This document shows, piece by piece, positions 1-64,000 of a stretch of DNA of 64,000 nucleotides. The translations under genes and the position numbers were made by a program. Position 1 is the first letter of the stretch, and each line of letters opens with the position of its first letter. Origin of the DNA: Amphiscolops sp. MND2022 (Eukaryota); the NCBI GenBank assembly GCA_964187785.1, contig OZ076421.1:40238001-40302000 (forward strand), in the 5' to 3' direction. Below the pieces are notes generated by a model. That model saw only the letters and a program-made list of their open reading frames with translations, did not search any database and was not told the DNA's origin.

Positions 1-3000
1 TTGCCCTGCCCCAAGGAGTGGTACGCCCCAGGAGACTCCGACACCCTGACCATTTGTTCCCCTGTGCCAATCTGCGCTACCATGGACGGTGGGGACGTGA
101 AGTTCGAGGCCTGCGTAGTGGTGGACGTTTTTCCACCTGGCTTATGCATAGGCCCCCAGGAACTGAAATGCTTTAACATAAACCACCAAGAACCCAATGG
201 TGAGGCGCGAATCGACGAGCGTGCGTCGCTCGTCGTCTCTTTCGTAGTGCCCCATGCGGCACCAATCCCATTGCGAGGACTCGTGGACACCGGTTCTGGC
301 GTTTCCATCTTGACGTTTTCTGCCTTCAACCGGGTTGCCGCCCAAACTGGCACTGTATTGAAGCCCTATCAAATCGACTTTTACGCCGCTAATGAAAAAA
401 CCATAAAGACCTTTGGTCTAGCTGAGCAGATCCTTTTCCAACTGGGCGGTTATGAACTCGGAACCAATTTCGTCGTGGTGGACGACGCAATGGGCATGGA
501 GGACTTTCGGCTAGGGCCTACCAAGTGCTGGCGGATCTGACTTCCATGAAGATCGTCGTGCGAGCGCCTGTGAAACCTGTTTGGCACCACGCGCATACAC
601 ATGTAGGTGATACTTCGTTTCGCTACCCCGGTCGTTTTAGACAGCGACATGGTTTCACAGCCCTTCGAACGGTCGTCAAAGCTAAACTCATCACTGATGA
701 ACTTGAGCCGTTGACATTTCAAAACGTGATCTTAAACGCGGCCACGCTGACGCATCGCTGCATAATGTTATGCTTGTTATCCGTTGCCACTGTCAGCGAA
801 GCAGGCCAAGTTTTCATTAGTGTGATGAACTTGACCAGCGATCGACAGCGGAAACGAAAAGGAACCCGAATGGACAATGTAGTCCCGGTCTCATTGGTCT
901 ACCAGGCCATTCTTCAACGGACTCTGGAACAGCAACCCACAAAAACTGAGGTCAATAATAACCAATTTCCGTTTGTACACAAAATTTACGAGAAGATGAA
1001 TTATAGTACTGATTCTCAATTGACTTCTTCTTCTGAATTTGAATTTTTGTCCACCGAGGCAGGTCTCTCAGATCGCGGGGTACGTAAGCGCACGGAACCG
1101 GAACTCATGGCTCTCATACCGGGACCTGAGTCGCAACTCAAAGAAGTCCAGGACCTATGGGGTCCCGCGGCCTGCACTTCACACCCAAGAACATTCTAAC
1201 TGAATTTGATGATCTGTTTATGAAGCACAAGGCTGACATTGGTCGATGCACCATAGCCAAACATCCAGTTGAAGTAGAGCCAGGTGCTGTACCTCACCGC
1301 GAAGGTGCGAGACGCATGTCCCCTGAAAAAGCCGAACGGGCCAATCAGGAGGAGCGCAATCTGCTCGCGCTGGGCATTATCCAGCCCTCCCTGTCACCTT
1401 GGGCAAGCGGGATTTTCATGGTAACGAAGAAAAAAGGTGAGTTGCGCTTTTGTTGCGATTTTCGCCCGCTGAACAAAGTGACCGTTAAGGACGCTTATCC
1501 ATTGCCTCGTATTGACGAAAGTCTTGCCAGGCTGGGTAATGCCAAAATCGATACCAGTATTGTCTTGGCCTGGGCCTTTTGACGAGTTCCAGTCCGAAAA
1601 GCTGACCGTCAAAAGACCGCCTTTGCCTGCGAACTCGGAGTTTTCGAATGGCGACGCATGCCTTTTGGCATGTGTAATGCATCTGCCACCTTCCAGAGAG
1701 CGCTAGCGCGAGCGCTACGCAAAATTGTGAACCGAGAAGGCAGCGTGGTAATGGCCTACATCGACGACATCGTCATAGCCACGGAAACTCTGGAAGATCA
1801 CTTGGTGCGCCTCCGCGAAGTTTTTGAGTGCTTGCGCGGAGCCGGCTTCAAGATGAGAGTTGCCAAGTGCGACTTCATGAAGTCCGAAATCAAGTACCTG
1901 GGTCACGTGGTCTCCGCGGAAGGGGTGAAGCCCGATCCCAAAGCTGTCGCAAAAATACTGACTGGGAAATTCCTCGTAACAAAACCGAGATGCAAAGCTT
2001 TCTAGGCTTCGTCAACTATTACCGTGAGTTTATTCCTTGGCACGCCTAATTGGTGGCTCCCTTGCATGCGATCACCGGCATCAAAGCCACTTTTGCTTGG
2101 GGAGCAGAACAACAACTGGTTTTCAACGAGTTTAACAAAACATTCATTGATGCGACTGCTCTCGCGCAGTCAGATTCCGACGGCGAATTTGTGCTGGACA
2201 CTGACGCCAGCGCTGTGACAATCTCAGGCATCCTCCATCAGTGACAAGGCCCACCCGGAGAGAGGCGTCTTCGCCCAACCGTCTACGGCAGCAAGAAACT
2301 CACGGCCACTCGAGCCAAGTACGGAGCGCCAAAGTTGGAAATGTATGCTGCGTATCACTTCATTGTGAAGAATCACAGCTACCTGTGCCCACGAAAGGTC
2401 ACGTTGATAGTGGACAATCAGGCGCTATCGTGGTTAAAAACGTACTCAGCTGACCAGGCCCTCATAGGTAGGTGGATCATGGCGCTGGAAAATACCAATT
2501 CCGTGTCGAACATCGACCACGGACACAGCATCGCAATGCCGATGGCTTATCCAAACGAACCAACGATTATCGATGGCGGGAGCAACAGCTCGAAAACCTA
2601 CCCCCGGTAGCAAAGCGTTGGAACTTCTTATTTTAGGACGAATACGAGCGTCTGCCTACTGTGCCATGGTTTGACGTGCAAGGAAGGGTAATCCCGAACC
2701 ATCCTGAGTTACCCCCACACCTGAAAAATTTGCAGCCAACACCTCCCACTTTGGTTCAACGCGTCGTCCGCCGCACGCAACGAGCAAACAGCGAGACATA
2801 CAAAAAGAGGCCTTACAGGCACCCCTGCTCCCACCGCCACCTCCAATCCTGCACGCCCATGAAGACTTCTACCCTGACTACCCAGAAGACTGGATAGACG
2901 TAACCGAAGAAGCCCACTACGATTACCTGCTACCCACGCATGTAACCAACGTAGTTTCACTACCTATTATCTAACCAACACCGACGGGACGACAATGCAA

Positions 3001-4469
3001 AGTGCTTCCTCAAACGTCAAACAGGCAGCGATGGTCATTCGCAGTGTGAGCATTGAGCTGCACACACGGTCCACGGCATAAAAGACCTCGTGCTAGCACA
3101 AAACCGAGACGTCCACGTCCTTGCACTCAAAAAGTTGGTCAAGGGGAAAGATATTGACCAAGACATTTTTCCCGAAGACGTACGTGCATTTGCTCGGAAC
3201 TATTTCAAGCAAAAGAAGGAGCTGCTATTCTTGAATTCCAATGGCCTACTTTGTGCAAAATACCCACCTTCTAACGTCCGCTACATGAGCGACCTTGCAT
3301 AATTGTAATGCCTCAGTTATATAAACACGAAATCCTCTTTCGTGCACACGATGACATGGGTCATCAAGGCATTAGTAAGGTCGTGGCGCGGATACTAGAA
3401 CGCTTTACCTTGCCATGACGGGCAAACCATTTTTGCAGAAGCAATCGCGAGGTAGTGATTGCGTCGTAATCGTCATGACTGCATGGTACGGCTTCGGCAA
3501 TTTTAGAAAAGTGGTCAATGATAACCAGAACCCCGGTGTCGCCGTCATCGGTGGGGCAAAGCTTCATGTAATCGTATTGGACCAACTCATTAAAGTATCC
3601 ACTCTGAATGTTTTTCCGATGGAAACGAACGTCCCCAGGTTTGTCTCGAAGCTGTTGGCACGTGAGACACTGGCCAATGTACTCGTCCACTGTACGGCGA
3701 ATTCCAGGCCCACCCACACGCATGCAGTCGGACAATGCTCCGAACTTAACTGCAGAAGTCTCCAATGAGTTCATGGAAGCCTCTCAGGTCACGAATGTGA
3801 CCTCCACTGCTGCCCCCGCACGCAAAGCCTGGTAGAACGCCAAAACTGAACGCTGCTCACTCTGCTGCGTGTTTTCTGTTCGCGACGAATGCGCGATTGG
3901 GATCAACACCTGGACGAGGTACTCGGTGCGTATAATTCCACGCGCCACGCAACTGCAGGGTTCTCACCCTACATGTTAACCAGAGGCACAGAAAAAGCGA
4001 TACCTCTCACGTATCTGTACACTGAGTTTGCCTCTCAATCCTACCCAACACACGACGCATATCTCGATCATGTGTTGGCACGCCTTCAGGAGATCCACGA
4101 CCTGGTGCGTAGAAACACTCACCAGCTCAAATGCGACAGAAACTTAAATATGACCTCGCCATACGAGCCAAAGCCTACAAGCAAGGTGATTTGGTTTCGG
4201 TTTTTTGTCGGTACGTTCCTCAAAACGGTTCACCAAAACTGATGCACGCCTGGCGTGGCCCGCATCGTATCTTCCACAAACTACAGGAAGGATGTGTTTA
4301 CATCTTAGACACAGGGCAAAAAGTCCACTTCGAACGCTTAAAGCCTCACAATAGTGGCCCCCTGGAATTCGCCGCCACCCCGTTAGATACCGGCGACATC
4401 GCCGTCGTGATGGACCCCGAGCCTCAGCGCTCTCTAGACCCCATAGATGATGATTTTCCAAAGCTCTAA
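1..4469 (+). mobile_element. pol: Ty3/Gypsy LTR retrotransposon, degenerate pol (protease-RT-RNase H-integrase), 5' part outside window
   Basis: Motifs in order: LVDTGSGVSIL (aspartic protease); SPWASGIFMV..KKGELRFCCDFRPLN, MPFGMCNASATFQR, YIDDIV (RT); FVLDTDASAVTISGILHQ (RNase H); HDDMGH..CLTC zinc motif, IIDHFSK, QSDNAP (integrase); RGPH..VHFERLK (GPY/F). Many frameshifts and stops. Confidence 0.95.
3411..3710 (-). other. 300-bp inversion inside the Gypsy integrase
   Basis: The integrase core (PGIRRTVDEY..CLTCQQ..IIDHFSK..KWFARHG) is on the minus strand only here. Re-inverting 3411-3710 restores ERFT-WPGIRR at the left junction and ARHG-TPTRMQSDN at the right junction, both in frame. Confidence 0.9.
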
Positions 4470-5118
4470 AGTTCAGATGATCTCATAAATCTGAACAACT
4501 ACTTTCAGAGGCCTTGGATGTTTCACTGCCCTCTAGGCAGCGTCACTGGGTGGACACCAGACTGCAAACCAAGCTGCGTGCGGGAGGAACCCGGAAACAC
4601 CCAACAATTTGACTACTCCACGTTCGAAACCGACGATGAGACGCCGGGGGAAATGCTCCCCATACCAAATACTCACCACAACAGGTGCAAGATCAGCCCC
4701 CCTGGAATTGATCGGAGGCCCTCTGCTACCCGATTCCCTATCAGACGTCTCCATGCTAGACTGACTCCCGCAGTTGTTCTCTGACCACGAGCCTGCGCGC
4801 TTACCCTCGCCGCAGTTATCACTGTCAGATAATCCTCCGGAGCTATCCCCAACGGGTACTTCTGCTCCGCTGCTGACTCAACCTTCTTTTACCGACTACC
4901 TCAGTAATTATTCTTTTTGGCCCAATCACGTCGAAGACTCATGTGGACCCTGTTCTTGTCCGTCTTCACTCTCCGCGGACCCGGCCCCGGCACTGTTGCA
5001 GAAACCACCCAGTGCCTCCCAACATAGTGTTTGGTCCGTTCAACTTTGAACGAGAGCCGGTGCATCACTGCTGATTTGCTGCTTGACCGATATGGAGTGG
5101 AGGTAGAATCCCGCCCCG

Positions 5119-5574
5119 TACTGGTGGCATCGCCCTGACGTGTCCAGCGGATCTGGAGACCAGCTCAGCAACGCTGCGCTACGTGTTACGGGAATGTGGT
5201 AGGGAACAAGTGTTCTCACTACGCCCGAGAGTAGGGGAAATTCTTTTTTGACCCCCATGGTTAGCAACAAACCTACCCAAACCATACACCTGTTGATCGC
5301 TCGCGCAAATCAGCGTGCACCAATATTTGGTGATGATTTTCTGCTATGCCTGCAAAAAATGATAGCATGGCTCGAAGACAGGGTAATTGCCCAGATCCGA
5401 TTCCCAATACTGGACCCCGAGAGGCCAGTATACTCCTTGCCTAACCTATACCGGGCAGTAATGGACTTGTTCTCAGACACGAACATTCACTTGGTACTAC
5501 ACAATCGTGTGTACGTGTCCATACTAGGCATTGAAGTAGGTGTTAGACCACCTGAGTGCCATCTTCCGACTTAA
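5119..5574 (+). pseudogene. Macrodomain-like ORF (OARD1/TARG1-type fold) downstream of Gypsy integrase, frameshift near 5247
   Basis: The joined frames read GGIALTCPADLETSSATLRYVLRECGREQVFSLRPRVGEILFL..TIHLLIARANQRAPIFGDDFLLCLQKMIAWLEDRVIAQIRFPILDPERPVYSLPNLYRAVMDLFSDTNIHLVLH. The hydrophobic pattern and spacing parallel OARD1 as recalled; not searched. Confidence 0.55.
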
Positions 5575-5834
5575 CCACACCCGAGCGGAAGTCCGCCGTG
5601 AACCACGGTCTCTTTCCTTATGACTTAATTGTGCCAAATGCGCCTCACTCAGTCATTAAACCCTTAATTGAACCCTGAGAAAGGACGCCTTCAGTGTCCT
5701 CTTAGTTAATTTATCATTACTTATTGTCACGTTTTCCACTTACGAGTTCCCTTATGGAACCGGTTTTACTTATGCGCCAATCGATATCGGTACCAGCGGG
5801 TCTAATGAGCATCTATTTTTAGACCAATGATAAG

Positions 5835-6962
5835 ATGGCTTACCATCACAGGGCCCCTGCAGCAATGCCTGCCCCTGCCTCGCCCAATCAAGACGCTGCT
5901 CGAGCGCAGCGCTCAAACCAGGTGCAGTACATAGAGGAGAGGCTACGCAATGGCATATGGCCAGCAGCCGTGGCCGGGATTACTGCCCTCCTGGCACAGC
6001 TAGAGACCCAGCCCATGCAGCCTAGCTTGGCGGTTTCACTAGTTGCCCATGTGGGAGCTTACAAACGCACCATGACCTGTCGAAATGGGATATGGGACGG
6101 GTACGACTTGACCCATCCCTTCCTGGATGACCGTTCCACTGTAGTGCGAGGCCCCAGTGTGCTAACTGCCATCGAACAAGAGGCTACTTTGCGGATTCTG
6201 ATAGCAAATGTGCCAAAGCCGCAACCGTTGTCACCAGCATACCTAGTGATTCAGTCACAAGCGCAACCTCTACAACCAATGACTCAGTCCATGTATTTAC
6301 CGAGCGTGCAATCTGTGGTGCCGCCTTCAGCTCACGTGGCACCCTATGCCAGCGCTCCAGCGACCCATGCGCCACATATGATTCTTAGTGCCACACCTCA
6401 GCAGGAGCCCGAGGGCTCCTCTCCCATGTCCAGCGCCAGAGGGCAATCGGTACAGTCTTCTGCGCCGCCTTCTGCTCGCAATAGCATTACTGCGCCAGAC
6501 ATATCTCACAGGACTCCCAGTGAGCAGGCCGCAATCCAGGCTCTGCAAACAGTGGCGAATTATCCAGAATCCAGAGACTTTGTCGAGACCATGTCGAAAC
6601 AATTACCAGGCCTACAGAACCTATTAGGAGCTTCGGTGCAGCCCAAGGACTGCCTAGTCACAAGGGGAAACCCGGGTCCAAGCACAAACCCCACCACTCC
6701 TAGTACCAGCGCTACCATGTCTCGAGCTCCCTCGCCAGTTCCTGGACTGTCACCTGTATCAGACGAAGAGCTTGGCCGCAAAAGGTCCTCGCCTCACGAG
6801 CCATCCCAGTCGGCTAGCAATAGCAACAGCCCCACAAGCCGTCCTCCACCAGACAAGCGCAACAATGTGCTGCGTTCGGTGGTAATACAAGAACTACCAA
6901 AAGTAGGCTACCGCGGAGTACCTATGCCTAAAATGGCCATGAGCGAGGTGATGGAGCGGTGA
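5835..6962 (+). CDS. 375-aa Pro/Ser/Ala-rich accessory ORF in the 3' region of the Gypsy element, function unknown
   Basis: Longest uninterrupted ORF in the window, on the same strand as pol, with a low-complexity C-terminal half. Confidence 0.55.
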   Translation: MAYHHRAPAAMPAPASPNQDAARAQRSNQVQYIEERLRNGIWPAAVAGITALLAQLETQPMQPSLAVSLVAHVGAYKRTMTCRNGIWDGYDLTHPFLDDRSTVVRGPSVLTAIEQEATLRILIANVPKPQPLSPAYLVIQSQAQPLQPMTQSMYLPSVQSVVPPSAHVAPYASAPATHAPHMILSATPQQEPEGSSPMSSARGQSVQSSAPPSARNSITAPDISHRTPSEQAAIQALQTVANYPESRDFVETMSKQLPGLQNLLGASVQPKDCLVTRGNPGPSTNPTTPSTSATMSRAPSPVPGLSPVSDEELGRKRSSPHEPSQSASNSNSPTSRPPPDKRNNVLRSVVIQELPKVGYRGVPMPKMAMSEVMER

Positions 6963-7023
6963 CTCGAGGTGCCAACTGCATATGGCAGGTTGCCTCACGG
7001 CTGAATGACCGGCAGTTCCATGG

Positions 7024-9783
7024 GTGCCCCCCTCAAGCGCTGACCAAGCTCAGCTGAAGAAGCTATCGATCATAGTCCATCTGTCGAGGACTCTGCGTGC
7101 CTTTGACACTAATATCGGCGAGCCAGCATGGGAACAACGGGTAATCCAGCGGTTGACTACGGCCCACGATAAATACCTCCGGCCAATGCAGAACAATCTG
7201 AATGAACAATGCAGCGCCAGGTATTTGCTACAGCCAGGCGAAACCTGAGAGACGCACAGTAAGTACCCCAGAAGCCTGAACGCAATAAAGCAATCTCGAA
7301 GATTTCAATTCAGCGCACTCGCTATTGTGTGATGGTTGATTCCACGGTCCCATGCGACCTAACGTTCGACAACATCGTCCCGGACGTGCTAGTAGTGACT
7401 ATACCCTTGTCATGTCTACCTGAGATGGTCAGAAAGAGCCAATACCTCGCCGAATTATCTTCACTAACCTAATGGACCACATGGCCTGCGAAGGTCTACT
7501 GGAAGACTTGCTGCGCCTGCTGCGCGAAATGTCCACCCTCGAAACCGCGAGGAATGAAATTGCTAGAATCATGCACCAGATCGCAACCGCAATGGAGCGT
7601 ACTGCAGATCTGCTCCGTACTCAGCTGAGAGTACCTGCCCTTTTCGTCTCTCCCCCAGGAATGCTGTATTGGGGAGGAATGTTCCAGCAGTTCGTCTACA
7701 TGCTAACTGAAATCTGTAGTGCCCGCAACATTGAGTTCAACCTGTGCGCACCCGTTTTGCGTGTTGGTAAAGCGGATTTACGCCCGGCCGGGCTTTCGGC
7801 GCACGCTTACTTGGCAGCAATATTACGCCTGCTACAGCCAGTAGAGCAGGGAGGCAATGCCCAACTAACTTTGGACGACGACATCTATTACGACCATGGA
7901 ATGCGTCTACGAACGCCAACCTTTGACGATGCAGGAAATCCGAGGCCACACTGAAAGAGCGTGCGAACATGCGCGAAAACAACTCGCCGTGGTTAGGGAT
8001 GAAATTGGCAGGGATGAAATCGAAGTAGAGCGAACGATACCCCAGATCCAGTTTGCTGACAACACGGAAATCATCAAAATGCCGCTGAGCTTGAGACACA
8101 TCGTCGCCCACGAGAGCTGTCCGTGCCATTCCAGGCGCTACTCACGAGTTTCGGCTTAGAATGGCACCTGGATGTAGTCGCAGACGAATTCTGCCTAACT
8201 GATGAGCAGTTGCACAATCTCACCGATATCTTGAAGAGGACAGCGGTCAACGAGGTGCTGGCTCTCGAGCTCGCTCTAGGGCCTACCAAGTTCGTGGCTG
8301 GTCCTCTAGCCATCATGGTATATTTAACCACTGTCGGTAGCATACTCGAATTCTACACCTACCAGGTACTTGCACAAGGGAAATTAACCAGTCTACTTGC
8401 GTTTGGAGAGGTGCTCTTCCTACAGAACGGGCACAACTACACTGAGCACCTGTTCAGAATGAGAGCGTCAGTGCAGCACTGGCTGTATTCTACTCTGGTC
8501 TATGCATCAGGATTGTTCGTATGAGTAGACAAGGCACAGCCCCTACACCACCCAGACACACAATTGCCTCGTAAAAACGCAGGCTTCCCAATGCCGCAGC
8601 AACTGGCGGACCTGACGTTGGCTGAGGTGGAGGATTCAGTTCCGGTAATCGCCCCGGTGCTGATTCCCATCTTTGGACCCCTGGGACTGCTGCGATACTC
8701 CATCAAGCCTGTATCCATGGCGGTAGAGATAGCCACGGTGTCCATTTTCACCTACCTTCAAGGTAGCCCTCTCATGCCTACGAGCAGGTGGTAAGAGAAA
8801 CACTGAGCGGCGAAATGCCCCAAGTATACCCCATCATATAAACTGAGCAACAAGCTGAAGAAATAATGATGGGTATTATTCGTGTTCGTACCCGCAAAGC
8901 CGCTGTTTTGCCACGTGAATATGGACCAGTCATCTGGTACAATGCTCCGGTCGACCTCCACGGGCAACCATTCAGATTTCCTTGGTCTGTGGAATTTGTC
9001 AAGAAAACCATCAATTCTAGCCTGAGGGCTAGCTCCAATGTCCGTCCGGACTACAAATTGAAGTTCATACAGGTGCCCAATTGCTATTGGAAGGAACCTG
9101 TGGGATACCCTCGTGCGCGCCCCTTAGACTGCGCCAACGTGCCCCAATGAATCGGCGTACCGGCACAGATACGCGACCGCAACCTTTCTCGCCGGATGGC
9201 CCCGTTGCAGTACGAGCCTGCATGGCGCCCGCAAGGCTGCATGACCATGTCGAGAGACATTGCCCTAGCACTGCTAGACCTAGTAAATCAAGTCTTAGGC
9301 GAACAAATGCGCGCGGAATGGGATGAGGACTGTCTCAACCTCGAAGTGAGCAGCTTTGAAACGTGGAAAAAAGCGTGCGCGCCTTGGAGACTAACCGGCT
9401 GGGTATCCAAGCGTGTTGCACTAGCAGCCAACCATCGAGCAGAAGAGGAACGTGCTCAGCGATACGCTCCTCAACCATTGCAAAAAGCCACTGCTCCAGT
9501 CATGGCAATGTCGTTGCAGCAACCCCTCACTGTAGAAGCTGCGCCAGTGGAAGAAGAGGTTGCATAGGAAGAAACATCTATGCCTGTCACCCTAAGTCCT
9601 TCCGGCGAGCATGCAGCGGAACTTACGCCCAATGCGGCGCTGGCTGATCCCATCGGCGAGCTAACCATCGACACCGATGCAGAGACTGTAGTGCCTTCGC
9701 CGACAAGACGAGTATCCCTGAGCGATGCCTCACCTCCACGAGAGATCACTCCTCGAAGTAGGAACATGTCAGCAATCCAGTAG
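7024..9783 (+). pseudogene. Fragmented further accessory ORFs of the same element; 7310-7954 possibly SGNH-hydrolase-like fold
   Basis: Consecutive plus-strand ORF fragments. CVMVDS..VLVVTIP..IFTNLMDH..ALFVSPPG..RVGKADLRP loosely follows SGNH block order. Confidence 0.35.
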
Positions 9784-11331
9784 TCCCTACATTCCAATTG
9801 CCAACATGTCAGTGAGCCTGAGGGCTCACAAAAAGTCCAATGAAGCTAGGCCTTCTTCTGCAGAAAGACTCAAAAACTCCTTAGCTTTATTACGGTGCTA
9901 CATTAAAATTGGTGAAATTTTAATTAACTGTTTTTAGTTAGATTATTTGATTTAAATTCTTGCCTTGGGTGTACGGTCATCGAGTGTGCCTGCCCCTCGT
10001 GCCAATACTACATTACCAAAGCTCGTCGAAAAGAACCAAACAAACGCTGTTTTCTCTTAGCTAACACCTCGAGTTGGGTGTTTGAGAAAGAAATCCAGGT
10101 GCGAAAGCACAGCAAACAAGAAGAAAGATCTTTTAAACTGGACTGTCACCCTTATGATGAGTCTTGTGTACTCTATTAATTGTCTACATTTTGAGTAGAG
10201 CCTATGCCCTCCCAAGAAAAGATGTTTTTAGCAAAAAAATTGTCTAAAACGAATCTTTGCAAAACTGGAAAAAAACATTTTACCAGGCACTTGCCGCAAA
10301 AGACGTTTTAACCATCAAAATGTGCTCTAAACGGCTCCAGCCATTCAAAAAATCTTGCTCTCGAGCTGGTGCTACGAACGTCTCCAATTTTTTGTAAAAA
10401 TACTAGGTTTTGCAGTAAAATTACATTAGGATCCAAAAGCCGACATCCTCATGTCAGCTGTTCTATGCAACGGCGCCATGGTTTCAAGAAGTATCCACAG
10501 CATGGGCAAGGTCCTGTTCTCAGACGAGGCCCCAGCGATGCTTGCCATGGACGACAAGCCAGAAACCCAGGGAGTGGATGTAACGGCATCCTGTGATCAA
10601 CAAAGGTTTTTTCGAATTTCTCGAAAATTGCTGAAAAATTCGTTCAGGGATGACGTGGCCCTCAAACATGATTTCACGGGATATATGCCCACGGAATCAT
10701 AGAGAGACAAGAAAGCAGACCCCGCGAGGCGAAGAAAAACAGCGAACGCGTACAAAAAGGACCCGTGAAACGGCCCGAAACCGAAAAACCGTAGCCTATG
10801 CGCTGAAAATCCACGGTGCCCTCATGTTTTGTGCTGAATCAGAATGCTAGAGTGATTGCAACTTCCGGACCCAGGGTTGTGCCAGCCCGAGCACTGGTCC
10901 AATGCCACTTAGACCCATTTCGCCGAACTGGATTTTAACTTTTATTTGAAGTATATACCGATTTGTTTGATGAATTTCCTATTCGAGAGCTACCCATGTT
11001 GATGCTATTTACGATAGATTTCCATCTGGATCGTTTAATTTAGTTCTATGCAACTTAGCCCATTTTTTATAGGCTGTCTAGACGGTGGTTATGAGAGAAA
11101 AAGTATAATGCCCGTTTTTCTCAGCAATTATAGACTGGATCAGGCCAGAGAGCATCCATAGAGACGGTTCCCCCTCCTCGGGACCGGCTACCCACAGGAG
11201 GACAAAATGGGCTAGCGGTATGGTGGTTTGTCCCGGACCATAGCCATGGCGTTAGTTCCTCCCCCCATTGTAGCGTTTAAAGCGCTTAGCGCTTTCCGTT
11301 ACATTGTAACGTCCGGCTAGCGGCGCAGAAA

Positions 11332-11735
11332 CTTTTTCCTTTTCCCCCCCACACTTTTCAAAATAATATTTTTGCAATTAATTGTATCTCAATTGAGTTT
11401 CCAATGAAACAGTTGTTTTATATTTATTCTCAGGGTGATAGTTTAGGATTCAGATACAAACTTTGTTCACACTTTTTCCCTACGTAGTTACGCATTTTTG
11501 ATGAAGAAATCAACAGCTTCCTGTTTTGAGTCATCAATGAACACTTAATACGAACATAAGTATAATCAACATGTGTGAAGAATGTTTTGTTCAAGCGGAA
11601 AACTACTCTATTAGTGTGGAGACAACAAAACAAAGGAAAAGACTTATTCGAAGAAATATTGAATGATATAGTCAAATATAATCCTTTATGTTGAGTTTGT
11701 TTTCTTTCAAAAGTGTGGGGGGAAAAGGAAAAAGA
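11332..11735. repeat. Small foldback/MITE-like segment with about 30-bp inverted arms
   Basis: CTTTTTCCTTTTCCCCCCCACACTTTTCAAA near 11332 and TTTCAAAAGTGTGGGGGGAAAAGGAAAAAG near 11705; AT-rich interior. Confidence 0.5.
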
Positions 11736-13913
11736 GCCGCGGCGCACATCTAGGAAGAGGGAAAATGCCTAGGGTGCTTAAACAGGAGACCGTTGTCTTA
11801 CTACATCCCTAGACACTAGTTTTTCTTCCCAAAATGGTTTCCTAGGGGGACTTTTCTATCGTCTAATGAGGCTTCTCTAGTTAGAGCTCCGAAGCGACGC
11901 GCCGGAACTCTCAAAGTCCGGACACGCCCCACAAGCCTGTAAAAACGTATCCTAGGTTCCTAATGCGTTCCTACGAGTTCCTACATGCCTCCGAGGTCAA
12001 AACAGTGATTAGCTGGAAAACATCTTATTTGGCAAATGAGATATAAAAAAGGACCTAGAAGGTCAAACATCTTTCAAATACCAAAGGGGAAATATGGGGA
12101 TAACAAAGAAAAACGGGGATAAGCCCCAGTTACTTTACAGTTTTCAAGCCATCGTTCGAAATACGTCTCTGGCAATCTTCATCGGATGTTGCTGACTTCC
12201 ACAGGAGATGGCACAACACTCCGATAGTCGCTGTTTTGATATTTCTCGATCTTCTTGCATTCTTTCATCATTCTCTGCATTTTTTCTAGCACGTGCTCCA
12301 TTTCTTGCTCGCTCTCCGCGTGTTCTCTCTTTTCTTTCACGCCTTTTGTACCTGCTAGGTCGGCCATCTTTTTTCTTCTATTTTGACATCGCACATTTCG
12401 AATTTTTCATCGAAATTTTGGTCATGCCGGTGGCAGACGTTACACATACTTTAGAGGGTTTATTTACCAAGCTGCAGTGCTGTGTCTTTCAAAGAAAAAC
12501 TTGAGGTGTCGAGATTTCATTTCCGTCTGAGATGGCATTCAAGTCAAGTCGTATGAAATGGTAATTTTGAGACTTACAGTTGATTCGCTAATGCAGCCGA
12601 CAAAACTCAATGCTTCACATATCTAGGCTACATTATTAGAGGTGATGAGCTTGAATAAGAGGTTGAGATGCTTGGTTTCGAAAATAATTATCTGGATTAT
12701 CATAAATATGAAATTCATGCAATCACATTGGTTATAGGTTATGTTATACACGACTCAGATGTGAAAAATTTCAAAATGATGTGAACCGATTTTAATTTGA
12801 GTTGCACTTTCTCTTTTTCATTTTCGGGTTCTTGTTCAAGTTGTTTTTGAGGCTTCGAGCTTTGCGAGACTGCCATTATGGTGGAGTTTTTTTCAGCAGA
12901 TTTTTAAACCTGTGCATAATCTGGCAAATTATCAAAACCCAGAATAGAAATCGATACCATGTTTCCATTAAAAAATGTGCAAAATCCTAGGCTACGTTTT
13001 TGCTGAAAAACTTCAAAAAAATCAACTTCATGGTTTTTTGGGAAGAAGTTTTGAAAAAAAGCAGTTTCCTAGTGTTTTTTATCTTTGATACCATATATTT
13101 CAAACCTGGGACCGAATGCAGAGTCGATGTGAAATGTTTCGTCAATTCTAAAAGCATTTTATAGGCTACATTTTATCCTAAAATCCTGAAAGTGGTCACA
13201 TTTTTTTTACTTCTTTGTTTTTGTTTGGGATAAAAAAATGTTTTCCAAAATGTAGCTCATCTTTCGCAAAACTGAAAAAAGATACGAAAACTACTATTTC
13301 TCGCAAAGTAATACAAATATGTAGGCTAGTTTTTGTACCAATAAAGTTTCTGCCATTAAGTATGACGCCTTCGTTATTCTGCCAGAAATTATGTTTTTTT
13401 CTTTTTCTTCTCAGTTCTGTTACACCTGAGCGCTTAAATCTTAGCACCAAATATGGAGTCCATTTCGTTAGTTGTGCGAGGGTTCTGCAGGGACGAAAAG
13501 AAATATCTCAAAATTTTCCAATTTGTAGCAGCCCTTGTTGAAACTGCTTGAACTTTTTGCTGGTACTTTAATGCTGCCAGCTACTTGCATCAAGATTTTG
13601 TAAACCTCTTAGGGAAACTTCGATGCCAAAATATTCCCCTGTTGTATTTAATTCTTATCAAGCTGCTTGTAAAATTTATCAAAGTTGTGGTGACAATTTT
13701 AAGCCTTGAAGTTTCGCAGGTTTTATTAAGCAGCGCCTCTAATTTTGAAACCAAAGAAGTTGGTGCTGGGGCTAAATTTTACTGCTAATTTGATATAAAC
13801 CAACTTCAATCACGTAATAAACTGCAAATTAGCGTCTTGTTTAACGTGGAATTTGAGAAGCGGAGATCATATCAGATTGGAAGTTGAGAAAAAATGTAAA
13901 TACAAAGTGATTG

Positions 13914-13994
13914 TGTCGGTAATGATTTGAAGTTTATTTTCAAATTTAATTACCGTAATTAAATTTGAAAATAAACTTCAAATCATTACCGACA
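13914..13994. repeat. Perfect 81-bp palindrome (40-bp arms, 1-nt centre)
   Basis: TGTCGGTAATGATTTGAAGTTTATTTTCAAATTTAATTAC-C-GTAATTAAATTTGAAAATAAACTTCAAATCATTACCGACA. Confidence 0.95.
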
Positions 13995-14704
13995 AAAGTG
14001 ACAAAAGTGAAAAATGCTGTATACTCGTACATGAACTACCATCCGAAGTTCACTGAGTTTTCGGTTTTAAGAAACGGAAGGTTATATTGGTTTTATAAAA
14101 TATATTTATAGGTTTTACCAAATAGACACGGAAACCATCCTCCCTCAGGAAGTATGACAAGGATGTGGTCTAGTTTTTTTTACCATCTAAGTTTCCGTCA
14201 TGAAGTATGACGCTTTCGGTTTTCAGCCAAAAATACATTTTTCATTTTTTTTTCATTTTTTTCGTTTATCTTTATGGTTCTTTCATAAAGGATCCCTGAT
14301 CTGAGACATGACAACTTTTAATTCTCTCTTTTATCGTGACTGTGGAGCATGAAATTCAGAGTTATAGTTAGATTAGTTCAAAATCATTTGTGGTTCGTGG
14401 GTTTTTCGATTGACTCGTCTATTCGTGCTTTGGAATTGGAAAGACGGGTAAGAGTTCTGAGCGTTTTTTAAATTAGCATTGGCTTTGAAAATAATAGGAC
14501 AGCAAAACCCCTAAAATCTGATCAAAAAGAGAGTTGGCGTGTATTTACAGTTTTTCCGCAATCAATAATCGAAGTTGACGTATTCCTTTATTTTAATGTT
14601 GAAGTGACTATTGGAAGTAACTATTTTACAATAATTTGGATTATCGAGTTGTTAATAGGCTTTTGAGTTGGGTTTTACTATTGAAGCTACGTTTTTTGGT
14701 TTTT

Positions 14705-16000
14705 GAAGTTTTGTGTTACTATGGAAAGAGCTATTTGAAAGATATGAATAAAAGTAGGCAAGTAAAGAGGTGTCACAACCCCACAGTTGAGCTTGTGCAG
14801 TTGTGCAATCCTCCTAAAAGAGAACAAATGGACAACTTAAAGTAAAAGACGAACAACCCGAGGACCCAAAACCAATAGGAACCCACCTACAGCAGAGAAT
14901 GTGGTTGTTAACAACAAAGCCCCATTGATGATACAAATACCTCCCAATGGGAGAGGGATGGACATGCCTCAGCAAGCCCCTGTGGCCAATCATCAAAAGG
15001 TGCCCAACTTCCCTTTTCATGTGGGACACAGTACCAATTTGCTGCTTAATCCGACCTGTGAAAGACATGCATATACTGTTCCCCACCGTCATGCCTAATG
15101 TGGCGGGCTTTTTCGATTGGTGCGGAAAGTGCTATGATCAAATAGCATTGGAAATCCTGGGCGATTATTTGATAGCAACCACCTACGATGCCGAAACAGT
15201 AAGAGACTGTGGTGTAAGATCGCGTGCATTAATTGACGGATTTGAAGCTGCAGTGTTCTCGTTTAAAAGTGCAACCCCAGAGTTGTGCTGGTGCAGTTGG
15301 GCAACCCTAAAAGAGAACAGATGGACCGCTTTAAAGTAAAAAACGAACAACCCGAGGACACAAAACTATCAAACATTCCCCATTTTCTTTCCTTTTATCT
15401 TCCATGTTCCTTTGCTTTTCAGTTCGTAGTTCGATAGTGTCATGTAAATGTTTTAGTTTTATCAGTTTAGTTAAAATAGACAATGTCAATGGAATACCAT
15501 GTGACCATGTGTTTTAAACAATGTTGCTATCGTTTTTACTTGACATGAATCAAGATATAAGGTCTCAAACTTTAGATTTAGAATAGTATGATGCCATTCC
15601 TGAACTAATATTGTGAAAAGATTGTAAATGACGTGCCACTAAGCGAATTCAGTGATGAGTATTCGTCGTTATACTGTATTTCAAGGGACTTATAAACGTC
15701 ACTATGCGGTTTTCAGCTTATAATATGTGTTTTTGGTGCTTTCAATCAGCATTGATCAAACGTGACTATGCTGAATACTGGATAATGCATATGCGGCATC
15801 CTGTGGTTTTCCAGGGACTTTAAGTCGGACTCTGACGTTGGTCTATTTATAGCATTTTTGAACCGTGACAACCCTAAAATTGAGTGTCATATTTTATGAT
15901 TTTTCCATTTTTAAAAAATGCAGAATACGTCAGTTGAAATATAACTTGTCCCAGAGACAGTTGCTTCGGAAGCAGCAAATCCAAACACTGTAAAAGCAAA
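14705..16000 (+). repeat. LTR/leader-like direct repeat, copy 1 (copy 2 at about 34103-35445)
   Basis: Near-identical for about 380 bp at a constant offset of 19,398, then more diverged. Both copies are followed by the same gag family. Confidence 0.75.
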
Positions 16001-16099
16001 TTCCGTGATATTTATTTGTATCACCCGAATTGACTTCACAAGATTGACGAATAAAATCAAATTCTTTCCTGCACTACAATAAATTTTTATCTTCAGCAA

Positions 16100-19000
16100 G
16101 TTGGGAAACAAGAAAAACCGAACGTCCAGAAGGTTAGAAACTCCGTCCCCGGAGAGCGAATCAAATGAAGTACAAGTAGAAACATCACCCTAAGGTAATG
16201 TTACTTTAACTAATGTTAATGTAGAAGCCAAGAAAGTTTAGGAGATGATCTGAGATCCCAACCTGGTCAGATCAGCAATGAAATTCAAGCCTGGACAAAA
16301 ACATAAAAACAATGATAGAATCACAAAAATGAGAGAAGATATGGGGAACAAACTTGGTGCAATTCTGATGGAAATAAAAACTAAGAAAAGCACAGTCATA
16401 CACAACCTTCGGGATGCGGGGGCAAAAAGTCTATGGGAGTTAACGCATCTGATAATGAAAAGTTAGACTCAGAAAACGAATATATTCCCCTCAAAGCTTC
16501 AGAAATGACAAAATTAGGACATCCAGCCAAACCTAAACGTCAAAATGATTCAACTTTAGACACGACAGTAGTTTTTAACGAGGAATCCGATGAGGAGGAT
16601 TTTCACATGGTGGCAGGAGCCAACAGACCACTCCATAGACAAAACTCTTAACATACCCAGCTTCTTAACGACACCTTAGGATCCCACACAGACCACCATA
16701 CGTCCACTTCTACGACAAAACTTCTTGACGCGGTCAACCAAAATGTCCGAGCCATAGAAAAATTAGCCAACAAAACACACAACAATCCCTTTTCCACCGC
16801 AAAAACACACCTACATCCAGGGGAAAAAGGAGAAAAAGAAGAAATTGAGTACTTCGAAGACTTTTTCCATACAACCCTCAAAATGCACCCAAATCTCACA
16901 GAAGAATGAAAAAATAACTACTTCCATGCACATCTCAGATCTTTGGCGCTAAAAGATTTCAAAAACAACTAAAGAACACCCACAACAACTCTGAAAGACA
17001 TCTCAAAGGTGTTCGGTCGAAAGTATGTAAAAATCACAAACTAGTGCCACAGCAAAGCACAGATGCCATCGAGTAACATTTAATCCAGAAAATCGAAAAC
17101 TGACTGACTTTCTTGAAAAGTTGCAAGCAAGCGCAGAAAAAGCGTTCGGTGACAATGCACACCACATAATAGAGAATCTACTTTATGCTAAAATGCCACC
17201 ACATCTCAAAAATTCAATCAACCAAGTCTATCTGGAGAATGGCTCATATGACCAAATTCTCAAAAACCTAGAAAAGAAAAGGAGCTCATTGGCTTGGAAG
17301 CTGACAAACTCTAGTCAAAACTCAAATGACCGCTTTGACAAAATGTCAAAGCAGTGAAAAATCCACCAAACAACAAACAGAAAAGTCCGAAACACGGACT
17401 CCTAAAACTGTAACCAACAAAACCCTCAAAGTTGCTTAGTGTCGTTATTGCAAAGATGCGAGGCCACACTACCAACGATTGCCCTAAACTAGCCAAACGA
17501 CGTAAACTTGAAGCGGACCCAGATGCCTCTGAATGTCTAAATTGTAAAACTCCAGGCCATGACGAAGAAAACTGCTATTTCCCTGCAAACATGAAATTTC
17601 GACCATCTAAATGGACTTTCACAGAAACAAAAAAGAAGATCATCGAAATTTATGAACAAGCTAAAATCCCAGCAAACCAAATTTGGAACGACAACAACAA
17701 ACCTTGTCCGAGGGTTTAAACTAGAAACGCCACGCCTTAACAACCAAAACGCCAATATAAAACCACAAGATGACTGGCGGCATCATGAGGACTCAATAAA
17801 CAAAAAACTCAAACAACTGACTACAGAACCCGACACAACTACTTGGACCACAGAAACATTACGATACATATCCCCGCAAGGAAGTTCCCAGATCTTTTGA
17901 AAATTTAAATATTATAACAACCCCAAGAATCGTATTACGAACTCCTACGAAATGCCCCAGAAAATTACAAACACTACCAAAAACAACTCGTTTTAAACCC
18001 GATGCAACCATAGTAAAACACCACACCGGAAACTCGTCTCGTTTTGCAATGAATAAAAACAACCTCTTCTAGATGAAGACATCTCAAACCATATAGAGTT
18101 TGACCAGGAACGAAACCTGTCAAACATTCCAATCTTCACCTCCTTAACACTAAAGCAAAAACGCTACATGTACTACATGCCGATGAACTTCAAAAAACTC
18201 AGCTTGGACGGTCGCATTGTCACAGAAGCCCTGACAAGTGCAATTTCAGAACAGGGCCTCGACAAAATCAAATTGGTGGCAAGTGAAGCAATAAATGAAA
18301 CAGATCCTCCTCCAAATCATAGTGGCAAATGGTCAACTAGAACTTTTTTTATCATGGAAAACTTGCCAAATCCACTCTTCGGACTTTGATTTCTCCGACG
18401 AAACAACGCTGTCTTTGATGTCACCAAAGCCATTTTAACCTTTTCTTATCTCTCAATGCAACCTAAACCTGATATCCAATTAACAATGAGACAAACATCA
18501 CCACCACTCTTTGCGAAAAACGCCTACACTATTCAGCCAGACGAAATGCTTACCACAGCAAGCAGATGCCTCACCTCCTGGATCACAACGCAACAGAAGT
18601 AGTCACCCCATCACAACAGTTCGAAAGTCATAAATTTATTTTTATCACCTCATAACTTAGTACCGTCAACAAAAAAGTTGTTGGGTACCAGTTGATCAAA
18701 GTTTCCGAATTACCATATACAATCACTATTGATACACACCTAGCGGATTTCAAGTTCTTAACACCCGAACAAATTAAAAACATACAACCTGTAGATCCAA
18801 CGATGTTATTATTCATGACACAACATGAGGACACAACCGAGATCTATATGAATGATATCCTGAAACACCTACTGGTTCCCAACGCCAGGAAAACTAGGTG
18901 ATCCCACAACATACACACCAATCCAACAACGAATCTACAACGAAGTTTTTGAGCCAAAGCAACTTGAGAAACTAAACCCACAAGACGACGAGCCATCCAG

Positions 19001-19555
19001 AAAAAAACTTCACTTCAAATTTCGACTGGTCTGATACAACTCTCAGCCCAGAGGAACAACTAATTGAAAAAATTCTTCTGAGTTTGACGATAACTTTGCA
19101 AGACACCGCTTCGATATAGGAACAAATCGCGAGTTCAAAGTAAAAATAACACCAAATGATGATAGCCATGCGTACAGTCAGAGTCTACCAACCCCAATTA
19201 ACGTCGCAGATGATATCACAGTCGAACTAGCAATCTTTCGTAAAAATGGCATTATTACAACGTTGCCCTTCGCAAAGTACGCGAGTCCTCTTTTCCCTCA
19301 ACGCAAAACGAATGGACACCTTAGACTCCTTGTGGATCTTAGGAAATCAACAATTTAACAACTGAAGACTACATCACTAAAAACCATTATGTAAGCACCC
19401 TATCGGATGCAGCACAACACATAGCAGGGGAAAGACGTTTGTCCCAAGTAAAATGCTCCCAGGCTCACCACTGCCTACAAATGGCAGATTACCAATCCAT
19501 CCAAATGCTCGCCTTCAATTTGCAAGCTGAAAAATTGCTCATCGCAGGCTTGCCT
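16100..19555 (+). mobile_element. gag-pol: Degenerate Ty3/Gypsy element (family B): gag with two CCHC knuckles, protease remnant, 5' half of RT
   Basis: QASAEKAFGDNAHHIIENLLYAKMPPHLK; C..CK..GHTTNDC and CLNCKTPGHDEENC knuckles; ALTSAISE (protease); KYASPLFPQRKTNGHLRLLVDLRK (RT). Truncated near 19555. Confidence 0.9.
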
Positions 19556-19623
19556 AACCAACTGGCGTTGGATCCGGGTTCCTGAGATGTCAATTACCTC
19601 GTCTAATTCTGATCATCTTGTCG

Positions 19624-19897
19624 AAGGAAAAAGGTAGTTGTCGCTGCCCCATGAATGCAGTCATCATATTCGATCGTGGGCCTCCGGTCCTGAACCAATC
19701 CTCTAGAGCTGTTACATCTCCTGGATGAGCCATAAACTCATCCCCGGAGCCACTTGAGACGAAGGAAAAAGGTAGTTGTCGCTGCCCCATGAATGCAGTC
19801 ATCATATTCGATCGTGGGCCTCCGGTCCTGAACCAATCCTCTAGAGCTGTTACATCTCCTGGATGAGCCATAAACTCATCCCAGGAGCCACTTGAGA
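19624..19897. repeat. Tandem duplication, 138-bp period, 2 copies
   Basis: AAGGAAAAAGGTAGTTGTCGCTGCCCC... starts at 19624 and again at 19762. Confidence 0.9.
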
Positions 19898-20049
19898 CCT
19901 CAATTTTTCTGGGGGACAAAATGGGTAGTAGAGATTCTCGAGATTGAATTGTAGGTAATCCATGAGATTCGTATAGTTAGGTAGTCGTTAGAGGAGGAAA
20001 CTTTTGGGGTTTATTGTTCTGAATTAGTTCAGTTTGAGTTGCAATTTAT

Positions 20050-20750
20050 TTTTGATGTGTTACTGTTACTGAAGTTGATGCGCAAGACCTTATTGTAGTC
20101 GTCTCATTGTAGTTGATCCTGTTGTCTGCGACAATTCTCGCGGAATAATTGAGAGTCATGATTTCTATCTCAATTCGAATCCTTATATAGAACCTAAGGT
20201 AATACGGTCGGGTATTTCAAAGTGATGGGACCAATCCACTTCCATCAATGAGGGGTAAACAAGTCAAAGTCAAGTGTTTCTTTCAGTTTTATCTCGTAGC
20301 ATAATCACATTAGATGCTCTTCACTTTATTGAACTGGTGTTTTAAATGGTTTCTCAACAATTCTTCTTCCAATTTGAGGAAGTGGAAAAGATTTAGATGA
20401 CAACATTCATTCATGAAACAATAAACAGGGCTATATTCATTCAGAGTTACTTGATTAGAATGGAAGAACTAGAGAAACATTGTAGGAAAAATTTCAAACA
20501 AAGAGATTTAGATACTCAAAACACAGGTCTGTCTGTCCACTACGTTTCTGGCTTTCTCAGTCCCGCGCTTAAAAGTACACTAGTGTCTGAAAACTGGTAG
20601 TTAAATTCACATGTTACTTTCATAATGGAAATCAGGATATACCACCACTTAACGTTATGTGACCATGTCCTCTTGCAAGTTTGAACTTCACTTACAAATA
20701 CATCGATAGACATTTACACAATCAATTGTGATGATTGCCTAATAGTCCAC
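20050..20750 (-). pseudogene. Probable Gypsy integrase C-terminal remnant
   Basis: Minus-strand WKWIGP (GPY/F-like) and a possible IDVF motif; heavily decayed. Confidence 0.3.
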
Positions 20751-22058
20751 CATTTTGCTAATATCACGTTTGTTTTATTCACATGTGCTGTGCATCGTGC
20801 CATGTAGTATTATTGGACTTCAAACCAGCGAGAATGAATACAATATACTACGTGTTTTCGTTCTTGACTATTCCTTTCCATGCTGTGCACTGCTGCGTGT
20901 ACTTCCGCATAGTACCGCACACTCCGTTTCTAGAATTCCGCATGATACTCTTCACTCGTATTTTCGCCATTCGTAATTCCGCACGATGCCACATTCTCTG
21001 CGTTTGTGATATCGCACGAGATTTGTAAATGCATTTAGGTCACCACCGCTGGCAGTGAAGTTGGATAATGGGTCACTTTGTTGGTGTCGATTATGTAATC
21101 ATTCTCTGGCAGAAGTGATTGACAATTAATTGAGCGATCAGATTTGAGTGCGATTTAATTCAAACTTCCCTGCTTGCTTTCATTCGATTTTTGCCTGAAT
21201 TTTGTACGCCACGCGTTCCAAATTTGCATGCTTATTCAATTCTGTAATCCGTTTTCCTTCACTTTTTTCTTTATTGAGTAGTATGTTTGATAGTCAAAGT
21301 TTTTTCGTTCTATCAGCTCCTCCCCCTGGATTGCAAAACTATCGTTTTCCGTCATTGACAATCAAAATTCTTTGTTCTTTTGTTCACTTAACAGTACATT
21401 GTCACTGTTCAAAGTTATCATTCCTCATAATACGTAGGGAAACAAATAGCCGCAGGAAGTCTCATAAAGACCAAACTTCAAGACGACAAACTGCTGCATG
21501 GGGATACAAACCTCCTTCTGAGTTTTCTCCGGGGTAGTTCAAACGCTTTTTGTTTTTGATTTAAAGTAGGGTTTGTTTGATCAGGGAATTTATCATGCAA
21601 AGCTGGCCGGCCCGCAATCAAAAATAACAATTCTTTCATGGTCGTTTTTTTTTCGATTTATCTCAAACCAAACCTGTTTCAAAATGAGTTTGATCGGAAG
21701 TAGAACGTTTTATGTTTCTCACCACGTCCGGTTTACTGTTGATTTGAACTACTTCCTGTGACTTTGTCGTCTGCTCTTGCTTCCGCTCTCAGCAGATAGT
21801 CGTTTGTTTTAGTTGAAATAAGAGCAACTCAGAAATGTCTCTTCTCTCTCGCGATCACCAACATAAATTTATACGCCATTTCAAGTTGTTTCGCCGGTTC
21901 GGTGTTGTTATTCTGCACCAGTGTAATTCCAACAATCTCCAGTTACCGAGAACAACGACGGGATCGAGCGCGTTTTTTTGGCCGACTTGGAAGACTCCCC
22001 TAATCCTGGACCACTTTTATTCCACGACACCGTAAATGAGTCTGAAGTCTTTCCTCCA

Positions 22059-23748
22059 CATTACGACGCCAAACAGGGAGATTTAGTTTTCTCAAGTTTT
22101 GAGGAAAATTGGCTTTTGCGACTAGCAAAATGTGTTTTCTAGAAATGAGGAAAAAGTGAACTTCAAAGTGCCACCAATTTGACCAAAAAATTCAGACAGA
22201 CAATAATAATGGTAGTGCAAAAATAAAATTTTCAAGAAAAGAGGAAATGGTTTTTTGGAATCTTCACAATCATAAAAAGATATGGTAGCATGCCTAACAA
22301 CTGCTGTGAAGATTCTTCGTAAACTCGTAAATTTTTCAACGTTTTCTGGAATATTTGAAAGCAAACATCGGTACATGACCTCGTTGCCGTCTATCAACTT
22401 TCAATGTTCAAATTACAGTTTTGAAAAGGGCTGCTTTGTGAATATTGAGTCAAATCACCATTGTTAATAATGTTTCCTGAATTTGGAAAACAGGGCGAGG
22501 TGCTTGATACATTACATGGAACGGTCCTGGAGTCGTTTCAAAATTAACAGTTTCATTAAAATTGAAATGATTTTTTTTTAGTTTGGCAAACAGGGGTATG
22601 GGTGAGGAGGTATTTGATACATTCTATTTGAACGCTCCTGGAGTCGTTCTAAAGTTAACGTCTCCTTACAAGTGATGTGAAGTTTTTTGAAATTGGCAAA
22701 TTTGGGAGGTGTTTGGGGATAAAGTTTTAAATGTTAAGAACAGCAAACATAGCGGTTGTTTGATACATTTTATTTTAGCGCTCCTGGAGTTGTTTCAAAA
22801 TTTATTGTTTCATTTCACTTGATATGAAGTTTCTTCATGTGAGAATATTATTTTTTTTTAAAAAAAAACAGGAGACGTTTAGAACTTTCTCCGGTCCCCC
22901 CGGAACGTAATATAAGATTTGAAATCTATCTAATTTGAAAACCATCTTCCCAACAAGTGTAACTTCTTGTCATATGAGATATTTATATTTAAACCGGAGA
23001 AGTTTTGAACTTTCTTTCCACTGATGAATATTTTTTCCAGATCTGAAGTTGGGGCTCATGCTTCATTACAAATGGAAAAAGAGATTTTTTGATTTGGCAA
23101 ACATTGGGGGTGTTTATTTGAAACATTCTACTTAAACAATTCTGGAGGCGTTACAAATCTTTTTGTTTCATTACAATTAGAAATAGGGATTTCTTTAAAT
23201 TTGACAAACAAGGGTGGGGGGGTTATCGGTTTTAAACATTCTACTTAAACGCTCCTGGAGTCAAAATTTTTTTACAAAATGGTTTTTTTCATTACAAATA
23301 GTAAGAAGTTTTTACAATTCGACAAACGGGGGATTTATTTTGTGAAAACCATTTCAACATAATCAACAAAATTATTCATTAACAAAAGGAAGAATCCAAA
23401 AATTTTCTATATGGTATTTCTGTGAATTCATACGGAACAAAGAATCCACAAAAATTTAATAACTCAATTATGTGACCCAATTAGTGCAGAATCCCCGCAA
23501 ACTAATATTTGCTAAAAATTGCTAAAACGAAGAATCCACAAAACTTCAAGAAATCAGGAAAACAGTGAACATTTTGTTTCGGCGATTCTTCGCAGGTTAC
23601 GCAGTTATTCGTGCAAGAATCCAGAAAATTGTTTCACTCCATTTTCCTCATTTCTTGAAAACCCACATAATGTAATCGATGTGAAGAATCCACACCACAC
23701 TGCAACATATCGGTTGCAGTCAAAAGTTCCCTGTTTGGCGTCGTAATG
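22059..23748. mobile_element. 1,690-bp non-autonomous TIR element (MITE-like deletion derivative of the giant transposon)
   Basis: Perfect 21-bp TIRs CATTACGACGCCAAACAGGGA / TCCCTGTTTGGCGTCGTAATG and a CA 2-bp TSD on both sides. The interior aligns by eye (reverse complement) to 40086-41140 and to about 63780-63900. Confidence 0.9.
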
Positions 23749-25329
23749 CACAGGAAAAAGAATTACCCACTCAGGGAATTTCAGAGACGGGAGTAATTGA
23801 TTCCCCGTCTGCTCCTACTCCACCCACTGCTGTCAACTTGACTGAGAGAGTAGCCAGCAGACAAATGATTCACCACGTTTCACCAAGTTTTCGCGAAACA
23901 ATAGAGGGACTACAACCTCCGCTGTGAAACACAAAATTGTAGGCATTGACATCCCCTTTCTTTTTATATGGGAGAACATACCGGAATTCAGCTCATCTAC
24001 AAATCAAAGCAAAAGTGACATTGCTCAAATTTGCATTCTGGAACACGGACTCCGCCACGGTGGACATGTCGGCTTCCTACTCGGAACTTGGGAAAATATG
24101 TCGCGATTGTCGCAAGGAAGCAGCGCCCAAACATTCACTTATATTTGGGCAAACGCCAACGTCATGTTCCGTGAGTTAATGCACTACTGTGTGGTCACTA
24201 GTGGTACTACTGGGATTTACTCACTGCTATTCCAAAGCTCTTTCACCGTGAATAACTTTTACTTGAACTTTTGGTCTGGCAACATATGTTATCAAGTCTG
24301 TTTGGGATCTGGACCTCGCGGGATCCTCTTACTCAAAAAGATCTATGCAATACGTTTGTCGTATCTCAGCCAGTTCGAATCTCCTCCAAACGGCCTTAGC
24401 TTAATCAATTTTGATACGCAACTCGGAGCCTGTTTAGTTAACTCACTTCCAGGAACGAATCGTACCATAGTGGTTAATGGATTTGGATCCATGGAACTGG
24501 AAAAATGTCTTGCGATGCCAACTTTGCGAATCCTCAAAAGACATGACTTCCGAACAATTCTGGATTTTCTACTGATAAAACTGAGGCTCTTGATCAGGAA
24601 TGGTTGCCAACAACTCCAATACTTCATAAGGTACGGTATTTTTTTCATTTAGAATCCACATGATTATTTTGTTTTGACATTACCGGTTTCTGTTCTTTTC
24701 AGTGTTTGTTGCATTTGTATTAGAATATGGAAAAAGGAATCGCAGTGTTTTAAGCAAATTGGGATAAAATGCTAGACCGCCTGAATCTTGTTCCGCGATT
24801 ACCAGCTTTTCGCTTCCACCTGAGAGAGTTAATTACTCGTCTTAGGTTCTTTTTCTTTCTGTATCGTTATGCGTGAATCCACAGACGTTGTTTCAGCCCA
24901 GTACACTTGATGAGTGCTTTGGGCTTGATACAGCCTATTTAGCCAGACTTTTTGTCATGAGATGTGTATTGGATCACTGTTAGTTTCGTTCTATGCCTTA
25001 ACGCAATCACTCTCCACTAATGAGAATCTTTGCTTCCAATATTCTTCGATTGTTTAAATCTCTCCACTTTTCGTTGGAAATCAGATCTAAATAAGCACAA
25101 AAGTTGTTCTTATGTAGTTTCCAGTTCCTTTAGAGATAAAGGTGCAGTACCGCATACTGCCGCATATGCGGTATTCTCTTTTCCGCACACTGCCGCATAG
25201 TCATCGTTCATTTTCTGCAGCAAATTCACGATTTCCGGACAATGCCGCTTATGCGGTGTCCTTATTTCCGCATACTGCCGCAGAGTCAGATTTCAGCCTC
25301 TTTGACCATCATAATGACATTTCCCGCAT

Positions 25330-26095
25330 AATGACGCAAAATAGTTTTTCTTTTATTTCAGATAGTCATCCTTTTCTGAGACCGACTCGAGCTTTGGATC
25401 TGGCTTCCGGTTATTCACTCAATTTGCGGTGTTTGTGTGTAGTCAGCTCCTAAACATCCTCTCTGACAATTTCTTAGGCAGTATTTCGGACTGGCTTAAA
25501 TACTTGATTTTTTTGGATCTTACTCAGGCAGATCTCCCATTCAAGAGTCCTGACAATTTCGTTTTAAACTCTGATTTCAACTTGGTGCATCCAGTAAACT
25601 ACCAAGACCGAGTAATATCATTGATCAGTCCATTACTTTTTATTAGGCTTTCTGGTGACACAAGATCGTCAAATCGGATCCTCTCCGAGGACTGTCCTGC
25701 TTAGATTCTGCTATGTTTCCTGACGGAGGAGAGGAGCGTTTCCTGCGTGCACTTGAGCAGCTGACAAGTTACTTTGTTTCACACTGTTGTATGAGTACAA
25801 GTGATAAAACAACAGCAGTCAGTCAGTACAGGGCGTTGTTAGCTAGAATTTACTTGTCTCAAACGAACCGGACAAGTTATTGGTTTTCGTTTCTATCCTG
25901 CCAATACGAATTACATCGTCGACCAGAATTACGTCAAATGTTTAACTACGTTTGTTTATGTCTTCCGCCTCAGGCGAAAATTTCTGTTTAGTTTGTTGTC
26001 CTATTGCTGAACTTGGTCCAGATGACGAAAGAGTCATGCGTAACCAGTATTCAGGTGACGTATGCAACAGTACCCAATGTGTTACTAGCAAAAAG
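25330..26095 (+). pseudogene. Degenerate ORF of unknown function, probably TE-derived
   Basis: Frameshifted plus-strand fragments with protein-like composition (..RALEQLTSYF..SCQYELHRRPELRQMFNYVCLCLPP..). Confidence 0.3.
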
Positions 26096-26099
26096 CAAA

Positions 26100-29000
26100 T
26101 GTGTTTTCAGTGATTGAAAGTTCTCAGTGTGGAATTTCCTTGAAGGCAGTGGTCCCCGAAGAGTTAAATTGCAGACGAAGTTGGAAAATGCATAGAACGT
26201 TGTGGTTGCCAGAAGGAAAAAAGTACAGTTTGCTGTTGATTCTGATGTTCTTTCTCCTAGTCGATCATCAAGAAGTACTAGTTCTCCAACGTCTCATCAT
26301 CATTGGTTTGTCGGGTAATTTCATAATTGTTTTCTTCTTCAGGTTCAGTTGCCCGTTTCACTGCGCTCCCCATCTATTTTTTTCGAAATTTCGGGGATGC
26401 GCGGATGGTTATCTTCGGATACTTCTATCAGAACGTATTCCGTTTCTTCTGTGTTTTGCGAAACATTCTGTACATTTTCTTCGAATGGGTTCGGACAAAA
26501 AGTTCTATTCCATGATTCAGCATATAAGTCATCGTGGGTGACTGGCATCTAATCGTTTTTCAGCCAATTTGTTTCACGAACAAAAGTGTCTGCTAGGGGC
26601 GCTTGCGGAAAGAATTTCCGCAGACAAATTCGATGTAGTAGATGAGGTTTATTGGTGACAAGTCTTTTGACTATGTAGTTATTGTTAGAAAGGTCTTTTT
26701 CAACTTTGTATGGACCGATCCATTTGAAATCACGGAACAGTATTTTCGATGTTTGGTTATCGGCTTCTGGGTTTAGGATGTAACCATAGTCAGTTGTTTC
26801 CAGAAGTGATGCTTTTGCTTTCCTATCGTAATATGCTTTATATTTGAGATAATCTTACATGATATTTTTTTTGGTTTGGTCAAGGAGTGTTTGCATTCTT
26901 CGTTGGACCTTTCAGCGGCATCGGTTTGTGGCTGATATCTAGGATTAGGGTTATATCCGAGTTTATAATCGAGTATGTTAAGTGGTATACCACTATGGAA
27001 AAGTCTTGACGGTTCACAGACGAGTGATGCATTGTATCGGGTAAGCACACAAGTATTGAGGAAATACGTCGACGGCTGTTATCACGTGGTCATAACCTCT
27101 GCTAGGTGGGAGATTGGGTATGTCCCTTTGGAATATATCCTCTGGACCAAGGTCCCATTCGAGACTTTTGGGTGTTTCAGTTCTCAGAAGATTGTTGTTG
27201 ATTCGTTTGGTTTGGATGCATGTTTGACAGTTACTAACCCATTTTTTAATTTAATTAGCGATACATGGGTAGTAGAATTTTTGCCTGGCTTCCGGAATCA
27301 TTTTTGTAATACCAGGATAGTTAGAGTGACGACATTGCATGGCTCGGAGGAGCTCTTAGAGGAGCTGTGTTGAAAGCAAGATTTCGTAGAGTGAAGTGGT
27401 TCCTGTATCTGTATAATGGATTCGTGTAAGAACCTCTTGTTTATATATTTCGATTCTCGTAGCGATTTGAAGGTAATGTTGGTATCTATAATCAGAGGCT
27501 AATTCCTTCTCGTCGAAGGGAATTACTTTTAATTTGGCTCTCATATATCTGAGGACAATCTCACTGTTTTGTTCGAGTTTAATTCTGGCATTGTCTCGAT
27601 AACGACCTTCTGAATAAGTCCAGGTTTGTGAAATTGTTGGAGTTCGGTGAGAATATTTCCCGGATCGTTATGAGTTTCGTTTTGTGCATGACTTCGTGTA
27701 TTTTGATTTTTTTCCCAGAATTGATTTTCATCGAGTTCATCATCAGGTAACATGTACATTTGTTCTTCTTCAATCATTCCAGATGATTGTTTGTTTTCCA
27801 GATGAAGTTGTTTATCTTCGAGGGGTTGTCTAAATGCTAATTGGCATGAGTTTTCGAGAAATTTGTTAAGTTCTGTGAAGTCATCTACTAAGTTTGTCGG
27901 TACATAAAATTTAGAGGTTTCCTTGAGATGTTTGAAGCACGGGGAGAGCCCATCCGAAAGTCGCAGAACGTAATTGCGGTGATAGTTCAATAATCCTATG
28001 TACCATTAAAGGGGTTTTTTGGACTTGGGGAACTTCAAATTTGAATAAAAAATTTCGAAACTTTATCGGCTTGCGGAGCAACACCTTCTGGTGTAAATGT
28101 ACGGCCCAGGAAGTTGACTTGTTCGACTCCGAAGTGTCATTTGGACATTGTGAGTTTCAGTCTAGCATTTCGGGTGCATTCGAAGACGGTTTTGTTCTTG
28201 GAGTTTTGATGCAGAAGACGGTTTTAATTCATAGCTGTTTCGTGTCGTTTGCTGCAATGCCAATGTTGTCCACATGTTGCGCACATTGGTCAGCTTTGAT
28301 TGCTTTGTCGAGGTATTCTCTAACGAAGCTTGAGAATGCTGAGGGAGATCTGCTTATGCTTGGGCAAGCCTGCGATAAGCAAATTTTCGTCTTTCAAATT
28401 GAAGGCGAGCATTTGGATGGATTGGTTATCTGCCATTTGTAGGCAGTTGTGAGCCTGGGAGCATTCTAATTGGAACAAACGTTTTTTCCCCTGCTACGTG
28501 TTGTGCTGCATCTGATAGGGTGCTTACATGGTGGTTTTTAGTGATGTGGTCTTCAGTTATTAAACTGTTGATTTCCTGAGATCCACAAGGAGTCTAAGTT
28601 GTCCATTCGTTTTGCGTTATGGGAAAAGAGGACTCGCGCACTTAGAGAAGGGCAAAGTTGTAATAATGCCATTTTCACGAAAGATTGCTATCTCGACTGT
28701 GATACCATCTGTTACGTTAATTGGGGTTGGTAGACTGTAACTATACGCATGGCTATCATCATTTGGTGTCATTTTTACTTTGAACTCGCGATTTGTGCCT
28801 ATATCGAAGCGGTGTTAGACAAATTTATCGTCAAACTCAAGGAGAATCGCTTCAATTAGTTGCTTCTCTGGCCTGAAAGTTGTATCAGACCAGTCGAAAT
28901 TTGAGGGAATGTTATTTCTGGATGGCTCGTTGTCCTGTGGGTTTAGTTTCTCAAGTTGCTTTGACTCTAAATTTTTGTTTACTTTCGTTGCTAGATTTGT

Positions 29001-31185
29001 GTGTATGTTGTGGGATCACCTAGTTCTTCTGGCGTTGGGAACCAGTAGGTGTTTCAGGAGTTCATTGTTATAGATCTCGGTTGTGTCCTCATGTTGTGTC
29101 ATGAATGATAACATCGCTGTATCTACAGGTTGTTTGTTTTAAATTTGTTCGGGTATTAAGAACTTGAAATCCGCTAGGTGTGTATCAATAGTGATTGTAT
29201 ATGGTAATTGGGAAACTTTGATCAACTGGTACCCAACAACATTGTTGTTGACGGTACTAAGTTATGAGGTGATAAAATTAGTTTTATGATTTTCGAACTG
29301 TTGTGATGAGGTGACTACTTCTGTTGCGTTGTGATCCAGGAGGTGAGGCATCTGCTTGCTATGGTGAGAATTTCGCCTGGTTGAATGGTGTAGGCATTTT
29401 TCGCATCGAGTGGTGGTGATGTTTGTCTCATGGTTATTTGGGTGTCAGGTTTGGGTTGCATTGAGAGAAAAGGGGAGGTTAAGATGGCTTGGGAGACATC
29501 ATAGACAGCGTTGTTTCGTCGGAGAAAACAAAGTCCAATGAGGGAACTTGGCAAGTTTTCCATGATAAAAAATTTTCTCTCAACATAAAGTCAGCCACTT
29601 CCATTTCGAGTAGAACTGTGCTGAGTGGGACTTCTAGTTGACCATTGGCCACAATGATTTGGAAATTTGGAGGAGGACCTGTTTCTTTTTTTGCTTCACT
29701 TGCTAGCAATTTGATTTTGTTGAGGTCCTGTTCTGAAATTGCACTTGTCAGGGCTTCTGTGTCAATGCGACCGTCCAAGCTGAGTTTTTGAAGTCCATCG
29801 GCATGTAATACGTGTAGCGTTTTCGCTTTAGTGTTAAGGAGGTGGAGATTGGAAGCTTTGACAGGTTTCGTTCCTGGTCAATCGCTATGTGGTTTGAGAT
29901 GTCTTCATTTAGAAGAGGTTGTTTTTATTCATTGAAAGAAGAGTTTCCGGTGTGATGTTTTACTGTGGGTGTATCGGTATTCAAAAGAGTTGTTTGTGTA
30001 GTGTTTGAAAAGTAAATTTCCCAGGGCTTTTCGAAGGGTTCGTAAGATGATTCTTGGGGGTGTTAAAAAATTCAGATTTTTCTGGGGTCGAAGTAGTCGA
30101 GTCGGGTTCTGTAGTCATTTGTTTGAGTTTTTTGTTTAGTGTGCAGCATGCCGCCGGTCATCTTGTGGTTTTATATTGGCGTTTTGGTTGTTAAGGCGTG
30201 GCGTTTCTAGTTTAAATCCTTGGAAGAGGGTTGTTGTAGTCGTTCCATCTTCGGTTTGATGGGATTTTTAGCATGCTTAAAAATTTCGAAGATCTTCTTT
30301 TTTGTTTCAGTAAAAATCTTCTTCGTTGGTCAATTTTCCATGTTTGCACAGAAATAGCAGTTTTCTTCTTCATGGCCTGGAGTTTTACAATTTGGACATT
30401 CAGAGGCATCTTTGGACATTCAGAGGCATTCAGAGGTGTGGCTTGCATCTTTTCAATAACGACACTGAGTATCTTTGAGGGTTTTGTTGGTTACAGAAGC
30501 GGAGTCTATGTTTCGTACTTTTCTGTTTGTTGTTTGGTAGGTTTTTCACTGCTTTGAACTTTTGGTCATAGCGGCCATTTGAGTTTTTGACTAGAAATTT
30601 GTCTGCTTCCAGGCCATTGAGTTCCGTTTTCTTTCGAGGTGTTTGAGAATTTGGTCAAATAAGCCGTTTTCCAGGTAGACTTGGTTGATAGATTTTTTGA
30701 GATGTGGTGGCATTTTAGCAAAAAGTAGATTCTCTATCATGTGGTGTGCATTGTCACCGAACGCGTTTTCCGCGCTTTCTTGCAACTTTTCAAGAAAGTC
30801 AGGTAGTTTTTGATTTTCTGGATTAAATGTTACTCGATGGTATCTGTGCTTTGCTGAGACACCAGTTTATGGTTTTACATACTTTCGACCAAAGACCTTT
30901 GAGATGTCTTTCAGAGTTGTTGTGGGTGTTCTCTAGTTGTTTTTGAAATGTTTTAGCGCCAAAGATGTGAGATGTGCATGGAAATAGTTATTTTTCATTT
31001 CTTCTGTGAGATTTGGCTTCATTTTGAGGGTTGTATGGAAAAAGTCTTCGAATTACTCAAAGTTTTTCTTTTTCTCCTTTTTCCCCCTGGATGTGGGTGT
31101 GTTTTTGCGGTGAAAAAAATTGTTGTGTGTTTTGTTGGCTAATTTTTCTATGGCTCGGACAATTTGGTTTTACAATTTGGACAAC
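26100..31185 (-). mobile_element. gag-pol: Degenerate Ty3/Gypsy family-B copy (gag, PR, RT, deleted RNase H and integrase)
   Basis: QESAENAFGDNAHHMIENLLFAKMPPHLKK, CLNVQIVK/CKLQA knuckle region, DGRIDTEALTSAISE, RT and ITAVDVF fragments. Homologous to 16100-19555 in the opposite orientation. Confidence 0.9.
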
Positions 31186-33600
31186 TGTAGATTTTCTTCG
31201 AATGGGTTCGGACCAAAGTTTCTATTCAATGATTGAGCATATAAGTCATCGTGGGAGACTAGACTGGCATCTAATCGTATTTCTTCCAATTTGTTTCGCG
31301 AACAAAAGTGTCTGCTAGGGGCGCTTGCGGAGTGAATTTCCGCAGACGAATTCGATGTAGTAGATGAGTTTTATTGGTGCCAAGTCTCCTGGCTATGTAG
31401 TTACTGTTAGTGAAGTCTTTTTCAACTTTGTATGGACCGATCCATTTGAAATCACGGAATAGTATTTTCGATGTTTGGTTATCGGCTTCTGGGTTTAGGA
31501 TGTAACCATAGTCAGTTGAGTCCAGAACTGATGCTTTTGTAATATGCTTTATATTTGAGATATTACATGATATTCTTTTTGGTTTGGTCGAGGATTGTTT
31601 GCATTCTTCGTTGGACTGCTTCAGCGACATCAGTGACATTATATCCGAGTTTATAATCGAGTATGTTATGTGGTATACGACCATGGAAAAGTCTTGACGG
31701 TTCACAATCGAGTGAAGTATTGTACGTTGTGTTGTAGTTGAGGACTGCCATGGGGAAAAATTTATGCCAGGTATTCCTAAAATCGCCTGTTGCGGCCTCA
31801 AGGTGTGTTTTAACTGATGCATGGGTTTTCTCAAAGAATCCAATTGTTTGGACTTGTTTCATTGTAGCGTGTTTCAAGTCAACTCCAAAAACTGCAGCAA
31901 CTTTGTAAAATACTTGTGCGTTGACTTGAGTTCCGAAATCGGTGATGAGTGTGGTAGGAAGGTGTGTATGTTTGCATAGAAAATCCATGATTACTCGGAA
32001 TACTGCTGTTGAAGTGATGATGGTTACTGGGTAAGCAAACAAGTATTGAGGAAATACGTCGACGGCTGTTATCACGTGGTTATAACCTATGCTAGGTGGG
32101 AGATCAGGAAAAATCTTCCAGTTGGTATATATTCTCTAGACCAAGGTCCCATTCGGGACTGTTGGGTAGTTCAGTTCTCAGAAGAGACGAAGTGACGACA
32201 ATGCATGGCTCGGAGGAGCTCTTAGAGGAGCTGTGTTGAAAGCAGGATTTCGTAGAGTGAAGTGGTTCCTGTATCTGTATAATGGTTTCGTGTAAGAACC
32301 TCTTGTTTGATATTTCGATTCTCGTAACGATTTGAAGGTAAAGTTGGTATCTATAATCAGAGGCTAATTCCTTTTCGGCGAAGGGAATTCCTTGTACTTT
32401 GGCTCTCATGTTTGTGAGGGCAATCTCACTGTTTTGTTTGAGTTTGATTTTGGCATTGTCTCGAAAACGACCTTCTGAACAAGTGTTGAGTCCAGATATA
32501 GGTTTGTGGATATGTTGGAGTTCGGTGAGAATGTTTTCCGGATCGTTGAGTTTCGTTTTGTGCTTGACTTCGTGTATTTTGATGTTTTCCCAGAGTTGAT
32601 TTTCATCAAGTTCATCATCAGGCAACATGTAGTTTTGTTCTTCTTCAAACATTTCAGATGAATGTTTGATTTTCCTCTGTTGCTTTTGTTTGGATGTCCT
32701 TACGGATGCTAAATTAGAGTTTTTCAGTCGAATTGATTTCTGTTCGAGATAAGAAGTCTGCTGCAGTGTTCATGGATCCTGCAACGTAGGCGGTTACAAA
32801 ATTGAATTGTAATACAAAATCACATGCATTCCATAAAACTTGGGGAATGAGTTTGACCTGGAAAAAACTTGTTTTTGGCCTATTGTCTGTAAACGCGATG
32901 ACTGGGAAGATGCTGCCCTGCATGAGTTGCCCAAACTCGACAAATGCAGAATGTATGGAAAGGAATTCTTTTGCATATATTGACCTTTTCGTTTGTGTTG
33001 GGTTTAAGGTTTTGGAGGCAAACGCTACAGATGCGTATGTGTTTTGTTTGGATTGTATTTTTAATTCGACTCGCCCTCTATTATCATGGCATATCTGGCT
33101 GCGGTGAAGCTTGCATCAGTAGGTTCTGTCAAGTCATCTACCAAGATTGTTGGTACATAAAGTTTAGAGGTTTCCTTCAGAAATTTGAAGTTGTTCAGAA
33201 AGTCGCAGAACGTAATTGCGGTTTTAGTTCAATAATCCTATGTACCGTTGAAGGGCTTTTTTGGATTTGGGGATCTTCAGTTTTGATAAAAATTTTATGA
33301 CTTTGTCAACTTGCGGAGCAACGCCTTCTGGTGTAATTGTACGGCCCAGGAAGTCAACTTGTTTGACTCCGAAGTGGCATTTGGACATTGTGAGTTTCAG
33401 TCCAGCATTTTGTATGTATTCGAAGACGGTTTTGATGTTGGTGTTTTGATGCAAAAGACGGTTTTGATTCATAGCTGTTCTGTATCGTTTGCTGCAATGC
33501 CAATGTTGTCCACATGTTGCGCACATTTGTCAGCTTTGATTGCTTTGTCGAGGTATTCTCTCATAAAGCTTGATAATGCTGAGGGAGATCTGCTTATGCT
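31186..33600 (-). mobile_element. pol: Second family-B Gypsy fragment (RT end, RNase H, integrase core)
   Basis: LKLTMSKCHFGVKQVDFLGRTITPEG (RT); TDNRPKTSFFQVKLIP..LWNACDFVLQFNF (RNase H); ITAVDVFPQYLFAYP..LITDFGTQ (integrase); FKWIGPYKV. Confidence 0.9.
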
Positions 33601-34102
33601 GGACTTAATGGAAGAAGGTCAACACAATTATGAATCCCTATCAACTACGTTCCTTGACACTCCACTAGAAGATTTCCCGATGTCAATGTGGGAGACTCCG
33701 GAAAGAACCGACGGCTCATCAAATAGTTATAGGAGGCCGTCAGCAGCAACCGACACCAGTAACATTCCTCAAAGGGGAGTATCGGTGAACAGACCAGCTG
33801 CGACCTACCCACCGAATTTTGTGCCAAGTGCAAGTACCTTCCAAATGCCACAGTCTAATGTTTTCAGCAATCATCACTAAACAATCTACCTTAGCCATTA
33901 CAACCAACAGGAAATCGTAATCCTTACCAATAGGAACCCACCTACAGCAGAGAATGTGGTGGTTCACAACAATGCTCCATTGATGATACAAATGGGGGAA
34001 GGATGAACATGCCTCAGCAAGCCCCTGTGGCCTATAATCAAAAGGTGCCCAACTTCCCTGTGGGACACTGTTCCAATTTGCTGCTTAATCAGACATGTGG
34101 AA

Positions 34103-36230
34103 GAAGTTTTGTGTTACTATGGAAAGAGCAATTTGAAAGATATGAATAAAAGTAGGCAAGTAAAGAGGTGTCACAACCCCACAGTTGAGCTTGTGCAGTT
34201 GTGCAATCCTCCTAAAAGAGAACAAATGGACAACTTAAAGTAAAAGACGAACAACCCGAGGACCCAAAACCAATAGGAACCCACCTACAGCAGAGAATGT
34301 GGTTGTTAACAACAAAGCCCCATTGATGATACAAATACCTCCCAATGGGAGAGGGATGGACATGCCTCAGCAAGCCCCTGTGGCCAATCATCAAAAGGTG
34401 CCCAACTTCCCTTTTCATGTGGGACACAGTACCAATTTGCTGCTTAATCCGACCTGTGAAAGACATGCATATACTGTTCCCCTCCGTCATGCCTAATGTG
34501 GAGGGTTTCTCGATTGGTGCAGAAAAGGCTATGATCAAATACCATTGAAAATTCTGGGCGATTATTTGATAGCAACCACATACGATGCCGAAGCAGTAAG
34601 AGACCGTGGTGTAAAGATCGCGTGCATTTATTGACAGATTTGAAGCTGCATTGTTCTCTCTTAAAGGTGCGGGATTGTCACAACCCCAGAGTTGTGTTGG
34701 TGCAGTTTGGCAATCCTAAAAGAGAACAGATGGACAGCTTTAAAGTAAAAGACGAACAACCCGAAGACCCAAAACTATCAAACATTCCCCTTTTCCTTTC
34801 CTTTTATCTGTCATATTGCTTTAGTTTTCAATTCGTAGTTCGAGAGTGTCATGTAAATATTTTAGTTTCATCAGTTTAGTTGAAATAGACGGTGTTGATA
34901 GTATACCATGCGTTTTGAATGTAGCAATGTTGCTATCATTTTTCCTTGACATGAAAGAATATATAAGGTCTCAAACTTTGGCTTTAGAATGGTATGATGC
35001 TATTTCTGAACAAATGTTGTGAACAGATTGCCATAGACGCGTCACTAGACGAGTTCAGTGATGATGAATATACGTCATTATGCGGTTTTCCGAGTGACGC
35101 ATATACGTCACTATATGGTTTTCAGCTCATAATGTGTTTCTGGTGCTTTAATCAGCTTTGATTATACGCCACCAAGCGGAAAACTGGATATGCGGCATCC
35201 TGCGGTTTTCCAGGGACTTGTATAGTTGATTTTGTATAGTTAACGTGTTAGAAGTTATGCAATTACTATCCGTAAGTTATAAATGGAATTACGTCAATCA
35301 AACATTTGAAGACATGACAACCCGAAAATTGGGTGTCATGCTTTATTATTTTTCCATTCGCAAAAAGTGCGGAATTGAAATATATCTTGTACCAGAGACA
35401 GTTGCATCCAAACCAACAAATCCAAACACTGTAAAAACAGTTTTCTGAAAAAGCTTTCGGTTCGGTTACAATGCACACCACATGATAGAGAATCTACTTT
35501 AAGCTAAAATGCCACCGCATCTCAAAAAATCTGTCAACCAATTCTATCTGGAAAAACGCTCATTTGACCAAATTCTCAAACACTTCTGAAAGAAACGGAA
35601 CTCAATGGCTTGGAAGCTGACAAACCTCTAGTCAAAACTCAAATGACTGCTTTGACAAAATGTCAAAGCATTGAAAAACCCACCAAACACTAAACAGAAA
35701 AGTCAGAAACACAGACTCCGAAAACTGTAACAAACAAACCCTTCAAAGATGCTCAGTGTCCTTATTGCAAAGATGCAAGCCACACTACCAACGATAGCCC
35801 TAAACTAGCTGAACGACGTAAACTTGAAGAGGACCTAGATGCCTCTGAACGTCCAAATTGTAAAACCCCAGGCCATGACGACGAAAAGTGCTAATTCGCT
35901 TGCAAACATGGAAAATCGACCACCGAAATGGACTTTTACTGAAACAAAAAATACCATCGAAACTTCTAAACAAGCTAAAGAACCGAGCAAACCAAAAATG
36001 GAACGACAACAACAACCCTCTTCCACGGATTTAAACTAGAAACGCCACAACCAAAACGCCAAAACAGAACCACAAGATGACTGGCGGCATCATGTGGACA
36101 CAATAAACAAAAACTCAAACAACTGACTACTGAACCCGACTCCACTACTTCGACCCCAGAAAACTCTGAATATTATAACAACCCCAAGAATCATTTTACG
36201 AACTCCTACGAAATAGAGATAAAACAACGA
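34103..36230 (+). mobile_element. gag: LTR/leader-like repeat copy 2 followed by an internally deleted family-B gag fragment
   Basis: Matches 14705-16000, then jumps into the ..ENLL*AKMPPHLKK gag region with CCHC remnants. Confidence 0.75.
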
Positions 36231-37429
36231 GATAGATAATGTTGGGACAGAAAGAAAAGATTGAATGAAATACTGTAATTTAAACAGGTTCAATTTAAAT
36301 TAAATGAGAAAGATGTTAATTTGTAGGGGGGATTTTCAATGACCTATTGAAAATTAGAGTTCAGTATTTATTTGTTTGTTTTTTTTGTTTTTTTTTTTGA
36401 ACTTGATGTAAAAACCTTTTTGCCAGTTTCGAGATTGTTTTTTGAAATTGTCATAAAGTACGCATTTTTTTGATAAGATGTCATCATTAACAAAGGGGGG
36501 AATTACCTATATAAAAAACTCAACGCAAACGTTTTTTTCCACATTTCTATGGTCTCACGGTTATTCCTGGGAGATGTCCAGAGTGCAGCACCATTGACGC
36601 AGTCAACGTCATCAAAAACTCAGTGTCAAATAATGCAGGAGAACAATTACACTCTGTCATACCTGATGCATGAGAATGTTGAAATTAGATGTGGTTAATT
36701 ACACAACATTCAAGAGTCGAGACATAAAGTCAACAAACAGTACATGAACACAGACGAAAGAAAAAGAATGTAGATAACCAAACCATATCATCAAACTTAA
36801 ACTCAAACCTTTCAGATGCATCGTTTATATTTTGTTTCCGAAAGGCTTCGCTCTCCTTTAGCCATATTCATACTTTTTCTACATGTACCTTTTAAATCAA
36901 TTTCATGATACAATATATGATTAAACACGTAATGTGGGTGACACACCATCACCAGATCTCATTCTAATGCAGTTAACCTCGTAACCAATGCTTATCTTGA
37001 CGATTTGCTAATACGATGTTGGCAACATAGCCACATTGCAATACTAAACGGATATACCAATTTGTGAGTCATGTAACTGTAGTAACACAATTACATTATG
37101 TTTCAGTGCACCATCAAACTTAAACTCAAATTGCGGGTTTACTAATCGAGCTGCGAATTAACACCACCATAACACTGCAATGCGATTGGTCGATGTGGTC
37201 ACGTGACCGACTTCGACATACTCAATAGCAGGTACGAGAGTGCCACCAAAAAAATTTATAACGTGCAGTTGCTAACCACAGTCATATTCGTATACAACTA
37301 GCCTCATCATTCCAATACTTAAACCCATTTATTACAATGACTCAATGAAACCTCATAAAACTCCAATATTTTTCCTTTATGGTTAATACTAGATCTCAGA
37401 CAGCTAAAAATATCCCAACAAGTATGAAC

Positions 37430-40085
37430 GGAAGAGGTAGATACAGTGTTGCCGAGGGCGAAGACAGTGTGCCTGATGTTTTTAAGAAGAGAACAGATGA
37501 ACGAATTTGATAACGGAGATCTACTAGATTATCGAAATGAGATTGATCGACGTACGGTAAATCAAAGGTTCTCTGAACAACTTACCGAATTGGCAAACTT
37601 AGTTTTGGTCCTAACGGAAAAGATGTCCTCTAGCATTTGAGAAGGGAACGATCTAAACACGGTCTCAATAGGACATGAGACCCGTTCCGACACGATGACA
37701 GAAGCCTCAACCAGCAATCCGCCAGCGAACCCACTGCGCCCACCTACATCGCAGTACCCTCAGTCATCCGCCCAAATTGACAACATCCTCACCGAAATCT
37801 ACCACCTGAGGGATACCATGACAGATACAGTACAAAATCCGAACAAAATTGCAAACGCAAGTCCCACTTTTCCGAGGAAATCGGGAAAAAATAATGAATT
37901 TGAGCACCTTCTCCTCAACCATCTCAGGCCACACCATCACAAATTGTCAGAAGAACAGAAACTGGCAAATTTTCAAAGTCTCTTAGGCGATGACGTCATT
38001 GAATTCTGGCAGTCATTGAAGATAACGAACCAGACGCTCCTAGCGCAAGTCTCGCGTTACTTCAAAGAAGAGTACGCCAAAGAAGATCTGAAAGAACTGG
38101 CCAAATACAATTTTGACCAAATGCGATATAATCCTTCGACCGAGACATTTAACGACTTAACAATTTCTTAACAACGTTAGGAAAGTAGCGAATCACGCCT
38201 TCCGGGACAGATCCAGCGACATAACAGAGACCTTTTTATTCGCGAAGCTGCTTGTTCAAATGCAGAACGAACTGGCAATGGCGGGCAAACATGACGCCAC
38301 GATGGAAGAGACTCGGACATTTGTGCAGCGTAGATGTCAGTATGCACAACTCCTCCCGAACACAGTCGGTGCGCAACCATTCAACCAGATGAGTGCACCC
38401 CAATCAAATGCAGCCACACCTCAGACGTCAAATACCCAATCCCAACAGAACAGGGAAACAAAGAAAAAGTTCGATGGACAATGCCGTCACTGCGGCATAC
38501 ATAGGCACAAGTGGGCAGAGAGCAGGAAACGCCTCCGAGAAGAAGCACAGGCAAAACCCACAAACCAGAAACCACAACAGACAGTCCAATTGAATCAGGT
38601 CACGAAAACAGACCTAAATACAACTCAAAACTCGTTTGCCAAATTTGTGGCAAGGTGGAAAGCTCAATCCGAGACTGTTATCACAGGAATACGACCACAT
38701 CAGCGTACCGAAGCGTCGCGTATCCTAAACAGTCAAAGGAGGAAAACAAACAGTTCAGAAGGGACTTTCGACAGACAAACAAAAGGGTCTACAAAACAAA
38801 CGAGCTGTGCCACACCACCAACAACGAAATTGACAATACTGAGGAAATGGAACGACACGATGACGTAGAGGAACCAAAAAACTTCTAAAGTCCCCAGCAA
38901 TCAAACAAAAATGCGCACCAGACTCAACAAAAACCGAATATTACTCAAAAACGACTCACAACACGGGGTGGCAGTCCCGTCCTTCAACCTATACTGAAGA
39001 AACTACAAACTTTGTCATCACAAGACATTCGACTGACAACTACACCATCAAACCTAAACAACTGAAACGACGACCCGAAGTCAACAACATGGAACCATCA
39101 CGTAAAGACAACACATTGCCTGATTTACCGAATGATGATGAACAACCCGCATCTTTAAAACCAAACAATCCGCCGAAGAAACCAAAGTACGAAATCCGCC
39201 AGTTGAGTGCCAGCTTACGACTCAACAAGAAGGACAACATGTTGTATGTACCACTTCAATTTCGCGAATACGAAAACTTTGGCCTCCTTGACACTGGCGC
39301 AATCCAAAGCGCACTATCAGAAGCTGAACTCCGTCACATTCTCACAGCCCACCCATCCGCCCTTCTCCAAGAACTCCCTTCCCCGGAGTTCAGAGTCCAG
39401 ATCGCCATTGGCAACATCGTACCAGTGAGGAAACAAGTCCTACTACGATTCTTCATCAAATGGCAAAGTCTTCGACGAATTATTCATGGTTCTCCCGACA
39501 ATGGTGAATTCATCGGAATGTCATTCTTCAAGAAATACTCTCTTACCCTAGACTTAGCCAACAACATAGTCAAATTCCCGGACATCACCTTCCAACTACG
39601 ATCAGTCAACGCGAAGTTCAAAATTAAATTAACCGAATTGAAAACAACTCAGAAGATGGTCATCCAACCCAACCAACAAGTGTTCGTCCCAGTGGTAAAT
39701 GAACGCAACCTATTCGAATATCATTGGTATCGTCGAAGGACAACCCGCTTTCGAGAGACGTTCACATCTGGTGTCCCCGGCTCTCAGCGAGACCCAGGAG
39801 GGTCGGACTTACGTCCAAATCACAAAAACACTAGACTACCAGATTACCATCAATGTGGGTACTGCTGTAGCATCATTCAAGATTATGACACCAATGCAAG
39901 CCAATAACCTACGGCTGATGACCAGTCACCAACTCAACCTGATCTGACAATATCCAGACGACGCTAAAGCAGTTTTGAACCAAATCTTGAACCAGGATCC
40001 AAATGTAAAGACAGACAGACGATGGTATTCTACCCCTGAGACATGTGATGACCCGTCAAAACTCAATAAGATTGAAAGACGCATC
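37430..40085 (+). mobile_element. gag-pol: Degenerate Ty3/Gypsy (family C) gag-protease region, truncated by the giant transposon insertion
   Basis: Gag-like ORFs 37695-38888 with eroded knuckles (CRHCGIHRHKWAES, CQICGKVESSIRDC) and protease GLLDTGAIQSALS. The pol reading stops at ..KLNKIERRI, exactly at the TIR. Confidence 0.85.
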
Positions 40086-41506
40086 CATTACGACGCCAAA
40101 CAGGTAACTTTTGACTGCAACAGATCTGTTGCAGTGTGGTGTGGATTCTTCACATCGATTAATTACGTGGGTTTTCAAGAAATGAGGAAAAAGGAGCGAA
40201 ACAATTTTCTGGATTCTTGCACTAATACCTGCGTATCCTGCGAAGAATCTCCGAAACAAATTCTTCACTGTTTTCCTGAATTCTTGAAATTTTGTGGATT
40301 CTTCGTTTTAGCAATTATTAGGAAATATTAGTTTGCGGGGATTCTTCACTAATTAGGTCACTTATTTGAGGTACTAAATTTTTGTGGATTCTTCGTTTCG
40401 TATGAATTCACAGAAATACCATAAACAAAATTTGTGGATTCCTCCTTTTGTATATGAACAATTTTGTTGATTATGTTGAAATGGTTTTCAAAATAAAAGT
40501 CCCCCGTTTGCCGAATTTTAAAAAATTTCTATTAATTGTAATGAAACAAATGATTTTGTAACGACTCCAGGAGCGTTCAAGTAGAATGTTCAAATTAGTT
40601 AAACCCCCAACCCCAGTTTGTCAAAATTTAAAAAAAATCCTATTTTTAAATGTAATGAAGCATGAAGCAAATAAAATTTTTATCGGTGGATAGAAAGTTC
40701 AAAAATTCTCCTGTTTAAATATAAATATCTCATATAACCAAAAGGTAAATTTGTTGGGGAGATGGATTTCAACTTAGATTTTAATTCCTAAATTACGTCC
40801 CGGGGGACGGGAGAAGGTTCTAAACGTCTCCTGGTTTTTTTAAATAATTTTCTCACATGAAGAAACTTCATATGAACTGTATTGAAACAGTTAATTTTGA
40901 AACAACTCCAGGAGCGCTGAAATAAAAGGTATCAAACACACCCCATGTTTGCCGTTTTTAACATGTAAAATTTTATCCCCAAACACCCCCCCCTTTGGCC
41001 AAATTCAAAAAACCTCATATCACGTGTAGGAGAAGTTACCTTTAGAACGACTCCAGGAGCGGTCCAATAGATTGTATCAAAGACCTCACCCATCCCGCTG
41101 TTTGCCAAATTAAAAAAACTTCATTTCAAGTTTAATGAAATTTAATGTGCCTCACCCAAACTATATATCAATTGTATAGGAAAAACTAATTTTCTAACAA
41201 CTCCAGGAGCGTTCAAATTATTTCAAATATCGCACTGCACCCTGTTCGACAAATTCAAACAAAAATTGTCATAACAATTATAAGGAAACAGTTGAACTGG
41301 TTGTAAATATACCAATTGTTGAAAGACTTACATTCGTTCCTCAAAATTCTTTCATTTACATGTAATGCCTCTTCAGTTTAGACGAGGAAATACATGTATT
41401 CAGCATGACACGCGAGTTTATGTTTGTTATTGTGAATCATCTAGCGGCCTCAGCAATCGAAGTACATGTTTTGAAGTTATTAATCAATCCTTGAATCCTG
41501 GTAATT

Positions 41507-41576
41507 GAGTTGATAACTCCAGTTGATAACTCCAATTGATAACTACAGTTGATAACACCAGTTGATAACTCCAGTT
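41507..41576. repeat. 13-bp tandem repeat (AGTTGATAACTCC) x about 5
   Basis: Directly visible: gagttgataactcc agttgataactcc aattgataactac agttgataacacc agttgataactcc. Confidence 0.85.
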
Positions 41577-41933
41577 CCGAAGCCTGATCAAACTCATCCA
41601 GTCTGAGCTTTCATCAAATAAAGTAAGTTTTTATTTAATTTTTTGTCATTGGAAACACTCTCAATCAACAAAAACAAGAACTGTTACGAATTGTTCATCC
41701 AAATGAGTTAATAATGAAGATATAGAGTATTGTTTTATCAAATGAAAAATAATCAAAAGTTTAATCATGAAGTTGGTTTCCAATGTTTGACAATTTTTAA
41801 AGAAGGTATACAGTATATGGCGTTCATTGAGAGGCGGGTAACATCACGAAGAGCCTTATAAATAAATATACATTTAGTGTTGAAAATTGTGTATGAATTC
41901 ATTATAACATGAATCGTGTATAATTCAAAATAA

Positions 41934-42243
41934 TGACTCCAGGAGCGTTGAGACAGCTAAAGTTATAGATGATTTTAAAGACTTTAATGACTCCCGGAGC
42001 GTTAAGACAGCTAATTTATATATAATATTCAAAACTTTAACTACTCCCGGACCTGGACCAGGAGCGTTAAGACAGCTAAGTTTATATATAATATTCAAAA
42101 CTTTAACGACTCCAGGAGCGTTAAGACAGCTAAATTTATATATGATTTTAAAGACTTTAACGACTCCAGGAGCGTTAAGACAGCTAAATTTATATAAAAT
42201 TCTCAAAATTGCAACGATTACAGGAGCGTTAAGACAGCTAATT
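41934..42243. repeat. About 54-bp tandem array x6, each unit containing ACGACTCCAGGAGCGTT
   Basis: Repeating (a)cgactccaggagcgttaagacagctaaatttatata..aaaacttta units. Confidence 0.9.
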
Positions 42244-42436
42244 GTTTGAGACTGTATTACACAACCTACTAAAGTCAGATGACTTAAAGCGTGGTCGCAT
42301 GAAATAACTGCCAACGTCAATGATAAAAGATTAATCGTTTTTCGTTTGATGAGTTTTTAACTCGAAAATATAACGACTCCAGGAGCGTTGCGAAAAATAA
42401 TTTTTCCAAATTATTAAACAATCTTTTAAAATCCAG

Positions 42437-45400
42437 GAACGGCCGCTCAAGAAGTGCCCCAAATGCTCCTATCAGACAGAGAAACTCTTTAATTTCAACC
42501 GCTATGTTGGAAAATGCGCCGGTGTCGAGACCGAACAGGTTGAAGCCAGAGGAAGTGGTCACTTTTCTTGTGACATGTCTGCTGCTATTGTCAACTAAGG
42601 ATGCCCTCAAAAGGCATCAACGGACTGAAAGCTGCGCTAAGAGGGCAGCGGAGCTAGCAGAATGTCTTTCCCCGCCTCTGAGGAAATACAGTAAGTTATT
42701 CCTCACATAGAAAATGTATGCTGCGCAAAAATATGCTCGTTACAGTAAATAACTGCTCACATTTAACTTGTCTTTTTATCGTTCGATAACTGTGCTAGCG
42801 AAGTAGAAACGTACCGCCTATTATGAAAACTTTCTTGAAAGGCGATGCTATAGTACATATCTTTTAATGTTTCAGAGACTGTAACGGGGACGCTGAAAAG
42901 CAAAACGAGTGACGCGTGTGGTCAGGAGTTTTCATCCCTCAGCAACTTGTTGAGGCACCTTGATCGAGCTCCCCATCACTGATTTCAGCATATGACCTTC
43001 TCAAGAGTCCCCAGAAAGTCAGCCAAGGAAGGCAACTACAGGTAAGGAAAATCAGCCAATATCAAAGAGTTGTTTTTTCAGTTGAACAATTGCAAGGAAG
43101 TCAAAAAATTGTTTTAATGCCTAGAAGAGTTAATTCTGTTCTCAAGGTGAGGATACTTGCCATGGATATAAGAATCTGTCTTTTCACTGAATAAAAATTT
43201 TTATGTATTGTTTTCAAATGTTCTTAGGTACTACGAGCACATCGAGGAGACCAAACAGATTGCCGTCCAAAAGTGCGTTGTGTTGAATGGTTCTGTGGAA
43301 AACCAGTCTAAGAAGGTGCTGAACTACCTGTTACATGGTTTTCTCATCCTATGGAGAGATGCCAAGCAAAATGCTGAAGGCCTAGTGCTTCCGCATGTCC
43401 CCAATGAAGCAGCGACACAGTTTTTGCCTTTAGCAGAGCACATGCTTCGTTACATGGCTAACCTTGATGTCCCCATTGCAGAAAAGTCTGCAAAACTTAA
43501 TAAGGTGAGACTAGAAACTTCAATTCATGGATAACATACTTTTTTGAAAGTTTAAAGATATATACAACATTTATTCTTTTCCGTATGAATGTTTTATGAC
43601 CAGTATTCGGCGTACGTCATTGAGAAACAAGCGAAACACTGGAATGAAGTTTTATTAAAAGTTAAATGGGAGGTTCTAAATACATCTGGGGATTCAAAAA
43701 ATTTACAAGTACACATGCACGACGCTTCAAGGGAAAGATATTTTGTCTTCGATTTTCAGAGGTTGTGCTTTTCCCAATAGAAAATAGAAATCTGTTCCTG
43801 AATATATACATAAATACCGGAACGGAGAATCCACAAAAAATTTACAATCATATTGAGCTTCAAAATCATGAACGATTACCTTCAAAGTAGTTTTGCAATG
43901 GTTTGTCATCCAGCGCTAGATTCTTCACAACATGTTTAATTATTGTTTTCTCAATTCTCCTTCGCTTATGCAGCCATTTTGGAATTGTTTCAGCAGCGAC
44001 ATTTGACCAGAGAAGAATATCTGGTAGAGCAGCGCGCGGAGCCAGAAGCAGCCGAAAAAGATCTGTTCCCGGCGAATGTCATCGACATCACTCTTGGCCA
44101 TGAGGTGATTAAATTCATTGTAAACTTTTGTATATAATACTTTCATCCGTTTTTATCTGTTTTTGTCATTGTTGGTATGAATGAAATACTATGTAGCAAT
44201 AATTCTACTACGGAAACAATTAAGATAAACTCGGTACTTAAACTTAGATCTTTTCACCACCCAGTGCCGTGAAAAATGCCGCAGTACACTCATTTGCGGA
44301 ATCAAAGTTGGCAGCCGGGGTTGAAAACGGGTTCGTGACGTAGAGCTCTTGGAATTACCTGCTGCTTCCGAGCGATCAGTGTGTGACCCCCTGGCACATA
44401 GATTTTGCCAGTACCTGCGTGTTTTATGTGGTCCTCCTTGGGAAAAAAGCTTCCGGCTCGTCGAGCCAACGAGGAAGAACTTGAGGCTTTTCAAGCAGTA
44501 TAGCGAGAATGACCCAAGAAGCTTGTAAGATAATTTTTCTTGTAAAAAAATTGCCTCCCACAAGAACATGATTTTGAAAAAAAAACAGCCAAATGAAACG
44601 TCGAGCCTTTTTTCATCAAAACCGTCTTTATAATAATGTGTGTCATTTAGATCAACATCTTTCGGGGACCTGGAGCAGTTGCAGGGAGGAGGCTGCCACA
44701 GTATCCATGCAAGGGCAGGTGACGCCGTCATTTTACCGTCGAAATGGATTTACTGTGTCGTCAACCATGGCAACTCCGTGGCACTAGGTGCCAATTTCCT
44801 CTGCTGTGGACACAGTGATTTAATTGTCGTTGCCCATTTCGACGAGGACGAGGATACACGGTAAATATTGTACCAAATACTACAAACACATATGCAAAAG
44901 TTGTAACCTGTAACGACTCCGGGAGCATTTTTGCGAATAAGCTGAGAAATGGTATATAACAGCCTCCCCATATTTTTGCGTAACATGAAACGTCTCCCGG
45001 AGCATTTTAAGGGAACAATATTCCAATTTGCATTTTTATAAATGTGTCGCTTCTGATCACGTACTATAACTTAAAGATAATCCACCCTCTAATTACTTAA
45101 TAACTTTATAATACAAAAAGCTCCAATACCCTGTGTTAACTATAGATATCCCTTTTTGGCGACAATGTGGAGTGTAATCCTCTTCAACTATCGCAAGATG
45201 CGAGTGCCTCCCAATGAGCGGTACAGGAGCCTGCTTCAAAAAATGGCTGAAAAGATCAAGGACGAAGAAGCCTCTACTAAACGAGTTAGCGCTATATTTT
45301 ATTTTCAACCTACTGAAAGCGATTCTTGGTAACTTGAATCAACTTTCATGTTATTAACTGAAAGTAATTTTATTGTGACCACTTTTGTAACCATGAATTT

Positions 45401-46142
45401 GTAACCACTTAATTGCAATCGTTTTGTTCTAGGTTCTCCCTGCCTTCAGCATTGAAACACTTATCCTTGAAGCGAATCTACAGATGTACAGCGGAGGCCG
45501 TTTTTGCAGAACGAAATTGAAAGACTTTAAAAAAGCCCCACTGCGCTTCAATGTCAAGGTGGAGGTAAAGGTTGAGCTTGATCACCAAGACACAGTCCCA
45601 GATGTCACTAACGAGCCATATGAAGCTGATGATCTCTCTGAGGCAGTTGATGACCTGACGCTGCTCACGCGGGAGATCATGGATTCACCCCAGCCAATCC
45701 GCAGTTACCAAAGAGGTAACTGTTGTTAACTAAATCGTTTAGCTAGAAACAATGTAATGTGCATTAAATTTTTGTTCCAAACTATACACTCGCTCCTGGA
45801 GTCGTTACAGCCAACTTCAGTTGTCCGAACGACCACACTCTTGTGTTTGCTTTTGCTACCGTAGTCGTTAAATTGGATTTCAGTCATTCGAAGTCCCACT
45901 CGTTAATCTTTAAACCCTCTGTTTAAAAGTCTTCTTTTGAAAATAGTATTCTTTCCTAAATCCGCTTTAACTATGCCTGTGTTACTGTTTCAGATTGGGA
46001 CCTCAAACAAAAGCAGTTCGTATCCTCCTCTCTAACAGTGCAGCGTTGGAAGCAATCTGATTTTAGCAGATTCAAGCACATTGCTGCAATTGCTCCATCA
46101 GCACACGAGTTTAACTGTGCAAGCCGACATTGTGTTGATTAG
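42437..46142 (+). pseudogene. Multi-exon triple zinc-finger + JmjC histone demethylase-like gene (KDM2/KDM7-type JmjC), decayed
   Basis: Exons about 42437-42690, 42876-43041, 43228-43504, 43974-44104, 44248-44524, 44651-44860, 45146-45284, 45433-45715, 45994-46142. GT-AG phases are consistent at each adjacent junction checked; 43505-43973 is unresolved. Motifs: CPKC..FNFNRYVGKC, SCDM..LKRHQRTESC, ACGQEFSSLSNLLRHLDRAPHH; NVIDITLGHE, TPWHIDFASTCVFYVVLLGKK.FRLVEPTRKNLRLF, FGD..ILPSKWIYCV..LGANFL, RYPFLATMW. Contains stops and frameshifts. Confidence 0.85.
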
Positions 46143-47033
46143 AGAGATTTCTATTTATTAGAGAGATTAGAAAGTTTAAAAAGATTCAAGAATAAAATTT
46201 TGCAACAGTTTTTTTTATTCTGGAGTCGCAGCCTGTAGCATTATCGTTGTGAAAAATCCATCAAAGGTACAACTAAATTCAAAGACCACTACCTTTAAAT
46301 TAAACTTACGCATGTTTTATCTAATGCGCAGCTACCAGAGAGGTAACCGTTGTTAACTAAAGCTTTGAGCCAAAAACCATGTATTGTTTATCAAAATTTT
46401 TTTTAAACCTGTACACTCGCTTTCGGAGTCGTTACAGCTGACTTCAGTCGTCCAAACGAACACACTTTTTTTGCCTTCGCTCTGTGTAAAAGACCGCTTT
46501 TAAAAATACTATTCCTTCCTAATTTCAAAAAAATGTAAGTTTTTTTTAAAATTCTGGAGTCGCACAGCCTGTAGCTGTATTGTTGTAAAATATCCATAAA
46601 AACTTACAACTAAATTCGTGGACCACTACCTTCAAATTAAACTTACACATGTTTTATCATCTAATTGCAGATTCTGCATTTTATGGGTAATTAGTATTGC
46701 CTCAATTCTACTGTGCAATTCTATCTCCCAGCGATTGAAATTGTCCTCATGGACCACTACCTTATCACCTAATTATAGATTCTTCACATCATGTGTAATT
46801 ATCAATGCCTCTATTCTACTGTAAAATTCACAACCATGCTTTAAAATTCAAATTAGACGATGAGGGAGTTAATTGAAAAATGATAGGTGTCATTGAAGTG
46901 AGTTTGTCACTTTCCAATTCTTTCAACATAAAAAAATAGAAAGACCCATGTCAGAGAACACTCATTCAACTACCATTCCACCATATCAATCAGTTGCTTT
47001 CTTGCCAAGTCTAAAAACAAAATCGCTCTCAGA

Positions 47034-49316
47034 ATGTCTGAACCTTTGGGAAGTATTTCAATTAACAACGGCGATTTGACCCAATATTCACAAATCAGCC
47101 CTTTTCTAACTCAACCCTTTTCTAAGCAGCCTCCACAACCACTTAACCATGATGCTAATCATCTTTATCATAGCACCCCTGCACCGCTCCAACACAGTAA
47201 CTTCTCCTTCCACGAGTCGTACTTAGGCCATACAATCCCGTGCCCGCCTTATTTCTCTCAAATTGTGGACCCTAAAACATCCCAATGTTATACTCAAAAC
47301 AGCACTTCATCCACGAACTCCAGTGATCAAGCGTGGCTAGAACAGTCTGTTGCAAGTGCGCTTGCTACTAGCACTTGCACCTTGAAGCGCAGTCTCAATT
47401 TTACAGCCAGGAGTTTAACTGAACCAAGAACAAAATTGCCTCGACAGGAATGGTAGGAGAAAGTAGGACCCCGAATTGAGGAGACCGTTCGAGAAATTGT
47501 AGAAGCGATCGACACTTGTGGAGCGCTGACGCTCCAACAACAGTTGGCACTCATCCACGGCATTGTCACCCATCTATACATGTATGCTGAACCCGTCACT
47601 GTGATGGCGTAGAGCATTTTAGCTATGACAGTACATGCCGTCGCCCAAGTTGTGTCACAGCTTGACGAGCTAAGCCAGGACACCGAGCACGAATTGAGCC
47701 TTGAACCATCTTTGGGTAATTGTTTCTTTTTTTGGCAAGCTTGGAGACGAAGTAGAACATTGAATGAAGAGAAACCTACATATTATTAGAAAAATTATGG
47801 TTAAAGAAACTTTTTTAAAAAGGGATCTGTCATGTTACACATTTCTAGAATTGTAAACCTATTGTTTTAGGAAACACTATTCGATCGCAGCATAAGATAT
47901 GCTTTTGGGCGGTGAATGCGATGCTGGTCTATCACCTTGGCGTGAGACCCAATTTCCAGAGGTAAACACCACAAGTGGTCAAGAGGGCGGTCCCACGGGA
48001 CAATGACACCGAAGAGGTGCAAACCGAACTTTTTTTCGTCACTTCCAAGGGAAACACCAACTTTAACCCCAGAAAATATGCAGAAGAGATTATGGACAAG
48101 GTACAGAGTTTTCAACAAAAGTAATTGAACAGTCACTACGCGCAACAGTTATAAACTTTCAAACTTGTTGTTTAGTTTAGTTATTTCATAATTAACTTCT
48201 ACAGCGTCAATTGATTCTTGTGAAACGTTTCGTTGCTCGTTATGTGATTGTATTTGGTTGTAGATGCAAAAGAATTCACGGGAGACAGTGGACAATGTGC
48301 TGCAGGGTTATGCCAACCAAGCACTTCCCCTGCCAACATCCTGCGATGCCGTCTTCAAGAGGAAATCGCACGCCACAGCAGAGATCTGGAAAACTGTCGA
48401 CATGATCTGGGCTGCCGCTAATGAGGTCACTGAACGACAACTGAGCGCCTGTGTGACAAAACGCCTCAATGCGCAGTGTTATGCCCGACAAGTGTTGCGA
48501 GCAAAAGAGTTCATTGCATTTTGCAGCAACAAACGAAATCAAATCAACCCCACCAGGCAGAGGCTCATTGAGTTCTACAGCAAGAACTCCTGGAACACAG
48601 AAGAAGATCTCAAAAAAGTTTGTAATTCCTTAACATCGGAAATCAACCAGTAGTCACACTGCTTTAACAATAACCGCTTGAATACCTAGAGGATGAAAAA
48701 CATAAGTATATCAAGTTACTTTTATTCATTGTTTCTTTAGATATTCAAGATTGTGACTGATCGCCTGAATCCGGAAGCACTACAGACTCCATCAGTTGCC
48801 CCCCGCCACGATGCCTTGTTCCTGCTAGCCCAGCACGATTAGTCGGAGTTTTTCAAGAAGTCAATTGCCAAACGATGCAAGTCGCAGCATTGGCCAGCAA
48901 TCTGCGACGTACAAGTGAAAGATCTTGGTCGTGGGGTGATCACGACGGCGAAGATCTACAAAGGAGAGATTCTGGCTGATTACCACGGGGAAGAGATAAA
49001 AGGAATGAGGTCGAACGAGTTCCTTGACATACCTAGCAACCAAACCGAGTATCTCTTCCAACTAGGCCAGAAACATCTAATCGACGCTTCCAGTGAAGTC
49101 TGCAAGGAGCGTCCGAACAACAGGTGCCTTGTTGGGTTATTCAACCACAAATCGGCCAAAAAAGCAAATGTGAAGCCAGTGCTAACAAATATGGCGCCCA
49201 ACAAAGACGTCCTGGTGTTTTCAGCGAAAACTGAAATCGCTCCCTTCGGATAGCTTCGCTTCGATTATGGCGATGAAGAAGCGAGGCGACTATTGACGAA
49301 TAATTTTTTGTCTTGA
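47034..49316 (+). pseudogene. Multi-exon gene: tyrosine-recombinase-like remnant followed by a SET domain (PR-Set7/KMT5A-like)
   Basis: SET motifs are clear: HWPAI..KDLGRGVITTAKIYKGEILADYHG, YLFQ, LIDAS..C, LFNH, NVKP, VLVFSAKTEIAPFG*LRFDYGD. The YR-like part is only partial: AMLVYHLGVRP and ELFFVTSKG. Several stops. Confidence 0.75.
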
Positions 49317-50988
49317 TAGTAGTTTAGATAACGCAGAAACTGAATTTTAGTTAATTTTCTTGTTTTCCGATGAAAAGTTTTTTTTCAATTAGATATGTTT
49401 ATGGAGTTGCTGGATTAATTAAATTTCGAGGACTGAATGTGCTCGCGGAGTCGTTACGTTGTTTGTAAAGGAGTTGTTGGTTTAGAAAACAAGTGTACTT
49501 CTACCTTCAAAAAACAACTAGCAATGGTTTAAAATTGATCTCTGGATTCTTCGAACAATGCCTTAAAGTTACTTTCTCAATTCTTGGCGCTCATTTTAAG
49601 CGCGAGCTGAGCTAATGCTATTTGAAGAATCCACAAAAATAGCTTAAACAATTGCTCAAAACTAGTGTACTACTTACTACCTACGAATAGTTACCAGCAA
49701 TGATTTAAAATTCACTTCTAGATTCTTCAAACATTGCTTTAAAGTCACTTTCTCAATTCTTAGCGCTAATTTTAAACGCAAACTGAGCTAATGCTATTTG
49801 AAGAATCCACAAAATTCACTGAACTCCTTGCTCAATTTTTGTGTATTGGAGAATTGGAAAGCTGTCGAAAGCTTACGGTCCCTAAATAATTGCTCCCGGA
49901 GTCGTTACAAAATAATGAGAAGGGTCATTTTTGCATCAAAAAAGGAACTAATCGAACTCCACTAAAAGGTACAAAAAAGCCAAGAAATTACCTGACATCA
50001 CGTATTCAGAAGGATCCAAAACACAGCCTTTTTTCTCAACATCTTCAATGTATGTTGCCTTATGGTTTTGAAAAGCTATCAATCAAAAAAATTAAGTTGA
50101 TAAGAGGTTGTCCTCAATCAATCATTACTTTGAACAAAATAAAAAAAATTAACAATTGAACGATCAAACTCGTGTTAGTTTTTATTTGTGTGCAATACAA
50201 CGGCATATGGGGGATGGTAGCGCAGTTGATATTTCACATGGGTATGTAGTGAAGCTATACGCGTTGTCCACCACGGGATCGACTCTCACATAGACACTGT
50301 TTGGCGACTCTATACAGACCACTCTGTATTCCCCACATGTCGATTTGGTGAACGACGTCGTTCCACTTCACAGCGACTGGAGGGCATAATTGAAGATCCA
50401 ATGAACTGCGCTACTGCATCGCTTTTTGATGTGAAAAGGATAAATCATTTGTTGCTCGGTATTTTCCTTTACAGCGATAGGAAGGCACAATTGAAGATCC
50501 AGTGCATCCAGGGGTGTTCAATAAATAATTATGAGTAGGAATAATTGAAATGAATAAAATAAAATAATTTACTTCTACACTCAAATGAACAAAAGTATTT
50601 TTTTGAACCTGTTAGATAAAAGAAAAATAATTGGGTCTTGAGGTAACTAAAACTAACTAAGAACGTTTAGTTCAACATATCGTCAGCCATATAAATTCGA
50701 ATATACAAAAATCTTGAGCTTTCCAGAAATACAATTGTTGAGTACCTTGGGGTACTGACTCAAAAGGTCGAAGAATCCATTCGAAAAACACTGTCTCTGC
50801 GTTTTGGCCTGATTATGGATTTATGGATAGCTAATTTAAACTTTTGTTGAAATCCGTTTTTCGCTGAGAATAAAAATAATTCTTTTAACAAAAAAAAATA
50901 ATAAAATTGTTTAATTTTCCACTATGAAAATAGAATAATTTAATTTTAGGCAACATTAAAATTCGAATAAAATTTTGAACACCTCTGA

Positions 50989-51450
50989 CTGCGTCCCTTT
51001 TTGATGTAAAAAAAGATCAGTTGATCGTTGTTATTTTCATTCACAGCGATAGGGGGGCACTTTGGAAGATCGACCGCGTCTTTTTTTGATGTGGAAAAAG
51101 ATTAGACGATCCTCTGTATTTTCATTCACAGCGATAGGAAGGCACTTTTGAAGATCCACCGCGTCTTTTTTTGATATGGAAAAAGATCAGACGATCCTTG
51201 TTATTTTCCTTCACAGCAATAGGAAGGCACTTTTGAAGATCCACCGCGTCTTTTTTGATGTGGAAAAAGATCAGACGATCATCGTTATTTTCCTTCACAG
51301 CGACAGGAAGGCTTTTTGAAGATCCACCGCGTCTTCTTTTGATGTGGAAAAAGATCAGACGATCCTTGTTATTTTCCTTCACAGCGATAGGAAGGCACTT
51401 TTGAAGATCCACTGCATCCCTTTTTGATCTGAAAAAAGATCAGTTGATTG
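50989..51450. repeat. About 84-bp tandem array 1 (about 5.5 units)
   Basis: Unit gatcagacgatccttgttattttccttcacagcgataggaaggcacttttgaagatccaccgcgtcttttttgatgtggaaaaa. Confidence 0.9.
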
Positions 51451-52284
51451 TTGATAATGATGATTTTTGATGAAAACAGTGCTGTCCAAATTCAGTCAAA
51501 ATCAAAAAGAAATATAAACTATTAATTCAATACAAATTAGCCCAAGAATCCACAAAAATAGCTTAAACAACTGCTCAAAACTATTGTACTACTACCTACG
51601 AATAGTTACCAGCAATGATATAAAATTCATTTCTAGATTCTTCAAACAATGCTTTAAAGTCACTTTTCAATTCTTAGCGCTCATTTTAAACGCAAACTGA
51701 GCTAATGCTATTTGAAGAATCCACAAAATTCACTGAACTACTTGCTCAATTTTTGTGTATTGGAGAATTGGAAAGCTGTCGAAAGCTTACGGTCCCTGAA
51801 TAATTGCTCCCGGAGTCGTTACAAAAAAATGAGAAGGGTCATTTTTGTATCAAAAAAAGGAACTAATCGAACTCCACTAAAAGGTACGAAAAAGCAACGA
51901 ATTTTTTTGAACCTGTTAAATAAAAGAAAAATAATTGGGTCTTGAGGTAACTAAAACTAACAAAGAACGTTTAATTGAACATATCGTCAGCCATATAAAT
52001 TCGAATATACAGAAATCTTGAGCTTTCCAGAAATACATTTGTTGAGTACCTTGGGGTACTGACTCAAAAGGTCGAAGAATCCATTCAAAAAAACACTGTC
52101 TCTGCGTTTTGGCCTGATCATGGATAGCTAATTCAAACTTTTGTTGATATCCGTTTTTCGCTGAGAATAGAAATAAATCTTTTAACAAAAAAAATAACAG
52201 AATTGTTCATTTGTCCACTATGAAAATAAAATATTTCAATTTTAGGCAACAATAATATTCGAATAAAATATTGAACACCTCTGA

Positions 52285-53000
52285 CTGCATCCCTTTTTGA
52301 TGTAAAAAAAGATCAGTTGATCGTTGTTATTTTCCTCCACAGCGATAGGAAGGCACTTCTGAAGATCCACTGCATCCCTTTTTGATGTGAAAAAAAATCA
52401 GTGGATCGTTGTTATTTTCATTCACAGCGATAGGAAGGCACTTTTGAAGATCCACCGCGTCTTTTTTTGATGTGGAAAAAGATCAAACGATCCTTGGTAT
52501 TTTCATTCACAGCGATAGGAAGGCACTTTTGAAGATCCACCGCGTCTTTTTTTGATATGGAAAAAGATCAGACGATCCTTGTTATTTTCCTTCACAGCGA
52601 TAGGAGGGCACTTTTGAAGATCCACCGCGTCTTTTTTGATGTGGAAAAAGATCAGACGATCGTTGTTATTTTCCTCCACAGCGATAGGAAGGCACTTTTG
52701 AAGATCCACTGCATCCCTTTTTGATGTGAAAAAAATCAGTGGATCGTTGTTATTATAATTCACAGCGATAGGAAGGCACTTTTGAAGATCCACCGCGTCT
52801 TTTTTTGATGTGGAAAAAGATCAGACGATCCTTGGTATTTTCATTCACAGCGATAGGAAGGCACTTTTGAAGATCCACCGCGTCTTTTTTGATATGGAAA
52901 AAGATCAGACGATCCTTGTTATTTTCCTTCACAGCGATAGGAAGGCACTTTTGAAGATCCACTGCATCGCTTTTTGATCTGAAAAAAAGATCAGTTGATT
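52285..53000. repeat. About 84-bp tandem array 2 (about 8.5 units)
   Basis: Same unit as 50989-51450, with length variation in the T-run. Confidence 0.9.
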
Positions 53001-53230
53001 GTTGGTAATGATGATTTTTGATGAAAACAGTGCTGTCCAAGTTTAGTCAAAATCAAAAAGAAATATAAACTATTAATTCAATATAAATTAGCCCAAGAAT
53101 CCACAAAATTAGCTTAAACAACTGCTCAAAACTAGTGTACTACTACCTACGAATAGTTCCCAGCAATGATTTAAAATTCACTTCTAGATTCTTCAAACAA
53201 TGCTTTTTTTCAGCTCCAATTTCCATTACC

Positions 53231-53829
53231 TGTAAGTGCCGTCCTTGGCCGACTTTCTGGGGAACCGTGAGAAGTTCATATCCTTGAACCTGTGATGCGG
53301 CGCTCGCTCCAGATGGCGCAGCAAATTGCTCCGGGAAGAAAACTGCTGTCCACACCCCTCACAGCTCGTTGACTTGAGTTTCTCTGTTACAGTCTCTGGA
53401 ATAAAGCAAAAACCAACTTAAAACATGGGCGTTACATTTCAATACCGCAAGCACAACTATCAAATTGTCATTAATATCTTTAAAGTATGAAAGATTCTTG
53501 TAACCTTATGATTTGTAACAAAACCGTTTCTGTAGATAGGTTTGTATTGAGATCAGTAACTTAGTGTAATTTTTCAGGGCTGGGGAGTGACCTTGAGTCA
53601 ATTCCCTTGCCCTCTTGGCACAGCTCTGCGTCTGCTGATGGCGTTTGAGAGCGTCATTTGTCGACACAGGTTGTAAACACACGTCGCAACTGAAGCAACC
53701 ACTTCCGCTCGCCACCTCCGGCACCGGCTTGGGCCCTTGGCATTTTTGAACGTGTCTGTTGTAGTTAAACAACCTGGTCGACTCGTAAGAGCACTTGGGA
53801 CACTTCATCTGGGCTTTTGACGGCTCTTT
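53231..53829 (-). pseudogene. Inverted paralogue of the zinc-finger exons of the JmjC gene
   Basis: MKCPKCSYESTRLFNYNRHVQKC..CDVCLQPVSTNDALKRHQQTQSC, then exon 53397-53231 SCEGCGQQFSSRSNLLRHLERAPHH. Intron positions match 42437-43041; the first donor reads CTAAGT instead of GTAAGT. Confidence 0.85.
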
Positions 53830-53933
53830 CTGGATTTTAAAAAGAAATCAATATTTTTGTTTATTTGGTTTTCTCACGTTCCGTTTCCTAACTTCCTTAT
53901 ATTCATCACGATCATGGAGCCGTTACAACCACC

Positions 53934-54320
53934 GCTCCTGGAGTTGTTACATCTAACTAAACATTTGTATTTAGTCCTGTTATGATTATGCTCATGGAGT
54001 CGTTACGGGAATTTCCCAAATAACATAAGAGCGAATAGCATAAAAGTAGTTTCAAATAACATGAAACACGTTATTTGAAACTAGTTTCATTTTCATGTTA
54101 TTTGACACTAATTTTGTTTCTATGCTTTTTGCATTTGTTGTTTGGTACGTAATTGTCGTTAAATGTTTCTAAACATTTGTGTTATATCTTCAAGATATCT
54201 TCAACTAAATTTATGCTATTGGCTCTTATGTTATTTGGGAACTCCCCGTAACGACTCCATGAGCATGATAATAACAGGACTAAATACAAACGTTTAGTCA
54301 GATGTAATGACTCCATGAGC
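53934..54320. repeat. Inverted repeat, about 110-bp arms with about 165-bp spacer
   Basis: 53934-54044 is the near reverse complement of 54210-54320. Each arm holds two GCTC(C/A)TGGAGT(C/T)GTTAC-type motifs. Confidence 0.85.
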
Positions 54321-54667
54321 GCGATGAAAAGAGGTTATATTCATCTCGCTCATGGAGTTGTTACATCTGACTAAACGTTTTTTTCAAGTCTTTTTTTCAT
54401 CGCGCTCATGGAGTTGTTACATATGACTAAATGTTTGTTTTAACTGGAACAGCTGCAAATTTTTGGGACGGCAAATCCTAAATTGTACGAAAAATAAAAC
54501 AATTGACTTACCTTACTCGACGATTGAGTTTGTTTCATTGTTCAAATTGAAGGTTTGAAGTCTTCGTGTTGTCTTCAGGAAATTTTTCAGGAGATTCAGA
54601 ACACGACTGATTGTCAGCAGCAATGGTTGTTGAATAACGTTACTGGATAAAGCGTGGGATTTTGAAG

Positions 54668-55020
54668 TTTGTTTACATGACGCACCAATTTCTGCGCGTC
54701 ATGGTCACGTGACAAAAAGTGCATCTAATTCCAAGTACATGTAACGTTTTTGGATCAAGCGAGATATTTTGTTTTCATGACGCAATAAATTCTGCGCGTC
54801 ATGGTCACGTGACAAAAAGTTCATCTAATTCCAAGTACATGTAACGTTTTTGGATCAAGCGATATATTTTGTTTACATGACGCAATAAATTCTGCGCGTC
54901 ATGGTCACGTGACAAAAAGTTCATCTAATTCCAAGTACATGTAACGTTTTTGGATCAAGCGATATATTTTGTTTACATGACGCACTAAATTCTGCGAGTC
55001 ATGGTCACGTGACAAAAAGT
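54668..55020. repeat. 100-bp tandem repeat x3.5 with palindromic E-box GTCACGTGAC
   Basis: ATGGTCACGTGACAAAAAGT occurs at 54701, 54801, 54901 and 55001. Each unit also has a CATGACGC..GCGTCATG hairpin (one mismatch in the last unit). Confidence 0.95.
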
Positions 55021-55526
55021 TCTTTAAAGATTTGTAGAGATTTTAGAGATTTGTAAAGAGCAAGGGAGGAAATGAGTAAAAAAAATGAATGAATTCACGA
55101 AAAAATTCCAATTTCATAAATCCTTTCACGAACCATGCCGGGACTGAACGAAATTTTCACCGAACGGAACCGAAAGTATCAGAGATGATGTGACGTCATA
55201 AAAAACTATATTGACTTCAATGTAGTTAACGAATGAAAATGCTCACATCAATACAATCTATTTGAACGCTCCTGGCTTCGTTACGAAAGGAAGTGTTTCA
55301 TTAAAATGATATTAGGTTTTCCAAGTTTAACAATTGGAGGGAGGAGGATTTTTGATACATTTTCTTTGCTTCTGGAGTCGTTACAAAATCATCAATATAA
55401 ACACAAGTTCATTGAACATTTGAATCATCAAAATAAAAAACGTTAGGAAACGAAGTTTGTTCATTATTAGTTTGCACAGTTGAAGTCTCAAGTTGATCAA
55501 ATGTGGGCGAGGGATGTTAGTATAGA

Positions 55527-57480
55527 AAACAAGTGTACTACTACCTTCGAATAACAACTAGCAATGGTTTAAAATTGATCTCTAGAGTCTTCAAACAATG
55601 CTTTAAAGTTACGTTCTCATTTCTAGAGCGCTTTCTAAATGCGAGCTGAGCTGATGGTGTTCGAAGAATCCACAAATTTCACTAAACTACTTGCTCAATT
55701 TTTGTGCGCAGGAGAATTTGAACTGATGAAACTGAATAGTGATTTGAAAACGTTTCAAATTTGAACATTTTAAATTATTACAGACGGACGTTACATGTCT
55801 CATGCGGAGAAAAGTGTTATAAATTGTTCCTTTTTGGCCTATTTTACTTGAAAAGAGCCACATATGTATCGTCTGGTTGCTCTTTTGCTCTTGCTCGTTT
55901 GCGCGAAAGTTTCAAGGAAGTAATCGAAGATCTGTAATCACCGTCTGATGCTCCGGCGTTTCTCTGTCTCTCAATTAATGAGCGTTGATCGTTGACACAA
56001 GCTGGCTTGATTGTATCATTACGTGACATCACGTATTCGGAAAGATCCAAAAAACAGCCTTTTTTTCAACATCTTCAATGTATGTCACCTTTATAAATTT
56101 CAAATCAGTGGCGGCAAATTAAATTCCCTGCATATTCTGGCTGTTCCTTGAGCTGCTGCTTTTTTCATTGTTTTCGATGCAGCCGGTTTTCGTTGAGTTG
56201 TCGACGTACATGTGTCGCTGTCCGATTCAGAAGCCGCGCATTGCTCACTCCGAGTTGCCCTGAGTAATTCAGTGTCGACTTTAAACACAACAAAACACTT
56301 TGGGGTTGAAGAATGACGCTTAGATAGACCAAGAGCTTTGTCCTTACTCAACACCTTCCCCCAAACGGGTAATTGTATCCTCTAGTGCTTTTGCAGAAGT
56401 TCCAGAGAAGTGTCCAACCACGTGAAACCGAAGTCCACTCAACAACCTGCATGAATCACGAGTTGCACCTCTTCTTTAATGGCAGGCTTGACAACATTTT
56501 TGCAGATTTCAAAATAAGTTGTAGTTGGCTCGTATTCTATTTGAAGTTGGGTAAACAAATCGCTCACTGCTATTTTTTGTGTTTCAAAACTATGTCGAGA
56601 TAATGCCAGTAAGAAAAAAACCTTCATAAAGTAAAGAATCAGGGTTATACAGTTTCCCTCCGCCTCGCATCGTTTTTGTTTGGAAATCCTTGTGTGCGTG
56701 TTGGTTTGATTTCTACATCGCCTCACACATGTGGTGCCAGGGACTACGAACAAATCCTGCCTGCATTATTTTAGGTACTAGCATCATTTTCAATTTAGAG
56801 GGTGTCAGACCTTCTTTTCCGGAAAAAAAAGCAGCGATGACTGGCAGTATGTCTCTGACCAGAACTTGAATTGCTCCACGTCTAGTCCGTGTTTGGATGA
56901 CCGCAAAACGGTGGCACATTTGTTTAGACTTCCTTGTAAAAGATTCGCGCAACCGTTTGTTGTGAACTGGTCAGATTTCGCTAGACTAGGGTGCATTTGT
57001 TTGAGAACTGCAAAAGCGTTGGTGGTGGCACGTGTAATTTCTTTGTCTGTGTTGTTGTTTATGTTCTCAAAAAAAACTTTTTCCCCATACGTTCTCGAAA
57101 AGTTTCGGAATATCTTGCCCAAGTTCATCTTTGTCAGCGATAGCAACTGGCGCTGAAGTACCTGATAGCGATACAGGTCCAACAACCCCTTTTTTCAAAT
57201 TGTTTCCTTTCACTTGCAGGTCAAACTGGAATCTGGGATTTTTCATCGCCCTTCGAGTGCAGTTATCTTCCAATTGTTGTAAGGCCACTTTGTATAGCGA
57301 TTTCTCGTTTACTATTTTCTGTGCTGCTTTGCGAAGGTCACTCTCTACACACCTTGTGATCTTATGCGTAACGTCTGACATGACAAATCTTATATCCTCA
57401 AGGTACACTAGAGAATTTTGTGGAACTTTGTTTCTGAAAGGCGCTTCGAGATTGTGGCGCAATCCAGTGTTTTTATCCAC
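55527..57480 (-). pseudogene. Tandem duplicate (1,964-bp period) of the 3' half of the transposase locus
   Basis: ORFs at 55844/56100/56373/56805 recur at 57808/58064/58337/58769, an offset of 1964. The copy breaks off at ..GTTTTTATCCAC (57480). Confidence 0.9.
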
Positions 57481-58553
57481 ACCTTGCTCAAAACGAGTGT
57501 AATACTACCTACAATTAGTAACCAGTAATGGTTTAAAATTGATCTCTAGATTCATCAAACAATGCTTTAAAGTTACGTTCTCTATTCTAGGGCGCTTTCT
57601 AAACGCAAGCTGAGCTAATGCTATTCGAAGAATCCACAAATTTCACTAAACTACTTGCTCAATTTTTGTGTGCTGGAGAATTTGAACTGATGAAACTGAA
57701 TATTGATTTGAAAACGTTTCAAATTTGAACATTTTAAATTATTACAGACGGACGTTACATGTCTCATGCGGAGAAAAGTGTTATAAACTGTTCCTTTTTG
57801 GCCTATTTTACTTGAAAAGAGCCACATATGTATCGTCTGGTTGCTCTTTTGCTCTTGCTCGTTTGCGCGAAAGTTTCAAGGAAGTAATCGAAGATCTGTA
57901 ATCACCGTCTGATGCTCCGGCGTTTCTCTGTCTCTCAATTAATGAGCGTTGATCGTTGACACAAGCTGGCTTGATTGTATCATTACCTGACATCACGTAT
58001 TCGGGAAGATCCAAAAAACAGCCTTTTTTTCAACATCTTCAATGTATGTCACCTTTATAAATTTCAAATCAGTGGCGGCAAATTAAATTCCCTGCATATT
58101 CTGGCTGTTCCTTGAGCTGCTGCTTTTTTCATTGTTTTCGATGCAGCCGGTTTTCGTTGAGTTGTCGACGTACATGTGTCGCTGTCCGATTCAGAAGCCG
58201 CGCATTGCTCACTCCGAGTTGCCCTGAGTAATTCAGTGTCGACTTTAAACACAACAAAACACTTTGGGGTTGAAGAATGACGCTTAGATAGACCAAGAGC
58301 TTTGTCCTTACTCAACACCTCCCCCCAAACGGGTAATTGTATCCTCTAGTGCTTTTGCAGAAGTTCCAGAGAAGTGTCCAACCACGTGAAACCGAAGTCC
58401 ACTCAACAACCTGCATGAATCACGAGTTGCACCTCTTCTTTAATGGCAGGCTTGACAACATTTTTGCAGATTTCAAAATAAGTTGTAGTTGGCTCGTATT
58501 CTATTTGAAGTTGGGTAAACAAATCGCTCACTGCTATTTTTTGTGTTTCGAAA

Positions 58554-60751
58554 CTATGTCGAGATAATGCCAGTAAGAAAAAAACCTTCATAAAGTAAAG
58601 GATCGGGGTTATACAGTTTCCCTCCGCCTCGCATCGTTTTTGTTCGGAAATCCTTGTGTGCGTGATGGTTTGATTTCTCCATCGCCTCACACATGTGGTG
58701 CCAGGGACTACGAACAAATCCTGCCTGCATTATTTTAGGTACTAGCATCATTTTCAATTTAGAGGGTGTCAGACCTTCTTTTCCGGAAAAAAAAGCAGCG
58801 ATGACTGGCAGTATGTCTCTGACCAGAACTTGAATTGCTCCACGTCTAGTCCGTGTTTGGATGACCGCAAAACGGTGGCACATTTGTTTAGACTTCCTTG
58901 TAAAAGATTCGCGCAACCGTTTGTTGTGAACTGGTCAGATTTCTCTAGACTAGGGTGCATTTGTTTGAGAACTGCAAAAGCGTTGGTGCTAGCACGTGTA
59001 ATTTCTTTGTCTGTGTTGTTGTTTATGTTCTCAAAAAGAACTTTTTCCCCATACGTTCTCGAAAAGGTTCGGAATATCTTGCCCAAGTTCATCTTTGTCA
59101 GCGATAGCAACTGGCGCTGAAGTACCTGATAGCGATACAGGTCCAACAACCCCTTTTTTTCAAATCGTTTCCTTTCACTTGCAGGTCAAACTGGAATCTG
59201 GGTTTTTTCAACGCCCTTCGAGTGCAGTTATCTTCCAATTGTTGTAAGGCCACTTTGTATAGTGATTTCTCGTTTACTATTTTCTGTGCTGCTTTGCGAA
59301 GGTCACTCTCTACACACCTTGTGATCATATGCGTAACGTCTGGCATGACAAATCTTATATCCTCAAGGTACACTAGAGAATTTTGTGGAACTTCTTTTCT
59401 GAAAGGCGCTTCGAGATCGTGGCGCAATCCAGTGTTTTTATCCACATCTGTAGGAAAAAACTTTTCAAATCCCATATATAGAGCCAAATCAGACGGGTAC
59501 AGGTTCGATGCATCGCTGTCTATCGCCAGTATGAGACGATACAGAAAAGTATTGTCGCCGGAACACGTAACCACCGCCCCTTGTGTGCTTAACTCTTTTG
59601 TTTGCTTGTACAGCCATCCCGTCTCCTGTTTTCCAGCTATATCTTGCCCCAAACTTTGCTCCAGTACCAATTTGCTATCTTTTCCTCGGAGAACTAAACA
59701 AAACGACTTTAAAAAATACCTATCAGAAGAATTTGGACAAAATTGTCTAGATTGTGTACATTGAAAAGATTTCAAATCATACGGTGAAATAGATAGTAGA
59801 ATTGAGGAACAAAGAAGTACACATGATGTGAAAAATCTTTGATTGGATGAGAAAACATGTGAAAAAATAAATTGAAGGTAGTGGTCATGAATATATACTA
59901 ATGTCATACTTTTATGGAATCTTCAAAACAAAAAAACTGCTAGGTTAATTGATAATAAAAAGCATATTGCTAACTTAACACTGAAGCAAAACGTTATGCT
60001 TAATGACTGTGCTGTGATTTTCTCCGAGAAATCCTGTAAAAATCGGAAACACATCCTTGTGTGATCAATACCACCAATTTCACAGCTGTCACCCCACAAA
60101 TCAAAGTTCAGCCCCGATATCTTTTCTCTTCCGTAAAGAATCCATGCTGCAAACTTGACACATGATACCAAATCACAACGGAATCCTGAGAATGTGGCTT
60201 CAGGCTTACATACGGAAATGAAGTTTTCAATGATACGACTCTGGTATCTCTGGACTGCACGGTAGGATGGTACGATGTTTTGGAGTTTTCCTTTTTCATT
60301 TATTTTCAAATTCGAAGAGATAGTCAACAGCAAGTCTTCTGCTTTGCCTGGTTTGAGGGAAATCGCAAAATTGGAAGATATTGCTTCTCGCGATTGCAAG
60401 TTTGGGAAAAGTTTTTTAATAACAGACTTCAAATACTCTGAAATTGACAGTGTTTCTTTTTGCGTGAAGCAGAACATACTTCCAATGAATAAATGGCCTT
60501 CTTTGAAGTCCCACTGCTCCTTGCCTTCGCGGAACAATGCTAGTAGTAGCATGTTTGTTTCCTGGCTCAGTTGACTCATCTGCTTCAGCTTGTGTGACAG
60601 TTGTTCTGCGTGCCACTTGGTTTAGTGGAGTTGATTTTACTTCTTGGTTACAAGTCGGAAACAAATCTACGCCCATCAGTTCAATGATGACTTCCCTTCG
60701 AGCATTTGTCCATGGGAGATTTTTCCCACCACTCAGTACGATCAGTTTCAT
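58554..60751 (-). pseudogene. DDE transposase, RAG1/Transib/Chapaev(CMC)-like, probable intron about 59965-59685, frameshifted
   Basis: Ordered motifs FDLWGDSCEIGG (D1), VTCSGDNTFLYRL (D2), MPDVTHMITRCVESDL, GLTPSKLKMMLVP..WHHMCEAMEKSNH..F.TKT.RGGG (E). These parallel RAG1 CDG / GYDEK / DALH / ITNY..HVP / EGNESGN. Frameshifts lie at homopolymer runs. Confidence 0.75.
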
Positions 60752-61583
60752 CGTATGTGCCTCGATAAAAACCGAGTGTTTTTTCTGAGTGTCTTTTTTC
60801 CAATTAATGATGAGGTCTTCGGACTACAACGAGGCTCCACAAATGACATAATTTGTCAATTTTGATCTTCTCGATATTTTTTAGTTTCAGTTACTATCAG
60901 AAATTTTTCTATCAGGTTATAATCAATATATTGAATGTTGTATATTACTATTGAATTCTCGTTCCAAAGCTCCATAGTGTTCGATTTTCAAAGTTGCTCA
61001 GATTTAATTCGATATGATGAGTGGATCAATTGCTGTTCATTGATGTGTTGAATGTTTTGGCATTCTGTGATTATACATTATGTTGAAGGAGATTATAAGA
61101 ATGTTGAATTTGAAGTAGAAAGAGAGTTCGACAGCTTGTCCTAATCCTAAAAGTGAGGATGAACGCTCAGCTTATCAAACAGACTCAGTTATTAACTGGA
61201 TTTCATTTTGATTAGTTATTTTCATTGATGCCTGTAAAATTTGAGTCCCACGACTTCATTCTAAGTTTGAGCTTACCGTCGAGTATACGTCCAGTGTGAG
61301 ACTCAATTTTACTCTCAGTGTAAGACTCAAATTTTACACGCAGTTTTCAAAACTTCTCAATGCGTATCATTTGACTTTGAATTTCGCTAGTTTCCACTAT
61401 CAACAATTCAGCATCCCAGATTGCAATTCAGTGTCCAATTTTCACAATGCTGTCGAAACAGTTCGAAATAAATGAAATTGTCGATGCTATCGACGAATGT
61501 TTTCTTTGGTGGCCAGCAGAGATTATTAAATTTAATGGAGAATGGGAAGTAGTTGTTCGCTGGATAGAATTTGGAAATAAAAG

Positions 61584-62981
61584 TTGACAACAACCATCCC
61601 CAGCACTATCAGAAAAACATCAGAGAAAGGGAATATCCGGAAAACAAAAGTCACGCCCCAATCATTGCCCTGTAAAAGAAGCCGCGATAAAAAAATTCAG
61701 CTGGATTATAGAGCCAAATTCCAATCCCGTGGTGGCACAATAAGGTTTCGCCAGGGAGATACTGTGCAAAAAGGCTTCGTCTTCATCAATGGCACTGTAC
61801 TCCAAGAAATGGAGATACTTGAGGAAGACGAATACAAAAAATGGGAAAAATCTACTGAGGAGTACGATAAACTGACGACTAATTTCAGAACACTGCGAAT
61901 AAGATACAATGACCTGCGGAGATTGGCAGCGCCAGTGAACACTGGCATGGAGGAGAAGGACGATTGCTCAGATGAAAGTGATGCCGAAAGTATTCAGATG
62001 AGTCAGTCAAAAAAGCAGACAAAGGTCGCGAGGCACAAGAAGAAAACCCCGGTCGATATGATCTCCATGATACCTGTAAGTCTAAAGTATTGAAACTAAT
62101 AATCTTTGATTCTCATATGAAACAGAGAGCAGCCTTCCGATTATATTACTCGCTCATTGAGTCGTTACCTTTTTACAATAGAAATGATGTTTATTAATAA
62201 CTAGACATTCCTGGGGTCGTTACGATGTTAAAACGGAAATTTTAGGTTTGTTTGTTTTTTTTTTGAAGGAAGTGATTATTGGGTTTTGTTTCAGAAGTCT
62301 ACCGACGAAGTTCAGCTTATCTTGTTTCCATGTGTGAAAGATATTTTGCATGAAGGTGGCAGATTCCTGGACCACTGTGGCCAACCAGCTATAATTCGCA
62401 GCCTCACGCTGATATGGAGAAAAGAACAACCTCTCGTTCTCGTTACAATGGACTCGGAGCAAGGCGAGGACGTTTTAGTCACCATGCCCTCGACGAAAGT
62501 TGTATTCGAGGAGGAGAATTTTATGAGCAACACAACTCATGAAAATTTAATTGGATGCGTCGAACACCCTGTTAGTAGGGTGTGCTCGCTGTTTGCAGCT
62601 GTGAAAATCGCCTTTGGAATCGCCTTGTTGTCGCGTACTGGGTATGCAGGGATCTTATCTGTTGCGAATGATCTTTCCACAACAGCCCTTGGAATAGAAA
62701 ACAATAACGACGTGGCATTCCAGTTATCAATTCCCGCAGAAGAAAAAGGATCCCATGAGTCATGGGAAACTGTGTTGGGCAAACTGTGGGACAGGAAGGC
62801 TGGCAGTTATAGCGAGACAGACAAATTAATCAAGTCGATGATATTCATGATAAAAAAATCTTTTGCTGTATCGTTGATAAAATGCAGCGTTGTAGTAATC
62901 GGTGGTGTTTACCCAGTCACGAAGTACAGGAAGATCATTCGACAAAATATGGCTGCAGATATGGAAGAAAACTTCCTGTAG
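61584..62981 (+). CDS. Unknown spliced accessory gene, divergent from the transposase
   Basis: ORF 61584-62075 ends CCT|GTAAGT and ORF 62295-62981 begins TTTCAG|AAG, both phase 0. Basic N-terminus, coiled-coil-like and acidic middle; no family recognised. Confidence 0.6.
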
Positions 62982-64000
62982 TTCACGATGTATTGCAGTT
63001 AATTCTTTTTAAAAATTTTTTAGTTTTCAAATTTTTAAAAGATTGTTTTTTCATTGTAATCAAATCCTTTTGTGCTGCATGGAACAATTATAAAATAAAA
63101 TATTCTCCTCGTTTGACAGTTGAAAGTATGAAAAAGGTATTAAAAGCGATACACGCTCCTGGAGTTGTTATATTGTTAATTTTGAAATGTTGTTTAAAGT
63201 ATAAATATTTCAACAAAAAACTCTGAAAATGACAATTTGAACCTATGTCTCATTGTGACGAAATCCTATTCTTTTTAAAATCATGCGTTCTTGTAGAAAA
63301 GCAAACAGGGTTGAAACTGAATTACAATGAGTCACGATATACAAAGCTCAACAAATGAATCAAGTAGCAAAAATCAGGCACAATGAGAAAATAAAAAAAA
63401 TTCCGAAAGTCAACGGTTGTCTTAATCAAAATAGCACTAGCTGCGAAGACTATCAATTCGGGTGATTCACCTAACGCGCCATCACACATCAGCCACCCCA
63501 AAAAATATCAGTTTGACAGGGTCAGAAACAAAAACATATACCGATCAAAATTCTCTTTTTTTTCCAAATCAAAACGTATCTTATCGAACAAAAATCAGTT
63601 CTCGAGCTTAGAAATGTCCTGAATTTGAAATCCTAGGCTTTCATTAAAATTGTTCGGTCAAAAATACAGAAGTCCAAAAGGGTGTCTCGAAAAGAATTGT
63701 AGTACTGAAAACAATACTATACTACTGAAAGTATTTCTACATTGTCAGTAAAATTTTAATTTGAACTTTGTTCGTTGAAAGACAGCAACGAGGTTATGGA
63801 AGAATCCGGAAAACGTTGAAAAATTCAAGAATATACGAAGAATCTTTACAGCAGTTGTTAGGCATGTTACCATATCTTATTATGATTGTGAAGATTCCAC
63901 CAAAAATATTTGAAAATAATTGCTTTGTGAAGACTCCAAGAAAACTTGTGAAGAATCCAGGAGAGCTTGTGAAGAATAAAGAAAATTTTGAAGAATTAAC

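Follow-up and report, generated by a model that had tools for sequence, protein, structure and literature searches.

The window analysed here, a stretch of 64,000 nucleotides, contains all but the last 243 bp of a 24,158-bp element that reaches from position 40086 to the window-equivalent position 64243. This element is a single class II cut-and-paste transposon lying within the pol gene of an LTR-type retroelement. Its ends are defined by a 19-nt terminal inverted repeat (TIR), CATTACGACGCCAAACAGG, which occurs exactly at 22059 (+), 23730–23748 (–) and 40086 (+) of the window, where no occurrence is expected by chance. In the whole genome we obtained 341+360 matches, compared with 3+3 for the reversed control. 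The initial annotation had predicted a right TIR beyond the window, followed by the target site duplication (TSD) TC and resumed pol sequence, and all three were found, the TIR lying 225–243 bp past the window end on the minus strand. Rejoining the left flank, a single TC and the right flank yields a sequence that aligns across the junction without a gap to five further retroelement copies, which shows a precise insertion accompanied by a 2-bp TSD. The interrupted pol encodes a protease, a reverse transcriptase and an RNase H, which bears out the interruption at 40,086 and an LTR-type element and does not extend to the name Gypsy that it had been given. The window copy is thus found inserted inside another repeat. 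Both TIRs, the gapless paralogous empty sites and colinear copies elsewhere confirm the view of the whole region as one mobile unit.

Table 1. Features of the transposon and its surroundings (positions refer to the window)
Feature	Position	Strand	Remarks
Non-autonomous derivative, 1,690 bp	22059..23748		Identical TIRs; TSD CA; inverted relative to the 24-kb element
Interrupted LTR-type retroelement pol, left part	38161..40085	+	Right part from 246 bp past window end
Left TSD copy (TC)	40084..40085		Right TC copy 244–245 bp past window end
Left TIR, CATTACGACGCCAAACAGG	40086..40104	+	Partner at window-equivalent 64225–64243 (–)
Left subterminal region, five copies of GTGGATTCTTC (≤1 mismatch)	40105..40770		Common to the 1.7-kb derivative and all other copies
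Multi-exon C2H2 zinc-finger and JmjC (KDM2/7-like) gene	42401..46139	+	Broken in window copy
ZnF-JmjC conserved blocks	42401–42707, 42854–42979, 43172–43531, 43940–44134, 44344–44525, 44637–44861, 45960–46139	+	
Gene with conserved N-terminal domain and KMT5A/SETD8-like SET domain	47457..49253	+	Truncated in window copy
SET gene conserved blocks	47457–47609, 47849–48121, 48264–48650, 48843–49250	+	
Four related intergenic repeat units, ~170–390 bp	49486..49871, 51544–51785, 55526–55722, 57485–57686		Carry the subterminal motif
85-bp tandem repeat, two arrays	50991–51443 and 52294–53007 (span 50991..53007)		
Inverted partial duplicate of the 5′ zinc-finger part of ZnF-JmjC	53229..53847	–	
1.96-kb tandem duplication, downstream copy	55526..57484	–	Decayed 3′ transposase fragment; stop within CEAMEKSN motif
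Transposase gene, RAG1/Transib-like DDE core and BRCT-like tail	57823..60781	–	DLWGDSCEIGG, TCSGDNTF, PDVTHMITRCVE, CEAMEKSNHH
ORF-X, fourth conserved gene	61381..62978	+	Blocks 61381–61584, 61581–62090, 62232–62978
Right subterminal repeat region	63750..64000		Runs on to right TIR 243 bp past window

The leftmost gene had been described as a zinc-finger/JmjC gene, and both parts were recovered: Pfam identifies a C2H2 finger, the nearest PDB entries of the second domain are KDM7, KDM2A and PHF8, and the corresponding exon of an intact paralog matches Pfam JmjC with 25.2 bits (cutoff 24). In the window, this gene carries a frameshift in an A-run near 44440–44450, probably another in the finger exon, and a Tyr in place of the His that serves as third iron ligand (KWIYCV). 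The motifs WHIDF and WIHCV, which contain the HxD...H iron triad, are intact in subfamilies B, 2, 3, 4 and 5. A PHF2/Epe1-like HxD...Y variant was considered and rejected, since His is found in all other subfamilies and Tyr is private to the dead window copy.

The second gene combines a conserved upstream domain, in which ELFFVNSxGK and RQxxQRYxRQ resemble tyrosine recombinase (YR) boxes by eye, with a SET domain that is recognized by Pfam at E 2e-6 in the window copy and 4e-11 in sf3. In profile searches of the PDB, KMT5A/SETD8 is closest (E 1e-13). A premature in-frame TAG at 49251–49253 cuts off the catalytic tail ELRFDY of the window copy, and the intact version, NHKS...EELRFDYGD, is present in subfamily B. 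Of the YR-remnant/SET gene proposed initially, the SET part stands and the YR remnant finds no support: the upstream domain gave no Pfam match even at E 10, no recombinase in a profile search of the PDB and no usable lead in the ESM Atlas.

The transposase of this family is about 1,000 amino acids long and encoded with one intron or none in intact relatives. Several frameshifts and a partial duplication disrupt the window gene; a many-intron structure was rejected for it, because an open exon of 571 aa covers this stretch in subfamily B, which identifies the interruptions as frameshifts. No Pfam transposase family was detected in the window exons, three intact paralogs or nine distant homologs. 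PDB sequence and profile searches returned nothing relevant, similarity to RAG1 being undetectable by HMMER, and an ESM Atlas search with a transposase exon gave no usable lead. The DDE transposase seen in the initial annotation is supported at the level of the fold. An AlphaFold (AF2) model of an intact paralog, used in place of the window copy (pLDDT 84, pTM 0.85), was compared with the PDB by Foldseek, and the best 46 matches were all RAG1, HzTransib or BbRAGL, with E values down to 1e-7, a TM score of ∼0.5 and ∼550–650 aligned columns. This modelled fold places the transposase within the CACTA-Mirage-Chapaev-Transib (CMCT) clade. Invariant or almost invariant residues are D318/D322, D405, H480, E487, E700 and E703. 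Between D405 and E703, an alignment of 36 sequences contains H480 and H697 as the only conserved Cys or His residues; the Cys/His zinc motifs of CMCT transposases are absent from it, with no Cys pair and no His pair. The tail is probably a BRCT domain, as suggested by BRCT_2 matches in two distant homologs (E 5e-4 to 7.5e-4, 20–21 bits, Pfam cutoff 27.3), a precomputed PF16589 match on homolog P0020 and a BRCT-like block conserved among the aligned sequences; a Pfam search with the tail of L026 gave no BRCT match.

ORF-X, previously listed as an unknown gene, is transcribed divergently from the transposase gene and proved to be conserved across subfamilies. Its AF2 model is of low confidence (pLDDT 52) and found nothing below E 0.1 in Foldseek, the weak rows, including small beta-barrel and BAH/Tudor-type folds, being non-evidential. 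A profile of its Tudor-like N-terminus matched no Tudor domain in the PDB, and an ESM Atlas search gave no usable lead. The gene taken for a second zinc-finger gene turned out to be the inverted partial duplicate listed in Table 1. The 1.96-kb tandem duplication is specific to the window element.

As had been noticed, one DNA motif recurs across the region: GAAGAATCCAC has 24 matches in the window (≤1 mismatch; 1.6 expected), 16 of them inside the 24-kb element and four inside the 1.7-kb derivative. It is oppositely oriented at the two ends of the element and clusters between the genes. The 1.7-kb element is indeed bounded by the same TIR, and its ends match both ends of the large one.

Following the TIR through the genome revealed TIR-bounded copies with the same gene content, as anticipated. 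Three other loci harbor colinear full-length copies of 21.8–28.5 kb with the same TIRs. Among themselves these copies share 97.6–98.7% identity, against ∼89% with the window copy; two lie between matching 2-bp duplications, and the left edge of the third bears an additional end fragment. Matching 2-bp TSDs flank seven of eight intact copies checked elsewhere. The duplicated dinucleotides are TC in the window, CA at the 1.7-kb derivative and GC, TA, AA, CT, CC, AT, TA and AT at other copies. Deletion derivatives of 1.7–8.7 kb with the same termini occupy further loci, where pairs at different sites are 98.6–98.8% identical. The family thus includes many internally deleted derivatives that still move. 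The window copy itself is old and dead: all three of its recognizable enzymes are broken. Two sister subfamilies, with elements of 18.9 and 19.9 kb, share the layout and possess TIRs related to these. The termini 5′-CATTACG...CGTAATG-3′ are common to the window copy, ten other copies and both sister subfamilies. Together, these elements form a family of 19–28 kb with shared termini, subterminal motif arrays and a conserved four-gene set. It accounts for hundreds of TIR-bounded repeats in the genome and for many JmjC- and SET-like gene predictions, which annotation pipelines would mistake for host genes.

Surveying the genome for exons of the transposase, SET and JmjC genes, and comparing conservation exon by exon in sf3, sf4 and sf5b, revealed the same linkage of ZnF-JmjC, SET, transposase and ORF-X in at least four subfamilies, whose transposases are 46–90% identical. 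Relative to subfamily 2, dN/dS is 0.14 for JmjC, 0.18 for SET, 0.12 for the transposase and 0.20 for ORF-X; relative to subfamily B, it ranges from 0.18 to 0.58 across the four genes. By this measure, all four genes are under purifying selection (dN/dS 0.12–0.25). Adjacency of transposase and SET was also found in contigs from three other samples, which contain distant transposase relatives; at least one outside contig (L037) seems to belong to the same species or to a close relative. Four sequencing runs that contain element sequence look like DNA, with uniform read coverage over exons and introns alike and with joints of the deletion type only, and no RNA run containing element sequence was found. 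The region had been interpreted as carrying captured, intron-containing epigenetic enzymes. Chromatin enzymes are indeed carried, but linkage down to 46% transposase identity and purifying selection argue against recent capture. The chromatin genes are long-standing components of the element rather than recently captured host genes.

We favor, with a probability of roughly 0.6, the reading that this single class II element belongs to a conserved four-gene family whose chromatin genes work for the element, most likely by keeping its own chromatin permissive. Because linkage and purifying selection persist through deep diversification, these genes would be working parts rather than passengers, with which the element probably modifies chromatin to its own advantage. 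The zinc fingers could bring the JmjC demethylase to the repeated motif of the element, where repressive histone methylation would be removed, a second mark may be written or read by the SET enzyme and ORF-X, and the transposase would bind the subterminal motifs and cut in the manner of RAG1/Transib. The SET gene fits such counter-silencing poorly, because H4K20me1, the KMT5A-type product, is no obvious anti-silencing mark. The chromatin genes could instead serve transposition itself, an explanation that we regard as unlikely but far from negligible. Here, H4K20 methylation placed at the break by the KMT5A-like enzyme, together with the BRCT-bearing transposase, would recruit host repair or, alternatively, the enzymes would steer the choice of target sites. 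Cleavage of the RAG1/Transib type produces hairpins at the flanks, whose repair requires end joining, H4K20 methylation and 53BP1 have roles in end joining, and a similar repair-linked action has been proposed for the SET domain of SETMAR. The RAG1-like transposase fold, the proximity of the SET domain to KMT5A/SETD8 and the weak but repeated BRCT_2 matches with their conserved alignment block agree with such a role; however, those matches fall below the Pfam cutoff, and a zinc-finger KDM2/7-like demethylase would have no obvious job in it.

Purifying selection and conserved linkage are equally compatible with enzymes that restrain or hide the element, for instance by germline-limited expression or heterochromatin targeting, and that are kept since the cost to the host falls. 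KMT5A-type marks are associated with compaction and would suit this explanation, to which we nevertheless assign a low probability. That the cargo consists of passengers, Pack-style captured host fragments without function for the element, would accord with the broken genes of the window copy and with the frequency of such fragments in large plant CACTA-type elements. Yet these are whole genes in an order that is constant down to 46% transposase identity, their dN/dS is low, catalytic motifs are intact in younger copies and the SET gene adjoins distant transposase relatives in other samples, making this very improbable. Least credible of all is that unrelated elements happen to be nested between two solo ends. 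The interior does contain tandem arrays, the 1.96-kb duplication and an inverted partial duplicate, but at three other loci the same TIRs enclose colinear content, the sister subfamilies are laid out alike and the empty site is precise. Beyond the favored reading, we tentatively raise the possibility, which we hold to be less probable than its negation, that these elements represent an undescribed superfamily-level RAG1/Transib-like branch that lacks the zinc site, bears a BRCT tail and needs a self-encoded histone-methylation writer and eraser, perhaps with ORF-X as reader. If this were true, direct coupling of RAG1-type cleavage to chromatin marks would be a strategy that transposons have long used rather than one that the RAG1–RAG2 recombinase invented.

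Transposons with their own epigenetic enzymes are rare, most known cases being TET/JBP in fungi, SET in oomycetes and VANC in plants. A published account cites SET genes in HarbingerS and MuDR elements of Phytophthora, TET/JBP genes in fungal Kyakuja-Dileera-Zisupton, Plavaka and other elements, and VANC encoded by Arabidopsis VANDAL (PMC12730594). Like these, the present family keeps chromatin- or DNA-modification genes in its own set, presumably managing its epigenetic state; it differs in combining a methyltransferase-like, a demethylase-like and a fourth gene in a RAG1-like element. We found no published description of this family in the literature and no DNA transposon reported to carry a JmjC gene (Repbase Reports and Dfam lay outside that search); for JmjC or SET genes in CMC or other animal DNA transposons, the cases retrieved were limited to SET in oomycetes and TET in fungi. 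SETMAR (Metnase) likewise pairs a SET domain with a cut-and-paste transposase, but is a host fusion of SET with a domesticated mariner, whereas here a separate KMT5A-like gene resides in mobile elements.

The CACTA/CMC membership suggested at the outset holds, in a broad sense, for the CA..TG termini, the 2-bp TSD (CMCT range 2–5 bp), the repeat-rich subterminal arrays and the RAG1/Transib-like DDE core, and large size with internally deleted derivatives is a further likeness to CMCT elements. It does not hold for the CMCT zinc motifs. The present elements also differ from CMCT in the BRCT-like tail of a transposase that matches no Pfam transposase family, in three extra conserved genes and in their termini, CATTACG rather than CACTA or CACAGTG. 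RAG1, Transib and ProtoRAG (BbRAGL) give the best structural matches to the transposase model, which is also similar to RAG1 in how its acidic residues are spaced and in having an E-G-x-E-x-x-N motif at the last catalytic Glu. Unlike that group, with its 5-bp TSD and CACAGTG-like termini, our elements have a 2-bp TSD, no heptamer-like terminus and no zinc-ligand pairs. No recognizable RAG2-like partner was found among their genes, ORF-X being known from a low-confidence fold model. Methyltransferase-like and demethylase-like genes have been co-inherited with a RAG1-fold transposase and kept under selection throughout deep diversification. The family offers a testable system for the manipulation of histone methylation by a mobile element and a new outgroup for studying how RAG1 arose and how it became linked to chromatin reading, the recognition of H3K4me3 by the PHD finger of RAG2.

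The initial annotation had placed the left end of a giant transposon inside a retroelement and predicted a right end just past the window, followed by TC and the resumed retroelement. We fetched the next 20 kb and found this right end, CCTGTTTGGCGTCGTAATG, followed by TC and the continuation of the interrupted retroelement; the element thus spans 24,158 bp. The 19-nt terminal sequence CATTACGACGCCAAACAGG has three exact matches in the window (chance expectation 0), one at the left end and two at the edges of a small element, as had also been noted. Genome-wide (1.07 Gb, up to two mismatches), it occurs 341 times in forward and 360 times in reverse orientation, compared with 3 + 3 matches for a reversed control. 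For an empty-site test, the two 300-bp flanks, the left one ending in TC, were joined. The resulting sequence aligns gaplessly at the junction with five other copies of the retroelement (83-88% identity), demonstrating a precise insertion with a 2-bp duplication. The host retroelement encodes aspartic protease, RT and RNase H. It is of the LTR type, itself degenerate with stops in pol, and belongs to a family of at least 286 candidate copies.

Ten TIR-to-TIR intervals were then chosen from the list of TIR matches. Three of them (21.8, ∼22 and 28.5 kb) are full-length copies, colinear over their entire length with the window element, in agreement with the proposal of one mobile unit. Identity is 97.6-98.7% among these three and ∼89% between them and the window copy. 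Six intervals (5.7-8.7 kb) are internal-deletion derivatives keeping both ends, whereas a seventh short one is made up of end fragments and has flanks that do not match (AG/AA). The shortest derivative is the 1.69-kb element in the window. The 2-bp duplications match at seven of eight intact copies checked elsewhere and vary in sequence (GC, TA, AA, CT, CC, AT, TA, AT); counting the TC of the window element and the CA of the small element, there are nine. The exception is the ∼22-kb copy, which carries an extra 328-bp end fragment at its left edge: a solo right end abuts the complete element, placing two ends in tandem and accounting for the mismatched flanks. Two derivative pairs at different loci are 98.6-98.8% identical, indicating that deleted forms moved recently. 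Four derivatives of 5.7-7.7 kb retain both ends and essentially the ZnF-JmjC gene alone; two of these, at different loci, are 98.6% identical and were therefore mobilized after deletion. The 28.5-kb copy has two ZnF-JmjC genes due to an internal ∼5.6-kb duplication. DNA-run contigs (runs X1-X4) covering part of this copy contain joints that skip 347, 739 and 1,174 bp, as would be expected if the sequenced individual had additional deletion derivatives. There are also two sister subfamilies, of 18.9 kb (related TIR CATTACGAGGCCAAAGTGGG, duplication TC) and 19.9 kb (related TIR CATTACGACGCCAATCGGGG). Large size thus characterizes the lineage.

Coordinates of features (window numbering unless a locus or contig is named; L001 is the DNA directly after the window) and identity of three genes to the window copy
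Feature	Position	Strand	Identity by subfamily
Window element	40086-64243		
Left end, CATTACGACGCCAAACAGG	40086	+	
Right end, CCTGTTTGGCGTCGTAATG	L001:225-243		
Interrupted retroelement	38161-40085 and L001:246-2000		
Small element	22059-23748		
CATTACGACGCCAAACAGG at its edges	22059; 23730-23748	+; -	
85-bp tandem repeat arrays	50991-53046		
Inverted partial duplicate of ZnF-JmjC gene	53229-53847	-	
1.96-kb tandem duplication	55526-57484 and 57485-59443		
28.5-kb copy (L009-L011)	G000:C4:77872491-77901151		
Region with skipping joints	L010:2700-8700		
328-bp solo right end	L003:51-380 (G000:C5:18745095-18745424)		
ZnF-JmjC derivatives (L015-L018)	G000:C1:41242462-41250288; C2:46891227-46897637; C5:50098934-50105344; C3:56226725-56232578		
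Composite interval	C2:30750464-30759201		
Modelled transposase paralog	L026:3226-6234	-	
Transposase			∼90, 82, 68, 46-50%
SET			87, 68, 54, 39%
JmjC			85, 74, 55, 42%

No Pfam family matched the window transposase exons, three intact paralogs (1,003-1,253 aa) or distant homologs, and PDB sequence and profile searches returned nothing relevant. Only 114 relatives were found among 1.84 billion representative proteins, and a word-indexed search gave 32, none of them named. For an intact 1,003-aa paralog, residues 215-770 were modelled with AlphaFold on a 36-sequence alignment (pLDDT 84, pTM 0.85). In a Foldseek search of this model against the PDB, the best 46 matches were all RAG1, the Helicoverpa Transib transposase or the amphioxus RAG1-like protein, with E-values as low as 1e-7 and TM ∼0.5; the P-element transposase followed. 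Residues D318/D322, D405, H480, E487, E700 and E703 are invariant or almost so. Between D405 and E703 there is no C(2)C or H(3-4)H motif; the only conserved Cys or His positions in this stretch are H480 and H697. In distant homologs, the transposase tail matches BRCT_2 weakly.

The proposed SET and JmjC genes were both recovered. The SET domain is detectable in the window (Pfam E 2e-6); a family profile places it nearest to KMT5A/SETD8 (E 1e-13). For the JmjC exon, the best counterparts are KDM7, KDM2A and PHF8, and on an intact copy Pfam JmjC is matched in two halves (positions 1-52 and 79-114), the second above the curated cutoff. In a genome census with transposase, SET and JmjC exons, the three genes are found within ∼5-15 kb of one another in several subfamilies. 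Exon-by-exon comparison with four fetched relatives revealed conserved ZnF-JmjC, pre-SET+SET, transposase and ORF-X blocks; the closest relative (sf3) has the four genes in the order and orientation of the window, whereas sf4 and sf5b arrange them differently. The same comparison showed that the supposed second zinc-finger gene duplicates, in inverted orientation and incompletely, the 5′ part of the ZnF-JmjC gene. No similarity to tyrosine recombinases was detected for the domain that precedes SET, presumed earlier to be a remnant of such an enzyme. For ORF-X, structure prediction gave a poor model and a fold search no significant match; its N-terminus shows a putative Tudor-like pattern.

When the window copy was compared with subfamily 2, Nei-Gojobori estimates of dN/dS were 0.14 for JmjC, 0.18 for SET, 0.12 for the transposase and 0.20 for ORF-X; against subfamily B, they were 0.18, 0.25, 0.58 and 0.34, respectively. 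Purifying selection on the cargo is thus about as strong as on the transposase, and the genes are components of the element rather than captured passengers; the initial annotation had read the enzymes as captured. Synonymous divergence from subfamily B (comparison with L009-L011) differs along the window element (transposase 0.09, ORF-X 0.15, SET 0.26, JmjC 0.38), a mosaic that suggests recombination between subfamilies. In contigs from three other samples, the SET gene adjoins distant transposase relatives, in one (L037) together with JmjC exons; this contig seems to come from the same species or a close relative of it. On contig L038 (Logan ERR15087781, 10.4 kb), a distant transposase relative (∼35% identical, 1,301 aa, BRCT_2 hint) and a 419-aa KMT5A-like SET gene are arranged head-to-head; no domain is recognizable in the 452-aa neighbor on the other side.

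The window copy itself is dead. In SET, an in-frame TAG replaces Glu directly before the LRFDY catalytic tail (PFEELRFDYGD in subfamily B). The HxD exon of JmjC is frameshifted in an A-run, and the third iron ligand is Tyr; a PHF2/Epe1-like reading of this residue was rejected because every other subfamily has His. In the transposase the frame changes several times, in some cases clearly within homopolymer runs, whereas a single 571-aa exon stays open in subfamily B. A 1.96-kb tandem duplication adds a decayed 3′ transposase fragment; it is specific to the window copy and has its boundary inside a transposase exon, and the other full-length copies contain only one unit.

The recurring motif GAAGAATCCAC had been described as linking the genes, and it has indeed 24 matches in the window (up to one mismatch; 1.6 expected), of which the window element contains 16 and the 1.7-kb derivative four. 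It lies on the minus strand at the left end and on the plus strand at the right end, and clusters in ∼170-390-bp repeat units between genes. CACTA elements have subterminal protein-binding repeats, which this layout resembles. Several further tandem arrays are present inside the element; 85-bp arrays contain long repetitive minus-strand open frames (KRDAVDLQKCLPIAVKENN...) that are probably non-coding.

Taken together, the window element is a cut-and-paste transposon. Its transposase has a RAG1 fold, and three further genes under selection have been inherited along with it. In younger copies, two of these three genes have intact catalytic motifs, and the encoded enzymes probably act on chromatin to the benefit of the element. 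We favor, by inference, a counter-silencing role, in which a zinc-finger-targeted demethylase would oppose silencing. In the main rival reading, the KMT5A-like enzyme and a putative BRCT tail would serve repair or targeting. No RNA runs holding element sequence were found; the runs that do hold it behave as DNA.

The placement in the CACTA/CMC group holds in part. The CA..TG termini and short duplication agree with the definition of the CMCT clade (PMC12730594), and the RAG1/Transib fold also supports it, but the transposase lacks the C(2)C and H(3-4)H motifs of that clade. Literature searches turned up no DNA transposon described as carrying a JmjC gene or a writer-plus-eraser pair. Its nearest known counterparts are CMCT transposons, together with a small number of transposons that carry genes for epigenetic enzymes, namely SET (HarbingerS and MuDR of oomycetes), TET/JBP (fungal elements) and VANC (VANDAL) (PMC12730594).
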